From an uncultured Acidimicrobiaceae bacterium (GTDB lineage: Bacteria; Actinomycetota; Acidimicrobiia; Acidimicrobiales; RAAP-2), in assembly GCA_963842415.1 (NCBI GenBank), contig CAWJGN010000003.1, positions 225,931 through 289,930 on the forward strand: 64,000 nucleotides of DNA, written 5' to 3'. The notes below the pieces were generated by a model, which was given only the letters and a program-made list of their open reading frames with translations, searched no databases and was not told the DNA's origin. Within the stretch, counting starts at the first letter, position 1, and the number at the start of each line of letters is the position of its first letter. The position numbers were made by a program, and so were the translations under genes. This document shows positions 1 through 64,000 of this stretch, in pieces.

Positions 1-258
1 TGCTGCACCGAGGTCTGCCCCGAGCACATCAAGATCACCGACAACGGCATCATCCCGATGAAGGAGCGGGTGGTCGACGCGCGCTACGACCCGGTGGCCT
101 GGCTCGGGCGCAAGATCCTCGGGCGCTCCAAGACAACGGCCGCCGAGAGCACGGCAGAGTCCGCCATCGCCGCCGCCGGCGACGGGTCCCCGATCAGGAC
201 CGCGCCTGACCTCGCGGCCAACGAGGTCGTTGCCACCGAAGGGACAGGCGCCGGCTGA
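1..258 (+). CDS. sdhB: succinate dehydrogenase/fumarate reductase iron-sulfur subunit, C-terminal end (5' part outside window)
   Basis: Frame 1 is open from base 1 and reads CCTEVCPEHIKITDNGIIPMKERVVDARYDP. The CxxxCP cluster-ligand segment is typical of SdhB/FrdB C-termini. GC3-rich; TGA at 256-258. Confidence 0.6.
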   Translation, partial: CCTEVCPEHIKITDNGIIPMKERVVDARYDPVAWLGRKILGRSKTTAAESTAESAIAAAGDGSPIRTAPDLAANEVVATEGTGAG

Positions 259-334
259 GCGGTCGCACCCCGGGCACGTCCCGCTGCCCCGCCTGACGCC
301 TCACACACGACGCCGCGCCACACTTGTACCCGCC

Positions 335-790
335 ATGGCCCGCTACCTCTCGCCCGAATGGGTGCAGTCCTTCGACGCCGCGCTCGGCGCGCTCGACCTG
401 AGCGACGCCGTCGCCGTCGCGGGCGCGAGCTCGCTCGCCGCGGCGGGCGGCACCTTCAGCATCGTGCAGGTCGTCACCGGCGTGCCGGCGGACGTGCGTG
501 GCCCGAGCTCCGGCGACGACGTGCACGTCGTGCTCTCGGTGGCCGACGGGCGGGCTCATCTGGCGCTCGACCCCGCCGGCGAGCGCGCCGGCACGGCGAC
601 TATCGTCCTCGGCTACTCCGAGGCGCTCGCCATGGCCCGCGGTGAGCTCGACCCGGCCGACGCGCTGGCGGCGGGACGGGTCCGGGTGCGCGGTGACCTG
701 GCGGCCCTGGTGGCAGGACAGGACGTGCTGGCCGCCGCCGCGGCGCGCCTCGGCGCGACGCTCGACGGGCTCACCGACCCGGCCGCCTGA
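335..790 (+). CDS. SCP2 sterol-binding domain protein
   Basis: ORF 230..790; the internal ATG at 335 (MARYLSPEWVQSFDAAL) was used. The C-terminal GELDPADALAAGRVRVRGDLAAL is SCP2-like. GC3-rich. Confidence 0.65.
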   Translation: MARYLSPEWVQSFDAALGALDLSDAVAVAGASSLAAAGGTFSIVQVVTGVPADVRGPSSGDDVHVVLSVADGRAHLALDPAGERAGTATIVLGYSEALAMARGELDPADALAAGRVRVRGDLAALVAGQDVLAAAAARLGATLDGLTDPAA

Positions 791-798
791 GCCACCGC

Positions 799-1617
799 GT
801 GGCGCGCTCCCCCTTCGCCGCATCGGGCCGTCCCCCCGACTTCGGCGGGCGCTACCGGGGCTCGGTGGCGGTCGTCACCGGCGCCTCGGCCGGTCTTGGC
901 GCGCAGCTCTGCCGGGACCTGGCCCGCGCCGGCGCCACCGTCGTCGGGCTGGCTCGCCACACGGGCCGCCTCGAGGCCCTGACGGCCCAGCTGCGCGTGC
1001 ACTCCCCCGCGTCGACCACCATCACCTGCGACGTCGCCGACACGGCCGCCCTGCGCCGCGCCCTCGACGAGGTGGTGTCCACGGTCGGTTCCATCGATCT
1101 GCTGATCAACAACGCCGCCCAGGACCCGGGCGTGCGCCTGGTCGACATCGCCGAGGGCGACTACCGCCACACCTTCGACGTCAACTTCTTCGCCCCCGTC
1201 GCCGCCACCCTGGCGGTGATGCCCGCCATGGTCGAGCGCGGCCGCGGGGTGATCGTCAACGTCTCCTCCGACGGTGGCCGCCTGCCCTCGCCGGGGCCGG
1301 GCGCCTACCCGTCGTCCAAAGCGGCGCTCTCGGCCTTCACCGAGTCCACGTCGTTCCGCCTCGGTCCGAAGGGTGTCCACCTCCACGTCGTCTACCCCGC
1401 CTTCATGGCGACCGAGCTCGGCCTGCGTGCGCTCAGCCGGGGTCTGCGGCCTCCGCCCCGCCTCATGCGGCGCAGCGTGCCGAGCGTGTCGCGCCGCATC
1501 TTGGCCCGGGCCGGCGGTCCGTCCCTCGAGATCAGCGTGTCGGGCCTCATCGACGCCGCCATGGTCTTCCGGGCCGTCGCACCCCGGGCGTACCACCGCC
1601 TGCGCCGCAACTGGTAG
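799..1617 (+). CDS. short-chain dehydrogenase/reductase (SDR)
   Basis: VAVVTGASAGLG (TGxxxGxG), NNAA and YPSSKAAL (YxxxK) motifs; GTG start. Confidence 0.85.
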   Translation: MARSPFAASGRPPDFGGRYRGSVAVVTGASAGLGAQLCRDLARAGATVVGLARHTGRLEALTAQLRVHSPASTTITCDVADTAALRRALDEVVSTVGSIDLLINNAAQDPGVRLVDIAEGDYRHTFDVNFFAPVAATLAVMPAMVERGRGVIVNVSSDGGRLPSPGPGAYPSSKAALSAFTESTSFRLGPKGVHLHVVYPAFMATELGLRALSRGLRPPPRLMRRSVPSVSRRILARAGGPSLEISVSGLIDAAMVFRAVAPRAYHRLRRNW

Positions 1618-1821
1618 GGCTGGAGCTGGTCCGGGCCACTGCGTGTGTCCCGCCGGGGAACCGGCCCGGAAGAATTGTCGGGGCGTTGTCCTTTGGGCCT
1701 CCGACCAGGCCCTGTATTGCGATGTTGTTGCAGTGCGGGTGACAGCCGGGCGAACTATGCGTGACGGCAGTATCGTTTCGGAACCGGCTCGCGGAGGTCG
1801 GGCCGCGGTAGGAGGGACGAC

Positions 1822-2034
1822 GTGCATCAGCCGATCGACGACCACTTCCTGTTGAAGTACCGAGCCCTGCTGGACGCCGAAGACCTGGCGTTCGACGAGC
1901 TCGAGCATGCGTGCGAGGAAGGTAACCGCATGCAGTTCGACAAAGACATGGTCGATTGGCAGGTTGCCGTCGAGCACAAGCTCGTGTTCTTGGCCAACGC
2001 GGGGATCGAGTTGAAGTTGCCCGTCTTGGGCTGA
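1822..2034 (+). CDS. small hypothetical protein (70 aa)
   Basis: GTG start with AGGAGGG about 6 nt upstream; GC3-rich frame; no family recognised. Confidence 0.5.
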   Translation: MHQPIDDHFLLKYRALLDAEDLAFDELEHACEEGNRMQFDKDMVDWQVAVEHKLVFLANAGIELKLPVLG

Positions 2035-2139
2035 TCCTGGTGTCGGGACAACTCTTCGGTCCCGGCGTCCGTCTTCTGAGGCGGCGGGGCGACACGTAGG
2101 GTCCTGGCGCGCCCGGCCCGAGGCGACCAGGATGGTGAC

Positions 2140-2415
2140 ATGGCGAAGTCCGAGAAGGGCCACAGCCCGAGCCAGCTCGAGGCGAACGGGACGCAGGCGC
2201 CGAGGGAGCAGACGCGCGGGATCAACGCTCCCTCCAGCCGAGTGAACGTGGCGTTCCCCTTCTCGCAGATCAAGCTGCACGAGCCCTCCAAGGAGCTGGC
2301 CGAGCTGGCCGCGCTCGTCTTGGACCTCGTCACCGCCATGAGCGAATGGCTGCCCGAGGACCGGCTCGAGGAGCTGCGGACGCGGGCCCAGGCGCTCCAC
2401 GAGAGCCTGCGTTAG
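2140..2415 (+). CDS. small hypothetical protein (91 aa)
   Basis: ATG start; very GC3-rich frame; helical C-terminus (ELAELAALVLDLVTAMSEWLPEDRLEELRTRAQAL); no family recognised. Confidence 0.55.
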   Translation: MAKSEKGHSPSQLEANGTQAPREQTRGINAPSSRVNVAFPFSQIKLHEPSKELAELAALVLDLVTAMSEWLPEDRLEELRTRAQALHESLR

Positions 2416-2867
2416 ACGCCCGCGGCGCCCGGCATCGAGGACGGTCTCGGGCGTGTCGCCAGTTGTCGGAGCGCTCACCCTTGCGAGACCACTGCATCAG
2501 GCCGGTCGATGTGGTCCCGGCCTTTTCCTCTCGACGCCTGGCGAAGCCTTCGCCGGAGGCAGGCCGAGACATGAGAAGCGCGCCACAGAACCTGGAGCGC
2601 CGGCACAAGATGGGAGCTTCGTACTTCCGTCCGGCCGGCCCAAGCCTGTCGGTCCCCGGGATACGTGTTGCTGAGTGGGGAACTGACGCACGAATCTCGA
2701 CGATCGCCCGTCATCGCGCCGCACAGCGACGCCGGTACTCGGGATTCTCGAAGACGGTCTCGGGCACGACAACCATCGGGCGTCACGGCGGGAATACAAA
2801 TTCGATTTTCGCCTGACAGCGTGCTCGTTTTACACTTTACGGGCACGCCACCGTAATTGGAGAAGGC

Positions 2868-3617
2868 ATGAGCGGTGCCATGAATCGTATGCAGACTAGA
2901 ATCACGATCAGGCGCAAGCGTCTCAGGAGGTCGTTCAGGCGAACAGTTAGACGAACTCGCCGCCGCTTCGATCATCGGCCCGTTGCACATTTTTTGCACA
3001 TCGGCAAAACGGCAGGAACGGCCATGAGGACGCCTCTCATGGAAGTTCAATACAAGACGGCCTTCCGAATGATTCTTCATAACCACAATTGGCACCTTGA
3101 TTCCGTTCCAGTAGGAGAGAAATTCTTCTTCTGCGTCCGGGATCCAGTTGATCGATTCGTAAGTGCCTTTGTTGCCCGGCAACGCCTCGATCAACCTCGT
3201 TGGCTCATTCCCTGGTTGGAAGGAGAAAAAAGGGCCTATGAGCAATTCAGTTCGCCGGAAGAACTGGCAATCTCCCTCAGTGCCGGCGGAGAGCTTCAGA
3301 CAGCTGCTGAGGATGCAATGCGCAGTATTCAACATGTGAGGGCTTCCTATTGGGATTGGTTCATTGATCCCGCATATTTCTTGTCTCGTAAGGATGATCT
3401 TCTTTGGATCGGCCGGCAAGAAGCACTTGATGTTGCTGGCCTCGCTCACACGTTGGGAGTCAAAGACCTCACGATGCCTGACGACCCCATCACAGCGAAT
3501 CGAACGACCAGTCCCAAGCCGGAACTTTCCCCTCTTGCCCGGCAGAATCTTAAGCATTGGTACTCAAAGGACTATGAGTTTTTGGATCTTTGCAACGAGC
3601 TGTTCGCGGTGTCCTGA
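2868..3617 (+). CDS. sulfotransferase family protein (Sulfotransfer_2-like)
   Basis: HIGKTAGT (5'-PSB-like loop) and VRDPVDRFVS (3'-PB-like). GGAGAAGG lies before ATG 2868. The gene sits in an AT-richer stretch (45% GC counted for 3061-3120). Confidence 0.72.
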   Translation: MSGAMNRMQTRITIRRKRLRRSFRRTVRRTRRRFDHRPVAHFLHIGKTAGTAMRTPLMEVQYKTAFRMILHNHNWHLDSVPVGEKFFFCVRDPVDRFVSAFVARQRLDQPRWLIPWLEGEKRAYEQFSSPEELAISLSAGGELQTAAEDAMRSIQHVRASYWDWFIDPAYFLSRKDDLLWIGRQEALDVAGLAHTLGVKDLTMPDDPITANRTTSPKPELSPLARQNLKHWYSKDYEFLDLCNELFAVS

Positions 3618-3753
3618 ACTCAGTATTCCAATCCGCCGCCGCCACACGAAACCTTCGTCCGTCCGATGCACGTCTCCGATTCTGCACGCTCCCGCGGCGT
3701 GGGTGGAGGCCGATGTCACCGGAGGCTCGAATTCCGAATTACATCGTGACCTG

Positions 3754-4467
3754 TCAAATGGCGCGATGCGGACGCCGTACCCTCTGCGTCACTCTCCGCG
3801 CAAACGACAATCTCGGTCGCAAAGGAGGGACCAGGGCGCTCTTCACCGTGGTGTCTACGTACGTGCCCGTCGTGTCATTGAATGAGAAGCCAGAGGATCG
3901 TTCGATGAGGAACTGGCGGCCTGGTAGTGCCACGATCGGCGCATCCATCGCCTCAGCAAAGTACACGGCATAAGGAAAAATGAAGGTTGGTTCAAACTGC
4001 TCTTGGTGCTGCCAGACCGATGAACAAAAGTCGTCGCCCCCAATGAATCCACCGGGGCGCACCTTTGGCCAGACCCGCATGAGATCGATCGTGATGCCCC
4101 GGAGCGTATGGTCCCCGTCTATGTAGGCGAAGTCCAGGGATTCGTCGGGAATGGACTGGATGACGTCGCTGGTGCGACCACGAAGAATTACTCGCTTTGA
4201 CTCCCAGCGGCTCGTGCGGCGAAGGGCTTCTGCGAAAATCTCCTCAAAGCGGGCTTCCGCCACGTTCGCTGGTTTGTTCCAGTCATCGAGGTGTCGCCAG
4301 GGGTCGATCAAGTAGTAGGTGACGATGTCGGGACAGTTCGTGAGTAAGCTCTCCGCCAATTGACCCTTGAAAACCCCAACTTCCGCAACTCTCCTCAGCC
4401 TGTGTCGAGTGAGGAACTCAGTCCAGATCTCCAACCGAGAGCCCTGTACGACCGCTAGCTCGCTCAC
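3754..4467 (-). CDS. class I SAM-dependent methyltransferase (TylF/Methyltransf_24-like)
   Basis: VAEVGVFKGQ, FAYIDGDH and RPGGFIGGDDF motifs; GTG start 4467; AT-richer than the flanks. Confidence 0.72.
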   Translation of the reverse strand: MSELAVVQGSRLEIWTEFLTRHRLRRVAEVGVFKGQLAESLLTNCPDIVTYYLIDPWRHLDDWNKPANVAEARFEEIFAEALRRTSRWESKRVILRGRTSDVIQSIPDESLDFAYIDGDHTLRGITIDLMRVWPKVRPGGFIGGDDFCSSVWQHQEQFEPTFIFPYAVYFAEAMDAPIVALPGRQFLIERSSGFSFNDTTGTYVDTTVKSALVPPLRPRLSFARRVTQRVRRPHRAI

Positions 4468-5012
4468 GTGTCTACCCTACGCTGCCGCTGCGGTCGTCTC
4501 TGGGCGGAGGTCCCTGACGAGCGGTTTACCCTGCCCGACGACACGGACCCTGACGACGTGCTCAGGAAGCTCCTGGAGCGAGGCGAGGACGAGGTCACAG
4601 ACGAGCCAGAAGAGGAACCCGAGTCCGAGTAGGGGCGGGTCTTGGTGTTCATGCGGGCTGGGTTGCCACCGACGTAGGTTTCGTCCGAAACGATGGTGCC
4701 GCGCAAGGTGGAAACGAGCTTGTTTTCGCTGCCCATCGCCTGACGGATGCGGTGGAGCATGTGCCATGCCGTGCGCGGAGTCACTCCGTACTTCCGCTCG
4801 AGCTCGCGGACAGACATTCCGTTCTTGTCCGCCATCATGTCGAAGAAGACCAGTATCCAGGTGCGGATCGGAATCTTGGTCGCGTGCAACATCGTCCCGG
4901 TCAGAACCGAGAACTGCTTTTTGTAGTCCCGGCACTTCCACACACGGCGCTCGCTCATGGTCCCAGCGGCGGTCCGGCGGCTCACGCCATTTGCGAGCGG
5001 CATCAGGTACAC
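4464..5012 (-). mobile_element. IS1595/ISXO2-like transposase remnant (N-terminal about 110 aa only, no DDE core)
   Basis: KCRDYKKQFSVLTGTMLHATKIPIRTWILVFFDMM...GMSVRELERKYGVTPRTAWHMLHRIRQAM...DETYVGG matches the HTH part and the first DDE-domain residues of IS1595 transposases. The rest of the ORF is Ser/Arg-rich non-homologous tail. No terminal inverted repeats seen. Confidence 0.6.
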
Positions 5013-5232
5013 GTCAGTACCTCAACAGTGGGAGCGACGGGACGTCTGACGCCAGCGCAACCCCTCAAGGTGCGGGTGGGTGTCGGCCTCGGTGATGATC
5101 TCTCGGCTGAGGCTTGCGATGGTGGTGCGGGCAACCGTGCTCATACCCGTATTGGAGCAACCGGGTGTGACGAGCGAACAGGCGTTCGTCCAGGTCAACG
5201 GGGCAATCTGTGGGGGGAGTAGCGTCACCGTG

Positions 5233-5916
5233 ATGGCATCAGTGGAGGGTGCAAAGAGGCGGGTGTCTGCGCGCGTATTCAAGGTGATCCGGCCGTACAT
5301 CGCTCAGGGCACCATCCGAAAATGCGTCGACGACGACTTCTACGCCCCGCGCTACGTCGAGAGCTACGGCAGCTTCACGAGGCGAGCCGACATCTCCACG
5401 CGCGGGATCGGTGGTCTCGAAAAGCCGTCCAGCCACATCCGACGCGAGATTGTCCAGTTCGTGAACCAAGCCAACGCGGAGCGACCGATCACACGGCTCC
5501 TTCTCCCCGGAGAGCCGAAGGCTGTCGTGCCGGCGTATGCAGATTGGCTGAAGATCGACCGCAATCAGATCGTGACCGCGGGTCTCGACGAAGGCGCCGA
5601 CTTCGACTGGAACTACGAGAACGACCCGCCGCCCGGTATGGGGACCTACTCGCTCATCGTGTCCCAGGCGATGCTCGAACACCTCATCGACCCCTACAAG
5701 CACGTCAGGGATCTGTACGCACTCCTCGACGAGCATGGAGATTTGATCCTGCACACCGTCACACCGGGCTACCCCTACCACCGCGTCCCCATCGACAGCG
5801 TGCGGTTCTTCCCCGACTGGTTCGAGAGCGTGGCCGAGCGGATCGGGGCCGAGGTGAGGGGCAAGTTCATCGGGGACCGGCGCATCATGTACCGCCTCAC
5901 GCGACCTGGTAAATGA
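5233..5916 (+). CDS. hypothetical protein, methyltransferase-fold-like C-terminus
   Basis: ORF 5080..5916; internal ATG 5233 used. SLIVSQAMLEHLIDPYKHVRDLYALLDEHGDLILHT resembles the post-motif-I region of Methyltransf_11 proteins, but no clear GxGxG was seen. Confidence 0.4.
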   Translation: MASVEGAKRRVSARVFKVIRPYIAQGTIRKCVDDDFYAPRYVESYGSFTRRADISTRGIGGLEKPSSHIRREIVQFVNQANAERPITRLLLPGEPKAVVPAYADWLKIDRNQIVTAGLDEGADFDWNYENDPPPGMGTYSLIVSQAMLEHLIDPYKHVRDLYALLDEHGDLILHTVTPGYPYHRVPIDSVRFFPDWFESVAERIGAEVRGKFIGDRRIMYRLTRPGK

Positions 5917-6209
5917 CGACGTAGCCCGAGCCGCCTCAGAGCGAGCGCGGAGCAAGGGCGTCTCAACCAGGTATCACGTGCCGCCGCCATCGGGCGGCAA
6001 GACGTCGTGGAGGTTCAACTCTCCTCCTTCCGGCATGGACTTCCACCGTAGGCCCCCCCGGGGGGGCGTCGATAGGGGAGTGTTCCCTATGCGGACTTAT
6101 CGTCCGACCCCATTTTGCTCCTCTGGCCTGGCCGTTTTTTTGCGAACACATCCTCCTCTTTTGGCTTCGAGTCGATCGATGCCGCCGCGCTTGACGTCTC
6201 TCGAGGCCG

Positions 6210-6912
6210 TCAGGCGAGCCCGATGCTCGCGGCCAGATCGCGGGCGATGGCCGCGAAGAGCTCGCCCGGGTCGAGCACCGTGTTGCGCCAGTGCCCGAAG
6301 ACCTCGAGGTTGATGGCCCCGACGATGGTCGTCCAGGCCTCGAGCGCTCCTACCACGGTGTCCACCGGCATCTCGGGGAAGAGGGCCTCGCGCACCGGGA
6401 CCACAGCGGCGGCCAGCGCGGAGGACACCTCAGCGTGGTCCGCCGTCTCGAGTCGGCCCGCCGCCTCGGCCTCAACGAGGGGACGCACCAAGGCGGCTGC
6501 GATGCGCCGCGTAGGGCTGGGTGGTCTGCTCGGGCGCCTGATAGCCCGGCACCGGGGTCCCGAAGATCAGGCCCCACTCGTGCGGATGCGCCAGGGCCCA
6601 GGCACGCACGGCGCCCGGCACGACCATCCAGCGATCCGTGGCAGACACGCTGGTCTCCTGCGCCACGTCGGCGGCCCGCTCGGCCTCTTTGGCGAGCGAC
6701 TCGTAGGCATCGAGAATGAGGGCGCTCAGGAGGGCGTCGCGGCCGGCGTAATAGCGATACAGCGCGGACGGGGCCATTTCGAGGTCCCGTGCCACCGAAC
6801 GCAGGGAGAGCGAGGACGCACCCTCCTGAGACAGGTGGCGCCGGGCTACGGTCAGAATTTCGGCTGTCATCTCCTCCCGGACCCGCTCCCGGGCTGTGCG
6901 CGGCGCTGACAT
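6210..6912 (-). CDS. TetR family transcriptional regulator (WHG-type C-domain), one frame disruption near 6510
   Basis: The N-terminal ORF (ATG 6912) carries the HTH segment LSLRSVARDLEMAPSALYRYYAGRDALL. The C-terminal part (TRRIAAALVRPLVEAEAAGRLE...GHWRNTVLDPGELF) is in another frame (ORF 6210..6491). Confidence 0.8.
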
Positions 6913-6929
6913 GGTGATCAGTCTGGCTG

Positions 6930-6943
6930 TTCTGGATCGAGAA
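6930..6943. promoter_or_regulatory. imperfect 14-bp palindrome, candidate TetR operator in the divergent intergenic region
   Basis: TTCTGGATCGAGAA pairs at 6 of 7 positions. It lies between the TetR start (6912) and the DUF385 start (7020). Confidence 0.25.
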
Positions 6944-7019
6944 CACAAGTCCTTGACATGAATACTGTTCTCTTTTAAGATCGATGTTCATCACCACCCT
7001 GCCCAGCGAGGAGACACCC

Positions 7020-7490
7020 ATGAGCACGACCCCCACCACAGAGCACCCTGCCGCCCACTACAAGCGCCCTGACTGGTTCACCCGCAACGTCATGAACAAG
7101 TTGATGAGTGGGCTCACCCGCCTCGGCGTGAGTGTCCGGGGATCCCGGGTGCTCGAGCACCGGGGCCGGACGAGCGGCAAGCTCTTTCACACCCCGGTCA
7201 ACCTCCTGACGATCGAGGGCACCCAGTTCCTCGTCGCTCCCCGGGGCGAGACGCAGTGGGTGCGCAACGTGCGCAGCGCCGGGGGGCACCTCGTGCTGAT
7301 CCTGGGCCGGCACCGCCAGCTGTGCACCGCCACCGAGATCCCGCCCACCGAGGCCGTGCCGGTGCTGCGGGCGTATCTGCGCAAGTGGAAGTTCGAGACA
7401 GGCATGTTCTTCGACGGCGCGACGCCCGACTCGACCGACGCCGAGTGGGCCGAAGACGCTCTCCGGCACCCCGTCTTCGCCATCGCCTAG
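7020..7490 (+). CDS. nitroreductase-family deazaflavin (F420)-dependent oxidoreductase (DUF385-like)
   Basis: ATG 7020 is preceded by GAGGAG. LEHRGRTSGKLFHTPVNLL...LVAPRGETQWVRNVRSAGG resembles Ddn/DUF385 proteins. Divergent from TetR. Confidence 0.62.
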   Translation: MSTTPTTEHPAAHYKRPDWFTRNVMNKLMSGLTRLGVSVRGSRVLEHRGRTSGKLFHTPVNLLTIEGTQFLVAPRGETQWVRNVRSAGGHLVLILGRHRQLCTATEIPPTEAVPVLRAYLRKWKFETGMFFDGATPDSTDAEWAEDALRHPVFAIA

Positions 7491-7503
7491 GCCGGCGGGG
7501 CAT

Positions 7504-8347
7504 CATGACCGCGATGGCGAACCCCGAGACCGCCCCGCCGGACTCCCCGACCGACGCGCAACTTGCCCAGCGCAACCTCATCGCCTTCAACCGCGCGCTC
7601 ACACGCTGGGGCAGCCGGGGTCAGCTCGAGGAGGACGGCGGGGCGGTGCTCTGCGCCGGCGGGACCTGGATCCCGGTGGTGGCCAATGCGGCCTTCCGCT
7701 CCGACGACACCCTTGACGGCGCCGAGCTGCTCGCACGGGCGGACTCCTTCTTCGGCGGGCTCGCCCGCGGCTTCGCCGTCAAGGTGCGCGACAGCGGCGA
7801 GGACGAGGACCTCCGCGCCGCCTGCGTCGCCGCTGGGCTCGCGCCCTTCGGCGAGGCCACGCCCGAGATGATCTGCGCGTCGCCGCTCCCCGAGCTCGCG
7901 CCGGCGGCTGGGGTGACGACGCGCTGGATCGACGACGAGGCAGGCGTCGTCGACTTCCTCGCGGTCAACGCCGAGGCCTACGGGACCTACGGCATGCCGG
8001 GCGAGGTGCTCGGCGATCTCTTCGACCAGACGGCAGAGCTGATCTCCGACGCCACAGCACACGTGGTCGTCGCGCGCCGCGACGGCGAGGCGGTGGCGAC
8101 GGCCATGACCTTCGAGAGCGACGGTGTGGCGAGCCTGCAGTGGGTCGGCACGGTCCCGGCGGCCAGAGGCGCCGGGCTGGGTGCGTACCTCACCACGCTC
8201 GCCACCAACCTGGCCTTCGAACGCGGTGCGTCGTCGTGCACGCTGCAGGCCTCACCGATGGGGGCACCGATCTACCGCGACCTCGGCTACGAGACCATCT
8301 GGCACTACGCCGAGTACGTGCGCTGGCCGCGCCCGCCGGCGCGCTAA
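7504..8347 (+). CDS. GNAT family N-acetyltransferase
   Basis: ATG 7504 inside ORF 7256..8347. VPAARGAGLGAYLTTLATNLAFERG (acetyl-CoA loop) and PIYRDLGYE. Confidence 0.72.
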
Positions 8348-8389
8348 GTCCGGCGTTGGCGCTGCCCTTCCGCACGCGGTCGCCCTCGC

Positions 8390-8897
8390 TCAGAAGCCGA
8401 GCTGCCCTCGTGCGTAGGCGGCCTGCCCGAGGTGTTGGAGGCCGTCGTCGGCCACGCTGATGAGGCGCACGCCGAGGGAGACCGGCGGGTCCCAGCGGCG
8501 GTCGACCACCCGGTCGAGCTCGTCGGGATCGAGGGTCTCGAAGATAGCCACGCGTGCGAGCGTCCACCTCGCCCAGATAGCCGAGGAGCACGTCAACGCT
8601 CTCGGGCCGAACGGCGGTGACGTCTCCGGGTCGGTGGCCGTAGCCGGTGTTGTTGGGATCGGGCTCGAGCCCGCAGCGTCGCGCCCAGTCGCCGCCGGTC
8701 CAGATCTGCGGGGTGTCGAGCAGCTCGGCCACGTGGTGGTCCTGCACGCGTGCCGTGTGCCAGACGAGCCAGCCGATGGTGTTGGAACCGGGTGTTGGCG
8801 GCTGAGCGAGCTGGTCCGGGCTGAGGCCGTTCAGCGCAGCGCCGGCGAGGGGCGGGATCCGACCGTAGAGGTCGAGCAGCAGCTGGGAGACGTCCAT
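8390..8897 (-). CDS. DinB/mycothiol-transferase-like protein, one 1-nt frame disruption near 8553
   Basis: N-terminal part: NTIGWLVWHTARVQDHHV. The C-terminal part (ETLDPDELDRVVDRRWDPPVSLGVRLISVADDGLQHLGQAAYARG) is in the second frame. The junction reads ggc tat ctt c gag acc. Confidence 0.75.
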
Positions 8898-8933
8898 AGT
8901 GACTAGAGCGTAGGGACTCGGACGCCGGGCCGT

Positions 8934-9827
8934 TCAGGTTCCGCCGGCGATCTCCGCGTCGGGCGACTGGATGTCGTAGCGGGCCTTCGCGGTGTAGCCC
9001 ACCAGCACGACGACGACGCAGGTCAGTACGACCGCCGTCTGCCAGTCGCCGAGGCCGAGACCGCTGATGTCGTGGTCTTTGGAGATGTAGTCGGCAAACG
9101 AGGCCCCGACCGGCCGGGTGATCACGTAGGCGAACCAGAAGGAGAAGATGCTGTTCCAGCCAAGGAACTTCCAACCGATCAGCGGGATCAGGATGACGCC
9201 GCAGAAGAGGAGCGCCGAGGGGAGGTAGCCCAGCCCGAGGGTGGTGGCAGTGAAGTCGCCGACGGCGGTGCCGAGGCAGAAGGTAGCGAAGACAACGGCC
9301 CAGTAGAACTTCTCGCGCCGGCTGGTCGTGATGGAGTGGATGTCGAGCGTGTGCTCGCTGCGGTTCCACACGAAGAAGACGGCGGCCAGAACGACGAGCC
9401 AGAAGATCGTCGTCACCGCGTAGGGCATCCCCAGCAGCAAGTGCATCGTGTCGGCCACGCCGGTCCCAGCGGTGGCGATGGCCAGGGCGAGGAGCCAGTA
9501 CCGGACGGCGGTATAGCGGTGCGACGCGAACTGGAGCACGAGCGCCACTGCGAAGAAGGTGACCTCGACGACGGCTCCGAGGCCCCTGTTGTTCACAAAC
9601 GAGTCCGAGATCGCCTCGCCCGCCGCCGTCGTGGCGATCTTGATCGCCCAGAACAGCGCGGTGACTTCGGGCACCTTGGCCGCCAGTGGTTGCTGGCTGA
9701 ACACTCGGAGCAACGTGCGCACGCTGGTGTCGTCTCCTCGTCTGGGAACGGCGCTGGCGCCCCGATGGTAATCACCGGCTCCGTGCGCGCCGGGTGCGCC
9801 ATCCGAGCGCCCTCTCCCTGATGGCAT
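8934..9827 (-). CDS. COG4705-type membrane protein
   Basis: KVPEVTALFWAIKIATTAAGEAISD, RREKFYWAVVFATFCLGTAVGD and WFAYVITRPVGASFADY. Multi-TM. The true start may be the internal GTG near 9722. Confidence 0.7.
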   Translation of the reverse strand: MPSGRGRSDGAPGAHGAGDYHRGASAVPRRGDDTSVRTLLRVFSQQPLAAKVPEVTALFWAIKIATTAAGEAISDSFVNNRGLGAVVEVTFFAVALVLQFASHRYTAVRYWLLALAIATAGTGVADTMHLLLGMPYAVTTIFWLVVLAAVFFVWNRSEHTLDIHSITTSRREKFYWAVVFATFCLGTAVGDFTATTLGLGYLPSALLFCGVILIPLIGWKFLGWNSIFSFWFAYVITRPVGASFADYISKDHDISGLGLGDWQTAVVLTCVVVVLVGYTAKARYDIQSPDAEIAGGT

Positions 9828-9900
9828 GGCGTTTTTGATCGTTCGCGTCCGACTTCAGGATGAGCGGGAGGCGGACGAATTCATCCCTAAGGCGAAGGGC

Positions 9901-10852
9901 CTACTGCTCTACCGCGTAGCCCAACGCACGGACGCGGGTCAGCCGGTCGTGGCCGAACACCGTCTCGGGATCGAGCTCGGCCCGCGGGCGCGTGATCGCC
10001 GACTGCGGAATGGCCACCAGCTCACGGAGAACACTCTCGGGAGGATCCAGGTCCAAGAACCTCACGAACCTGGTGACCTCCTCTCTCGGGTTCGCGCAGA
10101 TCGCGTCGTAGCTCAGGAGGAAGAATGTGCCCTGCGGGAGCGCCTTCCCTTGCTCGATCGCGGCCTCGTTCGCGCGGATCCAGTAGTCGAGCGACGCAGC
10201 CGGGGCAGGAGTCAGCGCACCGTTGCGAACACCAAAGCGGGACCCCCACCGGCGCACCTGTAGTTGATTGCGGCTCTGGGCCATATGGAACCCGTTTCGG
10301 ATCACGTGGACGTAACGCAGTCGATCACCAAAGTGGGTATGCAGATGCCGTACGAAGAGGTGGCTGTTCGGCTCCTTCCACCCCCATACGGGTGAACCGG
10401 GCGCATCGTCCTCCCCCGATCGGAGCAGGCTGGTGACGCGGGCGCGCAGCCAGGCCGGCGGCCGGTCGTCGACTCAGACGGTCGTACCGCCACCAGTGCC
10501 GGTCACGCCGAAGCGCCTCGTCGAGAGTCCTGCGGTCCTGTGCGCTGAACTCCACGCGGCCCGTCATCGCCGTTTCCAGGGTCGCCAAGGCTCGGGACAC
10601 GGAGCTCTTCGGCGCAGGTGCCTCCATATCCCACCGAGGCAACTTGCAGAGAAACGTGAACCAGCGGTTGTCCCCGGCCACATTGAGGTCCGAGCCCGTG
10701 TAGATGTCCAATCGGCGCATGATCTCTTCGACGACCCGCGTCCCGCTGCCTCCGACTCCACCGACGACGATGGGCCCTTTGGGCTCCTCCCCTTCTGTTG
10801 CCGACCGACGCGGGTCCTGGCGCTGCCGCATGCGCCGCGTCACGTTGGACAT
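9901..10852 (-). CDS. sulfotransferase-like P-loop protein, one frame disruption near 10455
   Basis: The N-terminal ORF has VVGGVGGSGTRVV. The downstream frame reads AWLRARVTSLLRSGEDDAPGSPVWGWKEPNSHLFVRHLHTHFGDRLRYVHVIRNGFHMAQS and continues into ORF 9901..10305. Confidence 0.58.
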
Positions 10853-10891
10853 AGCGCCCTGTCCCGGGAAATCCTGCGTCCGGGTCTCAGG

Positions 10892-11920
10892 TCAACCATC
10901 CGCTCGAGCAAGCCGGGCCGCTTGGAGGTCGCTCAGCGAGTACCAGCGGCGAACGTCGGCCATGGCAGGCCACGGACGAGGCGGACCCGATGCGGCGAGC
11001 GTCTGGTTGACCTCGACCTCCACGTCGTCCCATCGCTGTGCATACACGGCGTCGAGGGACCGGAGGCGACGACTGAAGCCGTCGAGTTGGTTCGTCCCGT
11101 AGAGTGCGGTGCGACGAGAACCGGGGCCAGAGGTGAGCTGCAGCTTGGCCCGTGTGAGGTCTTCGTCACGATATTGGAAGTGATGGGTGACGATGCCGCC
11201 CTGGGGCTCCACGAGATCCTGTGGGCAGATCCCCCAGTGCGACCCGGCCCGGCTGACTATGAAGTTGCCACCGCGATCGAACCGCTGCAGTGGGTGCTTC
11301 CAGTGAGCCCGTTGTCCGCACATGGGTGTCCACACAGGAAGGAATTCGTAGTACAGCGGTTGGAAATCGATCGGGTGGAATCCGGGGAGGTATTCGGGCT
11401 TCTCGTTCGGAAGATGGTTCACGTAGGCCGACCCCACCACGCGGAAACGACGGTCCAGTGTCGCGAGGTACTCGATGAGCGACGTGCCGTCAGGCCCCTC
11501 TGGGAACTCGTCACTGTCGAGATAGAGCCACCAGACGTGCTCCGAACCACACCGCAACGACTCTCGCACGACGACCGCGTTCATGAGCACTTGGGCGAGC
11601 GGCCCGTCGAAGGCGGGCGTCTCGAACACCTCGGCAATGGTGGCGCCAGCTTCCTGGGCCCGTTCCACGGTCGCATCGGTACTGCCGTTGTCGACTACGA
11701 AGACGGATTCCACGCCTTGCGCGAAGGCATTTCGGACGATGGCCGTAATGATGTCCTCGTCCATCCAGGTCTTGACGACGGCGAACAACCGAAAATCGCC
11801 CAGGACGTCGGGGTGGGGCGGGTTGGCTTCGGCGTGACTGGGTCCCGTGTTGTCCGCGGGCTGTGCAGGCCCGCTCGGAGACCCAGCCCGGACCGCACGC
11901 GACAACCGCGGCGCCCTCAT
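10892..11920 (-). CDS. glycosyltransferase family 2-like protein (paralog 1, intact)
   Basis: ATG 11920 inside ORF 10892..12445. FRLFAVVKTWMDEDIITAIVRNAFAQGVESVFVVDNGSTDATV, WWLYLDSDEF and HWKHPLQRFDR. Confidence 0.75.
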   Translation of the reverse strand: MRAPRLSRAVRAGSPSGPAQPADNTGPSHAEANPPHPDVLGDFRLFAVVKTWMDEDIITAIVRNAFAQGVESVFVVDNGSTDATVERAQEAGATIAEVFETPAFDGPLAQVLMNAVVVRESLRCGSEHVWWLYLDSDEFPEGPDGTSLIEYLATLDRRFRVVGSAYVNHLPNEKPEYLPGFHPIDFQPLYYEFLPVWTPMCGQRAHWKHPLQRFDRGGNFIVSRAGSHWGICPQDLVEPQGGIVTHHFQYRDEDLTRAKLQLTSGPGSRRTALYGTNQLDGFSRRLRSLDAVYAQRWDDVEVEVNQTLAASGPPRPWPAMADVRRWYSLSDLQAARLARADG

Positions 11921-11933
11921 CGGGACCCCACCC

Positions 11934-12949
11934 TCAGCCGCCTCGGACGGGGGAGGTCGGCGCTCCCGGTCGGCGGCTGGGCGGCCCGCTCTGCTCAGAC
12001 ACCCATTGCGCGCGAGCCTCCTCCAGCTCGGCAGGTTCGTACCAACGACGAACACGTTCGAGGTGTGGCCAGAGTGTGGGATGGCTACTGGAGAGCTTGT
12101 TCGGAATGGTGTCGACGTCCGCCCATCGTTGGCTGTAGACGGCGTCCAAAGAGTCGCGACGACGGATGAATCCGTCAAAGCCGCTCGATCCGTGAAGGGA
12201 CGTGCGCGTCGACGTCGGCCCGCACGGTGAGCTCGAGCTTGGCCCGCGTCAGCGTCTCGTCGCGGTACTGGAAATGATGGGTCACGATGCCACCGCTCGG
12301 TTCGATGAGCACTTCGGAGCAGAAGCCCGAATGCGCCCCGTCGTTGCTCATCAAGAAATACCCGTTCCGGTCGAATCGCTGCAGGGGATGCTTCCAATGC
12401 CCGCGTGTGCATGGGGGCCACCGGGCCGGGACGAATTCGTAGCACAAGGGTTGGAAGTCGATGGGATGAAAGCCGGAGAGGTACTCGGGCTTCTCTGTCG
12501 GGAAGTGATTGACGTAGTGGGCGCCCACGAGCCGATACCGGCGGTCAAGAGTGCACAGGTAGTCCCGGACTGACATGCCGTCGGGACCCTCGGGAAACTC
12601 ATCGGTATCGAGGTAGAGCCACCAGACATGATCGGCGCCGCACCGAAGGGATTCTCGAACCACCACCGCGTTCATGAGAGGTTGGACCAGGCGCCCCTCG
12701 AAGGATTCCGTCTGATAGATCTCCGCCACGAGCGCTCCGGCGTCCACCGCGCGCGGAAACGGTGGCATCGGTGCTGCCGTTGTCGACGATGAACACCTTC
12801 GACGCGCCCTGCAGCATGGCGTTTCGAACCGTCGCCTCAATGACATCCTCATCCATCCAGGTCTTCACAACGGCAAACAGATCGAACTCAGGGAGAGTCT
12901 CCGGACGCTCGGGATCTGGCTCGTGCTCGATGTTCCCGAATCCAGGCAT
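11934..12949 (-). CDS. glycosyltransferase family 2-like protein (paralog 2), two frame disruptions near 12765 and 12215
   Basis: Three fragments are collinear with paralog 1: FDLFAVVKTWMDEDVIEATVRNAMLQGASKVFIVDNGSTDATV / RAVDAGALVAEIYQ...WWLYLDTDEF...HWKHPLQRFDR...LTRAKLELT / GPTSTRTSLHGSSGFDGFIRRRDSLDAVYSQRWADV. Confidence 0.68.
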
Positions 12950-13479
12950 AGTCGTCCCCACGGAGCGACCGAGGTGCAGTGCCTTCGTGAGCCGATTGCG
13001 TCTCATCGGGCTCAGCGCGGAACGGGCAGAGCGGAGGCAGCCGTGCCATTCGAACTCTGAGAGGCGGCGTCGACGGTGTACGGCTCCGCAGCGATCAGGT
13101 CGTCTGCGCGTCCGGTGAACAATCCCGGCCCGGCCAGGGTACGAACGGTGCCTGCGGCGCCACCCCGAAACGTCCCGGTGACCACCGCATCGTGACAGCC
13201 CACGCCGTCCGGCCTTGATCCCACGAGCCCAAAGAGTAGTGGCAAACGTCTGCCGAACCCTCGGCCGTCGACCATGCCGGGTGCCGGGTGCACACGGCCT
13301 CGAAACACGATTGAACGTTGCGTGAACACCAGGCGAAAACGGTGATCCTATCGCTCCGGCCTGCACCCCCCTCAATCCACTGCCGAGATCTGGGAGATCG
13401 GAAACCGCGCCTACTGCTCTCCTGCCGACGGGTCCGGCCCAACCGTCCGGGACTGGACCGCTCGCTTGCCGCCGCGGGA

Positions 13480-14242
13480 AGTAGTCGCCTGGATGCGATC
13501 GTCTCGCGTCGTAGAGCGCGATCTCGGTGTTACGGAGTCGTACCACCAAGAGACCATGGCGTTGCGCGGCGTCGTCCACGGCCTTGATCACTGCGGGCCA
13601 TCGGGATGCGTAGTCGTCCCAGACGACGATGCCGCCCGCAGACACCATCTTGAGAGCGTTCTCGGTGTCGGCCGTCACACAATCTGCCTCATGGCCGCCG
13701 TCGACGACGACCATGTCCATGTTCTTGTAGTACGGACTGAAGTCGAATGTCCGGCTGTCACCGTAGAGCTGGGTGATCCGCTGGGCCACAGAGGTGTCCC
13801 TGAACCGAGAACCGGCTCCGTTGACCCCTGCGAGCGCGACGTCGTTCGTTCCGTCGACGTAGTCAGGCGGGAGATCGAGCGTGTAGATCCGTGCCTGGGG
13901 AACCATTCTGCCCAGCAACATGGTCGTGGCGCCCTCGTAGGTGCCGATCTCGAAGATGCGCTCAGGCTGGCGAAGGCCCGCGAGCACGGCGAGGCAGTAT
14001 TGCTCGAGCGGATCCATGTTCCAAAGCCGGTAGCGCACGTCTCCCATCGGGACCACCTGACGCCTCGACCCGCGGTAGCTTTCAATGAAATCCACCGGGA
14101 GTGCCCTGGGCTCCTCGTCAGCCCTGAGACCGGCGTTGAAAAGCTGTTGGAGGAAGGCCTTGTTCCGTGCGTTGCGGGCGAACGATCGGACCGCCCTGCC
14201 CCAGTGGTGCGCGTTCACCAGCTCATCGTCCGGCCAACACAT
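13480..14242 (-). CDS. class I SAM-dependent methyltransferase (O-MT family 3/Methyltransf_24-like); 3' end uncertain
   Basis: IFEIGTYEGATTMLL, VVVDGGHEADCV and GGIVVWDDY. The ORF stays open to 12599 through an Arg-rich stretch that does not look like coding sequence, so the 13480 end is an estimate of the domain end, not a stop. Confidence 0.7.
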
Positions 14243-14293
14243 CGGCCACCGACATCTGACGATGGCACACGGCGTCGTCGGATGTGCCAGACC

Positions 14294-15365
14294 TCAGACA
14301 CACGCACCTGCCGCGGTGACGTCGATCGGTTTTCCGGCGTGAACCGCCGACCGATACGCCGCATCAACGAGGCGATGAGCGACCACGGCAACCGCGACGC
14401 CGGGGTCGGGTGCCGTCCCTGCGCTCACTGCGTCAAGGAAGGCCCGGTCTGCCTCGACGTAGGCCCGCACCGCCAGTCCGACCTCGCCGTGGGGCAGGGG
14501 TCAGCGCGTCGACCCACGGCGGGGGCGGGCAGGGCCGGACCTCCGTACCCCCACTCGTCTGCACGTGGAGTGGACCAGTGAACTCATTCTCGAGCCACGC
14601 CACAGCATCGCGGCAGAAGATCTCGACGCGACGGGTCGAGCCGCGGCTGAGGACGTCATGCCAGATGCTGGTGAGCTGCGCCTGGGCGCCCGATGCGAAC
14701 GAGAGCGACACCGTGGCCACGTCCTCCACGCCCTCGTAGCCAGCGTGGTTCTCCGTACGCCCGCTCACGGCGTGCACATCGCCCAAGCAGAAGCTCAGGA
14801 TGTCGACGTCGTGGATGGAGTGTTCGATCAGGCAGCCGCCGCCTGCCTGCACGACGTCGGCGCGCCAACGTGATGCGTAGGTGCCCCGAATAGGAAAGTA
14901 CTGGTCGTCCCGGAACACGGCTGCCATCGGTGCGCCGAGGCTGCCACCCTCCACCAGCTCGCGCAGCGCCCGGAAAACTGGCGCGCTCCGCAGAACCAGG
15001 CCGCACTGGGCGGGCACCCCTGCGCTGCGAACCGCGTCAGCTAAAGAAATGGCAGAGGGGAGATCTCGATCGAGCGGTTTCTCGCAGAAGACCGCCCGGC
15101 CGGCCGCGAGAGCCGCATCGACGGCGGCGCGGTGCGCTCCCGTCGGGGTGCAGATCCAGATTGCGTCGCAGCGGCGGGCCACCTCCGCAGCGTCAGCCAC
15201 GGCCTCGGCACCCAGCGTGTCGGCAAATCCTGCGGCCCGGCGTGTCTTGGGGTCGTACACCGCGGTAATGGAGGCTTCGATAACGCCTCCGTCGATCATC
15301 GCCTTCAGACCGAGCCCGTGCGCCCAGGCTATGAGGCCCGTCCCGACGAAGCCGACGCGTAACAT
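14294..15365 (-). CDS. Gfo/Idh/MocA family oxidoreductase, one frame disruption near 14495
   Basis: RVGFVGTGLIAWAH Rossmann start and FCEKP. The C-terminal segment HGEVGLAVRAYVEADRAFLDAVSAGTAPDPGVAVAVVAHRLVDAAYRSAVHAGKPIDV, ending at TGA 14294, is in another frame. Confidence 0.8.
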
Positions 15366-15403
15366 GCGTCGACACTACGCTGCGAGCTAGGAGCTGTCGC
15401 CCC

Positions 15404-16186
15404 TCACGGTTCGTTCGGCTTCGTCATGATCGATATTCGATCACCGAAGCGAGGAACGCCGCATGGGTCGTCCACACTCCACCTCGTGAACTGACGCTGC
15501 AACACCAGGCCTGAGTCTCCGATCCAGCTGGAAACATCCTTGGCCGACACGTTGGATCGCCAACCGTCGCTGTCTTCACCTCTCCCCATGGAGATCACCT
15601 GGTACAGCCGGCGACCCCGGTCCCCGACGCTCCTGAGCCCTCCCATCCACAAGGTGGACTGCCGTCGGTTCGCGTGATGAAGGATCGCGACCCCTCCGGG
15701 CCGCAGCACGCGGTAAATCTCCGCGAGGTACCTGCGGAACTCCGTTGCGGCGACGTGAACGAAGGAATCGTACGACCAGACCAGATCTACCGATTCGGTG
15801 CAATCGGGGGGTAAGGCGTCACCTGGGGTTTGGAACGTCTCCAATCGAGGGTCAGAGAACCGACTACGGCACATCTCGAGACACGTCGGACTCAAGTCCA
15901 CCAAGACCAGCCGCGAGCAAGGTTGCTCCAAGAGCTTTTCCGTCCAGCGGCCGTGCCCAGGACCGATCTCAAGGACTACCGCATCGGGCCCAACGTACGG
16001 GACGATGAGGTGCTGAATCAGAGACTGCTTCCACTGCTCGTAGGAAACACCGCAGCGAGCTGCCTGGCCCTTCCATTCGTCGCCGCCCTCATCCCACACA
16101 TGATCTTCATCCCACTCCTTGAGATTCTCCGCGACGGAGTTGTCACCGGCTCGTCGAAATCGACCCACCCTTGAAGTCACCGCCAC
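15404..16186 (-). CDS. class I SAM-dependent methyltransferase
   Basis: VLEIGPGHGRWT (motif I), LVLVDLS and LRPGGVAILHH. Confidence 0.8.
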   Translation of the reverse strand: MAVTSRVGRFRRAGDNSVAENLKEWDEDHVWDEGGDEWKGQAARCGVSYEQWKQSLIQHLIVPYVGPDAVVLEIGPGHGRWTEKLLEQPCSRLVLVDLSPTCLEMCRSRFSDPRLETFQTPGDALPPDCTESVDLVWSYDSFVHVAATEFRRYLAEIYRVLRPGGVAILHHANRRQSTLWMGGLRSVGDRGRRLYQVISMGRGEDSDGWRSNVSAKDVSSWIGDSGLVLQRQFTRWSVDDPCGVPRFGDRISIMTKPNEP

Positions 16187-16233
16187 ACTCTACGCGGCGC
16201 TCTTGGCCGAGACCAAAGCCCTCGGGCGACTCA

Positions 16234-17277
16234 TCAGGAATCAGTCCGAGCCGGGGCGGCGACGCCGTTCGCGCCTGGATCATCGGCGTCAGTGCTTTCT
16301 TCGACGGAACTCAGCACGGGACCCTTGCCTGTCACCCGCCAGAGCGCGTTGGTCGCGCGAAAGAGCCGCGACCGCTTGAGCCACTTGAGGTCGTGTTGCG
16401 CTGTCTGCATCGCCGTGGTCACCGCCTGCCCCGCCCATGTCAGGCTGATGACATCCGAGACCCACAAGGGCTCTGGTGGAAGCTCCGGCTGTGACCATCT
16501 TTCGTGGGCTCCCAGGCGGCCTCGGAGAATCTCGAGTATGGGTTGCTGCTCGGATTCCAGCGTGCCCTGAGCGTTGGATCGCCGATTGTGTCGTAATTCG
16601 CCGTGCAGCACGCGTGCTGCCCGATCCGAACGATCCGCTCCGGGTGTGATGCCGTTGGCATTGAGGAATCTCACGAGGTCGTTCACCCACAGGCCCGGCT
16701 CATCGAGAACTCGTGCGTACTCGATCACCAAGACCGGCAGCCCGACCAGTGAAGCCAAGGATTGCCGGACGTAGCGGTGCCAGAGAGCGAGACTCAAGGT
16801 CAAGGGGAACTCGTTTCGCTTCTGCAACGAAAGGGCCACTTCAAGTGGGTCGCGGAAAACAAGGATTGCCACCGGTTCGCGCGGCAAGACCTTGCGCCAC
16901 AGAGGGAGCGTCAGACACAGGCGGGGATCCTTCATGACACGAGGCGGCTCGGCCGCAATTGATCGCACTAATTCGGCTGCCCGCGATCTGAGAGAACTCA
17001 TCACCTCGTCATCGGACACTTCCCAACTGTTCGGGAGGCGCGGCGGCGCCGACCACGTACCCCCGAGGTGTCGCAAAACGCTTTCGTCGAACTTGGTGAG
17101 CTTGTCGCTCTCCCAGTACCCAAGCTCGTTGTAGAGATCACCATTGATGAGGTCATCCGGAGCTGGGGCAGACAGGCCCAGCTCGGCCAAGCAATTCGCC
17201 GTTGCCGAGGTGCCGCTTCGATGCATCCCGATCACAACCGCATCACGGCTTCCGAACGCGTCCGACCCCGAGCTCAC
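16234..17277 (-). CDS. sulfotransferase family protein (intact)
   Basis: VVIGMHRSGTSATA (5'-PSB loop), VMKDPRLCLTLPLW and FRDPLEVALSL (3'-PB). Clear paralog of the C-terminal half of ORF 61146..63218. Confidence 0.8.
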   Translation of the reverse strand: MSSGSDAFGSRDAVVIGMHRSGTSATANCLAELGLSAPAPDDLINGDLYNELGYWESDKLTKFDESVLRHLGGTWSAPPRLPNSWEVSDDEVMSSLRSRAAELVRSIAAEPPRVMKDPRLCLTLPLWRKVLPREPVAILVFRDPLEVALSLQKRNEFPLTLSLALWHRYVRQSLASLVGLPVLVIEYARVLDEPGLWVNDLVRFLNANGITPGADRSDRAARVLHGELRHNRRSNAQGTLESEQQPILEILRGRLGAHERWSQPELPPEPLWVSDVISLTWAGQAVTTAMQTAQHDLKWLKRSRLFRATNALWRVTGKGPVLSSVEESTDADDPGANGVAAPARTDS

Positions 17278-17330
17278 GGGTCCACAGAGTAGTAGCGCTG
17301 AGGGGAGGAGAGCTCCGCCGGTAGGTCTCC

Positions 17331-18336
17331 TCAGCCGATGAGGCCCAACGCCTTCACCTCGTCGCGCTCTGCCAGCAACTCGTCGGTCGTGATGCCGATG
17401 CGCTCGGTCGCGAAGTCGTCGCGTGCGAAACCATCGACGACGGTCCAGTCGCCCTCCCCATCGGAGGCGACCGGGAAGCCGAACTGCAGCCCCTCCGGGG
17501 TGCCGTACTGGCCATCACTGGCGACGGCCACGGAGAAACAGTCGCCGAGCGGCGTGGCCGAGCGGAGGCTGGCCACGGTGTCGATTGCCGCCGCGGCCGC
17601 CGAGGCGGCCGAGGACGACCCCCTCGCGTCGATGATGGCGGCACCGCGCTTTTGCACCGTGGTGATGAAGCTCTCCTCGCAGCCAATCGGTGTCGGTGAT
17701 GACGTCCGTTGCCCGCTTGCCGCCGATCAGTGCGTTGGCGAAATCAGGGAACTGGGTCGCGGAGTGGTTGCCCCAGATGGCCATGTTGGTGACGTCACCA
17801 ACCAGGACGCCGGCCTTGCGGGCCAGCTGGGCCTTGGCCCGGTTCTCGTCGAGGCGCGTCATGGCGAACCAACGCTCGGCTGGCACCTCGGGGGCGTTGG
17901 ACCGTGCAATCAGGCAGTTGGTGTTGCAGGGGTTGCCCACCACCAGGATGTGCACGTCGGGGTCGGCGTTCTCGGCGATGGCCCGGCCCTGTGGCTTGAA
18001 GATGCCACCGTTGACGTTCAGGAGGTCACCGCGCTCCATGCCGGCCTTGCGCGGCACCGATCCGACCAGCAGCGCCCACGATGTCCCGTCGAAAGCCGTC
18101 TTGAGGTCGGAGGTCGCCACGATGTCGTGCACCAGCGGAAACGCGCCGTCGTCGATCTCCATGCAGACGCCCTCGAGCATCTTCATCGCCGGCTCGATCT
18201 CGAGGAGGCGCAGCACGATGGGCTGGTCCTCGCCGAGGAGCTGTCCCGAGGCGATTCGAAAGAGGATCGAGTAGCCGATCTGGCCGGCCGCACCGGTGAC
18301 CGTGACGTGGATCGGGGACTTCGATGCCGATGCCAT
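17331..18336 (-). CDS. mdh: malate dehydrogenase, one 1-nt frame disruption near 17670
   Basis: ATG 18336. [34 protein letters not shown] and IWGNHS. The C-terminal part ([17 protein letters not shown]...) is in ORF 17331..17657. The junction reads gag c ttc atc acc. Confidence 0.9.
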
Positions 18337-18410
18337 GAGCGAGGGATCCTTTCGTGGTATCGAGACGAGGCCAAGAAGCTGGAATGGGGGGAGTTTGCCG
18401 AAGCGACGGC

Positions 18411-19607
18411 TCAAAGGCGGTCGACGATGGCGGACGCGAACTCCGAAGTCTTGACCTCGGTCGCTCCCTCCATCAACCGTGCGAAGTCATAGGTGACCAC
18501 CTTGTCGGCGATGGTGGCCTCGAGCGCGTGCACGATGTCGGAGGCCGCGTCGTTCCAGCCGATGTGCTCGAACATGAGCACGCCGGAGAGCAGCACCGAG
18601 CCGGGGTTCACCTTGTCCTGCCCGGCGTACTTGGGCGCCGTGCCATGTGTCGCCTCGAAGATGCCGTGGCCGGTCACGTAGTTGATGTTGGCTCCCGGGG
18701 CGATGCCGATGCCGCCGACCTGGGCGGCCAGCGCGTCGGAGAGGTAGTCGCCGTTGAGGTTCGTCGTGGCGATGACGTCGAAGTCCGTCGGCCGCGTCAG
18801 TACCTGCTGCAGCGTGATGTCCGCGATGGTGTCCTTGACCAGCAACTTGTCGCCCGGCTCACCGTCACAGTCGTCCCAGCCGACTGCCACGTCGGCGAAC
18901 TCCTCGCGTACGAGCTCGTATCCCCACTCGCGGAATGCACCTTCGGTGAACTTCTGGATGTTGCCCTTGTGCACCATCGTCACCGAGCGACGCTTGCGCT
19001 CGAGCGCGTAATTGATCGCGGCGCGGATGAGGCGCCTCGAGCCCATGGGTGAGATCGGCTTGATCCCAATGCCCGACGCCTCGCGGATGGGCCATCCCAT
19101 CTCTTGGCGAAGATATGCGGCCAGCTTCTCCGCCTCGGGCGTGCCTGACTGGACCTCGTAGCCCGCGTACACGTCCTCCGTGTTCTCCCGGAAGATGACC
19201 ATGTCCACCAGCTCGGGGTGGACGACGGGCGAGGGCACGCCGGTGAACCAGCGGACCGGCCGCAGGCACACGTAGAGGTCGAGGATCTGGCGCAGCGCCA
19301 CGTTGAGCGAGCGGATGCCTCCGCCCACCGGCGTGGTCAGCGGGCCCTTGATCCCGATCAGGTGCGACCGGAAGGTCTCGACTGTCGCTTCGGGCAGCCA
19401 ACTGCCGGTTTCGTCGAAGGCCTTCTGACCTGCCAGCACCTCCTTCCAGGCGACCTTGTGGCCATGCTTGGCGGCGGCCGCGTCGAGAACCAGCCTGGCG
19501 GCGGGCCAGATGTCCACTCCCGTGCCGTCGCCCTCGATGAAAGGGATGATGGGCTCGTCGGGGACCACCAACGTGCCGTCGTCGCCCATACGGATGAGAT
19601 CTGCCAT
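18411..19607 (-). CDS. icd: isocitrate dehydrogenase (NADP-type homodimeric family), intact
   Basis: [39 protein letters not shown] and [15 protein letters not shown]; 398 aa. Confidence 0.92.
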
Positions 19608-19741
19608 CGAGCGAATGCTACGGGCGGCCGGGGCCCTGGTCCCAATCGGCGATCACCGTCAGCCGTTCGGGGCCCTGGTGGGGCTCGGACAGGATCTGCG
19701 TTCAGCCGGACCCCGACGATTCGCCTTCACGAGGGTTGCAG

Positions 19742-21799
19742 CTAGTGCCTGCTCAACACGATGTTCTGGTAGGCCGGTCCGGCCAGGACCGCGTCCCGCT
19801 CGCCGTAATCCGCGATCTTCCCGTTCGCAAGGACCAGGAGCAGGTCGCACTGCGCCGTCGTCTCGATGCGGTGCGAGATGATCACGACTGTGACGTGTCC
19901 TCTGAGCTCTGAGAGGGTCTTGCGGATGAGCTTCTCGGTGCGTCCGTCCACCGCGCTGGTCGGCTCGTCCAGGACGATGAGCTTCGGGGAGCCGATCAGC
20001 GCACGCGCGATGGCGAGGCGTTGCTTCTGTCCGCCCGACAGGGCTCCGCCACCCTCACCCACGAAAGTCTCGTAACCGGCGGGCATCCGGACGACGTCCT
20101 CGTCCAGGTGCGCCGACTTGGCGGCGTCGATGACCTCTTGGTCCTCGAAGTCCCGGAAGAACTTGATGTTGTCCATGATCGAGCCCTGCAGGAGCACCGG
20201 TTCCTGGGGCACGAGCGCCACCAGGTTGTGCGCACCGCTCTTGGAGATCGCCCCCGCGTCCACGCCGCCTATCGTGGCCCGACCGCTCGTCGGCTCGCGC
20301 AGGCCCAGCAGGATCTGGCTGATGGTCGTCTTGCCGCTGCCCGAGGGACCGAGCATGCCGATGATCTTCCCCTCCGGGATGTACATGGTGATGCCACCGA
20401 GGGCGAGTGACACCCCATCGTAGGAGTACTCCACGGAATCGAAGTCCACCTCGAAGGAGTCGGGCACGCTCTCTCCGGGAGTGACTTGAGCGTCCGCGAA
20501 GCGATGCAGGTCGAACGTGAGGTCCTCCAGCATGCCCTGAGACGAGCGAAGGCCCTGGATCGCGCCTTGGACGGCCGAGCCGTAGGTGATCGATCGCAGC
20601 ACCAGAATAAGGACGGCTCCGTCCTTCTCGAGCGCCGCGTGCCCCTGGCCGGCCAAAAAGACGATCCCGACGATGACGATTCCGAGTGCGAAGGTCTGGT
20701 AGAGCGTGGGCGCGATGCCGCCGAGCCGCGCTGTCCTGCGGTACACGACGCCTGTGTCCCGGATCAACGTGCGGAGCCTGTCCAGGACGCGGGTCTCCAC
20801 ACCGAACAATCGGAAGTCCCGGCTCAGACGGGTGTACTCGGTTACGTGTGTGGCCATGGCTCTCGTGACCCTGGAGAGCTCGCGGTTTGCCCGCCTGCTG
20901 CGCAGGTTGAGCGGCCTGAGTATCTGCAAGAGCACCAAGCTGATGGCAATGACGCCGATCGACGCAATGGGATCGACCACCAGTGCCACCGATAAGAGGG
21001 CGCAACCCATCAGGAGCGCTTGGAGGCCGCCCGACAGACTTCCGACGACACCGGAGGTGGACGAGGCGTTCATACCCATGAGCTGTTGGACGTGACCGAG
21101 GCGCTCGGTGGATTGGAGGGCCCAGTTGGACCGGAAGAACCCGGTGACGACGAGTTCACGGGTCTGGGTCAGCGCCTGCGTCGAGACAGACGTGCTGACG
21201 AAGATGGTGGCGAAGGTGGAGCAGGAGAACAGCACCAACGCGATCAACGCGACGGTGACCGCGCTCGTCGGGGTGAAGGAGGGACCGAAGGGAGGATGGA
21301 TCGCGTGCCTGCCCTCGACCCCGGCCACCACCACCTCTGAGATGACCAACAAGAGGACCGCTTGGCTGAGAGCGCCGACAATTGAGAGCAAGGTGAAGGC
21401 GAGGATCTTCAGACGCAGAGAGCCCATGCCGAGCATTCGCATGACCGAGAGCAGCGAGTCGGTCGGTGCATTCTCCGTGTTGGACGGCGGGGCCCCGGGG
21501 AAGGGTCTCTTCGCTGATCCCGTTTCGGGGGCAACGTACGCTCGCGTGCGGAGGATCGCCGAGCGAGATTCTAGTTTTTGGGCCTTCCGCCGGGCCCTGA
21601 GCTCCCGCAGGGACTTGCCCGGCCTCCAGGAGTGACGGTGCTTGCCCAGCTTCCTGGAGCGACGGTGCTCAAGGGCCGCGTCGCGCTGGCTGGGGTTCTC
21701 GCCCACCTCAACGGCGTGCAGCGCCGTGGAGTGCCCGCCGACCTCCTCGGCTGTCTCTGCCATCTCCCTCATCTCCCGGTGCGCACCACGTCGCCGCAT
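19742..21799 (-). CDS. ABC exporter, fused permease/ATPase (MsbA/PglK-like), intact
   Basis: TM region followed by Walker A GPSGSGKTT, signature LSGGQKQRLAIARAL and Walker B LIVLDEPTSAVD. A 120-aa basic N-terminal extension is GC3-rich. An alternative start is ATG 21442. Confidence 0.85.
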   Translation of the reverse strand: MRRRGAHREMREMAETAEEVGGHSTALHAVEVGENPSQRDAALEHRRSRKLGKHRHSWRPGKSLRELRARRKAQKLESRSAILRTRAYVAPETGSAKRPFPGAPPSNTENAPTDSLLSVMRMLGMGSLRLKILAFTLLSIVGALSQAVLLLVISEVVVAGVEGRHAIHPPFGPSFTPTSAVTVALIALVLFSCSTFATIFVSTSVSTQALTQTRELVVTGFFRSNWALQSTERLGHVQQLMGMNASSTSGVVGSLSGGLQALLMGCALLSVALVVDPIASIGVIAISLVLLQILRPLNLRSRRANRELSRVTRAMATHVTEYTRLSRDFRLFGVETRVLDRLRTLIRDTGVVYRRTARLGGIAPTLYQTFALGIVIVGIVFLAGQGHAALEKDGAVLILVLRSITYGSAVQGAIQGLRSSQGMLEDLTFDLHRFADAQVTPGESVPDSFEVDFDSVEYSYDGVSLALGGITMYIPEGKIIGMLGPSGSGKTTISQILLGLREPTSGRATIGGVDAGAISKSGAHNLVALVPQEPVLLQGSIMDNIKFFRDFEDQEVIDAAKSAHLDEDVVRMPAGYETFVGEGGGALSGGQKQRLAIARALIGSPKLIVLDEPTSAVDGRTEKLIRKTLSELRGHVTVVIISHRIETTAQCDLLLVLANGKIADYGERDAVLAGPAYQNIVLSRH

Positions 21800-22026
21800 C
21801 TGCTCCGCGCACGCTGCGTCCCGAAAACCGATCCCCTGCCGAGAGGCTCACCCCCTACCCTTCGACCACCGCAAACTACTCCCCCTTCCACCCCGTCGGT
21901 AGCGGGTCCCCCGAGTCGGCCGAGGACGGACACCTTTATTTTACGTCGAGGTCAGCCAATGTTCACCTCGGATGGACCTCCTCCCACGACATTGCCTAGG
22001 GTCCACAGCGGCGCAGCGGAGGGCCG

Positions 22027-22345
22027 ATGGACCAATCGAACACTTATGGGGGGGCGGCGTCGCCTCGAAGACGCAAGGTCCTGGTCCTGATCAAGTGCAT
22101 GGGACACGGAGGAGCGGAGCGCCTCGTGGTTTCTATGATGCGCCACCGAGATCGTGAGCGCTTCGAGTACGAGGCCGCATACATCTTGGAGGATCGTGAC
22201 ACGCTGCGTCCCCCAGCTGCGAGACGCCGGCGTCGCCGTACACTCGTTGGGCCTGGCCGATCGCTTCGATGTGCGTGGGTGCCTGCGTGAGGTCGAGTCC
22301 ACGTACGACGAGCTGGTCCCGCAACCGACAGCGGTCACGTGGTGA
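22027..22345 (+). pseudogene. 5' remnant (about 100 aa) of a GT4 glycosyltransferase paralogous to 35534..36715, with a frameshift
   Basis: RKVLVLIKCMGHGGAERLVVSMMRHRDRERFEYEAAYILEDRDTL / VPQLRDAGVAVHSLGLADRFDV aligns with RVLLLIKCLDYGGAERLLVDMAALGDRTSFEYEAAFVLSERHRLADEMRSAGTPVHALG. No downstream remainder is present. Confidence 0.55.
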
Positions 22346-22351
22346 CCGCTG
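22329..22351. other. perfect 10-bp stem / 3-nt loop hairpin at the junction between the GT remnant and the next GT gene
   Basis: CAGCGGTCAC gtg GTGACCGCTG read directly from the sequence. Confidence 0.8.
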
Positions 22352-22376
22352 TCGACGACGTCGTCGCGGGCGACGC

Positions 22377-23534
22377 GTGGTCCACCTGACGACGACCGAC
22401 ATGAGCCTGGCTCTTTTGCTCGGACCGCAGCTTCGTGCGTTTGCGAAGGCAGGAATGGAGGTCATCGGCGCATCGGCGGCAGGGCCGTGGGTCGACGACC
22501 TCATTGCGTGGGGCATCCGTCACGGGGCGGTCTCGCACGCCACTCGGTCAGTCTCCGTCACCAACGACGTCCTGGCTCTCGGCGAGCTCGTCGCGGCTGC
22601 GTCCCGACATGGTGCATACGCACAACCCCAAGCCCGGCGTCTACGGCCGGCTGGCGGCGCGCGTCGGCGGGTGTGCCGGTCGTGATGAACACGGTGCACG
22701 GCCTCTACGCCAGTCCGGACGACCCGCTCCTGCGGCGCGCCGTGGTCTACGGCCTCGAACGGGCGGTGTCCGTCTGCTCCGAGGCGGAGCTCGTGCAGAA
22801 CATCGAGGATGTCGCCGTGTTGGAACGCCTGTACGTGCCAGCCCGCAAGCTGCACCTGCTCGGCAACGGCGTCGATCTCGTGCGTTTCCAACCTCGACCC
22901 GCCGAGGCCTCCACCGTGCGGTAGACCCTCGGCGTGCGAGAGGACCAAGTGGTCGCCGGCGTCGTGGGCCGTCTCGTGTGGGAGAAGGGATTCGCCGAGC
23001 TCTTTGAGGCGGCGCGACGACTACGCCGCACCCGGCCCGAGGTCGTCGTCGTCGTCGGGCCGACCGACCCTGCGAAGAGCGGCAGCCTGACGCAGGCCGA
23101 CCTCGACCGTGCCCGCGCTGAAGCGGGCGTCATCTTCCTTGGCGAACGACGCGAGGTCGAATCTCTCTACCCGGGTTCGACGCGGCGCCTCGCACCGAGA
23201 GGGGTTTCCACGTGCGGCCATGGAAGCGGCCGCGTGCGGTCTGCCCATCGTCGCGTCGGACATCCGCGGGTGCCGCCAGGTGGTCGACCACGGGCACACC
23301 GGGTTGCTGGTACCCGCCCGCGACGCGGTCGCACTGGCCGACGCCATCGCCACCCTCGCCGCCGATCCGATTCGCCGGCAGGCCATGGGACGGGCCGCTC
23401 GCGCCCACGCCGAGGCAGAGTTCGACGACCGCAGGGTGATCGACCGGACGCTCGATACCTACCGCCAACTTCTCAGTGGCGTCAGCGCCACCGACATCGA
23501 CGTGGTCCTCCCGCGGGCGATCAGCCGGGGCTGA
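22377..23534 (+). pseudogene. GT4 glycosyltransferase (WbuB/EpsD-like) with three frameshifts and an in-frame TAG
   Basis: The fragments are VVHLTTTDMSLALLLGPQLRAFAKAGMEVIGAS / LRPDMVHTHNPKPGVYGRLAAR / AGVPVVMNTVHGLYASPDD...RFQPRP...VR-TAG(22922)-TLGVREDQVVAGVVGRLVWEKG / ASHREGFPRAAMEAAACGLPIVASDIRGCRQVV. Confidence 0.72.
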
Positions 23535-23567
23535 CGCCGCGCTGAAGCTCGGAGCCCTGTCTCCGGC

Positions 23568-25007
23568 TCAGCTCGACGCGTGCCAGTCGGCCGTCGACCA
23601 CCCCGACTGGTCGGTGTAGGACCGCTCCTCCGCCACCCACTGTGCGACCGTCGACGCCACGAGCGTTGTCGCCTCGACGGGCTCGTCGCCGTCGACTGGC
23701 ACACGCGTCCCGGGGGGTACAGACCCTGCGCTCGCCCGCCGCCTTCGGCGCTGCCACGGGTACGGGTCCTCGCCCGGCCGCGCCATCGGGAAGGCGAGCA
23801 CGATGAAGAGGAACGGGAGGAGCAAGGTGCGCTCCCTGGTGATGAGGCCGAGGTTCCCGAGGGCGGCAAAGGCGTACATGAAGACGAAGCTGTAGAAGAG
23901 TGCAGTGAACACGTACGGGCGCTGCATGCAGACGCGCGGGAGGTAGCGCAGGCGTGGGAACGAGGACAGGATCACGAGCAGGATCAAGATGTTCTCGGCG
24001 GCAGCGAACAGCTGGGTCACGCTGTGCGCGGTGACAGGCAGCGGGTCGAACAGGACCGTGTACACGTCCCGCGGATACCAAAGCGGGTTGGAAGAGTAAG
24101 GGACCGCACTGCTCCCGAAGCCCGCCCCGGTGCCCTGGTTGTTCGCCCCGATCTTGTTGAGCGTGTTCCCGAAGCCCGAGCCGCTGACTGAGTGCAGGAG
24201 GTGGACAGCCTCGTACCCCGAGACGACGACCGCGGCGACGACGAACACGAACGCCGCCACCATCGTGAAGGGATGTCGCGGGCGCAGCAGGACACCCGTC
24301 GCCTTGCCGCCGACCGCCCGCAGCACCATGGCGAGGGCGAACCCGCCGACAAAGATCACGACCTCGTTCGGCCGGATGAACAGGCCGAGCGCCATGCCCA
24401 CGACCATGGCGGGGTAGCCGGCACGCCGGCCGACCAACACGAGGGCGATGCCATAGGCGGCAAGGCCGAGGCCGACCAGCATGAAGGCCTCTTTGCCGAC
24501 GTCGGCGGTCCAGAAAAGCAAGGAGGGAAAGAGGAAGATGAGGAGCGCGTAGCGGCGGCGGTCGGTGCGGGGGAAGGTCACCCTGAACGCGAGGTAGAAG
24601 AACACGCAGCCCACGTACGAAAGCCAGGCGCAGACGAAGAAGGCTGCCAGCTGATCCGGACCGACGATCGTCATGACGACCCCGCCCGCGATCGACACCG
24701 AGCCCGAGCCGAGTATGGTCGTCACGCCGCTGTTGGCGAGGGTGAAGTGACCGTTGCGCCACATGTCCGCCAGCAGCGAGCCCTGATGGTCGTAGCGCAG
24801 CCAGTCGGCCACGCCGCCGTAGAAGTGGTCGACCACGAAGATCTGGAGGGGTGCGCAAACGAGGTGCAGCAACACGCTGGCGATCATCACCGAGGCGAGC
24901 GCGTGATACGAGTCGCCGCGTGCCACCTTCTTGGCGATCAGCACGCCGAACCAGGCGAGGAGGGCAGCGAGTGGAAGGGCGACCGCGATGTCCGACCCGA
25001 TCTTCAT
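23568..25007 (-). CDS. polytopic membrane protein, candidate Wzy-like glycan polymerase
   Basis: About 10 or more hydrophobic segments, with a loop region (SGSGFGNTLNKIGANNQGTGAGFGSSAVPYSSNPLWYPRD). Context is a glycan locus. ATG 25007 (MKIGSD). The function is inferred from topology and context only. Confidence 0.45.
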   Translation of the reverse strand: MKIGSDIAVALPLAALLAWFGVLIAKKVARGDSYHALASVMIASVLLHLVCAPLQIFVVDHFYGGVADWLRYDHQGSLLADMWRNGHFTLANSGVTTILGSGSVSIAGGVVMTIVGPDQLAAFFVCAWLSYVGCVFFYLAFRVTFPRTDRRRYALLIFLFPSLLFWTADVGKEAFMLVGLGLAAYGIALVLVGRRAGYPAMVVGMALGLFIRPNEVVIFVGGFALAMVLRAVGGKATGVLLRPRHPFTMVAAFVFVVAAVVVSGYEAVHLLHSVSGSGFGNTLNKIGANNQGTGAGFGSSAVPYSSNPLWYPRDVYTVLFDPLPVTAHSVTQLFAAAENILILLVILSSFPRLRYLPRVCMQRPYVFTALFYSFVFMYAFAALGNLGLITRERTLLLPFLFIVLAFPMARPGEDPYPWQRRRRRASAGSVPPGTRVPVDGDEPVEATTLVASTVAQWVAEERSYTDQSGWSTADWHASS

Positions 25008-25008
25008 G

Positions 25009-25876
25009 TCACGCTCGCACCAGGCTGGCAAAATTGGGCCACAGGCTCGGATCGACCTCTGGCATAGCCGCCGCCAGCGCCCGCACGTCCGGCGCGTACA
25101 GGTCGCGCGAGACGACGGCGCGCGTGTCGTCAGGCAGCGTGATTTGCGCCTTCCTACGGTTCACGCGCTCCGTCACCTCGTCGGGGGTGAAGGGCGGTAA
25201 GTTCAAGAAGCGGTAGGTCTTCTGGAGCTCGCCGACCGGATCCTGCACGCAGCGCTCGTACTGCAACACCAGCATCTGCTCGCGCGTGGAAATGACGTGC
25301 CCACTCGGCGAGCGCCTGACCGTAGAATCCGCACCCGAGAGCGTCGCTGTACACCTCGGCCGTCACCGCGCCCCTATGCCCGCGGTGGTGCGCCAGCCCG
25401 GACTGGAATCGCTCGACGGGATCGCGCAGCAGCACCAACAGCCGAGTCCGTGGGGCTGCGTCGGCCAGGAGCGACGGAACCCAGCCCAGATGCATGTAGT
25501 CCGGCGTCCACTCTCCGGTGACCATCCCCGCCGGGCGTGGGAACCACCCGTGGTACTGCGTGCACTGCTCGGCGCCGAACGAGCGTGCCGCGAAGCGATC
25601 GAAGAAGTGCCGCTCCTTGTGGATGTCGTCGCGCTGGGCCACGCCGGGGTGGGCGGCGATCAGAGCGAACCACCAGGTGGTGCCGGCCTTCTGGGCGCCG
25701 ATGCCCACGAAGTCGGGAGGGCCTGTGACCTCACCTGGACGCGGCTGAGGCGGCGTGAAGTCGAAGCCGTCCTCCCACGGCGCGAACCGCCCACGAGCGT
25801 GCAGGACTGCTCGCCGCATCGGCGCCGGGAGAGTCAAGAACGTCGAGCGCGCGACATCCTTCAAAGTCATACCCAA
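25009..25876 (-). CDS. sulfotransferase family protein, one frame disruption near 25283
   Basis: FVGIGAQKAGTTWW (5'-PSB) and LLRDPVERFQSGL (3'-PB). The C-terminal part (EQMLVLQYERCVQDP...) is in ORF 25009..25275. Confidence 0.75.
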
Positions 25877-26186
25877 GTCTTCCGTCTCCGCCCAGGCTTC
25901 GTCACTTCAGCCCCGACCGACATCCTCACAGCCTTCCTGGACATCGGTGAACGCGACGCAACATCTTGGCGACATTTTGATGAAACGTAGATGAATTCGT
26001 TGCCGACTGGCCACAAGCGCAGCCCGAAGAGCTCGCCATGGCTTGCTCGCCCCGGGCGCCGGGCATGGAAGCTGCACACCCACCGCAAGCGGGACCTGAG
26101 TCTACGAGCTCTGGGACGTGCTCATGCTCCAGGCGTGGCGCTCGATCACTGGAGCCCGACGGGAACGCTCTGAGCCCGCTCTGAAC

Positions 26187-26516
26187 TCAGTCGGACGGCG
26201 GCGGGGGGACTCCGAGATCCGCCTGAGGGTGCGCACCGCCTTCAAGCGCGGCGTCCCCCATCTGCCTGTCGAGGCTCTCGAGGTTCACCGGTGCGCTGCC
26301 TGGGTCCCCGGCGCGCCAGAGGTCCGCTCCGCCGATGGCCGGGACGTCGGGCTCAATCAGCTCTGGCTGGTGCGAGGGCTCCTCGTCGGGAGGGTCGTCG
26401 TAGGACTCGACCTCCCCGTCTCGCACGAGCTTCGTCGGCGTCCCCTCCGAGAGCCACCGCGCCTCGTGCCGACCGAACGGGTCGGTGCACCAGCCCTCGA
26501 GCTCCTTCGCTTCCAT
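26187..26516 (-). CDS. DUF2510-like small protein
   Basis: ATG 26516. MEAKELEGWCTDPFGRHEARWLSEGTPTKLVRDG resembles the GWYxDPxGxxxxRWWDGxxWT motif. Acidic/Pro-rich tail. Confidence 0.5.
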   Translation of the reverse strand: MEAKELEGWCTDPFGRHEARWLSEGTPTKLVRDGEVESYDDPPDEEPSHQPELIEPDVPAIGGADLWRAGDPGSAPVNLESLDRQMGDAALEGGAHPQADLGVPPPPSD

Positions 26517-26589
26517 CGCACCGAACCGTACCGCGCCCCCGCTTCTCTTGCTGCTCCCGAGCACATGTCGCCATCCACGGTGGCGCCCC

Positions 26590-26690
26590 CACACCGGCAC
26601 CTGCCACTCGCCGGAACTCCCTTCAGGGTGTGTCGTCCCCGGTCGTCGAAGACGATGCCCGAGCCCACGACGAGGTCGCGGACGGTGCCG
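26590..26690 (-). pseudogene. 3'-terminal fragment of a class III adenylate/guanylate cyclase-type gene
   Basis: GTVRDLVVGSGIVFDDRGRHTLKGVPGEW (with one internal shift) matches the conserved cyclase C-terminus (STVRDLVxGSGIxFEDRGEHxLKGVPGxW). No upstream cyclase sequence is present. Confidence 0.45.
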
Positions 26691-27196
26691 GCTGTTGAGC
26701 AGCTTCATCGTGTTGCCGAGGCCCAGGGGGCCGACGTGGAAGGTAGCGCGTCCGAGTGGCTCGAGCACGGGCAGGACGGGGCGACGGCCTCGTCGTCACA
26801 GCCGATCATGAACACGAGCATCCGGCGCTCCGCCCCGATGGCCCCACCCGTCAGCGGCGTTTCGACCAGGTGATGGCCCGACGTGGCCAGTCGGCCTCCC
26901 AATTCGCGCACCATGGCCGGGCTGTTCGTGGAGAGGTCGACGAGGACCGAGCCCGGCGCTGCCGCGCCGGTTCACGCCGCGGCCACCGCCGCGACGACGT
27001 CGGGCGCCGGCAGCGACAACAGCGTGACGTCGCACCGGCGGGCCACCGACTCGACGTCCGTCGCGGGCGACTCACCGACGACCGCCTGCATGGCCATGGT
27101 GTCGACGTCGTGCACCACCACCTCGTTGCCGTCGGCCACCAGGTTGGCCGCGATCGCCCCGCCGATGTTGCCCAGCCCGATCACGCCTGTCGCCAT
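26690..27196 (-). pseudogene. 3-hydroxyisobutyrate/6-phosphogluconate dehydrogenase-like NAD-binding gene: in-frame TGA, frameshift, and 3' truncation
   Basis: MATGVIGLGNIGGAIAANLVADGNEVVVHD...VAAVAAA-TGA(26969-26971)-TGAAAPGSVLVDLSTNSPAMVRELGG...PLTGGAIGAERRMLVFMIGC / LPVLEPLGRATFHVGPLGLGNTMKLLNS. Homology then stops, with about half the protein missing. Confidence 0.62.
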
Positions 27197-27303
27197 CGTC
27201 CCTCCCGGTGAGCCAAACACCCTGGCAGAGCCCCTGAGCGCCCGCCAGGCGAGAGCGTATAGTGAAAATTTGACTCGAGCGTCAGGAAACCCGGGGGTGG
27301 TGC

Positions 27304-28471
27304 ATGGGGCTGCGCGAGCAGGTCGTCTGCGACCGTGATCCCACGTGATGGAGCGGCCCGACCTATGGGAGCGCTACATCGATCCGGCCTACGCCCACGC
27401 GGCGCCGCGCGGCCTCTCGGAGATCCCGCGTGACATGCGGTTGCGGGTCAAGAACCACGTCATGCTGCGGCTGGGCGCGACGCGTCCGTCGCACGTGAGC
27501 GGGCGCAAGACCGGGTGGCAGAAGGACCACGACACCGTGTACGCCCAGTCCGAGGCCAGAGGCTGGGACGCGCAGTCGCAGGTCGACGCCATGGACACCG
27601 AAGGGCTCGACCTGGCGGTGCTGTTCCCCTCACGCGGGTTGTTCGTCCTCGGCCTCGACTCGGCCGAGCAGATCGGCTCCGACGGCCTGGAGCCAGAGTT
27701 CGCCACCGCCATCGCCCGCGCCTACAACGACTGGCTGAAGGACTTCTGCGATCACGCGCCCGACCGGATGTTCGGTGCCGGCATGGTGGCGGCCTACGAC
27801 GTCGGCGGCGCCGTCGAGGAGGCACGGCGCCGCGTCACGGATCTCGGCTTCAAGTCGATCTTCCTGCCGCCCGCGACGGTGAACCGGCGGCCGTGGCACC
27901 ACCCCTCTTACGACCCCCTGTGGGCGGAGATCCAACGGCTGGGCGTCCCGCTGGCCTTCCACGGCGGCGAGCAGACCTACCTCACTCCCGACTTCGGTCT
28001 GGAGGTGTTGGACCGGCTCATGCTGTGGCACACCTTCAGCCAGCCCCTCGGGATTCAGTTCGTGACCCCGTGCCTCTGCGGTGGCGGGGTGCTCGAGCGC
28101 TTCCCCGACCTGAAGGTGGCCCTGTTGGAGGGCAACTGCTCGTGGGCACCGTGGTTCCTCTACCGGCTGGACGAGCACCGGGAGTGGACGGGTTGGTACG
28201 AGGCGCCCGAGCTCACGATGCCGCCGTCGGAGTACTTCAGGCGCAACTGCTGGGTCTCGGTCGAGGCCGACGAGGTCACGGTGCCCCACTTCGTCGAGAC
28301 CTTCGGTGACGAGCGCCTGCTCTTCTCGACCGACTACCCCCACGGGGACTCCAAGTACCCACACGCCGTGGACACCTTCGACAAGCTCCCGCTCTCGGAC
28401 GAGAGCAAGACCGGATCGTCAGCACCAACTGGTCGGCGCTCTACGACATCCCGCTGGCCAAGAAGACCTGA
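27304..28471 (+). CDS. amidohydrolase family protein (Amidohydro_2/ACMSD-like), frame disruptions near 27338 and 28410
   Basis: MGLREQVVCDRDP / HVMERPDLWERYIDP, where the C-run is one base short. FSTDYPHGDSKYPH. The true C-terminus RIVSTNWSALYDIPLAKKT-TGA (28469-28471) is in another frame. Confidence 0.8.
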
Positions 28472-28606
28472 CGGTCCCCAACGACGCGAAGTCCACCGCG
28501 CCCTTGGGCGCCCGCTTCTCAGCCCATAGGTGATGCGCCCGGGCGCGCGCGGCGCTTCAGGCTCGACGTCCTGAGCGCCCCCTGGCAAGGTTCTTCGAAC
28601 CACTCA

Positions 28607-29254
28607 TCACCCGTCCTCGGCGGGCGCGGGCCGGGCGAACATGACGAGGTAGCCCGCCCGACCGAGGGGTTCCACCTTGGCCACGTCGAGGTGGCAGGAC
28701 GCCGCCAGGTTGTCGAGGTCCGCGCGCCGATAGCCGTGGACGTGCACGCCGCGGGCCCCGTAGCGGACCTGGCGGAGCCGGAGGCGCAGCCCGGGGGCCG
28801 GGAACGAGCCGATGACGTGGGAGCCGGCCCTGCCCATGCGGCGCAGCAGCTCGCCGGGCTCGTCCACGTAGTCGAACACGCCGAGGGCCACTGCCGCGTC
28901 GTAGGCGTCGACCTCGTCGATGTCCTCCCAGCCGCGCTCTTCGACGCTGACCTGGTCGGGATGGGCCGACGCCTCGCGGCGGGCGAGCTCGACCATGGCC
29001 GGGGCGGGGTCGATCCCGGTCACGTGCACGCCGAGCTCCGTGAGCGGGACGAAGAGGGGCCCGCTGCCACATCCCACGTCGAGCACCCGTTTGCTGCCCA
29101 GCGTGTCCACGAGCTCCACCGTCTTGTGCAGACGGTCGAACATCGGTCCCCGGCCGAGAAGCCGCGACACCGGCTCGCTGCGGTAGAACGCGGCGAAGCG
29201 CGAGGCTCGCTTGTCGAAGTAGCCGTCGAATTCTGCGGACTCAGCGTGCGGCAT
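28607..29254 (-). CDS. class I SAM-dependent methyltransferase
   Basis: ATG 29254. VLDVGCGSGPL (motif I), VTGIDPAPAMV and DAAVALGVFDYV. Confidence 0.8.
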   Translation of the reverse strand: MPHAESAEFDGYFDKRASRFAAFYRSEPVSRLLGRGPMFDRLHKTVELVDTLGSKRVLDVGCGSGPLFVPLTELGVHVTGIDPAPAMVELARREASAHPDQVSVEERGWEDIDEVDAYDAAVALGVFDYVDEPGELLRRMGRAGSHVIGSFPAPGLRLRLRQVRYGARGVHVHGYRRADLDNLAASCHLDVAKVEPLGRAGYLVMFARPAPAEDG

Positions 29255-29984
29255 GGCGACAGGTCTCGCTCCCGTATCGTCTCGTGAGGTCCTGGAAGAT
29301 AGTGGCGATCCGGCGCCGACCGAGCACCTGCTTGGCCAGTGCGGCGGAGCGCACCTCGCGCACCCCCGGGACGCTGCCGTCGAAGTCGTAGGAGTGGTAG
29401 TACAGCACCGCCGGCCCCTGATGGCGTGCGACGGCACGCGTCACGGCGGCGGTGGGTAGCAGTCGCTGGTAGCTGCCGCCACCGACGTGAACGCCGCGCC
29501 AGGACAGCACCGGGAGCTCGTGCAGCGCCGAGGCGGGCCCGAGGGACGAGGCGTCGGACACATAGTCGTAGCCGGCCTCGGCCAAGAGCTCCCGGTAGCG
29601 CTCCAGCCCGATCCCCGCCGGCAGGTCGAAGCGCGGCGAGCGGAATCCCGTGACGGGCACCCCGAGAAGGTCCTCGAGCATCTCGCGGCCCTGGCGCAAC
29701 CAATCGGCGATCCCCTCCGATGGGAGCCGCCCGTGATCGGGGCCGTGGCTGGCGATCTCGTGGCCGGCCGCCGCGAACTCGGCCAGCGTGGACCGGATCC
29801 GCGCCGCGTAGTGGCCCACGACGAACAACGTGACCGCAGGGCGGGCCTCCAGGGCGCTCAGGTGCTGGAGCAGCACCCCCAAGCCACCGGAGCCGAGGTC
29901 GTGTCTCGGGACGTCGTGACCCAGGACGGCCATGCCTTCGCAGAAGTCCTCGACGTCCACCGTCATGCACAACGAGGTGGTCAC
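29241..29984 (-). CDS. polysaccharide deacetylase (CE4-like, DUF3473-type)
   Basis: CMTVDVEDF, HEIASHGPDH and GFRSPRF. Overlaps neighbouring genes by a few nt. Confidence 0.8.
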   Translation of the reverse strand: MTTSLCMTVDVEDFCEGMAVLGHDVPRHDLGSGGLGVLLQHLSALEARPAVTLFVVGHYAARIRSTLAEFAAAGHEIASHGPDHGRLPSEGIADWLRQGREMLEDLLGVPVTGFRSPRFDLPAGIGLERYRELLAEAGYDYVSDASSLGPASALHELPVLSWRGVHVGGGSYQRLLPTAAVTRAVARHQGPAVLYYHSYDFDGSVPGVREVRSAALAKQVLGRRRIATIFQDLTRRYGSETCRHAAR

Positions 29985-31114
29985 CGGGCCTCCGCCAGCT
30001 CGCGGTAGATGTTGCGGAGTCGCTCGATGACCTCGTCCTCGCCGAAGCGCTCCTGGACGCGTCGGCGCGCCGCCTGTCCGAGGGCGATGCGCCGCTCCTC
30101 GTCGCCGAGGAGCTCGCGCAGCGTGCCGACGAGGGCCTCGACGTCACCCCGGGGCACGAGCGTTCCGGTCGCGGCGTCGACCACCTCGCGCACCCCCCTG
30201 ACGTCGTAGGCGACCACGGGGGTCGCGGACGCGGCCGCCTCCATCACGACGCGGGGTATCCCCTCGCGATACGACGGCTGGACGACCACGTCCGCGGCCG
30301 CCAGATAGGGCCGGATGTCGTCCACGGCACCCACGAAGGTGACGTAGTGGGCGGCGGCAGCGAGCTCCGCCTCGCCGAGGGCGTCGCTCTGGTCGGCTTC
30401 GACAGGCCCGACGTGGACGAAATCAGCGACCCCGTCGAGTCGGCGGGCGACCTCGAGGAAGTCGTCACACCCCTTCTCACGCACCAGCCGGCTGACCATG
30501 ACGACGACCGGGCGCGTCGACTCGACGGCGGGCGCCACGGACTCGAGGAACCGGTCCAACACGATGCCGTTGCCGATGAAGCGGATCTTCGCGGCGGGGC
30601 AGATGTGCACCTCGGGCAGGACGCGCTCGTCCTCACGGCTTTGGACCAGGACGAGATTCGCCCACGTGCAGCACCATCGCTCGAATATCCACCCGAGGAG
30701 GTTGGCCGCCCGCGTGGTGTCACGGAAGTACAGCGAGCCGTGCACGGTGTAGACGGCGGTGGTGCCACCGAGCCGGGCCGCGGGCAACCCGAGGAACGAC
30801 GCCTTGGGCGTGTGGGTCTGGACGAAGTCGAACCGACGACGCCGCAGGACGCGCCAGAGCCGGACGAACGCACCGAGGTCGGACGGGGCGAACTCCCGCT
30901 GAATGGGCACGACCTCCACCGACACGTAGTCGGGCGGGTCGTCGAAGGCGTCCCCGCTCACCACGCTCCACGAGACCTCGGGGAGCGAACGGAGCTGGTT
31001 GGCCAACAACAACCTGGCCGTCATGGACGTGGTGACGAGCCGGCAGCCCCGCAACGTGACCGAGACCCCGGTGTGCTGACCCACCATCCCTCCAAATCGT
31101 GCACGCCAAGGCAC
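29981..31114 (-). CDS. GT4 glycosyltransferase (intact)
   Basis: FVQTHTPKASFLG, VSRLVREKG and REGIPRVVMEAAASATPVVAYDVRGVREVV (ExxxxxxxE region). The start could be 31087. Confidence 0.85.
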   Translation of the reverse strand: MPWRARFGGMVGQHTGVSVTLRGCRLVTTSMTARLLLANQLRSLPEVSWSVVSGDAFDDPPDYVSVEVVPIQREFAPSDLGAFVRLWRVLRRRRFDFVQTHTPKASFLGLPAARLGGTTAVYTVHGSLYFRDTTRAANLLGWIFERWCCTWANLVLVQSREDERVLPEVHICPAAKIRFIGNGIVLDRFLESVAPAVESTRPVVVMVSRLVREKGCDDFLEVARRLDGVADFVHVGPVEADQSDALGEAELAAAAHYVTFVGAVDDIRPYLAAADVVVQPSYREGIPRVVMEAAASATPVVAYDVRGVREVVDAATGTLVPRGDVEALVGTLRELLGDEERRIALGQAARRRVQERFGEDEVIERLRNIYRELAEAR

Positions 31115-31445
31115 CCGCCGGACGGCCGATCGGCCCGGAACTCGCCATATAGTACCCGAGGCCTGGGGGACTCCGGACCGTCGGTGCTCGCCTGACCATG
31201 TGCGGCGTGACGGGATGCTGGGAGCGGGGAACCGCCCGGCGCGGGGGGATCGAGACCGGGGTGATATCTGGACGCGGACATCGTCGGCGCGCGGTGGGAC
31301 GAGTCACTCGTCGGGTCGCGCCGATCACGAGTACGAGCTGTGTTGCGTCCTGATGCTCCAGCCGTGGCTCGACGCCACGACCACCTCCGCCTGACGCCGG
31401 GCTGGACCCCATGGTGCCAGGCGCCCCGGGTGGTCGGAAGGTAAC

Positions 31446-32048
31446 TCACAGAATGCCGGGTGGCGCAATCTCTTGCCACAGGGAACCTCTGGTTACAACA
31501 GGTTCACGTGGTTGCGGATGGCTCGGGCGGCGCGGCGCCGTCCCAGTGCGCACCCAGGTCGGTAAGCCACTCCGGGAACTCGAGCGGCGGGTCCGGCAGC
31601 GGCTCGGCACGTTGCACCGCGAGGGCCGCGTGAAGGCCTCGGGGTCGTCACCCCAGCCACGAGGGTCTCCCATCATCACCTCGAACATCACCGCTCCTTG
31701 AGGACCGGCGACCACCGAGCCGAAAGCGGCGCCGAGTGGGAGCTCGACGTGGGTCCCGGGTTCGCAGCGGTGCTCTCCGAACGAGACCTCGCCCTCCAGC
31801 ACGAAGACGACGTTCGGTGAGAAGTGACCGTGACGGCGCACCACCATCCCCGGGTCGTAGCGGGCGTAGATGGTGAGGTACTGGGGATCGGGCGAGAAGG
31901 CCAGCCACTTCTCCCAGACATGGGCGACCGAGCCGTCGGCGTTGCGTTGGGCCTTGATGGCCTGCCAGGGAACGTCCGGGTCGTCGAGGTGGCGAAAGGA
32001 GGGCTCGAGGCCCTCGCGCTTGGGTGACGGCGGCACCAGCTCGGGCAT
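31446..32048 (-). CDS. cupin-domain protein; C-terminus ambiguous
   Basis: RHGHFSPNVVFVLEGEVSFGEHRCEPGTHVELP is cupin-like. After about 31630 a second frame gives a more protein-like tail (AALAVQRAEPLPDPPLEFPEWLTDLGAHWDG, TGA at 31504). Confidence 0.5.
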   Translation of the reverse strand: MPELVPPSPKREGLEPSFRHLDDPDVPWQAIKAQRNADGSVAHVWEKWLAFSPDPQYLTIYARYDPGMVVRRHGHFSPNVVFVLEGEVSFGEHRCEPGTHVELPLGAAFGSVVAGPQGAVMFEVMMGDPRGWGDDPEAFTRPSRCNVPSRCRTRRSSSRSGLPTWVRTGTAPRRPSHPQPREPVVTRGSLWQEIAPPGIL

Positions 32049-32127
32049 GCCAGAAATGTACGCCGATCCATCTTTCCCTGCACAGAGTCATGTTTGGACG
32101 GCACGCGCCTCGAGCACTGGAGCCGAC

Positions 32128-32325
32128 ATGTCCACCGTACCCCCCGAGGAGGAGTTTCCGCTCATCATCTCGGTCGACGACCACATCCTCGAACCTCGCG
32201 ACCCGTGGGAGCGCGAGGTGACCAATACGTCACGCGCTGGATGCACTCTTGGGTGTCAACTCAGATCTCGCGACTTGGTTCTGACATACGCTGCGAAGGA
32301 TTACTTGAACGCCGACAGCCGGTAA
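32128..32325 (+). pseudogene. 5' fragment (about 31 aa) of an amidohydrolase gene, truncated where GC content drops
   Basis: MSTVPPEEEFPLIISVDDHILEPRDPWEREV is the typical Amidohydro_2 N-terminus (xIISxDxHxxEPxDxW). The rest of the ORF is unrelated, AT-richer sequence. Confidence 0.5.
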
Positions 32326-32585
32326 GATTTGCCCGCCTTGGTTGGTGCGGCGCCCCCTCCTCAGACCAGGGAGGAGCAGGCGATACGGCGAATCTGGGCA
32401 TGCTCACCACCAGCGCTTGGCGCTGGCGCCTAGCTTGGTGTTGTCCGGGAAGGGAGTCCCCTCAGGGATGGTCTGGCTGGTGGCGGGCTTAGGGGCTACG
32501 CGAACAGAGGCTCGCTTCTTATCGCTGCACTCGCGACCACCGCTTGTCGGGTGGCCTCCCCGAGGGACCCTGGGACAGTCCATAG

Positions 32586-34077
32586 TTGAAAAGAGGCTTG
32601 TTGGTGGGACTTGAGCGGCGAATCAATAGGCGGAGCGGCACGCGTGTCGGTCGTGAGCTAACCCAGCCGTGCGCTACCCAGAGGCGGCGAGCGGCCGCCT
32701 CGGCCGCCTTCCTGAAGGGTGACAGCTCGGACATCGACAGCATGATCGAGCGTGCTTTGCGGCTCGCCGGTTCCGCCGGTGAATCTGGCCGACCGCTTCT
32801 GGGCGAATGGATAACCCCCGGTGAGCGCGTCTTCGTTCTCCCCAACTTGGTGATGCATCGTCGGATTGATCGGGGCGAAACGATGCCGAGTTTTCTGGCG
32901 AAGTGCACGAACGGGTCGATCGTCAAACCCCTCGTCGCACACGCCGTCGAGGCGGCAGGTGACAGCCGATTGGTCTCCGTGGGTTCGGCGTCGCTGCAAG
33001 CATGCGACTATGCCGCTGCCGCCCGCGAGGCCGGCTTCACAGATAGCCCGTCGGAAGACTTGACTGCCACCCCCGCAGGAATCGATCCGATGGACCTTCG
33101 CAGTGTTGCCACAGTCTGGAGCAAGTACGGTGCACTCTTAGAGCGGCACTCGAGGGATGTTCCCACCGTGGAGGTGGACTTGGGTTCACTGAGCTTCCTC
33201 GACGAGCTCTACCTGAGGAAGACCAGCGTCGATTTCCGAGTGGGTGACTACGACCCTGTCGAGACATTGTCGTTTCACTCGAAGGGAAGGCATATTTATA
33301 CGATTCACCGTGATGTGCTCGAGTCTGATGTGATCATCAGCGTTCCAAAGCTCAAGACTCACGAGAAGGTGGGCATCACGTGCGCGCTCAAGGGAACCAT
33401 CGGAACGGTTACCCGAAAGGAGTGCCTTGCGCACTACCGCCACGACAATCGGAACGGTCGCGGTGATGAGCATCCTCCTGGGAACCCACTTCGGTCGCTT
33501 GCGTCCGAGATCTCGGATCGGTCGTCGGCTGCACCACAAACACGGCTTGGTAACGGAGCGAGAATCGTCGGGAAGTCAGCGTTTCGACTTGCTCGGATCG
33601 GACATCACGGAATCATGGGTGGCGCCTGGGCCGGAAACGATACGGCGTGGCGCATGGCTCTCGATGTCGCGCGGATCCTCAGGTTCGCGCGTCCTGACGG
33701 ATCCATTGCAGATACGCCCCAAAGATCGCACCTCGTACTCGTAGATGGCATAGTCGCCGGCGAGGGAGAAGGGCCCTTGAGGCCATCACCGGTCTTGGCC
33801 GGCACCGTCATCTTCAGCGACGACGCAGTTGCCGCCGATGTCACATGCGCCCGAATTGATGGGATATGAGCCAGATCGCATTCCCTTGCTCTCGTATGCG
33901 ATGAACCCGTCTATAGATCTGCCCCTTCGTAGCTGGACTTCCTGCAGCGTCCGGTGGGACGAGAAGACCTTCCCCGATGTCGGCGCCGTCCCTTCGTTGT
34001 TAGGAAGGCCCTTCCGACCGCCAAAGGGATGGACCGGAGCTATCGAGCGATCCGCAGAAGAGGCCCACAATGGGTGA
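32586..34077 (+). CDS. DUF362 domain protein, one frame disruption near 33853; start uncertain
   Basis: ISVPKLKTHEKVGITCALKGTIG and LVLVDGIVAGEGEGP. The C-terminal part (ELMGYEPDRIPLLSYAMN...) is in ORF 33829..34077. 47% GC counted for 33241-33300. Confidence 0.65.
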
Positions 34078-34201
34078 GCGCTGGGCTCCGAGCCGGCTGG
34101 CGTGGCGTCCGTTGCACGCTTCGGTGCTTCCGAGGTGAGAATCATGAAACTCCTACGATCTTGGCTTGAGATTTTGACGACCGAAGTCAAGACGACGTCT
34201 C

Positions 34202-35537
34202 ATGGATCACGCTTCGGCTGTCCTTAAGGACGTCATCGTGACCGTTGCCGGAGTGATGCTGTTCAGGCGACGTCGAGGTAGGGAGTTCCGAGAATCGCTG
34301 ATCCGTTGGAACTCGATGAGGGAGCTACCGAAAGAAGATCTCCTCAAGATCCAGACCGATCGAACCCACGAGATCATCGCTCATACATCGACACGATCGC
34401 CGTACTACGCGGCCAAATACGCTCAGGTCTCATCGAGGGAACTCGCGGACCTCCCGATTCTGGAGAAAGAAGAGCTCAGGGCGCACATCGAGGACATCGT
34501 CATCCGTGGAAGTGCGCAAACTTCGAAAGTGTTACACGGGTGGTACGACGGGAAAGTCGCTGGTCGTCTTCAGCTCGGCAGACAGTGATGGAGAGCGGTT
34601 CGCTCGACAAGAGGCCATGTGGGCGATGCATGGCTACAAGCTCGGTCGCGATCGCATCGCCTGGTTCTCGGGTCGTCATCTGATCGGTGCCAACGACGTT
34701 TCCGCTCACCGGTTCTGGCGGAACAACTTCCTCGAGCGCGTTCGGTACTACAGCACCTTCCACATGGCTCCGAACACTCTGCACTACTACGTAGAAGATC
34801 TCGCGAAATTCCGGCCTCGATTCCTGAACGGCTTCCCTTCGGCCATCGGTGAATTGGCGAGCTTCATTGAAATGACCGGAGCAACTAGAACGTTCAATCT
34901 CCAAGCGATCTTTACGACCAGTGAGACCCTAACCGGAAGCCAGCGCGACGTTATGGAGCGGGTATTCAATTGTCCTGTTCGCAACCAGTACGCATCATCA
35001 GAAGGTGCTCCGTTCATCATGGAGTGCCAACAAGGTCGGCTGCACATCGATGTGACAAGCGGTGTGTTCGAAGTCATCGGCGCCGATGACCAACCGACCA
35101 GCGATGGCGAAGTGCTCGTGACGAGCTTCTACATGAAGCAGACGCCGCTGATCCGCTATCGGATTGGGGATCGGCTCGCTCTCTCGCACGAGCTTGGATG
35201 TCCGTGCGGATGGGATACTCCGTTGGCCGCCTCTATCGAGGGGCGCGAATCTGACTTTCTCGAGATACCAGGCCGAGGAAAGATCTTCGCGGCACAGATC
35301 GGCGATTGCGTAAAGCACCTTCATTGGGTGATCGCTTTTCGCTGCCGCCTGCAAGATGGACGGTTACGTATCGAGATCGTCGCCGATCGGGAGCGATTCG
35401 AGAAAGAGGACCTGTCGACATTCCTGAGAAACATCCATGAGAGAATGGGAGATATTCCAGTAGACCTGGAATATCTCGACGAGCTGCCACGACTTCCCAG
35501 TGGAAAACGAAGCGTTATCGCGTCAATCAATCAATGA
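34202..35537 (+). CDS. CapK/PaaK-like adenylate-forming enzyme (F390 synthetase family), one frame disruption near 34518
   Basis: SPYYAAKY...LPILEKEELR, then YTGGTTGKSLVV (AMP P-loop), TSETLT, NQYASSEGAPF, IRYRIGD and LPSGKRSVI. Confidence 0.72.
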
Positions 35538-36715
35538 GCACCCTCGACGAACACCGGGAACCACGACCGGGCGCGGCCGAAGGGCGGCCGGCTCGCGTTC
35601 TACTCCTCATCAAGTGCCTTGACTACGGGGGTGCAGAACGGCTCCTTGTCGACATGGCGGCCCTAGGAGATCGCACGTCATTCGAATATGAAGCCGCGTT
35701 CGTGCTCAGCGAAAGACACCGTCTGGCCGATGAAATGCGATCGGCGGGTACTCCAGTCCATGCGCTTGGAGCACGCGGCGACTGGGATCTCAAATGGACG
35801 GTGGTCCTCAGACGGCTACTCGTCGAGCGTCGCTACGACCTAGTCCACTTTCATTTACCCTACGCGGCGTCCCTGGGCAGGTTGGTCGTCCAGAGCCTGC
35901 CCAAGGGCTCCCGGCCGAAGCTCGTGTATACACAGCACTGCACGTGGGACGAGATGGAAGCTCCTGTCCGGATCCTCAATCGAGCGACCATCGGCCTCGA
36001 CGATGCCCTGGTGACAGTTTCTGAGGCCTCACGCCAAGGACTCCCGAAAGTCCTCCGACGTCGCGCCCAGGTGGTCATTCATGGAGTGGACGTGTCGCGG
36101 TCTGCCGAAATGCGTACCGACAGGGAGACGATCCGTCGAGAAGTTCGCGATGAGCTGGGAGTCCCAGACGACCACGTGCTGGTCCTCGCGGTCGCCAACC
36201 TTCGTCCGGAGAAGGGATATGACATCCTCCTCGAGGCAGCTCGAATACTCCTGGCAGGCGGCGCACCGGTCTCGTTCGCATCGGCAGGTTACGGCCCCCT
36301 CGCCGAGGAGTTGAATCGGATTCATAGCGACCTCGGCCTTGGAGATCGGTTCAGGTTCCTGGGTCCACGCAGCGATGTCCTACGGCTCATGACCGGTGCC
36401 GATGTTTTCACGCTGGCGTCCCGCCACGAAGGCCTGCCCGTAGCCGTCATGGAAGCAACAAGCGCCGGCTTGCCGCTCGTTCTGACCACGGTGGGTGAGA
36501 TCCCCGGTCTATTCACTGACGGGGTTGACGCCTTGCTCGTCCCGCCCGGACGCGCCGACATGCTGGCGACGTCGTTGGAGCGGCTGGTACGGAATTCCAC
36601 CGTCCGTGAAGAGCTCGGGAAGGCCGCTCTCGACCGGAGCGCTATCTTCGACGTGAGATCTGCAGCGCACGAGGTCGAAGACATCTACCGTAGGCTTCTC
36701 TCCGAAGTTCCGTGA
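35534..36715 (+). CDS. GT4 glycosyltransferase (intact)
   Basis: RVLLLIKCLDYGGAERLL, NLRPEKG and HEGLPVAVMEATSAGLPLVLTTVGEIPGLF. ATGA overlap with the preceding gene. Confidence 0.85.
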   Translation: MSTLDEHREPRPGAAEGRPARVLLLIKCLDYGGAERLLVDMAALGDRTSFEYEAAFVLSERHRLADEMRSAGTPVHALGARGDWDLKWTVVLRRLLVERRYDLVHFHLPYAASLGRLVVQSLPKGSRPKLVYTQHCTWDEMEAPVRILNRATIGLDDALVTVSEASRQGLPKVLRRRAQVVIHGVDVSRSAEMRTDRETIRREVRDELGVPDDHVLVLAVANLRPEKGYDILLEAARILLAGGAPVSFASAGYGPLAEELNRIHSDLGLGDRFRFLGPRSDVLRLMTGADVFTLASRHEGLPVAVMEATSAGLPLVLTTVGEIPGLFTDGVDALLVPPGRADMLATSLERLVRNSTVREELGKAALDRSAIFDVRSAAHEVEDIYRRLLSEVP

Positions 36716-36727
36716 CGAGCGCTACCA

Positions 36728-36943
36728 ATGCCTCAGTGGCTACAAGTATTGAGCCTGATCAACCCCTTGAGCCGCGAGGTGGACGCCCTGCGTGCCCTGC
36801 TCATCGGGACTGCCGCCCACCTCTGGCTTGACTTCGGCGTGATGGCGATCGCGGTCATGGTCGGCGTCGCCACAGCGTCCTCGTTGCTGGGTCGCCTCGC
36901 ACGCCGACCGCCAGACGTTCTGGCCGCACCGGCCTGTCTCTAG
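36728..36943 (+). pseudogene. C-terminal fragment of an ABC-2 type transporter permease
   Basis: MPQWLQVLSLINPLSREVDALRALLIG plus one final TM segment resembles ABC-2 permease ends (PxWxQxxxxxNPLTYxVDxxR). No upstream permease body is present. Confidence 0.5.
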
Positions 36944-37071
36944 GTGGGGCCGGAATCACGCCACACGGTGGCGGTAGCCTCGCGCCGCCATGGACGTCAC
37001 CTCCCACCGCGACGACACCGCTAGGTGACGTGCAGACGCGGAAGCGGACGCGCGAAGGGCAGCCATCGGAG

Positions 37072-37085
37072 GGTGACCGGTCACC
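37072..37085. promoter_or_regulatory. perfect 14-bp palindrome abutting the formyltransferase GTG start
   Basis: GGTGACCGGTCACC read directly, followed immediately by GTG 37086. Confidence 0.3.
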
Positions 37086-37877
37086 GTGCCCGCTGAGGCG
37101 CCCCGCGTCGTCCTGCTCGGTGGCCGCGGCGCCGCCACGGCCTCGGTGGCCCATGCCCTCTCGACCCACCTCGGCCGGCGCGCCACGGTGATCGCGATCC
37201 TCGAGGAGCCGCCCTCGCGGCTCACCCTCGCCCGGCGGCGCGCCCGCAGGCTCGGCTGGTCGACGGTGGCCGGGCAGGTCGCGTTCGTCGGGCTCGTCGT
37301 GCCGGTGTTGCACCGGCGCGGGCGCGGGCGCATCCGACAGATCACGCAGGAGTACGGCCTCGATCTCACCCCCCTGTCGAACGCGTCCCTCGTGAGCTCG
37401 GTGAACGACGAGCGCACCATCGCCCTCCTCAAACAGGCAGCGCCCACACTGGTCGTGGTGCACGGAACCCGCATCATCTCCCGCTCCGTCCTCGATGCGA
37501 TCAGCGTGCCGGTGTTGAATATCCACGCGGGTGTCACGCCCCGCTATCGCGGGGTGCACGGCGGCTACTGGGCGCTGCGCGAGGGATGCCCGGAGCTCGC
37601 CGGCTCGACGGTTCACCTGGTCGACCCGGGCATCGACACCGGCGGCATCCTGGCCCAGGCGAGGTTCACGCCCGGCGACGCCGATTCCTTCGCCACCTAT
37701 CCCTTCTTGCACCTCGCGTGCGTGATGCCGCTGCTGCTCGACCAGGTCGACGCGGTCCTCGCCGGGACCGCCCCTGTCACCGTGCCGCCGCTGCCCGGCG
37801 CGGAACACTCGCAGCTGCGCTGGCACCCGACGGCGTGGGACTACCTGGCGGCGCGTCGGCGCGACGGGGTGCGCTGA
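37086..37877 (+). CDS. formyltransferase family protein (Formyl_trans_N-like)
   Basis: LVVVHGTRIISRSVL, NIHAGVTPRYRGVHGGYWAL and STVHLVDPGIDTGGIL. Confidence 0.78.
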   Translation: MPAEAPRVVLLGGRGAATASVAHALSTHLGRRATVIAILEEPPSRLTLARRRARRLGWSTVAGQVAFVGLVVPVLHRRGRGRIRQITQEYGLDLTPLSNASLVSSVNDERTIALLKQAAPTLVVVHGTRIISRSVLDAISVPVLNIHAGVTPRYRGVHGGYWALREGCPELAGSTVHLVDPGIDTGGILAQARFTPGDADSFATYPFLHLACVMPLLLDQVDAVLAGTAPVTVPPLPGAEHSQLRWHPTAWDYLAARRRDGVR

Positions 37878-37912
37878 CGAGGCGTCAGGCGTCATTGCTA
37901 GCCTCTCCGTCC

Positions 37913-38912
37913 GTGTCGGATGTCCGCGGGCCCGGAGCACTGGTGATTTCGCTCGATTTCGAGCTGCATTGGGGCATGCGCGACCACACGGCGGTCGACC
38001 CTGCCGTCACCAAGTCGCTGGTCGCCAGCCGACCGACGGTCACGACAGTGGCCGAATTGTTCGCCAGCAGGGAGATACACGCCACGTGGGCCACGGTGGG
38101 GCTGTTGTTCGCCTCCACCGCCGCCGAGGCGCATGCGTTGAGCCCTGCCACCCTCCCGGCCTACCGCGAGGCGCGCCTCGACCCCTACCTCGAACCGATC
38201 GGGGCCACCGAGGACGAAGACCCCCTCCACCTTGCCGGCTCGCTGGTGGACCAGCTGTCCGAGATCCGGGGTCAGGAGCTGGCGTCGCACACCTACTCCC
38301 ACTATTACTGCCTCGAGCCGGGTCCCGGCGCCGACGCCTTCCGGGCCGACCTCGAGGCGGCGCAGGCGGCCGCGGCCACACGGGGCCTGCGGCTGCGGTC
38401 CCTCGTGCTCCCGCGGAACCAGTGGGACCCCGCGCTCGCGTCCGTGCTCGTCCAGACGGGCTTCGAGTGCTACCGCGGGCCCCAACCCGGCTGGGCTCAC
38501 CGGTCGCGGCCCGGAGACGACTCGGGGCTAGCCGGTGCGCGCCGCCCGACTGGCCTCGACGTGGGCGGGTCCGGCCCTGCCCACCTTCGCGTGGGACGAG
38601 CTGGTCGAGCCCTCGGGCCTGTGTAACGTGCCGGCCAGCGCGTTCCTTCGTCCCTGGGCTCCCTCCACCAAGGTGCTGCTGCCGCTCCAAGACGGCCGGA
38701 TCGTCAAGGCACTGCGTGACGCGGCACGCCGGGGCCGCGTCGTGCACCTCTGGTGGCACCCGCACAACTTCGCCGCGTACCCGACCGAGAACCTCGAACG
38801 GCTGCATCGGCTCCTCGACGAGTTCGACCGGCTGCGTGCCAGCGACGGCATGGCCTCGCTCGCCATGGGCGACGTCAGCGACGCCGCCCGCCGCCAACGC
38901 CCGGCGGCCTGA
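37913..38912 (+). CDS. polysaccharide deacetylase-like protein, one frame disruption near 38535
   Basis: GTG 37913. LVISLDFELHWG and ELASHTYSHYY. The second frame carries VHLWWHPHNFAAYPTENL. Confidence 0.68.
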
Positions 38913-38979
38913 CGCGCCGCCCGACCCACCCGCTCATCCCCCCTGACTCCGCACCTCGCCCCGACACCAGTCTCTTTGG

Positions 38980-39745
38980 TCAGCTGCTGATTGACGAGAT
39001 GGGCGTGGCCCCCGTGGGGGCGATCGGGTCCACCCGCTCGTTGTACTTGCCGTACACTGAGGCCAAACGCTCGGCGGTCGTCCCCGATGCGCTCTTGACC
39101 ACGATCGTCGAGCTGATGGGCAAGTAGGGCGCGGTGGTCGAGACGAAGAGTGTCGTGAGCGCCGTGTCGCCGGCTTCGATCTGGGCCCCCGGGCTTCCTG
39201 TCACGGCGACGGCGGAACGCCCGCTTATCGACGTGACCCCGGCTATACGGAGGTTCGGCTCTTCTGGGACGAAGTGATCGATGGCCTGGGTCGGTCGGAG
39301 CGAGTTCACGACTTCTTCGTACGCAGGGTCGGCCGCCGTGATCGAGATCCATTTCCCGGCGTAGGCGGTCGCGTCGTTGGCGGAGAGCTTCAAGGAATTC
39401 TCGGAGCACCGACGACGTCGCCCGTAGGTACGCGACCTGCTTCACCAACACGGCGTCGATCACCGGCTGCCCGTCGGTCGTGACAGTCTCGGCGGCGGGA
39501 CCCTCACGAGTGGTGGCGCCGGCCTCAATCGTGGTGCTCTTTCCGACGAGTGTCTTCGTCACGAAACTGACGGACTGCTGCCGGTGAAAGGCCGTGATCG
39601 ACTGTCCTGCGATCGAGGTCGCCGACTTGCCTTGCAGCGCTCCCTCTGAGGGCCCGCTGTTGCCACACGCTGCGGCCGTCACCGCCACGACCGCCGTCAG
39701 GACACACGCGCCGCGGCGGCCTAACGCTCGCCTGCTCAACGGCAC
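38980..39745 (-). CDS. putative lipoprotein, one frame disruption near 39400
   Basis: GTG 39745. Signal peptide with lipobox: RRGACVLTAVVAVTAAAC-GNSG. The second half is in ORF 38980..39393. Family not recognised. Confidence 0.55.
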
Positions 39746-41520
39746 TGCGAGCTCAGGGGAGCGGCCCGGTCGTCGATGTGGAGCTGGCACTGCTGGTTCC
39801 CGTTCCTCCCGTCGCGCCGGACGTCGTCGTGGACTGCTGCGCACCGTTGGTCGTGGTGGTCGTCGGTCTCACGGTGGTCGTCGTCGAGTCGTTCGGAACG
39901 ACCGTCGTGGTCGTCGTGGTGCTGGCCCCACTTGCCCGCTGCTTGTGCGCCGACGGCGTGGTGGACGTCGGCGGGGCCCCCGAATTGCCCGGACTCCTGG
40001 AAGCCCGGGCCCTGGGTGCTGACGGACCCGGTGGCCGGCCCTGCCGGCGGCGTGCGCAGCGGCGTCGTCCCGCCGTGGAGGGTGGACAGCACGGAGTCGT
40101 CGTCGCCTTCCATCCCGAGCGCCCACGCGCCGACTCCGAGCAGGCCCGAGTCCCCCGCCAGTTGGACCTTGCCCGCGATCGTGTTGACGTTGTCGAAGAA
40201 GACCTGGTGCCACTGCCCGCCGCTCTGGTACGACGTCCACGCGGTCTGCGTGGCTGCGTCCCAATACGTGGGTCCCGAGGCCATGGCCTGTGCGTAGGTG
40301 ACCGTCTGCGACGGACCGGTGGCGGCGTCGCCCAGATCGGGACCGCTCGTCGGTTCGTCGTACCCGAAGAGTGGCAAGCCCAAGATGACCTTCGAGGCGC
40401 CTACCGCAGAGATGTACTGCGAGATGTAGCTCGCGTCCGCACCGCCGGCATTGCCGTTCCCCTGGGACGGCCCCTGGTTGACGTCGTACGCCATGACGAA
40501 GAAGGCATTGACCCATTTGCTCAGGCCCGCGATGTCGTAGAAACCGGAGGGGTCACCCGCTGAGGACGCGTACGTGGCCATGGTGAGCTGGTAGTGCGGA
40601 TCGGTCGTGTGCAAGATGAAGTCGACCTGCGACACCAGGTGGTCCAGACCGGCCTGGTCCCCGTTCCCGGTTCCTTCGAAGTCGAGGTTCACCCCGTCGA
40701 GGTTCTTGTCCTTCACCAGGTCCCTCAGTTGCAGCCCCAGCGTCACGCCTGCGTTCGGATCGTGAGTCAGCGTGTCGAGCGACGAGTTCGAAAAATCGGT
40801 CGCGGTCAACACGACCCGGTCACCCGCTTGGTGTGCCGCGTTCACGAGATCGGTGAAGTCCTGGCTCTCGTAGCCGTTCCAGCCCGACCCAGACGTCTGA
40901 ATCGTCCCGTTGGGGTTCACGTCGACGCCGAAGTACGCGATGGTGGAGAAGTCGTCGACTGGGATCTGTGAGGCCTCCGGGAGCGACCAGTACGGCGCGT
41001 AGCCGAACACCTCGTGCGCCGACGTCGGCGCTGACTCCGCGACCTGAGGCGGTGTCGGATCGGGTGTTGCTGTCGCTCGAGCCAGGTGGAGCACCGCCTG
41101 GCGCGTGGCGAGCCGGTCCGCCGCCGGGCTGTCTGCCACGTGCACGTGGGCCGGCGGGTTCGCACTGGTCGCCATGGTGAGCCCGGCGGCCAAGCCTCCG
41201 ATCAAGAGGGCAAAGCTGGCCACCGCCGATGGCGAGCTTGCGCAGCGGAACGCGTTCCCAGATCCGGGGAGGATCCTCCAGGTCGGCGGACGCGATCCTG
41301 ACCGGCGAAGACGCGGATCCTCGTCGCTGCGGACCCCCGGCTCGCCGACGGGCGCTTCGGTGGGATCAGCGCGGCCTGCGCCGAGACGGTGGAGAGGAGT
41401 TCCCAGGCGGTGCTGGGCGGCGTCTCCAGAGGGGTAGGGCCGGTGTACGACGCCGTCCGCGAGACGGAGTCGAGGAGCCCGACGGTGTCGGTGTCGGGCG
41501 TCGTTGGCACGGTCCCGCAT
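39736..41520 (-). CDS. membrane-anchored glycoside hydrolase family 18 protein; start and C-terminal tail frame uncertain
   Basis: TM segment VASFALLIGGLAAGL, then LDGVNLDFEG (DxxDxDxE), FFVMAYD, GLPLFGY and GVGAWALG. An alternative tail frame gives a Thr/Ser-rich end with TGA at 39753. It is part of the composite ORF 39736..42570. Confidence 0.72.
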   Translation of the reverse strand: MRDRANDARHRHRRAPRLRLADGVVHRPYPSGDAAQHRLGTPLHRLGAGRADPTEAPVGEPGVRSDEDPRLRRSGSRPPTWRILPGSGNAFRCASSPSAVASFALLIGGLAAGLTMATSANPPAHVHVADSPAADRLATRQAVLHLARATATPDPTPPQVAESAPTSAHEVFGYAPYWSLPEASQIPVDDFSTIAYFGVDVNPNGTIQTSGSGWNGYESQDFTDLVNAAHQAGDRVVLTATDFSNSSLDTLTHDPNAGVTLGLQLRDLVKDKNLDGVNLDFEGTGNGDQAGLDHLVSQVDFILHTTDPHYQLTMATYASSAGDPSGFYDIAGLSKWVNAFFVMAYDVNQGPSQGNGNAGGADASYISQYISAVGASKVILGLPLFGYDEPTSGPDLGDAATGPSQTVTYAQAMASGPTYWDAATQTAWTSYQSGGQWHQVFFDNVNTIAGKVQLAGDSGLLGVGAWALGMEGDDDSVLSTLHGGTTPLRTPPAGPATGSVSTQGPGFQESGQFGGPADVHHAVGAQAAGKWGQHHDDHDGRSERLDDDHRETDDHHDQRCAAVHDDVRRDGRNGNQQCQLHIDDRAAPLSSQCR

Positions 41521-41704
41521 CCTCGCGAACGGCCAGCGCCGCCCGGTCTCTCGCTGTGTCCACATCCTCTGACTGCCCTCCGTGCGGCGCACCGCCTCGG
41601 CCAGTCGTGCCGCGGTGTCCCAGAGGCTAGGCGAAACGGGTGAACCCGATGCAACATCGACGTAACACTGAGATGAACACTCTGATCCTCGAGGCGCCTC
41701 GCGG

Positions 41705-42570
41705 TCAGGAGCGAGGGGTGATCGACCCTTCGACCTGGGCCAACAAGGCTGCGAAGGCGGCCTCGTCGAGGTCGATCGGCGCCACAACGGCCCGGGCGGC
41801 GCTGCAGAGGACCCTCGCCGCCGCGTGTCCCCCGACGATGCAGCCACCAGCGCCTGCGTGACCACGGCCAGGATCGCCGCTCCCTGGGTCCTCCCGCTGC
41901 GCTCGTGCTCGGGCACCGCGCCGAAGCCCTCCATGGCCCCCTCGATGATCTGTGTGGCTTCTGCCGTGCGGCCTTGACGGAGCCGCAGCAGGGCCAGCGT
42001 GGTCTCGATGGACGGGTTCCCCGGAGAGACGCTACGGGCCACTTCGACGAAGCGCTCGGCATCGGCCAGCACGAAGGGATCGTCGAGCCGGGAAAGGTGG
42101 CCTAAGTCGCCGTGCACGAGCAGGCACCAGGCACGGGCATTGGCCAGGATCGAGCGCTCCTCCGCGGAGATGTCCCGGCGGGGATCACCTATGGGAGGTT
42201 CCTCGAGCGCCTTACGAGCCAGCCCCATCCCGTCGATGCGTTGATAGGGGCTGGCCCCGAGCATCAGCATGGACGCCAGGGAAACGTCCATGCGGGCGGC
42301 GTAGCTGTCTTCACCGGGTTGGTCCGAACCGAACCAGTCCTCGTCGGGCACCGGCTCGCCCCCGAACGCTTCCCCCTCGACCGGTCCGGTGACGACCGGT
42401 CCGGTGACGAGCGGTCCGTCGTCGGTGTCCCCACCGCCGAAGAACTCGCCGACCGGCTCGAACGCACCGCCGTCTCGTGACGCGTCTTCTCGAGGTGGGT
42501 CAGCCGGGGGGGCGGGCGGCGGCGCTGGCGAACCGCGCCAGCGACGCCGCGTGTGCTTGGCCACGACCAA
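41705..42570 (-). CDS. hypothetical protein (acidic/Gly N-terminus, helical TPR-like body), one frame disruption near 41825
   Basis: GC3-rich frame from 42570. After GDT the coding signal moves to the frame AAARVLCSAARAVVAPIDLDEAAFAALLAQVEGSITPRS-TGA (41705). Confidence 0.4.
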
Positions 42571-42666
42571 AAAGACTAACCGTCACGCGACGGGTCTCCT
42601 GCCCGGCTCGCCGCGCCTCCCGGCCGCGGTGACCTTCCGGCGGGCCACGACGTCGTGCCGGACGAC

Positions 42667-42702
42667 GCGCAACGACCCGGCCGTCAAGCCGGGTCGTTGC
42701 GC
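42667..42702 (-). terminator. 15-bp perfect stem / 6-nt loop hairpin (candidate intrinsic terminator, no U-tract)
   Basis: GCGCAACGACCCGGC cgtcaa GCCGGGTCGTTGCGC, downstream of the gene ending at 42801. Confidence 0.5.
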
Positions 42703-42731
42703 TGAAACCTGTGCTACTCGGAGGGCCGGCT

Positions 42732-42761
42732 CCGGGCTGTGGGTGAGAACCCACAGCCCGG
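42732..42761 (-). terminator. 12-bp perfect stem / 6-nt loop hairpin (candidate intrinsic terminator, no U-tract)
   Basis: CCGGGCTGTGGG tgagaa CCCACAGCCCGG, 40 nt after the stop at 42801. Confidence 0.5.
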
Positions 42762-42800
42762 GCGACCGGCCTTCCGTTGGTACTAACGCTGCAGCAAGTG

Positions 42801-44770
42801 TCAGTCGCCGGCCGAGTCGCCGTCGGTCGTGACCGTGATGCAGTAGCCGATCGGCGCCGTGGCGCTGGCCGACTGAGTGCCGAGGGTGGCGCCGCCGTCC
42901 TCGACGTTGTTGTAGGTGCCGCTGACGGCCGAGTTGTCGGTGTCAACGTTGACGGGGCTGAAGCTCCAAGGCGCAGCCTCTTCGACTGAGGCCTGGTACT
43001 TGGAACCCTGCAGCCCGTCTGACCACGCCGGGTTCGGGATGCCCGCCTTCGTGCCGTTGTACTGGCCGGTCGAGTCGCCCTGGCCGTCCTCGACCTGGAG
43101 GTTCGGCAGCGGCGTGAAGCCCTCATTCGTGATCGCCGTGTCGATCTCCGAGCGGTAGGTCGCCCCGGTGTTCGGGTCGATGTCCGTCGCGGTCGAGGGC
43201 TTGCAGATGAACCCGTCCTCGCTGATGGCGTTCAGCGTCGCCGGGTTGCTGGCCGGGATCTCCGAGTTCGAGCCGTCCGAGTACACGTTGTACAGCAGGC
43301 GGTCACCCGGGAAGGCGCTCCCCTCCAGGCCAGGGAGCTGGTTGTTGATGTCAGCCTGGTCGAGTGCGATGCCGTTCAGCTTCTGACCCAACTGGACCTG
43401 CGTTCGCCTCCGATTCGTCCGACTTGCCCGTGCAGCCCGAGGCGAGAGTCTGCGTCGCAGCCCCCGCGGTGTTCGGGCAGAGCTGGTTGAAGCGCCCGTA
43501 CGAGAAGAAGAACATCACGTCACCCACGGGTGCGTGCGTGTCGTTGCCCAGGATCGACGACGTCTCGTTCTCGAAGATGATCTGCCTACTCGGCCAGTTG
43601 GAGGAGGTGCCCGGGAAGCTCGCGCCCGTGGCGGTCGCCCACGTCGACTCGGTGCCCGAACCGTTCTGCGCCCAGTAGGCGTAGATGGGGTGGGAGCTCC
43701 CGGCGGTGGTGCAGCCGAATACGGCGTTCCACGTCTCGCTGGGCACGCCGCCGCTGTACGTCTCGTTCCAGACCAGCTTGAGCTCACCGGTCGTGATGTT
43801 CGCCGCGCCGATCTGGTTGATGCACTTGGCGGCGTCGGTGCTGTTCGCCGACGTGCCGTTGTACGAGGTCCAGTACAGGTAGCTCACGGCGTCCTCGGCG
43901 TAGGCCACGAAGTTCAGACCCTCGAAGTCGCCACCGTTGGCTTGGTTCTGGGTGAGCTTCGGTGCCCGGGACGAGCGGGCCGCGTCGAGCGGAGACACGT
44001 TCACCGCGTTCGGGTTGCACGTACCCGACGAGCACGGGTTCAAGGTCGTGGCGGAGTGACCGACCACCGACGAGCTACCAGTGCCTTCGAGCTCCAGGAT
44101 GCCGCTGCTCGAACCGTACGACGGCTCCTCGACGAGGACGTCATTGAACGGGTTCTGCTGGCCCCAAGTGCTAAAGCCGTTCTCACCGTCTTGGGCGGTG
44201 GTGACGACCGTAACCGTGTCAGACGCCGAAGTCCCCGTCGTCTTCACCTGCAGCTTGATCTTGCCGCTCGTGGTGTTGAAGGAGGTGATGACGTCCCCGG
44301 TGGGGATATCGCCGGCGCTGTCGTAGACCAGGTCGCCCGCCTCGACGCCATCGCCCGCCGCGCCAGCCCCGAGCGTCACCTTCTTGGAGGCCCCTGTAAC
44401 CGGAACCGTGAAGGGCGACGACTGCGCAGAGGGTTGTGCCGTGCCCGCTTCGCCACCGAGTCCAGGGCAGCCGTAGTCGAGCGGCTGCACGCCGCTCGCC
44501 CCGCTGGTGCTGGTCTGACCGACGATGTCACAACCAGGGCTCTCGTTGAAGAGGGCGGCCTCGCCCTGCATCAAGAGGTAAGCGGTGTTCGAACCACCCT
44601 GAACGATGAGGTAGTTCTGGGCGGGTCGAGTTGTCCGCGTTCCCGTTGTTGACATTCTGGTTCTGGGCGGCGAAGGCGGGGGCGGCGAAGCCAATTGCCA
44701 GCGCCGACGCCCCCACAATTGTCGCGCCCGTCCGCAACGCGCGATGGCGTGCCAACAGCTTCTTCAGCAT
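42801..44770 (-). CDS. secreted PBP_like_2 (PstS-family-like) protein with large insertion, frame disruptions near 44615 and 43395
   Basis: Signal peptide MLKKLLARHRALRTGATIVGASALAIGFAAPAFA. NYLIVQGGSNTAYLLMQ, YWAQNGSGTESTW and KLNGIALDQADINNQLPGLEGSAFPGDRLLYNVY. AAAGGAGA lies before ATG 44770. Confidence 0.5.
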
Positions 44771-44944
44771 GTTGATGGGTCTCCTTTGTTGGTTTGTGTG
44801 TCTCTCCGATGCCAGCGTTCGCCGGCTCGGCAGCCAAAGGGCACCTCAGTACCGTGATCGATCCCTTCGCCGCCGCGCACTTAGGGAACCGGGGTAAACG
44901 TTCTGTGAACACCGCGCACACCCACGAAGAAATGTTCGTGTCTG

Positions 44945-44975
44945 TTTTCACCACGTTCACGGCGACTTCACTTGC
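44945..44975. promoter_or_regulatory. three TTCAC repeats (PHO-box-like) upstream of the third PstS-like gene
   Basis: TTCAC at 44947, 44956 and 44967 (spacings 9 and 11 nt), about 180-200 nt upstream of ATG 44770. Actinobacterial PhoP boxes are 11-nt direct repeats of GTTCACC-like units. Confidence 0.25.
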
Positions 44976-45106
44976 TACGCGGGAAGCAGGGCGGCGCCCT
45001 CTACGCAGGCCCGACACCGGGGTCCCCGCTCGCCGAAGCCGGCTCGCCGTCATGGGCCTTCGGTTGCCGTTCCGCGTCACGGTGCGCGAACGGCTGGTAA
45101 ACCGGA

Positions 45107-45683
45107 TCAGGTTCCGCCGGTGCTGCCGGAGTTGCCGAAGGTGCCGGGTCCGCCCGAGTTCGGAGTTGACGAACACCTTGGCGACGAAACCGGACGGCTC
45201 GAGCGGTGTAGCTGACCGGGCCTCCGGCGGGAGGCGTCCAGGTGAACGTTGCGCCTGGAGGGATGGTGCCCGAGTCGACCGGGTAAAACTTGTAGTCGTC
45301 GAAGACGATCCGTTGCGGGCTGCTGCGAGAGGTTGTACCAGACGATCGGGGCGCTGATGCTCGCCTGGAGGTCCTGAGGCAGGACACGCGACCGTCCTCA
45401 ATGATGATGTCCTGCCCGGGGTTGAGCCCCGGCTGAATCGTCTGGTAGCCGCCCCCCTTGGGCATCGTGGTCGTCGGGTCGGCGGCGCCGATGGACACCG
45501 GTCCCGTAGGTGACCCGCATCGGTGCGTTCACGGCCGAGAGGCCCTTGGGCTGCGCTCCGACAATGTCCGCTTTCGTCGTCGACGTGGTCGACTGCTGGT
45601 CCGAGGCGGCATTCGTCGGTCCGCCGCAGGCCGCAAGCCCCACGCCCAACGCGAGGAGCAAGGCCGCTGCAGCGACGACGCAT
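45107..45683 (-). pseudogene. small lipoprotein gene broken by about 5-6 frame shifts
   Basis: Stitching the frames gives MRRR/AAALLLALGVGLAAC-GGPTNAAS...VTYGTG/PVSIGAADPTTTMPKGGGYQTIQPGLNPGQDIIIEDGR/VLPQDLQASISAPIVWYNLSQQP/QRIVFDDYKFYPVDSGTIPPGATFTWTPPAGGPVSYT/PLEPSGFVAKVFVNSELG/GPGTFGNSGSTGGT-TGA. A beta-rich, possibly cupredoxin-like fold is a guess. Confidence 0.45.
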
Positions 45684-45732
45684 TGCCGCGTCGTTCAGTT
45701 CTCTTTCCGTTCACTTGCGACCTCAGCACGAA

Positions 45733-46763
45733 TCAAACCGTGGCGGGGAGAAACCCGATGATGCTCTCACAGGCGAACAGCGCGACCAGGAGCAGAACGG
45801 GTACGGCGAGAACGTACACCACGACCGGCTGGTCCCAACGTCGCACTAGCCACGCCGCGGCGCTCAAGAGGACGAAGAAGACGATGCACCAGAAGATGGC
45901 GAGCAGTCCCGACGCCGGATCGCCGGCCAGGCCGAGCTCTGCCGATGGCCACGTGGAAGTGTGGTTGGGTCGTGTCCGCCAGGGGCTTTCCCTCGAGCTG
46001 GGCGATGACCGCGAGCCTGCCCGTGCGGGAAGAACCCCGAGGCCGCCGTGACCAGCGTGAGGCGGTTCGTCGCGGTCTCGGTCACGACGTCGTGCCGTCC
46101 TCCTTCCGCGTAGACGACCCTCTTCACCTTGTAGTGATAGGTGCCGTACCCGTCGACGACGATGATGAGCTGACCCCTCTTGAGCGATCCGATGGCGCCG
46201 AATGGCGCGCCGAAGGTGGCACGTCGTCCCGCGATCACGGCGTTGCCCGGTTGCCCCGGCAACGCCGTCGTCGGCATGTGGCCCGGCCCGAGGCGCAGGT
46301 CCTGGGCGTCGGTGCCCTGCACGACCGCGTCGGTTTGGTGCAACGCGGGGATCTCCAGCACGGCCACCGGAGTGCCCTCCGGCGGCAGCTTCCCTTCCGC
46401 CAGGTTGAACGTCTTGGCCGGGCTGGCGGTGATCTCCTGGAGGAGAGTGTGTTGCGCACGGCCCTCGCTGAGCGGCGTGAAGAGGTAGATGTAGCCGAGC
46501 AGGAGCATGATGAACACGCCCAACCCGAAGATGAGCACGCCCGCGACGCGCGGACGGAGCAAGACCGCCAGCCACGAGCGAACCGTCGCGACGACGCGCT
46601 CGAACAGGACCTGCGCCTTCGACGGAGGCTGGGTCCGCACCGCTTGGCCCAACACGTCTGCGACGCGTGGCCCGGCGAACCTCTCGTCTCGCTTGTCCAG
46701 GTCCGTCGTATGTCCGGTCTCGGCCGACGCCTCCTCAGCTTCGTGGAGGGCGAGACCGTCCAT
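45733..46763 (-). CDS. class E sortase homolog lacking catalytic His and Cys (pseudo-sortase), two C-terminal frame disruptions near 46012 and 45935
   Basis: LRLGPGHMPTTALPGQPGNAVIAGRRATFGAPF, where sortases have IAGHR. NRLTLVTAASGFFP, where sortases have TLxTC. RLAVIAQL retains the Arg. N-terminal and C-terminal TM segments. ATGA overlap with the upstream gene. Confidence 0.68.
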
Positions 46764-49460
46764 CAGCCTCCCTCCGGTGGACCGGGGCCGCTGACGTCCG
46801 CGGTGCCATCGGCACCTCCCTCGGCGCTCCCGTCACCTGTCGCCCTCGCTGGCCTTCGTAGCGTCGGCGACATGTAGAGCAACGGCCCCGCGATCAGACA
46901 GAGGAGGGCCAAGAGCAACAGCGCCGGCACGAAGTAGCGGCTGTCGCCCACCGTCACGGTAATGAGGCGCCCGACGAAGTTGCCGGGGGAAGAACCGCCA
47001 GATCCACCCGTCGGCGCGGCGGTCGCTGACCCGTGCCCTGCAAACCTCGAGGAGGAGGAGCCACGTGTGCCCCCGGGACCTGCGGACGCGCCCAAGGCTG
47101 CTCCAGGCGCGCTCCCTACGCTTGTGGCGGGCGCTGAACCCGAGCCGGACGTGCCGTTCGACCCACCCGAGGAGGTCGAGCCGCCCGGCGACACGATGTC
47201 GCTGGCGATGTCGGTCAGGGCCTGGTTGTACAGGCTCTGTGGAAGCGGGACGTAGCCGGACGGCAACGGCAGCGAGGAGTTTCCACCGTCGTACGAGTAG
47301 GTGACCAGGTTCGTGAGAAGATCCTTTAGCTGCGTGGCCTCGTCCGCGGTCTCCTGGGCAGCCGTCGAGACCAGCGCATAGGTCACCATCGGCAATGGGT
47401 AGGCGCCGGCGTCACCCATGTCGTCCAGATCGGGTGACAGCGTGCCGTCGGGATTCTTGATTGCGTCGTTCAAGGCATCGTCGATCGACTGCGCGCTGGG
47501 ACCGACGAAGGCGCCGGCGGCGTTCTGCAGGCTGGCGGGCAGCAGGCCGAAGAAGTCGGCCTCCGAGCTGTCCATGGCGGTGAAGGCAAACCCGCCCGTT
47601 CCGCCGTACTTGGGGACGGCGGCGTCCACGACGTGTGCCGCCGTGATCGGAGAGCTGGAGGGGTCGTACACATCGTTGACAGTGGAGGTGTTTCCGGCGA
47701 AGTCACCAGGCAGTGTCGACAGCGTCTTGCACTCGTTGGTCGGGTAGATGATGTGCTGCTCGACCACCCCGGGCGTCAATCCATTCGGATTTATCCCTTG
47801 GTTGTTGGCGCCCGCCACCGGACCCTGTTCCGCGTCCGCGAGGACTTGTTGACCGCTCAGCAGGTCCTGCACGGACGCCGAGCCGCCGAAGGGCAAATTG
47901 ACCGTCGTCTTGAGGTTGGGCGTGTCGCACATCCATGCGGTGGTCTCGTAGGTGGCGCCACTTCCGGTGGAGGGCCACATCGCTCCGAGCTGTTCCTCAG
48001 TGGTCGTGAGGCCTCCGTCAGTGAACGGCCACGGGTTGAGCATGACGTATGCCGTGTCGCCGTAGTAGGCCATGTCGCTGGTCCCGATGTTGTCTCCTTG
48101 TCCGTCGTAGAAGGTGTCGGGAGGTCCGTAGGCGTAGGTATCGAAGGGATCGGTCTCGTCGGTGGTTGACGTCGCACCGCTCACGTCGAGATTGTCCGTC
48201 TTCCCGTCCGCCGATTCCACCAGCAGGTCCTTCGGGAAGCTCTGTTGCGTTTCCGTGCACTTCGCCGACCCGGACAGCTCGTAGCAGAGGTCGTCGTCGG
48301 GGTCAGCCGGCGACGCAACCGTGGAAGTCCACAGTTGCGTCATCACACCGGCCGCCATGGCGGGCGTCAGCTCGTACGAGTCGAGTGGATAGATCGCCGT
48401 ACTGCCTCCGAACGAAGACCCGGCGGCGCCACTGAACGCGATCTCCGTCGCTGAGGCGGCGATTGGGATGTAGGCGAACTTCCCACCCGCCGCATTCAAT
48501 TCGGCCACGGTCGCCGGGTCCTCCGGGTCGTCCGTGAAGCTGACCGGGGTACTGCCGTCAATGACGTCGTAGATCGGGCAGTGCGTGCCCGTGCCGTTGG
48601 CGCAGCCAGGGTCGTCGACCGACGGCAGCTCCGTCGGCAGCGCCGCGACGCCGCCTGGTCCGTTGCAGGTGGCCTCACCGGCAGCCGGGATGAACTGCGC
48701 GGCGCTGTAGGACGAGTCAACCTGCATAACCGGCGCCGTGCCGCACCCATCTCCACCCTGATTGAACGTGAGCGGGAAGATCACTGTGTTCCCCACGGCG
48801 GAGTAGTCCGGCGACGGCGGCTCGCCGTCCTGGTCGACGTCTTGGACCTCATCTTGCGGGATGTCCATGATCTCGACTCCGCACGGGTTGGACGCGTTGT
48901 CACAGAAGAAAGTGCCCGTCGAACCGGACGTGTACCCCTCGCAGCCCGGTGAACCCGACCCGACGACCTGGCAGCCCGTCTGCGACACGATCGCATCGGC
49001 ACCGGGGATATCGGGGTCGTACTCGGCTCGAGATGGCGAGGATGGTCTGGTTCGACGTGACGGTGCCGTACTCGTACTGCTCTGGCTCCGGTGTGGCCGC
49101 GCCGCCACCTTGTCCCGGGACCTCTGCCGCGCATTGCGGTTGAGCCACGACCTCTGTGCCCGTCCCGGCGAGCGAGCAGTAGGCGACCTCCAAATCGTCA
49201 CCGAGTGGGACGCCGGTAACATCGATGTACACGGCTTGGTTCAGGCCGACGTTCGTGACCGGTCCGGCGGTCACCGAGAACGGGGAGGACTGCTGGCTGC
49301 ACGTCGCTGTCTCGGGCGCGCACCCCGTAGACACGTCCGAGGGGGATACCGACGCCGTGGCGACGTCGCCGTGCGCCGATGCGAACACCAAGAGGCTGAG
49401 ACAGGCGACGACCAGCGCCGCCGCCAGGCGGAGGCTCCGGCCGGTTCTGGTCAGGCTCAC
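46763..49460 (-). CDS. large (about 900 aa) secreted PstS-family-like protein with C-terminal TM anchor, one frame disruption near 49030
   Basis: GTG 49460 overlaps the upstream stop (GTGA). Signal peptide LRLAAALVVACLSLLVFASAHG. FAYIPIAASATEIAF, GAYPLPMVTYALVST, a Gly/Ser linker, and the TM segment YFVPALLLLALLCLIAGPLLYM. Confidence 0.5.
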
Positions 49461-51155
49461 GTCACATTGCTCCGCGGACCGGGTGTCACGCCGCCCCCAG
49501 GGTCGGAAAGATCGGGTCGCCTGCGCCGTTGGAGCAGCCACAGGGCGAGCGGGACTCCGGCGATGACCAGTATGAAGACGGTGGACCACAGTGCGATCTG
49601 CGCCGGCGACCAACCCGAGAGCGCCCGGGTGGCCGCGCCCGTCAGCGCCGTCTGGCGCGGATAGACGGCCTCGGGGTTGGTGAGGGGATCGAGAGCCTTC
49701 CTCAACTTGGCCGCCTGTGCCGCAGCCGCGACGGCGCTGGTGGCGGCGGTACTGGTCGCTCCGCCACTTGACGCCGCGCCGGCTGCGGCAGCCGCGGCGT
49801 GGGCCTGTCCGGCCGCGGCGACGGCGGCCCCCGCACCGCTGAGGTCGGAGCCGCCGGGGTTGGTCGTCGAGAGAACCGTCGGACCGCCGACCGGCTGCAG
49901 CGCCCCGGTGATGTAAGGGTTCTGGCAGTTCTGGGCGGTCGGCGGAGGCGGCGTCGTCCCTCCGGGCAGTCGCCCGGCCGCCTGGAAGTCGTCCTCGACC
50001 AGGTTGGGCGGTATGGGCGAATAGCCCAGCTTGGCCATGTTGACCTGTCCGAGGCACGCGACGTACGTGATGAACTGGGACAGTTCCGCACCTTGGGCCG
50101 CGCCAAACGTGACGTTGCCCGCACTGTCACACTGGAAGCTCTGTTGCGCCGCCTGCGCCGGCACGCACTGGGCAACGAAGTAGCTATAGGCAGAGATCGG
50201 GTAGGTGGCCGGGTTCGGGTTCGTGTACACCCCACCCAGGTTCTGCGTCAGGTCCGAATACAGGATCGCCGCCGTCAGCGCCTCTGCCACGTTGTAGGAC
50301 GCGGGTTGGACCGCCACACCGGCGGCATTGACCACCGAGGCCACGGGCAAGCCGACGTTCTTGGCGTAGGCGGTCTCGACGTACGAGATGCCACCTTGAG
50401 TCTGCAGGGGTTCCTGCGAGGCGGCGTCGGCACCGTTCTCCCCCACCAAGGTGTCCAGGTTGGCCGGGACGCCATTACTGAAAGAGGCCCACGTGGCCGA
50501 CGGTGTGCCCGGAGTGGTGGGGACTGACGCCTCCTGCTGGAAGGCGGTGATCGGGCCAGGGTCGACGTGCAAGAAGTAGTCGGACAGGAGGTAGTTCTCA
50601 CCGGAAGGGTCGCTGCGGTAGAACGCGGTGATCGACTGGTTGGGCAGCGGTATGCCCGGGTTCAAGGCCTGGATGGCCGAGTCGTTCCAGTTCTTGATGG
50701 CGCCGGTGAAGATCCCGAGCAGCGTCGGACCGTTGAGAACGAGGTTCGTGATCCGTTGGCCGTTGGCGCCCTGGAGGTTGTACTCGAACGCGAGCCCACC
50801 CGCGACGTCAGGCATGTACTGGAACGGGTAGGGCACCTGAGCGGTGCTGCAGTCCGCCTGCCCGGTGGCGTAGGAGATATCAGTGGCGCCGAAATTGACC
50901 GTGTTGTTGCAAAAGTCGTTCATCCCGACGATGGAACTAGAAACCGTGAAGTTGATGTCACCGCCGTCGATTTCGTCGAATTGGCCCTCCCATTCCGAGA
51001 TCGCCACGCCGGCGAAGCTCGAACCCGTGGAGTTGAGCTGCGGGTCCGTGGCACCAGCCGGCTGGGCCTCGGACACGATCGCAGCCCGAGTAGCCGACCA
51101 CGCTGGCCACGATCACCGTGGCCAACACGCAGGCAAGGCGACGCAAGGTTGTCAT
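49457..51155 (-). CDS. PstS-family phosphate-binding-like protein with Ala-rich linker and C-terminal TM anchor, one frame disruption near 51078
   Basis: Signal peptide MTTLRRLACVLATVIVASVVGYSG. LNSTGSSFAGVAISEW, VNFGATDISY, GGISYVETAYA and YPISAYSYFV. C-terminal IALWSTVFILVIAGVPLALWLLQRRRR. ATGA overlap with pstB. Confidence 0.65.
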
Positions 51156-52036
51156 CCGAACCTCCCGTGCACGTAGTCAGCTGTCCGCGGGTCCGATGGG
51201 TTGGAGAACATGGTTTCGGTCGGGCCCCACTCGACCACGTGTCCTGGCTTTCCTTCGGCAGCGAGGAAGAAGGCGCACATGTCGGACACCCGCTGCGCCT
51301 GCTGCATGTTGTGGGTCACGATGATCACGGTGACCTCGTGGGCGATGTCCCGGATGGTCTCTTCAATGCGGTTGGTCGAGGTCGGGTCGAGCGCGGAACA
51401 CGGTTCGTCCATGAGGAGCACCCTCGGCCGCACCGCCAAGGCGCGGGCGATGCAGAGCCGCTGCTGCTGGCCACCGGAGAGCGACCCGCCCAACTCGTCC
51501 AAACGATCCTTGACCTCGTTCCACAGGCCCGCCTTCGCGAGCATCTCCTCCACGAGTTGGCGGCGCCGGGTCGCAGGCAGCTTGACCCGGGAGAACTTGA
51601 GCCCGGCGAGGACGTTCTCCTCGATCGTCATCGCCGGAAACGGGTTCGGCTTCTGGAACACCATGCCGATGTGTTTGCGGCTCTCCGTGGCGCGGGTGCC
51701 ACCGCCGTAGATGTCGACTCCGTCGAGCTCCACCCGTCCGGCCAACTGGGCACCGGGGACGAGCTCGTGCATGCGGTTGAGAATGCGGAGGTAGGTGGAC
51801 TTGCCACAACCCGAAGGGCCGATCAGCGCCGTCACCTGTGAGGGCTCCATGTTGAGCGAGACGGACTCGAGGACGAGCCTCCCACCGAACCAGGCGCAGA
51901 CGCCGTACGTCTCGAGCCGGGCCGGCTGCGGCGTCGGAGCCGCGATGGCCGGGACCTGGGCGGTGGCGGCCGCGATGGGGACCCGGGCCGTAGGAGCTTC
52001 GGCCGTTCTCGAGCGCTCGCGCGAGAAGACCTTCAT
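51152..52036 (-). CDS. pstB: phosphate ABC transporter ATP-binding protein
   Basis: ATG 52036. GPSGCGKST, LSGGQQQRLCIARAL, LLMDEPCSALD and VTHNMQQA. Confidence 0.92.
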   Translation of the reverse strand: MKVFSRERSRTAEAPTARVPIAAATAQVPAIAAPTPQPARLETYGVCAWFGGRLVLESVSLNMEPSQVTALIGPSGCGKSTYLRILNRMHELVPGAQLAGRVELDGVDIYGGGTRATESRKHIGMVFQKPNPFPAMTIEENVLAGLKFSRVKLPATRRRQLVEEMLAKAGLWNEVKDRLDELGGSLSGGQQQRLCIARALAVRPRVLLMDEPCSALDPTSTNRIEETIRDIAHEVTVIIVTHNMQQAQRVSDMCAFFLAAEGKPGHVVEWGPTETMFSNPSDPRTADYVHGRFG

Positions 52037-53289
52037 CGGCCGACCAGACTCTTCGCCCAGTGGACGGGCACCTTGATGAGCCCGCGTACCCGGCCCTTCC
52101 GGGTCGATCGCCGGCCCAGCAGCCGGGCCAGCACGAACAGGATCAGCACGAGCGCGAGGAGCACGAACGCGGCGGTGAAGGCCAGCTGCACCACCACTGC
52201 TTGCGCCGCAAAGATGTTCTCGTACAGCACCAGGGGCAGCGCGCCCTGGGGACCGTGGAACGGGTCGGCGTTCAAGGTGTTGGCCCCGAAGGCGGTGAAG
52301 ATGAGCGGGGCGGTCTCGCCCGCGGCGATCGCGACGCCGAGGATCACGGCGGTGACGAGGCCCGAGCGTGCGGTGGGGAGGACGACCTGCCGCACGGTCC
52401 GCCACTCCGAGGCCCCGAGTGCCAGTGACGCTTCACGGAGTCCTCCCGGCACGACCCGCAGCACTTCTTCCGTCGTTCTGGTGATCGACGGGAGCATCAG
52501 CACGAACAGCGCGATGGCGGCGGCGAAACCTGAGTACCCGAAGATGTGGGACTCGATGAAGATGGCATAGATGAAGACACCGGCGACGACAGAGGGAACC
52601 CCGCTCATGGCCGTCACGATGGTGCGGACGAACCTCGTTCCCCACCCTCCGACCTCGTTCAAGAAGATAGCGGTGAGAAAGGCGATAGGGACCGCCATGA
52701 CAGCCGCCAGCCCAACCTCCTCGAGCGTTCCCACGATGGCCTGGCCCACCCCGACTTCACCGAAGAGCTTGGACCCCAGGGCCGGCTGGTAGTCCTTCAT
52801 GGTTCGGGTCAGGAACCCGAAACTGAAGTGGGCGACGCCCTTGAGCACGACCCAGATAACGATGTAGAGCAACGCACCGACGACGACTGCCGCGCAGGTT
52901 CCCACCATCGTCGTCACCACGCGGTCGGTGGCAGCGGAGCGATCGACCACTTGGTTGGTCACGACCCAGAACACCGCGAGGAAGCACGCGTACCAGCAGA
53001 TCAGGAAGCCGAACGCCCCCGACAACAACGTCAGTTGATAGAACAGGACCCACACCACGGCGAAGGACGACAGCGCCGAAGCAGCCAGCAGTGCGACTCC
53101 CTGGGATCCGAAGTCACGGGTCCGGCGTGGTGGCGCGAGGGGGACCGCATGCGTCGCATCGCCAACCAGGACCGCATGGCTCAGAGTCCGGTCCGAGCGC
53201 ACAGGAAGCGTGGCCGCCGCGCCATTGCCGTTCGGTTGGAAACCGGTCGGGGAATCGAGTAGCTCGTGGACGCCGGACTCCGGCGTCAT
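52033..53289 (-). CDS. pstA: phosphate ABC transporter permease PstA (long N-terminal extension), intact
   Basis: ATG 53289 overlaps the pstC stop. LPSITRTTEEVLRVVPGGLREASLALGASEWRTVRQVVLPTARSG and AAGETAPLIFTAFG. Confidence 0.85.
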   Translation of the reverse strand: MTPESGVHELLDSPTGFQPNGNGAAATLPVRSDRTLSHAVLVGDATHAVPLAPPRRTRDFGSQGVALLAASALSSFAVVWVLFYQLTLLSGAFGFLICWYACFLAVFWVVTNQVVDRSAATDRVVTTMVGTCAAVVVGALLYIVIWVVLKGVAHFSFGFLTRTMKDYQPALGSKLFGEVGVGQAIVGTLEEVGLAAVMAVPIAFLTAIFLNEVGGWGTRFVRTIVTAMSGVPSVVAGVFIYAIFIESHIFGYSGFAAAIALFVLMLPSITRTTEEVLRVVPGGLREASLALGASEWRTVRQVVLPTARSGLVTAVILGVAIAAGETAPLIFTAFGANTLNADPFHGPQGALPLVLYENIFAAQAVVVQLAFTAAFVLLALVLILFVLARLLGRRSTRKGRVRGLIKVPVHWAKSLVGR

Positions 53290-54294
53290 ATTTCGACGCC
53301 CTTCCCACTCCGTGACCGGTTCACGACCATCGATGCGATGAGGTTCACGATCAAGGTGAAGGTGAAGAGGACGAACCCGAGCATCAAGAGATCTTGCGTC
53401 CCGAGATTGCCACCTGAGCCGAAGTACGCCGCGATGGATGCGGCTACCGTCTGCCCGCCGTGTTCGAGGATGTGCGGCGAGATCAAGGGGACGTTCCCGA
53501 GGATCACCAGGACCGCGATCGTCTCCCCCAGCGCGCGGCCGAGGCCGAGCATCGAGGCGCCGATCATGCCGCCACGTCCAAAGGGGAGGACAACGGTTCT
53601 GATCATCTGGGACTTGGTCGCACCCAATGCGTACGCCCCCTCGCGCTCGCCGGGGGGGGCCAGGCTGAAGACCTCGCGCGACACCGAGGCGACGATGGGC
53701 ACGATCATGAGGCCGACCACCAATTCCCGCGATAAAGAAAGATTCGGCGAACGGCGGCGCCGAGGCTTGGAAGATCGGGATGAAAGAGAGGTGGCGCACC
53801 ATCCACGAGGTCGTTCCGGTGATCTGGGGTTGGAACTCGTGGAGTGCCCAGAGGCCGAAGATGATGCTCGGAATGGCCGCACCCAGGTCGACCATCGCGA
53901 TGAGCGCGCGTCGAATCCGCAGGGGGGCGTACTCGGTCAGGAACAGCGCCGTGCCGATGGCCACGGGCACGCCCAAGATCACGGCGATGATGGCGATGAC
54001 GACCGTGCCGAACATCTGCGCCAGCGCTCCGAAGTGGTACGGCTTGTGGATGGTCGAAAAGCCCGAGGTCGTGAAGTACTTCCATCCCATGGCCCGAAAG
54101 GCCGGGAAACCTCGGTAGAGCAGGAAGAACCCTATGAGGAACAAGATGACGAAGGCGAAGAAGCCTGCCGTCCGTACCACTACACGAAAGATCTTGTCCT
54201 CTCGTGATCGGTCATTGGGGACCGTGATCGGACTCGGAACACCGCCCGGCTGCGGTGCCTCTGTGACCGAGTGAGCCAGGACGTCGGTAGACAC
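53286..54294 (-). CDS. pstC: phosphate ABC transporter permease PstC, one frame disruption near 53727
   Basis: LTEYAPLRIRRALIAMVDLGAAIPSIIFGLWAL. The second frame carries VVGLMIVPIVASVSREVF...EGAYALGATKSQMIRTVVLPFGRGG...GETIAVLVILG. Confidence 0.85.
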
Positions 54295-54324
54295 GGCAGG
54301 TTACCGACCTCGGGGGACTGACAG

Positions 54325-54360
54325 GTGCAGAACTGCCAAGTGCAGAACTGGGGAGTGCAC
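54325..54360. promoter_or_regulatory. direct repeats with 15-nt phasing upstream of pstC
   Basis: GTGCAGAACTG at 54325 and at 54340, then GTGCAC at 54355. They lie 30-65 nt upstream of the pstC GTG (54294). Confidence 0.3.
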
Positions 54361-54454
54361 CAAATCAAGCTAGCCGCTTGACATTACCGGACTTTGGCGT
54401 GGGGGTGAACGGAGGGTTACACCTCCGCTCACCCCCAAAACGCCCTTCGAGCAG

Positions 54455-56268
54455 CTATCCCGAGACCGTCTCCACGGTGAGGGTGGTGGAGCTCTTGACC
54501 GTCTTGTAATTCGAGTCGCCCGAGTAGACCGCCTTGATCCTGTACGGCGAGTCGCTCGTCATCAGCGCATCCGGGCCGATCTTGCACTTCCCCACGCCCT
54601 GGTTCTTCAGCGTCGTGGAAATGTTGATCACATTGTCGGTGCCGATCGAGGCAGGTGAGCTGGTCCCCGGAGGCGCCGGTGATCGTGTACGTGACCGTCC
54701 CGCTCGGCGCGCCCAGCACATTGCTAGTTGACGGCGAGTCGGCCTGAATCGCTGTCCGGATCCTCAGGGCCGTCCCTTGCTTGGCCGGGTTGCGGCTCAG
54801 AACGAGCTGCATCGAGCTGGCAACCTGGAAGACATCGATGTGCCCCACGGAGGACGAGTTCGCCGCCTGGTCCGTGTCTCCCAGGTAGGACGCCGAAACG
54901 TCGTAGAAGCCGGGATGGAGGCCCTCAGGTATCGAGATGGTGACCTTGTTCTCGCTTTTCTTGATGTCGGTCCTGGTCGGGCGTCGGAAGGTTGAGGTTC
55001 CCGCCCAGCGTGCCGGTCTGTGGGGTGCACTGGGTCTGGCTGGTCGGGCACACTGCCCACTCCAAGAGGCCGGTCGGCGCACCGGTGCCCGGCGCCACGG
55101 TCTTGACGGTGACGCTGAACGAGAACGCCTGCGAGAACACGAGCCCACCAGGGACCCCCGACAGCACCACGTTGCTGGGAGCCCGGTTGACCGGCTGGAC
55201 GAGCGAGGCGGCAACGGGAGTCCTGAAGTTGGGGTCCTGGAGCGTCGCCGTCACGGTGTAGGTCAGCGACGTCGCCTGGAGGCCCTTGGGGAAGTTGCAC
55301 ACCGCGCTCGTACCTGAGAGCGGGACGGTGTCGCCGCCTTGACACGTGACCACAGTTCCATTGGATCCGACCACAGAGAAGACGATCGACCCCATCGGCG
55401 TGCCCGCGCCGGGCGGGTTGATGCCGGTGATGGTTGCGGTGAAGGACACGGGCTGTCCCGAGTCGGGCGTCGAGCTCGCCGAACTCGCGAGCGCAATGGT
55501 GGCCACGGCTCGGTCAACTGTTTGGGTCAACGTTCCGGTGCTCTTTGCATAGTTGGTATCGCCGGAGTAGGACGCGGTCACGGCGTAGGTCGAGTTAGCG
55601 GCTAACAGGCCAGCGCCAACTGAGCACTGGGCCATGTCGCTGCTGTCGAGCGGCTGGGTGTCGCCGGCGTCGCACGCGATCGAAGCCCCTCCAGTTCCGG
55701 TGATCGAAAAGGTGACCATGCCGGTCGGCATACCTGTCGAGGGGCTGTTCGGCGCCACGACAGCTGTGAACGTGACCGGCTGGCCCGTGACGGTGGGATT
55801 CGACGCGGACGTCAGCGACGTCGTGGTCCGCCCCTTGTAGATGGCCTCGGACAGCGTCCCGGTGCTTGCGGTGTAGTTGGCGTCACCGGAGTAGACCGCC
55901 GAGACCGAGTAGGGCGAGGCGTCCGCAAACAGACCGGCACCAATAGTGCACTGTGCGCTGCTGCCCGGGCTGGCCGGCCCTAGTGCGATCGTGTCCCCGC
56001 CGCCGCAGACAGGAGTAGAGGAATCGGCTCCGGTGATGTCGAAGGTCACCGTGCCCGTCGGCGTCTGATTCAGACGAGTCACTGTGGCCGTGAAGGTGAT
56101 GGACTCGCCGGTGACAACGGGCGCCGTCGTGGCTGTGACAGTCGTGGTGGTGCTCTTGGTCGTGGCCGCCGCCGGTGACGCGACGAGCGCCAGGCTCAAC
56201 AAAGCCAAGGCCGTACCAACCGCAGCCACTCGAAGTGCAATTCTCCGCACAATCTTTCCCTTCGCCAT
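54455..56268 (-). CDS. secreted protein with five bacterial Ig-like repeats, frame disruptions near 54975 and 54652
   Basis: ATG 56268 is preceded by AGGGAGG. Signal peptide RIALRVAAVGTALALLSLALVASPAAA. Roughly 105-aa repeats of the type SxNPxxxGQPVTFTAxV...GxPTGxVTF...C...YxVxAxYSGDxNYxxS. Confidence 0.7.
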
Positions 56269-56369
56269 GGAAACCTCCCTCACGATCATTGTTGATCACG
56301 CCCGCGACGGCGCGCGGACACTTCGCCTACTTCGCCGATTGGCGAACCGCCTGATTCGCTTGCTCTTCC

Positions 56370-56412
56370 GCCAGATTTGTTATTCGCCAAACTGCCAGAT
56401 TCGATATTCGCC
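56370..56412. repeat. two 19-nt direct repeats (17/19 identical) upstream of the Ig-like gene
   Basis: GCCAGATTTGTTATTCGCC (56370-56388) and GCCAGATTCGATATTCGCC (56394-56412), about 100-145 nt upstream of ATG 56268. Confidence 0.6.
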
Positions 56413-57034
56413 TGACTGGCTTGCGCCAGCCGGATACCACTATGTAGCGCCGCGCTGAACGCCGGACAGGGTTTATTGCGAGTTCACAAACATTTAAGTT
56501 TTAGTTCATGAGGATTTCGCGTGAGCCCCGCTGGCGTCCACCCGCCATTGCTAGCGCACGGAGAACCTCGTGGCAAGCGCCACCCACTCACTCCGTTGCA
56601 GCCCAGGTGGCGTCCCCGCACCTGGGGTCCGCCCTCCCGATGAGGCCAGTGCCGGCGTCGGACACGGCCACCGACCCAATCAGCAGCTGTGACTCGCTCA
56701 CCGTCGCGCAGGCGCGGTTGACGGTGCTCCCCAGTAGGCCGGCTGGTGCCTTCCCTCTGGTCGGCTGCCAGGTCGGTGCGGTCGAACAGGACGCGTTCGA
56801 CGATGACCCAGGTAGCCAGCATCGCGTTGGCCGAACACTCGGATGCGATGGTGACCTGGAGGACCACGCAATTGTGTGCCCGAGCCGCGGCGCCAGGTGA
56901 CGAGGAGCACACTGCGGCCAGGAGGCGTCACAGCCGCACGTGCCGACCAATAACCGCAGCGTCCCCCGGAAAAGCAGTGTGTCCGGCGCAGGCTATCGTG
57001 AGTTTGTTCGCACGGGACGTCGTGTCAAGAGGCC

Positions 57035-57719
57035 ATGATCGAAGGTTACGGTATGCCCCCCGCGCAGGGCACGGTGAGGGTGGCGACGAGGCGCGACGTG
57101 CCTGCAGTCGCAGCGCTGCACGGAGTCGCGATCGGTGAGGGTTTTCTGTCTACTCTCGGCGACCGGTTTCTGTCCCGCCTCTATTCGCGCATCGTCGCGT
57201 CGTCCCACGGATTCCTCCTCGTGGCAGACAGTCCCGAGCTGTCGGTGGGACAGAAGTCGGGTCTCGCGGGCTTCGTCGCCGGTTCCGCTGAAGTCGGTCG
57301 GCTCTACCGCGAGTTCCTGGTGCGAGATGGGCTCTCTGTCGCGGTGTCCTCGACTACGAGACTGCTGCGATCGTTGCCTCGGGTGATCGAGACCCTCCGC
57401 TACGGGGCAACCGACGAGCCTGCTGGAGACGGACCATCCTCAACCGCTGGAGCACAGGGTCCCGAGACGGAGTTGCTGGCCCTCGCAGTGGATGGTGCCG
57501 AACGCCGACGTGGTGTCGGGACTGACCTCGTGGAGGCCTTCTTGCGAACCGCCACGCGCCACGGGGTCGTCTTCCGCCCGCGTCGTCGTCGGTGGGGAGA
57601 ACCACAGCGCGATCGCGCTGTACAGCCGCGCCGGCTTCAGCGAATCCACCCGACTCGAACTGCACTCCGGAACCGAGTCGCTCCTCATGCGGGTCGGTCT
57701 GCACCGCGCACTGCAGTGA
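57035..57719 (+). CDS. GNAT family N-acetyltransferase, one frame disruption near 57572
   Basis: VRVATRRDVPAVAALH and LALAVDGAERRRGVGTDLV. The second frame carries ARVVVGGENHSAIALYSRAGF and ends at TGA 57717-57719. Confidence 0.62.
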
Positions 57720-57734
57720 CGGAGAACCTCGCGC

Positions 57735-58687
57735 GTGGCCGCCGGCGCGTTCGTCATCTCGATACTCGCGACCCCGTTGGCGGCGCGGTTCGCCGTACGG
57801 GTGCAGCTGGTGGATCGGCCCGGGGCTTTGAAACCTCAAGCCCACGCCACGCCCTATCTGGGCGGTGTCGGGCTCGGTTGTGGCGCCGCAGTGGGCGCGG
57901 CCGTGCTCGACCCCTGGCTGTTGGTGCCGTTGGGAATGGCGTTGGCACTGGGCACCGCAGACGATGTCCGACCACTGGCCCCCTTCACCCGGGTGCTGGG
58001 GACATTGGCGACCGGTCTGGTCCTTGCCGCGGTCATCTCGACGCGTTTCGGTGATGCCGGGTTCCTCCTCGTGCCCGTGGCATCCATTGCCCTCGTCAAC
58101 GGTTTCAACCTGCTCGACGGGCTGGACGCGCTCTGCGGCTCGGTGACCCTCATCGGAGCCGCAGGCTTCGCTTTCCTCTTGAGCGGAGACGCCCGCGGCT
58201 TCGCTCTGGCGCTGGCCGCCGCCGCCGCCGCGTTCTTGTTCTTCAACCGGCCGCCCGCCAAGGTGTACCTCGGAGACGGCGGCGCCTACTTCGTGGGCAT
58301 CTCCATGACCGCGCTGCTCGCGACCGCTTGGGCTCCTGGAGAAGGTCGAACGACGGGAGTCGGGGCTCTTGCGCTCGTGGCTCTTCCCCTCGTCGAGGTC
58401 GCCCTGGCACTGTTCAGGCGAGTGGCGCTCCGGCCGCTCGCTTCTCTCTGGTGATCGCGATCATCCCTACGACGTCTTGGTCCGGTCGGGGTGGAGCATC
58501 CCTCGGACGGTCGCCGCCTACGCCCTGGCCGAACTCGTCGCCCTCGCTCTGGCAGTTCTGGCCTCACATCTGAGAGTCCAGCTGGCGTGGGCGGTCGTGG
58601 GCGTCACGGCAGCTCGGCCTTCTTGCTGCCGGCCTCGGGGCAGGAGGATCTCCGTGTTCGAAATCGATCGACAAGCTCTCGACGTGA
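57735..58687 (+). CDS. WecA/MraY-family polyprenyl-phosphate sugar-1-phosphate transferase, two frame disruptions near 58425 and 58610
   Basis: VDRPGALKPQAHATPYLGGVG, VNGFNLLDGLDAL and LGDGGAYFVG. Then GDRDHPYDVLVRSGWS. The last frame ends in a TGA overlapping the next GTG (GTGA at 58684-58687). Confidence 0.7.
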
Positions 58688-59820
58688 CCCAACGCATCTA
58701 CCTGTCGCCGCCCGACGCTGGAGCCCTCGAACGTGAGCTCTTGCTGGACGCCTTCGACTCGAACTGGCTCGCACCGCTGGGACCCCACGTCGATCTCTTC
58801 GAACGCGAGCTGGCCGAACGAGTCGGTCTCGAACACGCCGCCGCACTGTCCAGCGGCACGGCGGCGCTCCACCTCGGTCTCCTCCTGGCCGGCGTCGAGG
58901 CCGGTGACCAGGTCATCGTGCCATCGCTGACGTTCGTCGCCACGGCGAACGCCGTCCGCTACCTCGGAGCTGAGCCGGTGTTCGTCGACTCCGATCCGAA
59001 GAGCTGGAACATGGACGCCTCACTGCTGGCCGACGAGCTCGCCAAGCGAGCCCGTCGCGGCGACCTGCCCGCCGCCGTGGTGAGCGTCGATCTTCTCGGT
59101 GGATGCCCCGACTACGACGTCATCGAGGCTGCTTGTGATGAGTTCGGGGTCCCGCTGGTGGAAGACGCGGCCGAAGGGCTCGGAGCGTCGTATCTCGGAC
59201 GCCCGGCGGGTTCGTTCGGCGAGTGCGGCGCCTTTTCCTTCAACGGCAACAAGATCATCACGACGAGCGGAGGCGGCATGCTCGTCTCGAGGTCAGCCGA
59301 ACTCGTGGCGACCGCCCGGTTCCTGGCGAGCCAGGCGCGCGAGCCCGCAGTGCACTACGAGCACGAGCAACTCGGCTACAACTACCGCCTGAGCAATCTG
59401 CTCGCCGCGCTCGGCCGCGGGCAGCTGCGTGGCCTCAGCGAACGGATCGCGCGTCGCAGGGAACTGAACCAACGCTACCGGGAGGCTTTCGAGGCCGTGG
59501 ACGGCATCGACATGATGCCAGTCGGCCGAGGCGTGGAGCCCAACTACTGGTTGACGTGCATTACCGTCGATCCGTCTCGCGCCGGGGTCGGAAGAGAGCA
59601 CATACGACTGGCGCTTGAGTCCTTGAACGTGGAGTCGCGACCGGTGTGGAAGCCGCTCCATCTTCAGCCGCTCTACCGCGGCGCACGAGTCGATCGGCGG
59701 AAAGGTCGCCGCGCAAATCTTCGAACATGGACTGTGTCTACCCAGTGGCACGGCCCTCTCGTCGCCGACCAAGAACGCATCATCGCCGTCGTCCTGGACC
59801 TGACCCGCCGCGGACGTTGA
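58684..59820 (+). CDS. DegT/DnrJ/EryC1/StrS (PglE/EpsN-like) sugar aminotransferase with a compensating pair of frame shifts (about 59695 and 59760)
   Basis: IYLSPPDAGALERELLLDAFDSNWLAPLGP, SSGTAALHL, FSFNGNKIITTSGGGML (PLP-Lys region) and GYNYRLSNLLAALG. The segment GGKVAAQIFEHGLCLPSGTAL is readable only in a shifted frame. Confidence 0.82.
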   Translation: MTQRIYLSPPDAGALERELLLDAFDSNWLAPLGPHVDLFERELAERVGLEHAAALSSGTAALHLGLLLAGVEAGDQVIVPSLTFVATANAVRYLGAEPVFVDSDPKSWNMDASLLADELAKRARRGDLPAAVVSVDLLGGCPDYDVIEAACDEFGVPLVEDAAEGLGASYLGRPAGSFGECGAFSFNGNKIITTSGGGMLVSRSAELVATARFLASQAREPAVHYEHEQLGYNYRLSNLLAALGRGQLRGLSERIARRRELNQRYREAFEAVDGIDMMPVGRGVEPNYWLTCITVDPSRAGVGREHIRLALESLNVESRPVWKPLHLQPLYRGARVDRRKGRRANLRTWTVSTQWHGPLVADQERIIAVVLDLTRRGR

Positions 59821-59824
59821 CCAC

Positions 59825-60865
59825 ATGTCCACGTCACGCTCCGATCAGCCCCACTTTGCCTATCTCTTGCTGAGCCACAAGAACCCCCAGGCAGGTCGAA
59901 GCGCTGGCGCGCCGGATCCTGGACTTGAGCCCGCACGCGCAGATCGTGGTGCACCATGACTCACGCGCGGCCGACCCGCCCTGGGGTGGGCGCCCGTCGG
60001 CACCAATCCACCTGGTCGAGCGGGGGCGAGTGTCGTGGGGGGACTGGTCGATGATCGAGGCCACCTTGCGGATGGTTCGCTACGCGGTGGACCGACTCGA
60101 TGCCGACTGGTTCGTGCTGGTGTCGGGCGAGCATCGTCCCGCAGTTGACCTTCACCAGTGGGAAGCGGACACCGCGGCGTCGGGAAATGACGCACTGCTC
60201 GGTGCCGAGCGGCTTCCCGACTCGTCTTCGCTTCGGCTCAGCCGATTTCGAGCGCAATCAATACCTCGCACGAAGTCGTCACCGCTGGCGGCTGTTGAGC
60301 GCGACCGCGTCGAGCGGCTGTCCATCGCGCCATGGGCCTCCTGATGAAGATCAGTACGCGTACACGACCGATCGTGTCGATCGAGTACGTCCATCGGCGC
60401 GACGCCTGGGCCGTTGGTTGGCGCCGGCGCTCACGCCCGGAGCGAGGCTGGTCCTTCTACCGGGGCTCGCAGTGGTTCGCGTTGAACCGGCGGGCAGCGA
60501 AGGCGGCCTTGGCGATCGATCCGGACGTCGCCGAGTGGTTCGAGCAGAGCTGGATCCCCGACGAGGCGTACCTGCAGACGGCACTCCGTCGAGTGCCCGG
60601 GCTCAAGATCGCGGACTCACTGACCACGTTCGACCTCGACACGCCGGCGGAGCCCTATCCCGGATGGAGGCAGCTCTCGCCCCGAGACGTTCCCGCCGTC
60701 TTGGCCTCGGGACTGCCGTTCGCGCGAAAGGTCGACCCCGCCGCACGCCCGGAGGTCGTCGCGAGTATCGACGCGGCCGTGGACAGGCAGCGGGCAGGCG
60801 GGGAAAGTCGCACGACAGCCACGACCTCTCGCGCGCTGGAACACCAGCGTCGGGAGCGGACATGA
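59825..60865 (+). pseudogene. GT14 (Core-2/I-Branching, Branch domain) glycosyltransferase paralog with about 4 frame disruptions
   Basis: Collinear with 61146.. : FAYLLLSHKNPQ / QVEALARRILDLSPHAQIVVHHD...VSWGDWSMIEATLRMVRYA...DWFVLVSGEHRP / RLRFGSADFERNQYLARSRHRW / ...IVSIEYVHRRDAW...YRGSQWFALNRRAA...IPDEAYLQTAL. Shifts are near 59887, 60215, 60300 and 60335. Confidence 0.6.
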
Positions 60866-61000
60866 TCCGCACCGGCCTGGTCTACACTTTGTCTTCCGGA
60901 GGAGACCGTCGAAGGCGCGCCGCTCGTAGACGGGTTCGCGGAACCGTCACGCCCGGCCGCGGGGCTGAGCAACGCAAGCAGCAGTCGGAGGGTCACTGCA

Positions 61001-61105
61001 ATGTCCAGCGATAAAAGCGCAGGCTCGGCCGACGCCGTCGCCGCTCGCTGTGCCTACCTGATCCTCTCCCACAAGAACCGGTCCGTAGTCAGGAGAGGAC
61101 CGTGA
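61001..61105 (+). pseudogene. orphan duplicated 5' stub of a GT14 gene (34 codons)
   Basis: MSSDKSAGSADAVAARCAYLILSHKN then stop. CAYLILSHKN mirrors FAYLLLSHKNPQ (59850s) and FAYLILTHKDPQ (61215s). Confidence 0.4.
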
Positions 61106-61145
61106 GCAAGAAAGCGGCGCACTCAGGTCCGAGGGAGGCGCCCTC

Positions 61146-63218
61146 GTGATGCCACGCCACGACGGGTCCCGCTCGGTCACGAGGGAAGAGGAGCCGGCCG
61201 GCGAAGAGATCGGCCCATGTTTCGCCTACCTGATCCTGACCCACAAGGACCCGCAACAAGTAGAGGCCCTCGCCGCCCGGATCCTCGAATTGAGCCCGCA
61301 TGGTCAGGTCGTCGTCCACCATGACCTCGCTTCTGACGACCTGCCGTGGGGAGGTCGGCCGCCGAGCCGCGTCCACTTCGTCGAGAGGGATCGAGTCCTC
61401 TGGGGCGACTGGTCGATCGTGGAGGCCACTTTGCGCTTGGTCCGCTTCGCGCTCGAGGAACTGCACGCTGACTGGTTCGTCGTGTTGTCGGGTGAACACT
61501 GGCCGGTGGTCGATCTCCGCGCGTGGGAGGACGCATCGGTGGCTTCGGGGATCGACGCGTTCGTCGAGGCGGACCCCCTGCCGAAACGGCTGCGTTTCGG
61601 CAGAGCCGATGAAGGCGCAAATATGTATCTGTCACGGTGCATCCATCGGTGGGTGACCGTACGGCAGCCTCGCCTGGCAGCCGCCCACCGTGCCGTCGGC
61701 GGGGTCTTTAAGCTCGGCCTCTACATCGCGCCGATACTGACCGTGGAGTACTCCCACCGGCGTGAATCGTGGTTCTTCGGCCGCCCTCGGGCGCGTCGTC
61801 TCCTGAAGAACTGGGTGTTCTACAAGGGCTCCCAGTGGATCGCATTCAACCGTCGGGCCGCTGAGACCATCCTTCAGGCGGACCCGGCTGTGACCGATTG
61901 GTTCCGCCGCGGCCACATTCCCGACGAAACGTATTTCCACACGGTCTTGCGCCACGCCGAGGATCTCGTCGTCACCGCTGACGTCGTGACCTATGTTCCG
62001 CTGGGGTCGACACCGCCGATACCGAAGTGGATGGTCCTCAAGTTCGAGCATTTGCCGGCCGTGTGGAGTTCGGGTGCAGCCTTCGCACGCAAGGTCGACC
62101 TGGCCAACCGGCCTGAGGTCATCCGTGCCATAAACGCCGAAGTCGACCGGGGCCGGGCGGCCGGGGGACTCGGTCGCCCTCACGCACACGATGCGAAGGT
62201 GGACGAGGAGGCGCTGGAGCGAGGCTCACGGCCCAACCCGCCCGCATGCGTTGCCATCGTCGGCATGCACCGCAGCGGCACGTCCGCCACAGCCGGGTTG
62301 CTCGTCGGGTTGGGTCTGGCCGGTCCGAAGGTCGAGGACCTCGTCCCGGCCAACGAGGGCAACGAACGTGGTCATTGGGAGAGCGAAACGGTGCACATGT
62401 GCAACGTGAAGGTGCTGGCCGCACTAGGAGGCGACACCTACGCGCCGCCACCGCCACCGCCGGCGTCCGGCTGGGAGAACGACACCAGCTTCGACCCGAT
62501 GCGGCTCGAGGCGGCGCGATGGTTCGAATCCACCTCAGACGGCAGGCCGCTCGTCTTGAAAGACCCACGGTTGTGCATCACCCTCCCCCTGTGGAAGACG
62601 GCGCTCCCCGATCCTCTGCCGACTCTCTTCGTGCTGCGCGACCCCTTGGAGGTGGCCCGTTCGCTGCAGGCTCGGGACAAACTGCCCATGGTCCTCGGCC
62701 TGGCGCTCTGGGATCGCTACATTCGCTGCGCCGCCCTGAGTCTCGAGGGTTCGCCGACTCTCGTCGTCGACTACGCCGCCATGCTCGAGGATCCGATCAA
62801 GTGGAGCGAGGTCATCTGCGGATACCTCGAGGAGCAAGGCCTGCACCTCGGCGCTGATTCGAGGAGCGCCGCCCTGACCTTCCTCGACACTGGACTCCGG
62901 CACCAGCGGGGCGACGATTCCGACTACGAGCCGCTCGCCGCAGCGCACCGTGAGGTCCATGCCATCCTCTCGGAGCGGGCCGGAACTCACTCCACCTGGG
63001 AGCCACCCGAGCTGCCCCCCGCTCCTCCCTGGGCGGACTACGTACTTCAGCTGCGGCGCCAAGTCGTGCTGACCCGGCACGAGCTCTACTGGACCCAGTC
63101 GTCGCGCGTCTTCCGAGCCGCCAGCGCGCTGTGGCGCCTGACGGGCAGCGGCCCGCGAGCCTCGCTCGCGCAGTTCGGAATGGACCAGGAAGAGACAGAC
63201 CCCGACCCCTGGTTCTGA
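61146..63218 (+). CDS. fusion ORF: N-terminal GT14 (Branch) glycosyltransferase domain plus C-terminal sulfotransferase domain (690 aa, uninterrupted)
   Basis: N-terminal half: FAYLILTHKDPQQVEAL, VLWGDWSIVEATLRL, DWFVVLSGEHWP, YKGSQWIAFNRRAA and IPDETYFHTVL. C-terminal half: VAIVGMHRSGTSATA, LKDPRLCITLPLW and LRDPLEVARSL, collinear with the stand-alone sulfotransferase 16234..17277. Confidence 0.72.
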   Translation: MMPRHDGSRSVTREEEPAGEEIGPCFAYLILTHKDPQQVEALAARILELSPHGQVVVHHDLASDDLPWGGRPPSRVHFVERDRVLWGDWSIVEATLRLVRFALEELHADWFVVLSGEHWPVVDLRAWEDASVASGIDAFVEADPLPKRLRFGRADEGANMYLSRCIHRWVTVRQPRLAAAHRAVGGVFKLGLYIAPILTVEYSHRRESWFFGRPRARRLLKNWVFYKGSQWIAFNRRAAETILQADPAVTDWFRRGHIPDETYFHTVLRHAEDLVVTADVVTYVPLGSTPPIPKWMVLKFEHLPAVWSSGAAFARKVDLANRPEVIRAINAEVDRGRAAGGLGRPHAHDAKVDEEALERGSRPNPPACVAIVGMHRSGTSATAGLLVGLGLAGPKVEDLVPANEGNERGHWESETVHMCNVKVLAALGGDTYAPPPPPPASGWENDTSFDPMRLEAARWFESTSDGRPLVLKDPRLCITLPLWKTALPDPLPTLFVLRDPLEVARSLQARDKLPMVLGLALWDRYIRCAALSLEGSPTLVVDYAAMLEDPIKWSEVICGYLEEQGLHLGADSRSAALTFLDTGLRHQRGDDSDYEPLAAAHREVHAILSERAGTHSTWEPPELPPAPPWADYVLQLRRQVVLTRHELYWTQSSRVFRAASALWRLTGSGPRASLAQFGMDQEETDPDPWF

Positions 63219-63251
63219 GGATCTGACACCACAGCCAGCGCGTTCGGAGCG

Positions 63252-64000
63252 TTAGGCCGTGACGACGGCATCGGGTTGTGGACTTCCGTCGTCGCCGGCT
63301 TCCTCACCCCGGTCGGCAGCGGAGAACCAATCGACCGTCGCCTTCAGCCCGAGTCGAAGAACGGTCGGCGCCAGGCCAGGGAAGAGGCTCCGCAGCCTGG
63401 TCGAATCGGCCTGGGAGTCCGGTACGTCTCCGGCTCGGGGGGGGCCATGGCGTTTCGGGAGTGGCCCGCCGAGCAACGACTCGAGCTCTGACACGAGCGA
63501 CAGCAGGGTGGTCCGGGTCCCGAACGCAAGGTTGACCGGTGAATCAGCGGTCACCCGGCGCCCGAGCGCGTCGGCAATGACGGCGGTCACGTCCTCGACG
63601 TAGGTGAAGTCCCGCGTCTGCGTGCCGTCGCCGTCGATCGTCAACGGACGGCCCGCGAGCGCCGCGCTCACGAAGGCGGGTATGACCGCAGCGTACGCGT
63701 GGTCGGCTCGTTGCAGCGGGCCGAACACGTTGAAGAACCTGAACGCGAGCACTGGAAGCCCAAACGAGCGTGCGTACGCCAACGCGTAGCTTTCGGCGGC
63801 CAGCTTGCTCGCGGCATACGGACTGACCGGCCGAGTGGGATGGTCCTCCGACGTCGGCAGTGTCACTCCCCTGCCGTACACCGACGACGAGGACGCCACG
63901 ATCACGTGGGCACCGTGTGCCCGCGCCGCCTCGAGCACCACCACCGTACCCGTGGCGTTGGCGTCGTGACTGGCGCGTGGGTCTACGAGCGACCTCGCGA
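63252..64000 (-). CDS. NAD-dependent epimerase/dehydratase (extended SDR), 5' part outside window
   Basis: SSSSVYG, SPYAASKLAAE (YxxxK), FRFFNVFGP and TRDFTYVEDV. The frame is open to the window end. Confidence 0.8.
   Translation of the reverse strand, partial: ARSLVDPRASHDANATGTVVVLEAARAHGAHVIVASSSSVYGRGVTLPTSEDHPTRPVSPYAASKLAAESYALAYARSFGLPVLAFRFFNVFGPLQRADHAYAAVIPAFVSAALAGRPLTIDGDGTQTRDFTYVEDVTAVIADALGRRVTADSPVNLAFGTRTTLLSLVSELESLLGGPLPKRHGPPRAGDVPDSQADSTRLRSLFPGLAPTVLRLGLKATVDWFSAADRGEEAGDDGSPQPDAVVTA

Follow-up and report, generated by a model that had tools for sequence, protein, structure and literature searches.

Sulfotransferase and methyltransferase genes in four glycan-gene modules of an uncultured Acidimicrobiaceae bacterium

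Among the soluble bacterial enzymes that use PAPS to sulfate glycoconjugates are rhizobial NodH and mycobacterial Stf0, with a lipo-chitooligosaccharide or trehalose as acceptor; to our knowledge neither is fused to a glycosyltransferase (GT) or belongs to a glycan module with several sulfotransferases (STs). Glycan clusters with tailoring STs are of a kind already known. The xss (synechan) cluster of Synechocystis sp. PCC 6803, a genetically characterised bacterial cluster for a sulfated exopolysaccharide (EPS), lies on a megaplasmid and encodes two STs, eight GTs and Wzx/Wzy/PCP machinery (PMC8205485). The wps-1 EPS cluster of Actinoplanes missouriensis, whose host phylum is Actinomycetota, is a compact Wzx/Wzy cluster with knockout phenotypes, for which a sulfated, modified polysaccharide has been proposed and is not yet chemically verified (PMC13390465, 2026).

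The 64,000-nucleotide stretch of DNA analysed here (the window) shares with xss the presence of STs of distinct subfamilies amid many GTs in polysaccharide genes, defined by the same Pfam families PF00685, PF03567 and PF13469 (PMC8205485). It differs in its five ST domains, GT::ST fusions, several methyltransferases, division into four separate modules and actinobacterial host, and in having an MsbA-like ABC exporter and no match in the window to Wzx, Wzy or PCP; moreover, sulfation has been shown chemically for synechan (PMC8205485) and is predicted from genes for the window. Like the window, wps-1 combines STs of different families (n = 2), one of them heparan-sulfate-ST-like as is ST-D below, with a SAM methyltransferase among the EPS genes (PMC13390465). 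Compared with wps-1 by gene annotation, WpsB and WpsH included, the window, from an uncultured organism, has a larger number of ST domains and of ST families, and adds GT-ST fusions, GT14 enzymes and an ABC exporter. The sequence relationship of its STs to NodH and Stf0 is remote, with Stf0 among the fold matches of ST-C, and the window STs are partly GT-fused and sit in multi-ST modules. We consider it probable that the five PAPS-type ST domains and four to five methyltransferases, distributed over four modules, serve a sulfated and methylated glycan, and that the frame breaks in these genes are assembly errors.

Sulfotransferase domains

All five ST-type domains proposed in the preliminary description were recovered by profile search and motifs. 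They fall into three Pfam families and have retained the motifs for PAPS binding, which are invariant in the ST alignments; four of the five pass the Pfam cut-offs (ST-B and ST-D scored after frame correction), and none matched an NCBIfam model. The STs are cytoplasmic, lacking a TM segment or signal-like hydrophobic stretch. ST-A (2868..3617, plus strand) is of the Sulfotransfer_2 type, scoring 28.4 bits (curated cut-off 22) over model positions 8-249 of 252, and its motifs HIGKTAGT and VRDPVDRFVS are both kept in relatives, two of which (L023 and L024) carry homologues of 56-62% identity adjoining ST-C-type genes. ST-B (9901..10852, minus strand), of the Sulfotransfer_3 type, is split over two frames by one break between 10470 and 10505; after correction it covers the full model with 48.2 bits (cut-off 27). 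Intact homologues of ~300 aa were found in four relatives (L006, L007, L016 and L017), and that of L078 is a 309-aa protein with a PF13469 match.

ST-C (16234..17277, minus strand), also of the Sulfotransfer_3 type, is intact and scored 27.6 bits against the cut-off of 27. Its AF2 model (pLDDT 86) returned sulfotransferases as all 22 of the top 22 PDB fold matches, ahead of P-loop kinases, and the predicted fold resembles TPST, the CurM-type ST domain, Stf0 and other sulfotransferases; the nearest structural matches are tyrosylprotein and polyketide sulfotransferases (CurM/OLS ST domains), not carbohydrate sulfotransferases. ST-E, the C-terminal half of a GT14::ST-E fusion protein (61146..63218, plus strand; Branch domain ~61221-62165, ST domain ~62241-63155), reached 19-21 bits on Sulfotransfer_3, under the cut-off of 27, shares 42% identity with ST-C (E=7e-57), and carries the motifs GMHRSGTS and RDPLEVARS, invariant across 16 homologues. 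ST-D (25009..25876, minus strand; frame break at ~25286) is a heparan-sulfate 3-OST-like Sulfotransfer_1 protein. Its frame-corrected sequence gave 56.7 bits on that model and matched heparan-sulfate 3-OST-3A with E=3e-15, aligning over ~180 residues with the animal 3-O-sulfotransferases (PDB 1t8t, 1zrh) and sharing their 5'-PSB motif (GAQKAGTT), 3'-PB motif (LRDPVERFQS) and E-x-HFF glutamate. Unlike these, it is bacterial, cytoplasmic, ~287 aa long and without a Golgi anchor, and no heparosan synthase was found in the window. ST-D has more than 120 homologues that are intact and full-length, and its orthologue in L079 is likewise unbroken, at 285 aa. The profile searches and the ST-C fold matches therefore place these domains among the sulfotransferases, not in the unrelated P-loop families that the preliminary description had named as the contrary outcome.

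An ST fold might nevertheless act without sulfating a glycan, on protein tyrosine, lipids or small metabolites, and some of the domains might be inactive. The structural neighbours of ST-C would suit such acceptors, as would the setting of ST-A, which shares module 1 (below) with methyltransferases and has no GT nearby; in the Aeromonas O-antigen cluster an ST-domain gene is present, yet the solved O-antigen structure is without sulfate (PMC4483657). We regard this reading as unlikely in view of the covalent fusion of STs to GT14 and GT2 domains, the conserved operons pairing STs with GTs and sugar-nucleotide enzymes, the closeness of ST-D to carbohydrate-acting enzymes and the invariant PAPS-binding motifs. 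A Pfam survey and motif scan detected no APS-kinase or ATP-sulfurylase gene in the window, bearing out the earlier statement that PAPS-synthesis genes are missing from it, and none was found in ~1.5 Mb of relatives' flanking sequence.

Four modules and their conservation

The glycan genes form four modules, at 2.9–5.9, 9.9–17.3, 19.7–38.9 and 57–64 kb, on differing strands. Module 1 is a low-GC island in which ST-A is accompanied by a SAM methyltransferase (Methyltransf_24; 3754..4467, minus strand; 50.7 bits, cut-off 26.3) and a possible, weak one (5080..5916, plus strand; Methyltransf_23, 25.1 bits, cut-off 27); of about five methyltransferases first described, the other four are solid calls. 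Module 2 is operon-like, with all genes on the minus strand and intergenic gaps of 38-55 nt for most of them. It comprises ST-C, a methyltransferase (Methyltransf_25/11; 15404..16186; 66.4 bits), a Gfo/Idh/MocA oxidoreductase (14433..15365), a second methyltransferase (Methyltransf_24; ~13438..14242; 58.7 bits; 268 aa in L079), GT2b (11961..12973), GT2a (10892..11905) and ST-B. GT2a (Glyco_tranf_2_4) is intact and shares 58% identity with the GT2 half of an ST::GT2 fusion in L078; its tandem paralogue GT2b shows 71% identity to the same half and is broken at 12227 and 12754, both window-specific +1 insertions relative to L079.

Module 3 contains an MsbA/PglK-like fused ABC exporter (19742..21799, minus strand), GT4 #1 (22375..23545, plus strand; Glycos_transf_1 98.5 bits after frame correction), an 11-TM membrane protein (23568..25031, minus strand; TM count from hydropathy analysis), ST-D, a formyltransferase (37086-37877, plus strand) and a deacetylase-like gene (37895-38940, plus strand; frame break at ~38560). 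Between these lies a variable 10.3 kb cassette (26602..36945), absent from the syntenic, 90.7%-identical relative L079, with genes for an amidohydrolase_2 (27345-28529), a SAM methyltransferase (MT_23/25; 28607-29437), a polysaccharide deacetylase with DUF3473 (29241-29984), GT4 #2 (29981-31114), a PaaK-like ligase (34506-35537), GT4 #3 (35534-36715), a cupin and a DUF362 protein. Module 4 consists of a GNAT acetyltransferase (57035..57553; orthologue in L078), a WecA/MraY-family initiating transferase (57617..58611; frame breaks at 57732 and 58425), a DegT-type sugar aminotransferase (58618..59820; 295 bits), a stand-alone GT14 (Branch; 59855..61014; frame breaks at 59889, 60220 and 60301) and the GT14::ST-E fusion, all on the plus strand, followed on the minus strand by an NAD-dependent sugar epimerase/dehydratase (63252..64000) that continues past the window end. 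Profile searches thus agree with the preliminary description on two GT2, three GT4 and two GT14 enzymes, the WecA-like, DegT, formyltransferase and Gfo/Idh/MocA proteins, two GNATs and the exporter (as MsbA-like); one of its two deacetylases was confirmed and the second is sub-threshold (17 bits), and its 'Wzy-like' protein is the 11-TM protein, GT-C/PMT_2-like or polymerase-like, with only a weak PMT_2 match (21.2 bits, cut-off 26.1).

The source lineage of the window is uncultured soil Acidimicrobiaceae, known from MAGs. Relatives keep an operon of the order GNAT–WecA–DegT–GT14–GT14::ST–ST::GT2–ST, and in ~12 of them the GT14::ST fusion is followed immediately downstream by homologues of ST-C, GT2 and ST-B. 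Two ST-GT fusions occur in the lineage, the GT14::ST of the window and a 700-aa ST::GT2 protein in L078, and the WecA, DegT, GNAT and epimerase set is conserved. The conserved core is made up of the predicted GNAT, WecA-like, DegT, GT14 (all copies) and GT14::ST fusion genes plus module 2, that is ST-C, (methyltransferase, oxidoreductase, methyltransferase), GT2, GT2 and ST-B. The ST density, initially called unusual, needs tempering because ST-rich modules are typical of the lineage and the ST-C/E family counts 26,341 clusters at 50% identity in public data.

Could the whole region from 2.9 to 63.2 kb be one co-functional locus whose product is a single surface glycan bearing very many sulfate and methyl groups? 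All STs and methyltransferases do lie within a span of 61 kb that also encodes GTs, an exporter and the initiating transferase, and modules 2 and 4 are contiguous in more distant relatives; yet the modules differ in strand, a close relative does without the 26.6-36.9 kb segment, relatives carry ST-A and ST-D homologues in other contexts, and unrelated genes totalling ~25 kb interrupt the region. The latter occupy 6-9.8 kb, 17333..19607 (minus strand; the housekeeping genes icd and mdh, the latter broken at 17671, neither belonging to a glycan pathway) and 39.7-56.3 kb (~17 kb; GH18, sortase, surface-protein and phosphate-transporter (Pst) genes). A single locus thus appears improbable: the operon-like association of STs with GTs and methyltransferases stands, the unity of the locus does not. 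Since unrelated genes split the modules and module 3 is partly variable, their co-function is uncertain.

Proposed pathway

For the glycan that we favour, sulfated and methylated and served by several modules, a 4,6-dehydratase/epimerase, the DegT aminotransferase and a GNAT would first provide an acetamido-dideoxy sugar nucleotide. The WecA-family enzyme would then initiate a polyprenyl-phosphate-linked oligosaccharide, which the GT14 and GT2 enzymes may extend on the cytoplasmic face. Specific residues would be O-sulfated by the soluble STs, two of them GT-fused in the lineage, with PAPS presumably supplied by enzymes whose genes lie elsewhere in the genome, and other positions O-methylated by the methyltransferases, before an ABC-type exporter or flippase moves the product outward. 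Module 3 forms a tailoring and assembly set of its own, variable in part, that could act on this glycan or on another. Domain identities, synteny and the character of the indels are shown by the data; the substrates, the sequence of steps and the sulfation itself are inferred. Modules of this composition point to envelope glycans carrying both sulfate and methyl groups. The ST-GT-methyltransferase operon context speaks for the surface glycan originally suggested, its placement in one locus is not sustained, and its sulfation is a prediction from sequence.

Frame breaks

The preliminary description had not noticed that two STs (ST-B and ST-D) and at least six other genes, the essential mdh included, are frame-split. 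The window holds at least 20 frame disruptions, which also affect pst genes. Compared with L079, there are 22 window-specific +1 insertions and four differences in the other direction; 11 of the 22 fall at GCGC, against a background of 0.10-0.13 (p=4e-5), and GCGC is the top-ranked tetramer at insertions (p=1.8e-6). Corrected mdh is full length, as is the intact L079 gene (334 aa), and the broken WecA-like gene shows third-position-dominated substitutions like those of intact genes, indicating purifying selection. Relatives carry intact copies of these genes, which evolve under purifying selection, and we therefore take the breaks to be, most probably, consensus errors of the long-read assembly rather than gene decay.

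That the locus is decaying, with ST-B, ST-D, the WecA-like gene, GT2b, GT4 and GT14 as true pseudogenes and little or no sulfated glycan made, is very unlikely despite the number of disruptions, as these are nearly all GCGC-enriched +1 insertions that also strike mdh and pst, correction restores full-length, conserved proteins, and their orthologues are intact in independent assemblies. Within the preferred reading of assembly errors, some real decay is still possible, since GT4 #1 has one in-frame stop besides at least three frameshifts, and constraint on the stand-alone GT14 is relaxed (third-to-first/second position substitution ratio 1.5); a HIBADH-like relic also bears an in-frame stop.

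Sulfotransferase domains in the window

The five candidate sulfotransferase (ST) domains were scored against the curated gathering scores of the Pfam ST families (PF00685, PF03567 and PF13469). ST-A (2868-3617(+)) passed on Sulfotransfer_2 (28.4 versus 22), and ST-C (16234-17277(-)) passed narrowly on Sulfotransfer_3 (27.6 versus 27). ST-B (9901-10852(-)) and ST-D (25009-25876(-)) are each split over two reading frames in the window; once the single junction was joined, ST-B reached 48.2 bits versus 27 on Sulfotransfer_3 with the whole model covered, and ST-D reached 56.7 bits versus 22 on Sulfotransfer_1. ST-E, the C-terminal half of a GT14::ST fusion (61146-63218(+)), when taken alone stayed under the gathering score of Sulfotransfer_3 (19-21 bits versus 27), and shares 42% identity with ST-C across 320 residues (E=7e-57). 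The 5'-phosphosulfate-binding loop (HIGKTAGT) and the 3'-phosphate-binding motif (VRDPVDRFVS) of ST-A have counterparts in ST-B (GGSGTRVV and VIRNGFHMAQS), in ST-D (GAQKAGTT and LRDPVERFQS) and in ST-C and ST-E (GMHRSGTS and RDPLEVA(L/R)S), the last pair being unchanged across 30 ST-C and 16 ST-E homologues. ST-E also carries NERGHWES and KDPR which, like its RDPLEVARS, do not vary among the 16 full-length homologues. An alignment of ST-D to human heparan-sulfate 3-OST-3A (E=3e-15) runs smoothly through the frame junction, with the glutamate of E-x-HFF kept.

Structural modelling of ST-C with AlphaFold (AF2) from a 30-sequence alignment gave a pLDDT of 86.4, and a Foldseek search of this model against the PDB returned sulfotransferases at all of ranks 1-22 (best E 3e-6, probability 1.0, TM 0.4-0.49), including TPST1/2, the ST domains of CurM and OLS, an Alicyclobacillus sulfotransferase, SULTs, NDST and Stf0, with P-loop kinases ranking only beneath these 22. 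In the model of the fusion, the ST half has a pLDDT of about 90, while the GT14 half is poor (often <50) and was excluded from the fold comparison. All five domains are predicted to be soluble by hydropathy. In sequence-only PDB searches, ST-A, ST-C and the fusion profile had no significant match, and ST-B matched the OLS ST domain only weakly (E=0.017). None of the five matched any NCBIfam model, so annotation pipelines would name most of them hypothetical proteins. As far as sequence and predicted structure go, the five domains are sulfotransferases, belonging by predicted class to the PAPS-dependent superfamily. The preliminary description had read them in this way from motifs, naming profile searches as a check and assignment to unrelated P-loop families as the outcome that would count against it; the searches were run and no such assignment arose, and profiles, motifs, the identity between ST-E and ST-C and the predicted fold of ST-C all agree with its count of five.

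A sixth candidate at 13015-13347(-), which matches the N-terminal 5'-PSB region of the ST-C HMM (E=0.007) and is devoid of the RSGTS motif, was not counted. It sits exactly where relatives have an ST::GT2 fusion, and may be the decayed remnant of an ST domain that preceded GT2b (11961-12973(-)), one of two tandem GT2 paralogues.

Frame breaks in the assembly

Frame breaks are not confined to ST-B and ST-D. GT2b has two, GT4 #1 (22375-23545(+)) has at least three together with an in-frame stop, the WecA-like gene has two and the stand-alone GT14 gene three; a second deacetylase-like gene, a HIBADH-like gene, the pstC/pstA junction and the essential malate dehydrogenase gene (mdh) are also split. 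Pseudogenisation of the locus could account for such a pattern, and the stand-alone GT14, with a ratio of third-codon-position divergence of 1.5, is the sole gene that looks relaxed. The broken WecA gene, in contrast, shows divergence dominated by third codon positions (ratio 3-4.5), a pattern shared with DegT, pstB and the fusion gene, all of them intact. Correction of mdh, GT4, ST-B and ST-D resulted in full-length domain matches. Uninterrupted copies of ST-D (285 aa) and mdh (334 aa) were called in L079, a locus on an independent JGI contig with 90.7% nucleotide identity that is syntenic with 11.85-26.6 and 36.95-37.5 kb of the window. Nucleotide alignments to L079 and two further related loci, L003 and L008, revealed 22 well-flanked single-base insertions specific to the window (for example at 12227, 12754, 14502, 17671, 22665, 25286, 37054, 57554, 57732 and 58425), compared with four single-base differences in the opposite direction relative to L079. 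Further +1 insertions were placed at 10470-10505 and 22732. Half of these insertions (11/22) lie within a few bases of GCGC, versus a background of 0.10-0.13 (binomial p=4e-5), and among all 256 tetramers GCGC ranks first for enrichment (p=1.8e-6). Because of the +1 bias, the GCGC enrichment, the breaks in mdh and pst, the intact relatives and the constraint on WecA, we conclude that pseudogenisation is unlikely to explain the locus and that most frame breaks are likely to be systematic long-read consensus errors, possibly arising at a methylated motif. The apparent pseudogenes are best taken as motif-linked assembly errors, and the methodological lesson is that they should not be interpreted biologically.

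At the pst junction, a +1 insertion at 53722 joins the pstC-like and pstA-like frames into one 753-aa ORF (52033-54294); in all relatives, pstC and pstA are two overlapping genes in different frames.

Modular layout and conservation in relatives

Spurious ORFs are plentiful in DNA of this GC content (about 66%), and the gene map was therefore built from a self-trained codon-usage caller in combination with Pfam profiles run on about 66 candidate ORFs and NCBIfam models run on ten key proteins. GC3-based gene calling failed to tell frames apart in low-GC islands, where Pfam evidence was used. Glycan-related genes fall into four modules. Module 1 (2.9-5.9 kb) contains ST-A and an HTH-like ORF, along with a Methyltransf_24 enzyme and a second, weakly matching methyltransferase. 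Module 2 (9.9-17.3 kb), entirely on the (-) strand, reads in transcription order ST-C, Methyltransf_25/11, Gfo/Idh/MocA, Methyltransf_24, GT2b, GT2a (10892-11905(-)) and ST-B. Module 3 (19.7-38.9 kb) opens with an MsbA-like ABC exporter, GT4 #1, an 11-TM protein and ST-D, continues with amidohydrolase_2, Methyltransf_23/25, a polysaccharide deacetylase with DUF3473, GT4 #2, a cupin and DUF362, and ends with a PaaK-like ligase, GT4 #3, a formyltransferase and a deacetylase-like gene. Module 4 (57-64 kb) comprises a GNAT, a WecA-family transferase, DegT, the stand-alone GT14, the GT14::ST-E fusion and an epimerase/dehydratase. The 'Branch' profile PF02485 (gathering score 23.4) is passed by both the N-terminal half of the fusion (65.3) and the stand-alone GT14 fragment (26.6). 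Across the roughly 66 ORFs scanned there were zero Pfam matches to Wzx/MOP, Wzy_C, Wzz or OPX, and the export candidates are limited to the MsbA-like exporter and the 11-TM protein, which has a weak PMT_2 match.

The inventory of the preliminary description is largely borne out by these scans, but its 'one glycan locus' is not, as unrelated genes separate the four blocks. The run of pathway genes is interrupted at 6-9.8 kb (an F420H2-quinone-reductase-like gene, a GNAT and a DUF347 membrane protein), at 17.3-19.6 kb (mdh and icd) and at 39.7-56.3 kb. This last block (39736-56289), which is not one of glycan synthesis, encodes a 944-aa GH18 protein, a sortase and two Big_3_5 proteins, together with unassigned proteins at 42.8-45.7 kb that look secreted. 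Also encoded there are PstB, PstC/A, a PstS-like protein of 539 aa and a protein of 819 aa that combines a PstS-like segment with a single TM helix at its C-terminus. Conservation as one unit was not seen either: in relatives other than L079, only modules 2 and 4 are contiguous. The odd placement of icd and mdh, on the same strand between the ABC exporter and ST-C (17333-21799(-)), is kept in the independent L079 (5593-9949). A megablast search of 8 kb of the window against plasmids found no match.

A protein 100% identical to the GT14::ST fusion is encoded on a 1.52 Mb NCBI/ENA contig, as are two other proteins of the window. A scan of species-representative genomes for the fusion yielded 76 loci, in which uncultured Acidimicrobiaceae MAGs with "MFD..." labels are the only carriers of the full-length fusion (44-91% identity); we take these to be soil MAGs assembled from long reads by the Microflora Danica project. 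On its own, the ST half further matches GT2-ST fusions in the same MAGs and, at 30-40% identity, proteins from Streptomyces, Tahibacter, Xanthobacteraceae and others. Families of ST-C and ST-D are common in metagenomes: an ST-C-family profile search returned 26,341 clusters at 50% identity (9,645 at E<=1e-30), many in long multidomain proteins, and for ST-D the intact homologues of full length (57-92% identity) number more than 120. No characterised member of either family was found.

Synteny, assessed by local tblastn of window ORFs against the fetched loci, revealed a block conserved in relatives that comprises Pst, Big_3, GNAT, WecA, DegT, GT14, GT14::ST and the epimerase, with the Pst and Big_3 genes adjoining the GNAT-WecA-DegT-GT14 operon in all relatives examined. 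About 12 more distant relatives have homologues of ST-C, GT2 and ST-B directly downstream of the fusion. The cleanly assembled locus L078 shows a tight operon of GNAT, Glycos_transf_4, DegT, Branch, Branch, Branch::ST, a 700-aa protein with an ST-C-like domain fused to a GT2 domain, and Sulfotransfer_3, with an epimerase, a UDP-sugar dehydrogenase and a PglF-like dehydratase on the opposite strand. The corresponding ST/GT2/ST module of the window lies 40 kb from the fusion and is expanded by two methyltransferases, an oxidoreductase and the GT2 duplication. Homologues of ST-A adjoin ST-C-type genes in two related loci (L023 and L024), as does an ST-D homologue in a Pseudonocardiaceae MAG. Together with operons of the L078 type, these arrangements mark multi-family ST sets inside glycan operons as a trait of the lineage and not a peculiarity of the window. 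Two to three tandem GT14 'Branch' paralogues lie upstream of, or include, GT14::ST in L078 (8044-12085), L003, L005, L006, L007 and L014, and MFD05580.bin.1.96 carries the whole fusion locus twice on one contig.

Putative pathway, known systems and a variable cassette

An epimerase/dehydratase, a DegT aminotransferase and a GNAT form the classic route to acetamido-dideoxy-hexose nucleotides of the diNAcBac/QuiNAc4NAc type, and the conserved trio of module 4 may provide such a nucleotide sugar. The WecA/MraY-family enzyme would then transfer a sugar-1-phosphate onto polyprenyl phosphate, the GT14 and GT2 enzymes would extend the chain, and the soluble STs would use PAPS to sulfate the lipid-linked glycan at the cytoplasmic face, with O-methyl groups added by the methyltransferases; export or transfer could proceed through an ABC-type exporter or flippase, possibly with the 11-TM protein taking part as well. 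Pfam and motif scans uphold the earlier remark that the window holds no PAPS-synthesis gene, and the flanks in relatives likewise have none (motif scans for APS kinase, CysN, CysD and ATP sulfurylase over the window and 79 loci gave nothing informative), so that PAPS is assumed to be made by genes elsewhere in the genome. It is a reasonable hypothesis that soil Acidimicrobiaceae make envelope glycans that are sulfated and methylated, and the preliminary interpretation as a whole is partly supported; the assembly is error-prone, and the ST families are widespread in metagenomes.

To our knowledge, sulfated glycans of bacteria have hardly been documented outside the EPS of cyanobacteria and a small number of lipo-oligosaccharides. 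Two gene clusters are comparable: the xss cluster for synechan in Synechocystis, with two STs, eight GTs and Wzx/Wzy (PMC8205485), and wps-1 of Actinoplanes missouriensis, with two STs of different families (one heparan-sulfate-like), a SAM methyltransferase and Wzx/Wzy, for which a sulfated EPS is the proposed product (PMC13390465). As in these clusters, multi-family STs in the window would tailor a glycan within a GT cluster, judged from the genes. Unlike them, the window combines five ST domains of three Pfam families, covalent GT::ST fusions, GT14 enzymes, an ABC exporter instead of Wzx/Wzy and a dispersed modular layout, and it falls outside the xss type as defined by Wzx, Wzy and PCP/OPX together with GTs and STs. 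The O-antigen cluster of Aeromonas salmonicida urges caution over inferring sulfation, as it contains an ST-domain gene and the solved O-antigen structure has no matching sulfate (PMC4483657).

Sulfated bacterial glycans are still described as essentially cyanobacterial (PMC8205485, PMC13390465). A literature search on sulfotransferases and sulfation in Acidimicrobiia found no papers, and one on fusions of GTs with sulfotransferases in bacteria brought up no directly relevant work. In the window, a soil lineage of actinobacteria that is abundant and uncultured is seen to have multi-family ST sets, GT::ST fusions included, within its glycan operons, and the main ST family counts >26,000 sequence clusters in public data with no characterised member found. 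If these STs do sulfate glycans, glycan sulfation by soil bacteria would be far commoner than appreciated, with consequences for soil matrix chemistry and cation binding, and the families would offer a pool of soluble bacterial carbohydrate STs, one of them HS-3-OST-like, for heparin-like and other sulfated polymers. It seems rather improbable that the tandem 'core-2/I-branching'-type GT14 enzymes and the GT::ST fusions build a branched, sulfated, O-methylated mucin- or GAG-like glycan that decorates the conserved neighbouring Big_3 or sortase-dependent surface proteins or the cell wall; were this the case, no earlier sulfated envelope glycoconjugate would be on record for Actinomycetota, and bacteria would offer an example of enzymes that couple glycosyl transfer to sulfation.

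Part of module 3 is an accessory cassette. The segment at 26602-36945 (10.3 kb), containing amidohydrolase_2, a methyltransferase, a deacetylase, two GT4 genes, a cupin, DUF362 and the PaaK-like ligase, is missing from L079, where the ST-D side adjoins the formyltransferase directly, and this makes it less likely that all the genes contribute to a single product. Near the cassette ends, only a 10-bp direct repeat (CACGGTGGCG) was found, which is compatible with chance, and there are no tRNA genes in the window. At 26150-27340(-), a HIBADH-like gene (NAD_binding_2-type) is disrupted by a frame break as well as an in-frame stop. After it come a fragment similar to an adenylate-cyclase/regulator-type C-terminus (GSGIVFDDRGRHTLKGVP) and a small WxDPxGRHExRW-type ORF, and the left cassette edge probably bears the scar of a rearrangement here. 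The cassette takes in the low-GC stretch of 32-36 kb; together with 2000-6000, the region 32000-36000 forms one of two islands of 58-62% GC versus 65-70% around them, both with glycan-tailoring genes, and this composition suggests that the islands were horizontally acquired.

Follow-up and report, generated by a model that had tools for sequence, protein, structure and literature searches.

The window analysed here is a stretch of 64,000 nucleotides from an uncultured Acidimicrobiaceae bacterium, and its minus strand raises the question of whether a pst cluster in which large PstS-like genes and a sortase homolog follow the transporter genes, and in which no pstS precedes them, is a genuine phosphate-uptake operon and, if so, what its additional proteins may do. 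An earlier note on this DNA gave the order as pstC, pstA, pstB, a PstS-like gene, a gene for a ~900-residue PstS-like protein, a sortase homolog, a lipoprotein remnant and a third PstS-like gene, with an Ig-like gene as the upstream neighbor. This order is correct, and a Big_3_5 Ig-like gene indeed adjoins pstC, without pstS upstream. The five minus-strand junctions that it listed were re-read and agree with the sequence: ATGA at 53286–53289 (pstC/pstA), 52033–52036 (pstA/pstB) and 51152–51155 (pstB/PstS1), GTGA at 49457–49460 and TGATG at 46761–46765. The start/stop overlaps are also present in a related locus (L001) and, because all five junctions are overlapping start and stop codons, the genes are expected to be co-expressed. 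No phoU was seen in the cluster.

The first three genes encode the transporter. pstC (53286–54294, permease) is interrupted near 53720 by a single inserted nucleotide; the two halves match TIGR02138 with 103 and 139 bits, and the intact ortholog in L001 scores 240.9 (cut-off 196.45). pstA (52033–53289, permease, 418 residues), which overlaps pstC by ATGA and has an N-terminal extension of ~120 residues, scores 228.9 bits against TIGR00974, above the cut-off of 193.45. pstB (51152–52036, ATPase, 294 residues) has an ATGA overlap at either end and matches TIGR00972 with 321.9 bits, by far its best match and just below the cut-off of 343.2. These three profiles are the best matches of the respective genes, and at the sequence level the assignment of PstC, PstA and PstB to a phosphate ABC importer is well supported.

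The gene that follows pstB encodes PstS1 (49457–51155), the orthologs of which are 555–567 residues long. The string GYSGC after its signal peptide in the window is an artefact of the base inserted at 51084, and relatives have GYSGAI or GSSGAI at this point. PstS1 matches both PF12849 (E = 1.8e-23) and TIGR00975 (164 bits, below the curated equivalog cut-off of 205) and consists of a signal peptide, a canonical PstS domain, an Ala/Gly/Pro-rich linker, a C-terminal membrane helix and RRRR. In 34 orthologs each of the nine phosphate-ligand positions known from E. coli PstS is kept: T10 (S/T), F11 (F/W), S38, D56 (D/E), R135, D137, S139 (Ala in three), G140 and T141 (E/S/T). The corresponding motifs in the window are GSSF (within 51008–51031), FGATD (50879–50893) and YRSDPSGEN (50594–50620). 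The C-terminal tail is WSPAQIALWSTVFILVIAGVPLALWLLQ-RRRR (minus strand, 49517–49612); in 40/40 orthologs it is a hydrophobic helix that carries a proline close to its end and leads into a basic cluster. The same arrangement, with a GPxL-like proline segment before RRRR, is shared by the ~900-residue protein, the tail of which is SRYFVPALLLLALLCLIAGPLLYMSPTL-RR (minus strand, 46853–46942); 38 of its 39 orthologs have G.?P among the 14 residues that precede the basic cluster. The signal peptide plus C-terminal transmembrane helix in place of a lipobox, as the earlier note had it, is right for both proteins. It is well supported that PstS1 is the cognate phosphate-binding protein of the PstCAB importer, as predicted from its profiles and pocket residues, and that a long flexible linker and a C-terminal helix tether it to the membrane in place of an N-terminal lipid.

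The two larger proteins are also PstS-like, as had been claimed, but they differ from PstS1 at the pocket. The ~900-residue protein (46763–49460) comprises a signal peptide, a neocarzinostatin-like β-sandwich (Foldseek match 2mcm), a PstS-fold domain with large insertions, a disordered linker and the C-terminal membrane helix; a precomputed Pfam domain is found in none of its 57 homologs of ~900 residues. Its AlphaFold2 model (pLDDT 74, pTM 0.74) has phosphate-binding proteins as all of its top 26 Foldseek matches in the PDB, the best being M. tuberculosis PstS-1 (1pc3, E = 1e-10), with target-normalised TM-scores of 0.63–0.74 against classical PstS matches, and hhalign aligns the family with PstS at 95% probability. 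The segment WPSTGSGA (47954–47977) is aligned by hhalign with RRADGSGT of E. coli, so Arg135 is replaced by Pro and Asp137 by Thr; these replacements (P498 and T500) are conserved in the family, and S502 and G503 are invariant. The third PstS-fold protein (42801–44770, ~650 residues) has a signal peptide and no membrane anchor. Its model (pLDDT 82, pTM 0.84) likewise has phosphate-binding proteins as its top 24 Foldseek matches, and the distant members among its 133 homologs bear PF12849. A low-probability hhalign alignment and motifs read by eye (AQNGSGTES, 43645–43671; LDAARSSRAP, 43960–43989) place Ala and Asn at the positions of Arg135 and Asp137 and a conserved R-S-S-R at the E. coli Asp56 site; the GSGTE motif is nearly fully conserved. 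Judged by these residues, PstS1 is the only one of the three with a canonical phosphate pocket.

We infer that the anchored ~900-residue and secreted ~650-residue paralogs most likely bind something other than free orthophosphate in the classical manner or have a structural role at the cell surface. The 'surface phosphate capture module' suggested in the earlier note is plausible but unproven for these two proteins; overall, its observation on the operon is partly confirmed and its interpretation partly supported. In its strong form, this suggestion would make both proteins true receptors for another phosphorus compound or oxyanion (organophosphate, polyphosphate, phosphite or arsenate) that feed PstCA and widen its substrate range. 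Both retain the two lobes of the PstS fold and the anion-loop Ser-Gly; these features, the conserved nature of the Arg135/Asp137 replacements, the R-S-S-R of the ~650-residue family and the predicted co-transcription of both genes with pstCAB are all consistent with such a role. However, Arg135 is the main charged ligand and its loss may equally mean that binding was lost, the large insertions and extra β-sandwich domain would be superfluous in a simple receptor, and the residue mapping is partly of low confidence. We consider the strong form possible but doubtful.

The core from pstC through PstS1, the ~900-residue protein, the sortase homolog and the (sometimes absent) lipoprotein to the ~650-residue protein occurs in ~40 species-level Acidimicrobiales genomes, and the same gene order and overlaps recur in ~45 independent genomes, more than chance would explain. 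Among these relatives pstCAB is followed, and not preceded, by pstS. Other Actinomycetota, among them Actinokineospora and Thermoleophilia, have a rearranged form; in the variants of these two, pstB comes after the pseudo-sortase, and the surface-protein genes therefore lie inside the pst operon. Actinokineospora auranticolor DSM 44650 is a carrier available in culture. One locus (L039) has a second pstC/pstA pair nearby. The small lipoprotein, which is 206 residues long in relatives and has no Pfam or NCBIfam match, is missing from many distant loci. The surroundings of the operon abound in envelope glycan genes, which encode glycosyltransferases, a DegT aminotransferase, and GH18 and Ig-like proteins. 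These neighbors, together with the Ig-repeat, DUF916-like and LAxTG wall-anchored proteins encoded between pstS and the pseudo-sortase in the Actinokineospora variant, would fit an arrangement in which the ~900-residue protein, pseudo-sortase, lipoprotein and ~650-residue protein form a surface or cell-wall module that merely shares the pstCAB transcript. We regard this as unlikely, given the PstS fold of the accessory proteins themselves, the pstCAB linkage across three Actinomycetota classes and in every sufficiently long contig examined for the pseudo-sortase (including the four contexts found via this protein alone) and the position of pstB downstream of the module in the variant loci. The locus represents a real and widely conserved form of the Pst phosphate-uptake operon in actinobacteria, one that had not been described.

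The copy in the window is itself damaged. The 565-, ~900- and 650-residue proteins claimed in the earlier note do not exist as uninterrupted reading frames in the window and are intact only in relatives; the lipoprotein gene is broken, as stated, but it is not the only one. Mapped against two relatives that are ~90% identical to the window (L003 and L004), single extra bases lie at ~54978 and ~54649 (Ig-like gene), 53720 (pstC), 51084 (PstS1), 49027 (~900-residue protein), 46022 and 45946 (sortase homolog) and 44625 and 43401 (~650-residue protein). The lipoprotein remnant (45001–45661, minus strand, located by tblastn with the L001 ortholog; lipobox LAACGG at 45620–45637) has several insertions within 45683–45055 and at least eight indels relative to L003 and L004, and the gene beyond the third PstS-fold protein lacks one base at 41822. 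Were the insertions real, this copy of the operon would be non-functional, and the number of events (at least ten frame-disrupting single-base insertions within ~15 kb, and the indels of the lipoprotein gene) and the entry of truncated products in the public record could be taken as signs of a decaying pseudogene cluster. Such decay is improbable: the insertions are evenly scattered over the cluster and its flanks (including GH18, a 305-residue gene and genes at 57.5–57.7 kb), the frames are otherwise open with 57–90% identity to intact orthologs in the main aligned segments, nearly all events are +1 insertions, a signature of error and not of decay, and the related loci come mostly from long-read soil MAGs with 'contig_N' names. 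Truncated products in the public protein collection, P0001 (701 residues), P0058 (406 residues) and P0178 (299 residues), are 100% identical to open reading frames of the window, and the frameshifts therefore belong to the deposited assembly, of which they are most likely errors.

The sortase homolog (45733–46763) matches PF04203 with 71 bits and the class E sortase model with 84 bits (cut-off 160). It consists of an N-terminal membrane helix, a sortase-fold ectodomain and two extra C-terminal membrane helices. GNAVIAGRR (46221–46247) aligns with GNFAVAGHR of 5go5 and TLVTAAS (46038–46058) with TIVTCTN of 4d70 and TLITCVS of 2kw8. Of 120 close homologs, 119 have Arg in place of the catalytic His and 118 have Ala or Ser in place of the catalytic Cys; the conserved Arg is kept in 115. 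In a wider set of 141 representatives, R (108), H (25) or K (6) occupies the His position and S (104), A (20) or C (5) the Cys position, and the whole clade of the window has Arg and Ala, respectively. The sortase-like gene of the earlier note is thus a sortase homolog by sequence but not a sortase: with both catalytic residues absent, it cannot perform transpeptidation. Its extreme C-terminus, predicted to be extracellular, is the LPXT motif LPATV-COOH (minus strand, 45736–45750). In alignment A3, L343, P344, A345 and T346 show no or almost no variation, and an LP.[TS]x ending, summarized as LP[ASG]T[VLF]-COOH, is present in 205 of 261 family members, the remainder being mostly fragments; matches at E ≤ 1e-30 comprise ~977 protein clusters (50% identity). 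It is very improbable that the protein remains an enzyme with another nucleophile, one that acts at LPAT|V on itself or cleaves or attaches the anchored binding proteins, since the frequent Ser at the Cys position, the occasional His, the conserved Arg and the LPXT motif are set against the Ala and Arg of the window's clade, the lack of a family-wide conserved nucleophile and the absence of an LPXTG/LAXTG signal from the binding proteins encoded at the Acidimicrobiales loci.

About 116 nt ahead of the start codon of pstC, at 54400–54421 on the minus strand, two 11-nt direct repeats (TGTAACC ctcc GTTCACC cccc) form a PHO-box-like element. The PHO box of Streptomyces coelicolor consists of two 11-nt units with the core GTTCACC (PMC4415409). 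Of 42 loci, 27 carry a similar repeat 93–137 nt before pstC and 15 are without it, where ~0.008 per locus would be expected for a pattern (a regular expression) that was set after the sequences had been seen. Because the repeat precedes the operon, expression under phosphate starvation is likely. The interval between the Ig-like gene and pstC also folds into a very stable RNA stem-loop (54396–54444, minus strand; −41.1 kcal/mol, z = −7.1, with 0/200 shuffles as good), the 3′ arm of which includes the second repeat unit. The hairpin is restricted to near relatives of the window, and the repeat is kept in loci without it; in this clade the hairpin is probably the terminator of the upstream Ig-like gene.

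Our preferred reading, to which we assign a probability of roughly 0.6, is that the minus strand from ~54421 to 42801 holds one copy of the conserved actinobacterial Pst variant, damaged by insertions in the assembly and equipped with a non-catalytic sortase adaptor. The roles of the accessory proteins and pseudo-sortase in it are inferred. The pseudo-sortase would act as a membrane adaptor that retains the peptide-binding groove of sortases, into which the LPAT[VLF] motif at its own extracellular C-terminus could conceivably fit. By conjecture, the three membrane helices of the adaptor may pair with the tails in which PstS1 and the ~900-residue protein end, a Pro-containing helix followed by RRRR; such an association would hold the tethered binding proteins close to the permease.

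Among the closest known systems is the high-affinity phosphate ABC importer PstSCAB of E. coli (cryo-EM structure 9k3x; PMC12976172), which the locus resembles in the best profile matches of PstC, PstA and PstB, in the fold family and nine ligand positions of PstS1 and in the upstream PHO-box-like repeat. It differs in that pstS follows pstCAB, the binding protein has 565 residues and is anchored C-terminally instead of being free in the periplasm or an N-terminal lipoprotein, and the operon, without a visible phoU, includes two more giant PstS-fold genes and a pseudo-sortase. Several PstS-fold proteins at an actinobacterial pst locus are also known from M. tuberculosis (PstS-1, 1pc3; PstS-3, 4lvq). 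An acidic residue follows the anion-loop Ser-Gly in PstS-1, as in PstS1 (SGE) here. Mycobacterial PstS proteins are lipoproteins of ~370 residues with complete phosphate pockets; unlike them, the two paralogs here have 650–900 residues and extra domains and are without Arg135 and Asp137. Enlarged PstS-fold phosphate binders among the structural matches include DING proteins/HPBP (3w9v, 2v3q, 4f1v). DING proteins are soluble, of ~40 kDa, and keep the full phosphate site; they are not known to have a membrane anchor or a β-sandwich domain.

Class E sortases of Actinobacteria (5go5, 5go6; SrtE1, 5cuw) match the sortase-like domain best by sequence (E ∼ 3e-11) and share its N-terminal membrane helix, GNxxxAG-x-R and TLxT motifs and conserved Arg. 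The pseudo-sortase departs from them in its His-to-Arg and Cys-to-Ala/Ser changes, its profile score below the class E cut-off, two extra C-terminal membrane helices and terminal LPXT motif, and no LAxTG substrate was found in the Acidimicrobiales loci. In class C (pilus) sortases a lid fills the active site as a pseudo-substrate, and a segment of the pseudo-sortase itself could by analogy occupy the sorting-signal groove; the candidate here is, however, a true C-terminal LPXT after a membrane helix, the active site is absent and docking is conjectural. For the anchoring itself, oligopeptide-class ABC binding proteins of the archaeon Sulfolobus, which end in a Ser/Thr-rich linker and a membrane anchor, offer a likeness: the signal peptide is cleavable, and the binding domain is joined by a low-complexity linker to a C-terminal membrane helix, an arrangement that replaces the lipid anchor. 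They belong to another domain of life and another substrate class and are not known to have a sortase-like partner. Distinctive of the Pst variant are the binding-protein genes placed after pstCAB, the helix anchoring of two of the three PstS-fold proteins and a linked dead sortase with an LPXT motif of its own.

The five minus-strand junctions listed in the earlier note are present in the sequence exactly where it had placed them. ATGA overlaps join pstC to pstA (53286-53289), pstA to pstB (52033-52036) and pstB to the gene for a first PstS-like protein, PstS1 (51152-51155); a GTGA overlap joins PstS1 to the gene for a second PstS-like protein of about 900 residues (49457-49460), and a TGATG (46761-46765) leads from the latter into a sortase homolog. 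The same overlapping junctions are found in L001, a related locus from another genome. In profile searches of these minus-strand genes, the two halves of pstC match TIGR02138 at 103 and 139 bits, and the intact ortholog in L001 scores 240.9 (cut-off 196.45). PstA matches TIGR00974 at 228.9 bits, above the cut-off of 193.45, and PstB has TIGR00972 as by far its best match at 321.9 bits, below the cut-off of 343.2. PstS1 matches PF12849 (E = 1.8e-23, 84 bits; cut-off 27) and reaches 164 bits with TIGR00975 (cut-off 205), and the sortase homolog matches PF04203 at 71 bits (cut-off 26.6). The lipoprotein remnant and the third PstS-like protein (650 residues) that follow on the same strand have no profile match.

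All three large PstS-like genes proposed from the sequence exist, but not as intact reading frames, since the window copies are interrupted by single-base insertions. By comparison with intact orthologs and with two relatives of about 90% identity, L003 and L004, one-base insertions were located in the upstream Ig-like gene (near 54978 and 54649), pstC (near 53720), PstS1 (near 51084), the 900-residue gene (near 49027), the sortase homolog (near 46022 and 45946) and the third PstS-like gene (near 44625 and 43401), as well as at many sites in the lipoprotein gene (45683-45055). Nearly all of the indels are +1 insertions, evenly spread, and the frames on either side are still open and conserved; in a gene next to the cluster one base is missing at 41822 relative to the relatives. 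Flanking genes also carry single-base insertions with respect to close relatives (e.g. at 57554, 57730, 41616, 41315, 39992 and 39404), and thus the indel problem is not specific to the pst cluster. We read the frameshifts as most probably indel error of the deposited long-read MAG assembly rather than gene decay. Truncated products identical (100%) to window open reading frames are found in the public protein collection (P0001, P0058 and P0178), and any interpretation of the window that relies on open reading frames should allow for the frameshifts. GC3 frame tracking was tried as a comparison of frameshift load along the window and was not discriminating.

The arrangement of the cluster is conserved. 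A homolog search with the 900-residue protein found 57 proteins, nearly all of about 900 residues and none with a precomputed Pfam domain. On two homolog contigs (71% and 49% identity) all genes are intact and follow the order Big_3_5, pstC, pstA, pstB, PBP_like_2 (565 residues), a protein of about 900 residues, sortase (347 residues) and proteins of 206, 658 and 305 residues, followed by GH18. A scan with one genome per species gave 46 loci, the gene content of which was then surveyed by tblastn. The core pstC-pstA-pstB-PstS1-900-residue protein-sortase homolog-(206-residue protein)-650-residue protein occurs in about 40 Acidimicrobiales/Acidimicrobiaceae MAGs, and the proposed placement of pstS after pstCAB is kept in all of the Acidimicrobiales loci. 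A rearranged form is present in Actinokineospora (two complete genomes among them), one Thermoleophilia MAG and one other Actinomycetota MAG, in the order pstC, pstA, PstS, an 840-residue homolog, further surface proteins, the sortase homolog and pstB. As pstB here lies 3' of the sortase homolog, the pst operon encloses the surface-protein genes. When contexts were found through the sortase-like protein alone (P0270, P0338, P0437 and P0412), pstCAB, PBP_like_2 and a protein of 500-840 residues adjoined it in all four, a fifth contig being too short to judge.

Several individual loci depart from these arrangements. In L043 (Actinokineospora auranticolor, NZ_CP154825.1), three extra genes at 16481-19857 separate the PstS-fold genes from the sortase homolog. 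The first product was judged by eye to be DUF916-like and has a membrane helix at its C-terminus, another has 252 residues, and the last is rich in Thr and Pro and carries LASTG as a classical sorting signal; the equivalents of this last protein carry LANTG in L045 and LADTG in L047. L039 has a further pstA/pstC pair (20019-21613), encoded on the other strand about 7 kb downstream of the operon, so that at least some carriers have two Pst systems. The 650-residue PstS-fold gene is apparently tandemly duplicated in L015 (14679-19359) and L019 (14661-19027), where the tblastn matches span about 4.5 kb. Open frames of 1214 and 1471 residues in L029 (8798-12442) and L038 (7826-12241), respectively, cover both PstS1 and the 900-residue homolog and may reflect read-through, an artefactual fusion or a genuine one. 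In L053 (JGI metagenome 3300043760, 12208-13965), a gene of the Exosortase_EpsH family is found two genes 3' of the sortase-like gene, and Neocarzinostat-domain proteins are encoded close by, a context which hints that in some lineages another sorting enzyme could act on the C-terminal tails.

PstS1 and 34 orthologs retain, in the alignment, all nine phosphate-ligand positions of E. coli PstS with conservative changes (T10 to S/T, F11 to F/W, S38, D56 to D/E, R135, D137, S139, G140 and T141 to E/S/T), which makes PstS1 a credible phosphate receptor. Its signal peptide has no lipobox, and the protein also has an Ala/Gly/Pro-rich linker and, at the C-terminus, a membrane helix with RRRR after it; the N-terminal signal peptide and C-terminal helix without a lipobox that had been proposed for it thus hold in the window and in the orthologs. 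An apparent lipobox, GYSGC, in the frame-1 reading of PstS1 is an artefact of the extra base at 51084, and the relatives read GYSGAI or GSSGAI. The LVVAC of the 900-residue protein was likewise rejected as a lipobox: the family consensus does not keep its Cys, and the hydrophobic stretch extends up to an ASA-type cleavage site. Together, the sequence data support a PstCAB importer with PstS1 as its C-terminally tethered phosphate receptor, probably expressed as one translationally coupled unit.

A common tail ends all of the PstS1 (40 of 40) and 900-residue (39 of 39) orthologs examined: a hydrophobic helix with a Pro near its cytoplasmic end (in the contexts AGVPL, AGPLLY or GPPL) and an Arg/Lys cluster 4-8 residues further on. 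Beyond these elements the tails of the two proteins do not resemble each other. Within ±10 kb, neither the window nor the Acidimicrobiales loci contain an LPXTG or LAXTG signal followed by a hydrophobic helix and a basic tail; only the Actinokineospora variant loci encode LAxTG proteins, immediately 5' of the sortase homolog. Two candidate sorting signals were dismissed, TALTG in the PstS1 tail of the window, which is similar to LAxTG without being conserved, and LPLTG/LPLTS, which lies about 40 residues before the helix in only a few distant 900-residue orthologs (the L029/L038 subclade).

The earlier note had described three PstS-like proteins, and all three are indeed of this kind, PstS1 by PF12849 and the other two by Foldseek searches with predicted models. 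The profile check it had proposed separates them: PstS1 exceeds the PF12849 cut-off, but neither the 900-residue nor the 650-residue protein has an above-cut-off match to PF12849 or TIGR00975 or any Pfam match, the 900-residue protein matching only the C-terminal third of TIGR00975 (36-38 bits). Pairwise BLASTP among the three proteins gave no significant similarity, and structure prediction and profile comparison were therefore required. The model of the 900-residue protein was built from P0002, an intact homolog of 91% identity, with 48 sequences (pLDDT 74, pTM 0.74). Phosphate-binding proteins account for all of its 26 best PDB matches, led by M. tuberculosis PstS-1 (1pc3; E = 1e-10), and the target-normalised TM-scores against classical PstS matches are 0.63-0.74 at 10-16% identity. 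In this model residues 50-200 or so match neocarzinostatin-type β-sandwiches, residues 763-843 are predicted to be disordered and residues 845-864 form a helix. Profile-profile comparison with PstS (hhalign) gives a probability of 95% and aligns WPSTGSGA with RRADGSGT. The model of the 650-residue protein, built from its homolog P0059 with 69 sequences (pLDDT 82, pTM 0.84), has only phosphate-binding proteins among its 24 best PDB matches (E = 3e-6, TM-score about 0.5), and its distant homologs contain PF12849 and are annotated as phosphate-binding proteins in their source records. The protein has a signal peptide and lacks a membrane anchor.

Inspection of the anion-binding pockets gives a divided answer, in that PstS1 has the classical pocket but the Arg135/Asp137 pair is replaced in both larger paralogs. 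The 900-residue family retains the anion-loop Ser-Gly as invariant S502 and G503, with Pro at the position of Arg135 and Thr at that of Asp137. The WAQNGSGTE motif of the 650-residue family corresponds, in a low-confidence alignment, to Ala and Asn at these positions, and a conserved R-S-S-R falls, again by low-confidence mapping, at the position of E. coli Asp56. We infer that the two paralogs may bind another phosphorus compound or oxyanion, or act structurally at the surface.

The sortase homolog has the sortase domain (PF04203) that its description implied, but not the catalytic His and Cys. Among the generic sortase models it also matches TIGR01076 (44.3 bits; cut-off 39.35), and there are PDB sequence matches to sortases; it fails the class E model NF033747, with 84 bits (cut-off 160). 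Alignment places Arg at the catalytic His position (GNAVIAGRR versus GNFAVAGHR of 5go5) and Ala at the catalytic Cys position (TLVTAAS versus TIVTCTN of 4d70 and TLITCVS of 2kw8), positions which also align with H120 and C184 of S. aureus SrtA. Both residues are replaced in all 46 loci with a sortase-homolog match, including the window, with Arg at the His position except for Lys in L044 and L046. Among 120 close homologs, His is replaced by Arg in 119 and Cys by Ala in 95 and Ser in 23, and the conserved Arg is kept in 115. A profile search of 1.84 billion representatives gave 977 clusters (50% identity) at E ≤ 1e-30; in the best 141 new representatives of this wider family the His position is R in 108, H in 25 and K in six, and the Cys position is S in 104, A in 20 and C in five. 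Judged by these alignments, the homolog is a pseudo-enzyme, with no nucleophile conserved across the family.

The pseudo-sortase family has two extra C-terminal membrane helices, and 205 of 261 members end in LP[ASG]T[VLFM]-COOH, most of the exceptions being fragments; in the window the terminal motif is LPATV (45750-45736, minus strand). Topology prediction, with a cytoplasmic N-terminus, places the LPXT motif outside the cell, beside the sortase-fold domain. P0346 (980 residues), a candidate fusion of a PstS-like protein with a pseudo-sortase, has no membrane helix between its extracellular and cytoplasmic parts, so it is probably a frameshift read-through and was left out of the evidence.

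The function that we propose for the pseudo-sortase is that of a non-catalytic adaptor in the membrane. The protein's own LPXT tail may occupy its groove, and contacts between its helices and the Pro-containing anchors could retain the binding proteins at the permease. The full proposal, to which we assign a probability of roughly one in four, is that the pst-linked pseudo-sortase is a new non-catalytic descendant of the sortases in which the groove binds its own extracellular LPXT as a built-in pseudo-substrate or switch, the helices read a new C-terminal signal on the tethered binding proteins, made up of a hydrophobic helix that has GPxL close to its end and then RRRR, and one canonical and two divergent PstS-fold proteins are assembled into a surface complex on PstCA.

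Upstream of pstC, two 11-nt direct repeats (54421-54400, minus strand) with the sequence TGTAACC-ctcc-GTTCACC lie about 116 nt from the start codon. The second core is identical to the PHO-box core of Streptomyces coelicolor, GTTCACC (PMC4415409). In 27 of 42 loci such a repeat precedes pstC by 93-137 nt, versus about 0.008 expected per locus, for a pattern that was set after seeing the sequences. In the clade of the window a very stable hairpin (-41 kcal/mol, z = -7.1) has the second repeat unit as its 3' arm; it is strong only in the near relatives, and other clades keep the repeat without it, which identifies the repeat, not the hairpin, as the conserved element. From the upstream repeat alone, Pho-type control and expression under phosphate starvation may be inferred. 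A σ70 promoter scan found nothing, and terminator-like matches were at chance level only. Downstream of the repeat/hairpin and before the start codon of pstC, the window has a 15-nt tandem duplication, CAGTTCTGCACttgg/CAGTTCTGCACctgt (54319-54348, minus strand), of which L003 and L004 have a single copy.

Directly upstream of the repeat is a Big_3_5 Ig-like surface-protein gene (54368-56289, minus strand; about 600 residues in relatives) with two frameshifts. An Ig-repeat protein is also encoded inside the Actinokineospora variant operon (L043, 14788-16365), and the Big_3_5 gene may thus be a loosely linked part of the system. On the 3' side of the cluster (39979-42570, minus strand) are genes for a 305-residue protein that matches nothing in Pfam and for a chitinase-like (GH18) membrane protein whose tail is Thr-rich, both frameshifted in the window and kept only in closer relatives (L001-L022 and L027). 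Envelope-glycan genes flank the cluster at 34506-37940 and 57035-63218; the flank genes encode a GT4/GT1 glycosyltransferase, a DegT/EryC1 aminotransferase, an MraY-like Glycos_transf_4 protein, a GNAT protein and a Branch/sulfotransferase-like protein.

Public sources label the pseudo-sortases 'sortase A' or 'class E sortase', an annotation blind spot through which the family (about 977 clusters) inflates any census of Actinomycetota sortases and of surface-anchoring capacity. The family may also represent the evolution of an enzyme into an adaptor; binding of the pseudo-sortase to its own LPXT tail or to the binding-protein anchors, if it occurs, would reveal a new signal for C-terminal sorting or tethering. 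Acidimicrobiales are abundant in soil and most have not been cultured, which makes their phosphate-scavenging machinery relevant to soil phosphorus cycling. The system is testable, as cultured carriers exist, including Actinokineospora with complete genomes.

Pfam, NCBIfam and targeted full-text literature searches (on a sortase-pst link, pseudo-sortases and C-terminally anchored PstS) returned no description of the pstCAB-S order, of a C-terminally anchored PstS, of giant PstS-fold paralogs with a β-sandwich domain or of a sortase homolog that is inactive throughout its family and ends in an LPXT motif. The kinds of component, namely the Pst transporter, the PstS fold and the sortase fold, are already known. 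The locus appears to represent a different build of the high-affinity phosphate importer in a single-membrane cell, with C-terminal tethers, extra giant PstS-fold proteins and a linked sortase-derived partner. Canonical PstSCAB systems have the order pstS-pstC-pstA-pstB and a lipoprotein or periplasmic PstS, whereas all of the Acidimicrobiales loci have the order pstC-pstA-pstB-pstS.

Follow-up and report, generated by a model that had tools for sequence, protein, structure and literature searches.

Reading frame and operon

The window analysed here, a stretch of 64,000 nucleotides, carries on its forward strand an open reading frame (61146..63218) of 690 codons counted from a GTG at 61146, in which a predicted GT14 glycosyltransferase domain is joined to a predicted sulfotransferase domain. 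The initial annotation had described this frame as running unbroken through both halves, and its linker as open in the alternative frames also. Both descriptions hold: there is no internal stop, the sole in-frame stop being at 63216, and positions 62160-62250 contain no stop in any of the three forward frames, the nearest flanking stops in the alternative frames lying at 62131/62407 and 62114/62855. Every motif quoted for the two halves was likewise found in the translation, namely AYLILTH (residues 27-33), WGDWS (86-90), LSGEHWP (114-120), GSQWIAFNR (228-236) and PDETYFHT (259-266) in the N-terminal half and GMHRSGTS (373-380), KDPRLCITLPLW (472-483) and RDPLEVARSL (498-507) in the C-terminal half. 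A database protein that is 100% identical to the fusion (P0001, 689 aa) begins one codon after the GTG, and since this protein and the close orthologues P0002 and P0003 (N-termini MPRQ/MPHH) start there, the ATG at 61149 is the likely start, giving 689 aa. No membrane anchor was found in the fusion, and because the maximum hydropathy over 19 residues is 1.43, no membrane helix is predicted.

Upstream on the same strand lie the other genes of an operon that appears to be devoted to glycan assembly. These encode a GNAT acetyltransferase (57035..57740, PF00583), a WecA/MraY-type polyprenyl-phosphate sugar-1-phosphate transferase (57735..58454, PF00953, E=4.8e-21) and a DegT/PglE-type sugar aminotransferase (58369..59820, PF01041, E=1.1e-87), the last given as its longest open reading frame, with a true start that is probably later (orthologues are 378-442 aa long). 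They are followed by a GT14 paralogue, GT14a (59826..60865), and by the relic of a deleted middle paralogue, GT14b (61001..61105), whose N-terminal sequence MSSDKSAGSADAVAARCAYLILSHKNRSVVRRGP* resembles the GT14b N-termini ('GGCAYLVLSHKNPSQVE') of two related loci, L006 and L007, and which is also present in L003. A sugar dehydratase (PglF-like), a UDP-sugar dehydrogenase and an epimerase accompany the operon. An NAD-dependent sugar epimerase/dehydratase gene (63252..64000, minus strand, PF01370, E=1.3e-38; orthologue at 16989-17981 of L006) diverges from the operon and runs off the end of the window. A conserved gene for a secreted Ig-like (Big_3_5) protein lies directly upstream of the operon on the opposite strand, and in L006 and L007 a gene for a sulfotransferase-GT2 (ST-GT2) protein lies directly 3' of the GT14c-sulfotransferase gene. 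Neither the annotated part of the window nor the loci examined yielded a flippase, polymerase or ligase gene, and no gene for PAPS synthesis was noticed there.

Several of the upstream genes are frameshifted in this genome. Relative to L003, eight +1 insertions fall between 57554 and 60301, within the GNAT gene (frame broken near 57554), the WecA-like gene, the DegT tail and GT14a. Those at 58424 and 58612 lie in the WecA-like/DegT region, where the WecA-like gene is truncated by a frameshift (its orthologues in L003, L006 and L007 encode 322-325 aa), and three (59889, 60220 and 60301) break the frame of GT14a. Homopolymers were absent from the insertion sites, around which GCGC/CGCG was only loosely over-represented. 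Should the insertions prove genuine, this genome may be losing the pathway. In L007 the operon (6022-16123) has clean reading frames. With its three insertions, the upstream paralogue of the window is not an intact open reading frame; GT14a is intact, at 345 aa, in L003 and L008, and that of L003 (where nucleotide identity to the window over this region is ~88%) is 68-71% identical in protein sequence to GT14a of L006 and L007. The accompanying suggestion that fusion is specific to the downstream copy is upheld, as GT14a was never joined to a sulfotransferase in the loci compared.

Assignment of the two domains

Neither the fusion nor the stand-alone sulfotransferase of the window matched an NCBIfam model, and a profile of the whole fusion gave no match to PDB sequences at E<=1; such matches came only with domain-specific, more diverse profiles, one for each domain. 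By profile and by predicted fold, the N-terminal half is a GT14/Branch glycosyltransferase (residues 26-335, 61221..62150). The suggested comparison with the Branch family (PF02485) yielded E=8.4e-18 and 65.3 bits, above the curated cut-off of 23.4 bits. In the AF2 model (pLDDT 88.4) most of the GT14 part exceeds 90, and the top 17 Foldseek matches in the PDB were all core-2 enzyme (C2GnT-L) or xylosyltransferase 1 (XT1) structures (E 2.7e-11 to 9e-10), with TM-scores on the target of ~0.57-0.62 for C2GnT-L and 0.29-0.33 for XT1, the latter on longer chains. The GT14-only profile matched XT1 (E=4.9e-9) and C2GnT-L (E=5.8e-5) with the catalytic residues aligned. Thus, Glu261 of the motif P259-D260-E261 (61920..61928), the predicted catalytic base, stands within an 'ipDEsy' segment aligned with 'PAES' of XT1 (E529 by spacing) and 'PDE' of C2GnT-L (E320), both of which act as catalytic bases (PMC5992326), and it is invariant across 28 fused-type orthologue sequences. 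Similarly, F313-A314-R315-K316 (62082..62093) aligns with the FARK of XT1, where R598/K599, 69 residues after E529, take over from a DxD motif and metal the binding of the UDP diphosphate (PMC5992326; roles of GT14 residues were also taken from PMC7185993); this predicted Arg-Lys pair belongs to a motif that is invariant in 42 of 42 GT14 sequences.

The N-terminal half therefore resembles C2GnT-L (GCNT1; murine structures 2GAK, 2GAM and 3OTK) and human XT1 (6EJ7 and others) in its GT-A fold, its Branch domain, the glutamate of the P-D/A-E motif and, as in XT1, the FARK pair, and by this homology an inverting, metal-independent mechanism is predicted. It differs from them in being just 13-18% identical, in lacking a signal anchor and a Xylo_C domain, in being bacterial and operon-encoded, and in carrying a sulfotransferase at its C-terminus. 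The conserved disulfides of the Golgi GT14 enzymes (PMC4202792) are not expected in a cytoplasmic fusion protein.

The C-terminal half (residues 367-670, 62244..63155) is assigned to the PAPS-type sulfotransferases from paralogue identity, profile matches and predicted fold. Pfam gave a mixed answer to the initial assignment, since PF13469 (Sulfotransfer_3) scores the fusion at 19.2 bits, below its curated cut-off of 27. The assignment nevertheless stands because paralogues exceed that cut-off (27.6 bits for the stand-alone protein of the window and 48 bits for a further sulfotransferase in the L006 operon) and because both the family profile and the fold match sulfotransferases; several fusion orthologues also carry a precomputed PF13469 match. 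The family profile matched SULT1A3 (E=2.6e-5) and the OLS sulfotransferase 4GOX (7e-4), in both cases over the 3'-phosphate-binding motif. With the modelled domain (pLDDT 89.1) as query, sulfotransferases filled the first 33 places in the PDB ranking and 43 of the first 50, led by 4GOX (E=4.8e-6), at moderate TM-scores on target length (0.43-0.52). The collinearity proposed with the 347-aa stand-alone paralogue (16234..17277), which belongs to a second glycan-modification cluster, was borne out over residues 371-683 (42% identity, E=1e-73), with the correction that the paralogue lies on the minus strand.

Conservation singles out three elements of this domain. The putative 5'-phosphosulfate-binding loop, GMHRSGTS (residues 373-380, 62262..62285), contains R376-S-G378, the 'RXG' form characteristic of PF13469 and NodH, and none of the residues R376, S377, G378, T379 and S380 varies among 53 family members; a lysine or arginine in this loop is a defining feature of sulfotransferases (PMC11625862). 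The predicted 3'-phosphate-binding motif, R498-DPLEVAR-S506 (62637..62663), lies in 'lvlRdPleVArS', which aligns with 'VARNPKDVAVS' of SULT1A3 and also with 4GOX; it is of the RXXXDXXXS type (PMC11625862), and R498 and S506 are invariant in the same 53 members. Finally, E412 in the sequence HWES (62379..62381), also invariant among them, is a candidate catalytic base, a role that may be filled by Glu or His in sulfotransferases (PMC11625862). The Arg-type RXG loop, the R...S motif and the fold are shared with NodH, Stf0, Stf9, the CurM and OLS sulfotransferase domains and the tyrosylprotein sulfotransferases (TPSTs), and the CurM and OLS domains are, like that of the fusion, parts of larger multi-domain enzymes. 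Identity to the closest solved structures (4GOX, 4GBM, TPSTs and 2Z6V) is ~13-17%, and these structures lack the C-terminal helical region of the fusion (residues ~590-666) with its conserved SRVFRA..ALWRLTG motif. The fusion also differs from this group in that its acceptor is presumed to be a glycan and its sulfotransferase is joined to a glycosyltransferase.

Proposed function

The gene content of the operon leads us to predict that a lipid-linked glycan is assembled and sulfated in the cytoplasm, and the fusion is probably a soluble cytoplasmic two-domain enzyme of this glycan-assembly operon of soil Acidimicrobiaceae. The glycan would probably be begun on polyprenyl phosphate by the WecA-like transferase. 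The PglF-like dehydratase, DegT aminotransferase and GNAT acetyltransferase would probably supply the first sugar as a bacillosamine-like compound, an N-acetylated 4-amino-4,6-dideoxy-hexosamine. The GT14 domain, acting as an inverting, metal-independent GT-A enzyme with Glu261 as the predicted base and Arg315/Lys316 holding the UDP diphosphate, would then transfer a sugar from a UDP-sugar donor, in beta linkage, to the lipid-linked oligosaccharide. The sulfotransferase domain, with its RSG loop (373-380) and R498/S506 serving to bind PAPS, would sulfate the same intermediate, either on the newly added sugar or on its neighbour. We infer the donor sugar, the acceptor, the order of the reactions, the lipid carrier and the destination of the glycan. 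The fusion thus suggests the existence of a sulfated glycan at the cell surface that has yet to be characterised; to our knowledge, no sulfated glycan has been described in Acidimicrobiia, and a search of the literature on sulfotransferases of this class found nothing relevant.

An extension of this proposal, possible but on balance doubtful as a whole, is that the operon, with as many as three GT14 enzymes and four sulfotransferase domains, directs cytoplasmic synthesis of a multiply sulfated, beta-linked surface polymer resembling a glycosaminoglycan, built on a bacillosamine-type primer and possibly containing uronic acid. The fusion would in that case channel each added sugar straight into sulfation, and the pathway would be among the first for sulfated glycans shown in Actinomycetota.

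The identity of the acceptor leaves some room for another function. GT14 includes XT1, a peptide-serine xylosyltransferase; the sulfotransferase folds nearest to that of the fusion belong to the polyketide-modifying CurM and OLS enzymes and to the TPSTs; Wzx, Wzy and an ABC exporter were not found adjoining the operon; and the secreted Big_3_5 protein is encoded immediately upstream. These observations would suit an acceptor other than a lipid-linked envelope glycan, such as a protein that is first O- or S-glycosylated and then sulfated, a Stf0/NodH-type glycolipid, or a small-molecule natural product. We consider this unlikely, given that the operon starts with a polyprenyl-phosphate sugar-1-phosphate transferase and amino-sugar genes (PF00953, DegT, GNAT, PglF-like and UDP-sugar dehydrogenase), a combination that is a hallmark of lipid-linked glycan assembly. 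This alternative also overlaps in part with lipid-linked assembly, since a lipid-linked glycan could still end on a protein.

Even less probable is that the fusion is real with one of its domains catalytically dead, serving as a scaffold or substrate-binding module for the other, as COSMC serves as a non-catalytic partner in GT31. Tandem paralogy (GT14a/b/c and several sulfotransferases) does leave room for sub-functionalisation, and Gln replaces the catalytic Glu in GT14 paralogues of some relatives (L024, L026, P0243 and others). Within the fused lineage, however, E261, R315 and K316 do not vary, and conservation of the RSGTS loop, R498 and S506 is complete or >=90%, the two exceptions being rows without a sulfotransferase domain. 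Moreover, dN/dS is similarly low in both halves (0.12-0.18 for GT14 and 0.15-0.24 for the sulfotransferase, as compared with 0.3-1.2 for the linker), and by this measure purifying selection acts on both domains. If active, the protein would provide a soluble, disulfide-free bacterial GT14 coupled to a sulfotransferase that could be used for the chemo-enzymatic synthesis of sulfated oligosaccharides.

Origin of the fusion and related architectures

The two domains are separated by a linker of ~30 residues (336-366, 62151..62243) that is predicted to be disordered (pLDDT <50 at 342-353 and 357-359) and is variable among orthologues, which differ there only by in-frame indels. About 26 full-length fused orthologues with 51-91% identity were recovered from NCBI, ENA, JGI and Logan, all with an uninterrupted fusion; identities were 68-91%, apart from two at 51-53%. 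Fused frames were present in loci L001-L008, including L006, a metagenome-assembled genome from short reads assembled with megahit. That the fusion is instead an artefact, two overlapping genes having been merged by a one-base indel in a long-read assembly prone to errors, is very improbable: despite the eight frame-breaking insertions upstream, a malate dehydrogenase housekeeping gene split across two frames in the same window, a linker open in every frame and a split state with a 4-nt overlap in relatives, the identical fused frame recurs in >25 independent assemblies from four sources (L006, JGI and Logan contigs among them), and the comparison of 61146-63218 with L003 revealed in-frame indels only. 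Since independent assemblies share the frame and vary only in frame, the fusion is real here.

A stop and restart between the halves, named in the initial annotation as the sign of two genes, is absent from the relatives of 51-91% identity and present at several loci with ~51-61% identity. At four of these (L016, L017, L018 and L021), GT14c and the sulfotransferase are separate genes with an ATGA/GTGA stop-start overlap, encoding domains ~51-61% identical to those of the fusion, and in alignment the fused linker corresponds to the end of the first gene product plus the beginning of the second. The split pair of L017 occupies 9917-11005 and 11002-12003. In related genomes, therefore, the two halves occur as separate adjacent genes arranged as in the fusion, a relationship of the Rosetta-stone type. 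Because more distant Acidimicrobiaceae keep the domains as adjacent overlapping genes, comparison of these sequences indicates that the fusion is a derived, clade-restricted merger of a translationally coupled gene pair. A small frame change would have abolished the ATGA/GTGA overlap, and the product would since have been kept by selection. The fusion and its split orthologues link one given glycosyltransferase to one given sulfotransferase and mark a compact operon that would lend itself to heterologous expression; understanding of the GT14 and sulfotransferase families themselves is unchanged.

Our literature searches found no described bacterial GT14, GT14-sulfotransferase or other glycosyltransferase-sulfotransferase fusion, which agrees with the earlier statement that no characterised bacterial example was known to its author, and as far as we found GT14 is not otherwise characterised in bacteria. 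The implied rarity of the architecture was not borne out, since many bacterial proteins in the databases join the same sulfotransferase family to GT2 and/or GT4, so that a polypeptide for both sugar addition and sulfation is not rare. These ST-GT2 (~700 aa), ST-GT2-GT4 (900-1190 aa) and GT2-ST proteins, whose sulfotransferases are 31-44% identical to that of the fusion, likewise combine sulfation and glycosyl transfer in one chain; their partner is GT2 or GT4 rather than GT14, their sulfotransferase is usually N-terminal, and they are spread over many phyla. The likeness drawn earlier to bifunctional glycosaminoglycan enzymes is one of analogy only. Animal NDST1 (N-deacetylase/N-sulfotransferase) unites in a single polypeptide two activities that modify a glycan in sequence, PAPS-dependent sulfation being one of the two (PMC10864358), but NDST contains no glycosyltransferase domain, is a Golgi-lumenal type II membrane protein that acts on finished polymer, and has no homology to the fusion beyond the sulfotransferase fold. 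A parallel in gene organisation is offered by the synechan cluster xss (Synechocystis) and the proposed wps-1 (Actinoplanes missouriensis), in which sulfotransferase genes also lie inside glycan-assembly clusters and sulfation is presumed, as here, to occur on a cytoplasmic lipid-linked repeat unit. Their sulfotransferases are, in contrast, stand-alone and of other subfamilies, Wzx/Wzy are present there and were not found here, and the glycosyltransferases of wps-1 are GT2 and GT26, not GT14.

The sulfotransferase family has >15,000 cluster representatives at E<=1e-10, many of the best-scoring being long multidomain proteins, and GT2/GT4 are annotated on many homologues. The size of the family and its multidomain members suggest that bacterial glycan sulfation may far exceed its documented extent, which in one review amounts to just six producer genera (PMC11625862). 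The GT14-sulfotransferase architecture itself collapses to one representative (P0031) when clustered at 50% identity.

Integrity of the fusion ORF

The ORF that joins a GT14 glycosyltransferase to a PAPS-type sulfotransferase (61146..63218, + strand) comprises 690 codons when read from GTG, with its sole in-frame stop at 63216, and its translation contains all of the landmark motifs quoted for both halves in the initial annotation. Translation likely begins at the ATG at 61149, because the database copy (P0001), which is 100% identical to the fusion product, is 689 aa long and close fusion orthologues begin with MPRQ or MPHH. The linker region at 62160-62250 lacks a stop in any forward frame, in agreement with the original reading.

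The window derives from a MAG of an uncultured Acidimicrobiaceae bacterium whose assembly has clear frame problems, and therefore an artefactual origin of the fusion had to be weighed. Relative to the 89%-identical locus of a close relative (L003), there are eight +1 insertions (57554, 57732, 58424, 58612, 59685, 59889, 60220 and 60301), which fall in the GNAT, WecA-like, DegT (tail) and GT14a genes, all upstream of the fusion. None of the sites is a homopolymer, several adjoin GCGC/CGCG, and the insertions reflect either assembly errors concentrated in this stretch or recent decay among the other operon genes. The upstream paralogue GT14a (59826..60865) is not an intact ORF, carrying three of these insertions (59889, 60220 and 60301) in comparison with intact 345-aa orthologues. 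A malate/lactate dehydrogenase gene (17331-18414, - strand) is also divided between two frames, one ORF matching Ldh_1_C profile positions 1-68 and the second positions 72-172, a pattern indicative of erroneous indels in the assembly.

For 61146..63218, an assembly artefact is excluded by four lines of evidence. A search for the same fusion in related genomes, as the initial annotation had proposed, yielded 26 full-length orthologues (51-91% identity, 655-694 aa) in NCBI, ENA, JGI and Logan assemblies, and the homologous loci L001-L008, among them a short-read megahit MAG (L006), carry fused ORFs. No single-base insertion relative to L003 was found inside the 2-kb fusion ORF, which differs only by in-frame indels, a 9-nt one in the linker and a 3-nt one within a run of prolines. 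Finally, the GT14 half has a dN/dS of 0.12-0.18 and the sulfotransferase half one of 0.15-0.24, with relaxed values (0.3-1.2) in the linker. The fusion is thus real, conserved and restricted to one clade, and joins two well-known enzyme families. Among 1.84 billion cluster representatives, P0031 is the only one that covers both domains; the sulfotransferase family by itself numbers >15,000 representatives (E<=1e-10) with many different architectures.

The glycosyltransferase and sulfotransferase halves

Assignment of the N-terminal half to GT14 held in both profile and fold comparisons. Pfam Branch (PF02485) scored 65.3 bits (cut-off 23.4), and an AlphaFold2 model (94-sequence alignment as input; mean pLDDT 88.4, with low confidence only at both termini and residues 342-359) gave GT14 structures, murine C2GnT-L and human XT1, as its best 17 PDB fold matches (E down to 2.7e-11). 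A GT14-only profile also matched the PDB sequences of XT1 (E=4.9e-9) and C2GnT-L (E=5.8e-5), placing IPDE(261) on an XT1 Glu located 69 residues ahead of FARK, a spacing that agrees with E529 and R598/K599, and on the PDE motif (E320) of C2GnT-L. The XT1 structure paper describes E529 (E320 in C2GnT-L) as the catalytic base and R598/K599 as a pair that binds the diphosphate, substituting for a metal ion (PMC5992326; see also PMC7185993). E261, R315 and K316 show no variation within the fused family, and all testable hallmarks of GT14 membership were found in the fusion protein. Some of the bacterial GT14 paralogues that stand alone (the subgroup L024 9971-10960, L026 2073-3062, P0243, P0245, P0247 and P0254) read IPDQ where the fusion has IPDE, with Gln at the position of the predicted catalytic Glu.

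The C-terminal half did not reach the threshold of PF13469 (19.2 bits, cut-off 27) and no NCBIfam model matched it, but its assignment as a sulfotransferase stands on motifs, a family profile and fold matches. The profile, built from 53 members, matches SULT1A3 (E=2.6e-5), the OLS sulfotransferase 4GOX (E=7e-4), SULT1A1, StaL and the CurM sulfotransferase, in an alignment that covers the 3'-phosphate-binding motif (RDPLEVARS versus RNPKDVAVS). Residues invariant among the 53 members include the RSGTS loop (376-380), E412, KDPR (472-475), R498 and S506. Sulfotransferases made up the top 33 PDB matches, and 43 of the top 50, of a domain-only model (pLDDT 89.1), including 4GOX, 4GBM, TPST1/2, 3RNL, Teg14, Stf9, StaL, SULTs and Stf0. 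The features by which a recent review (PMC11625862) defines the class, namely a 5'-phosphosulfate-binding loop that contains Lys or Arg (as RXG in PF13469/NodH), a Ser in the 3'-phosphate-binding helix and the fold, are those present in this half; among the features compared, only the Pfam score falls short. The reported collinearity with the stand-alone sulfotransferase at 16234..17277 was borne out (42% identity to residues 371-683, E=1e-73), although that gene lies on the minus strand.

The fused and stand-alone sulfotransferases have in common a C-terminal motif, SR(V/L)FRA..ALWR(L/V)TG.GP, at 63100-63180 (fusion residues ~628-666) and in the same region of 16234-17277 (-). This segment is an amphipathic helix (hydrophobic moment 1.43) absent from solved sulfotransferase structures, and may serve in contact with a membrane surface or in oligomerisation. 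No membrane helix is predicted in the fusion protein, which should act in the cytoplasm, the compartment that supplies UDP-sugars and PAPS.

Origin, operon context and proposed function

A stop and restart between the halves in relatives, which the initial annotation had named as evidence against a fusion, is absent from L001-L008 and present in L016, L017, L018 and L021. In these other Acidimicrobiaceae loci, whose domains are ~51-61% identical to those of the window, the halves are adjacent genes with stop-start overlaps (GCATGA, GAGTGA and GCGTGA), and in the alignment the linker of the fusion corresponds to the C-terminal tail of the separate GT14 together with the N-terminal head of the separate sulfotransferase. 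The fusion therefore derives from two translationally coupled neighbouring genes, joined by a slight change of frame. Fusions may be frequent in this operon family, favoured by the stop-start overlaps: ST-GT2 joins of ~700 aa are common, and GT14-GT14 tandem proteins of ~665 aa (P0026, P0027 and P0265) and a 1017-aa ST-ST-GT2 protein (L011 11796-14849) also occur. Some of the GT14-GT14 and ST-ST-GT2 joins, however, could be indel artefacts, since some derive from long-read MAGs.

In the cleanest relatives (L006 and L007), the operon order is GNAT (acetyltransferase), WecA-type (polyprenyl-phosphate sugar-1-phosphate transferase), DegT (aminotransferase), GT14a, GT14b, GT14c-ST, ST-GT2 and ST, with a divergent set on the opposite strand encoding an epimerase, a UDP-sugar 6-dehydrogenase, a nucleotidyltransferase-like protein and a PglF/CapD-type 4,6-dehydratase. 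The operon of the window clade is shorter, consisting of GNAT, WecA-like, DegT, GT14a, a 105-nt GT14b relic and GT14c-ST, with the divergent epimerase immediately after it. An intact GT14b, a third GT14 gene, is found in L005-L007; in the window clade the gene is deleted, and the relic of its N-terminus (61001-61105, +; also in L003) is the short ORF MSSDKSAGSADAVAARCAYLILSHKNRSVVRRGP followed by a stop. A Big_3_5 Ig-like repeat protein, possibly secreted or on the surface, is conserved on the other strand just before the operon begins (54925-56289, -; L007 2634-4430, -) and might be a glycosylation target.

A dehydratase, an aminotransferase, an acetyltransferase and an initiating transferase form the usual route to a bacillosamine-type primer (2,4-diacetamido-trideoxyhexose) on polyprenyl phosphate, known from Pgl and related pathways. 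The fusion protein is predicted to act as a GT14 enzyme and a NodH/Stf0-type sulfotransferase. In the pathway we propose, for which we infer donor, acceptor, reaction order and product fate, the GT14 domains would lengthen a polyprenyl-linked primer with beta-linked sugars, the sulfotransferase domains would sulfate the lipid-linked intermediate ahead of export, and the fusion would hold one glycosyl transfer and one sulfation together. NDST-type bifunctional enzymes are unrelated to the fusion protein other than in the sulfotransferase fold. Our literature search found no bacterial GT14-sulfotransferase fusion, no characterised bacterial GT14 and no characterised glycosyltransferase-sulfotransferase fusion of any kind. 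A sulfated-exopolysaccharide cluster in Actinoplanes has been proposed in the literature but is unverified there. The fusion matters less as a mechanistic surprise than as a lead to a sulfated-glycan pathway of soil Actinomycetota that has so far gone unstudied.

Other loci in the window

A second glycan-modification cluster (8934-17277, -) encodes a DUF347 membrane protein, a sulfotransferase fragment (9901-10305, perhaps on to 10852, -), a GT2_4 protein, two methyltransferases, a GFO/IDH/MocA oxidoreductase and the stand-alone sulfotransferase. A further sulfotransferase (Sulfotransfer_1/3; 25154-25876, -) adjoins a PMT_2-type GT-C protein. The 141-aa ORF at 23109-23534 (+), whose only match is to the C terminus of the GT4 domain Glycos_transf_1, is another truncated or frameshifted glycosyltransferase. 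G+C content is lower at 2001-6000 and 32001-36000 (0.58-0.62 versus about 0.65-0.70 elsewhere); these stretches, which contain methyltransferase genes and a DUF362 gene, may be acquired islands.
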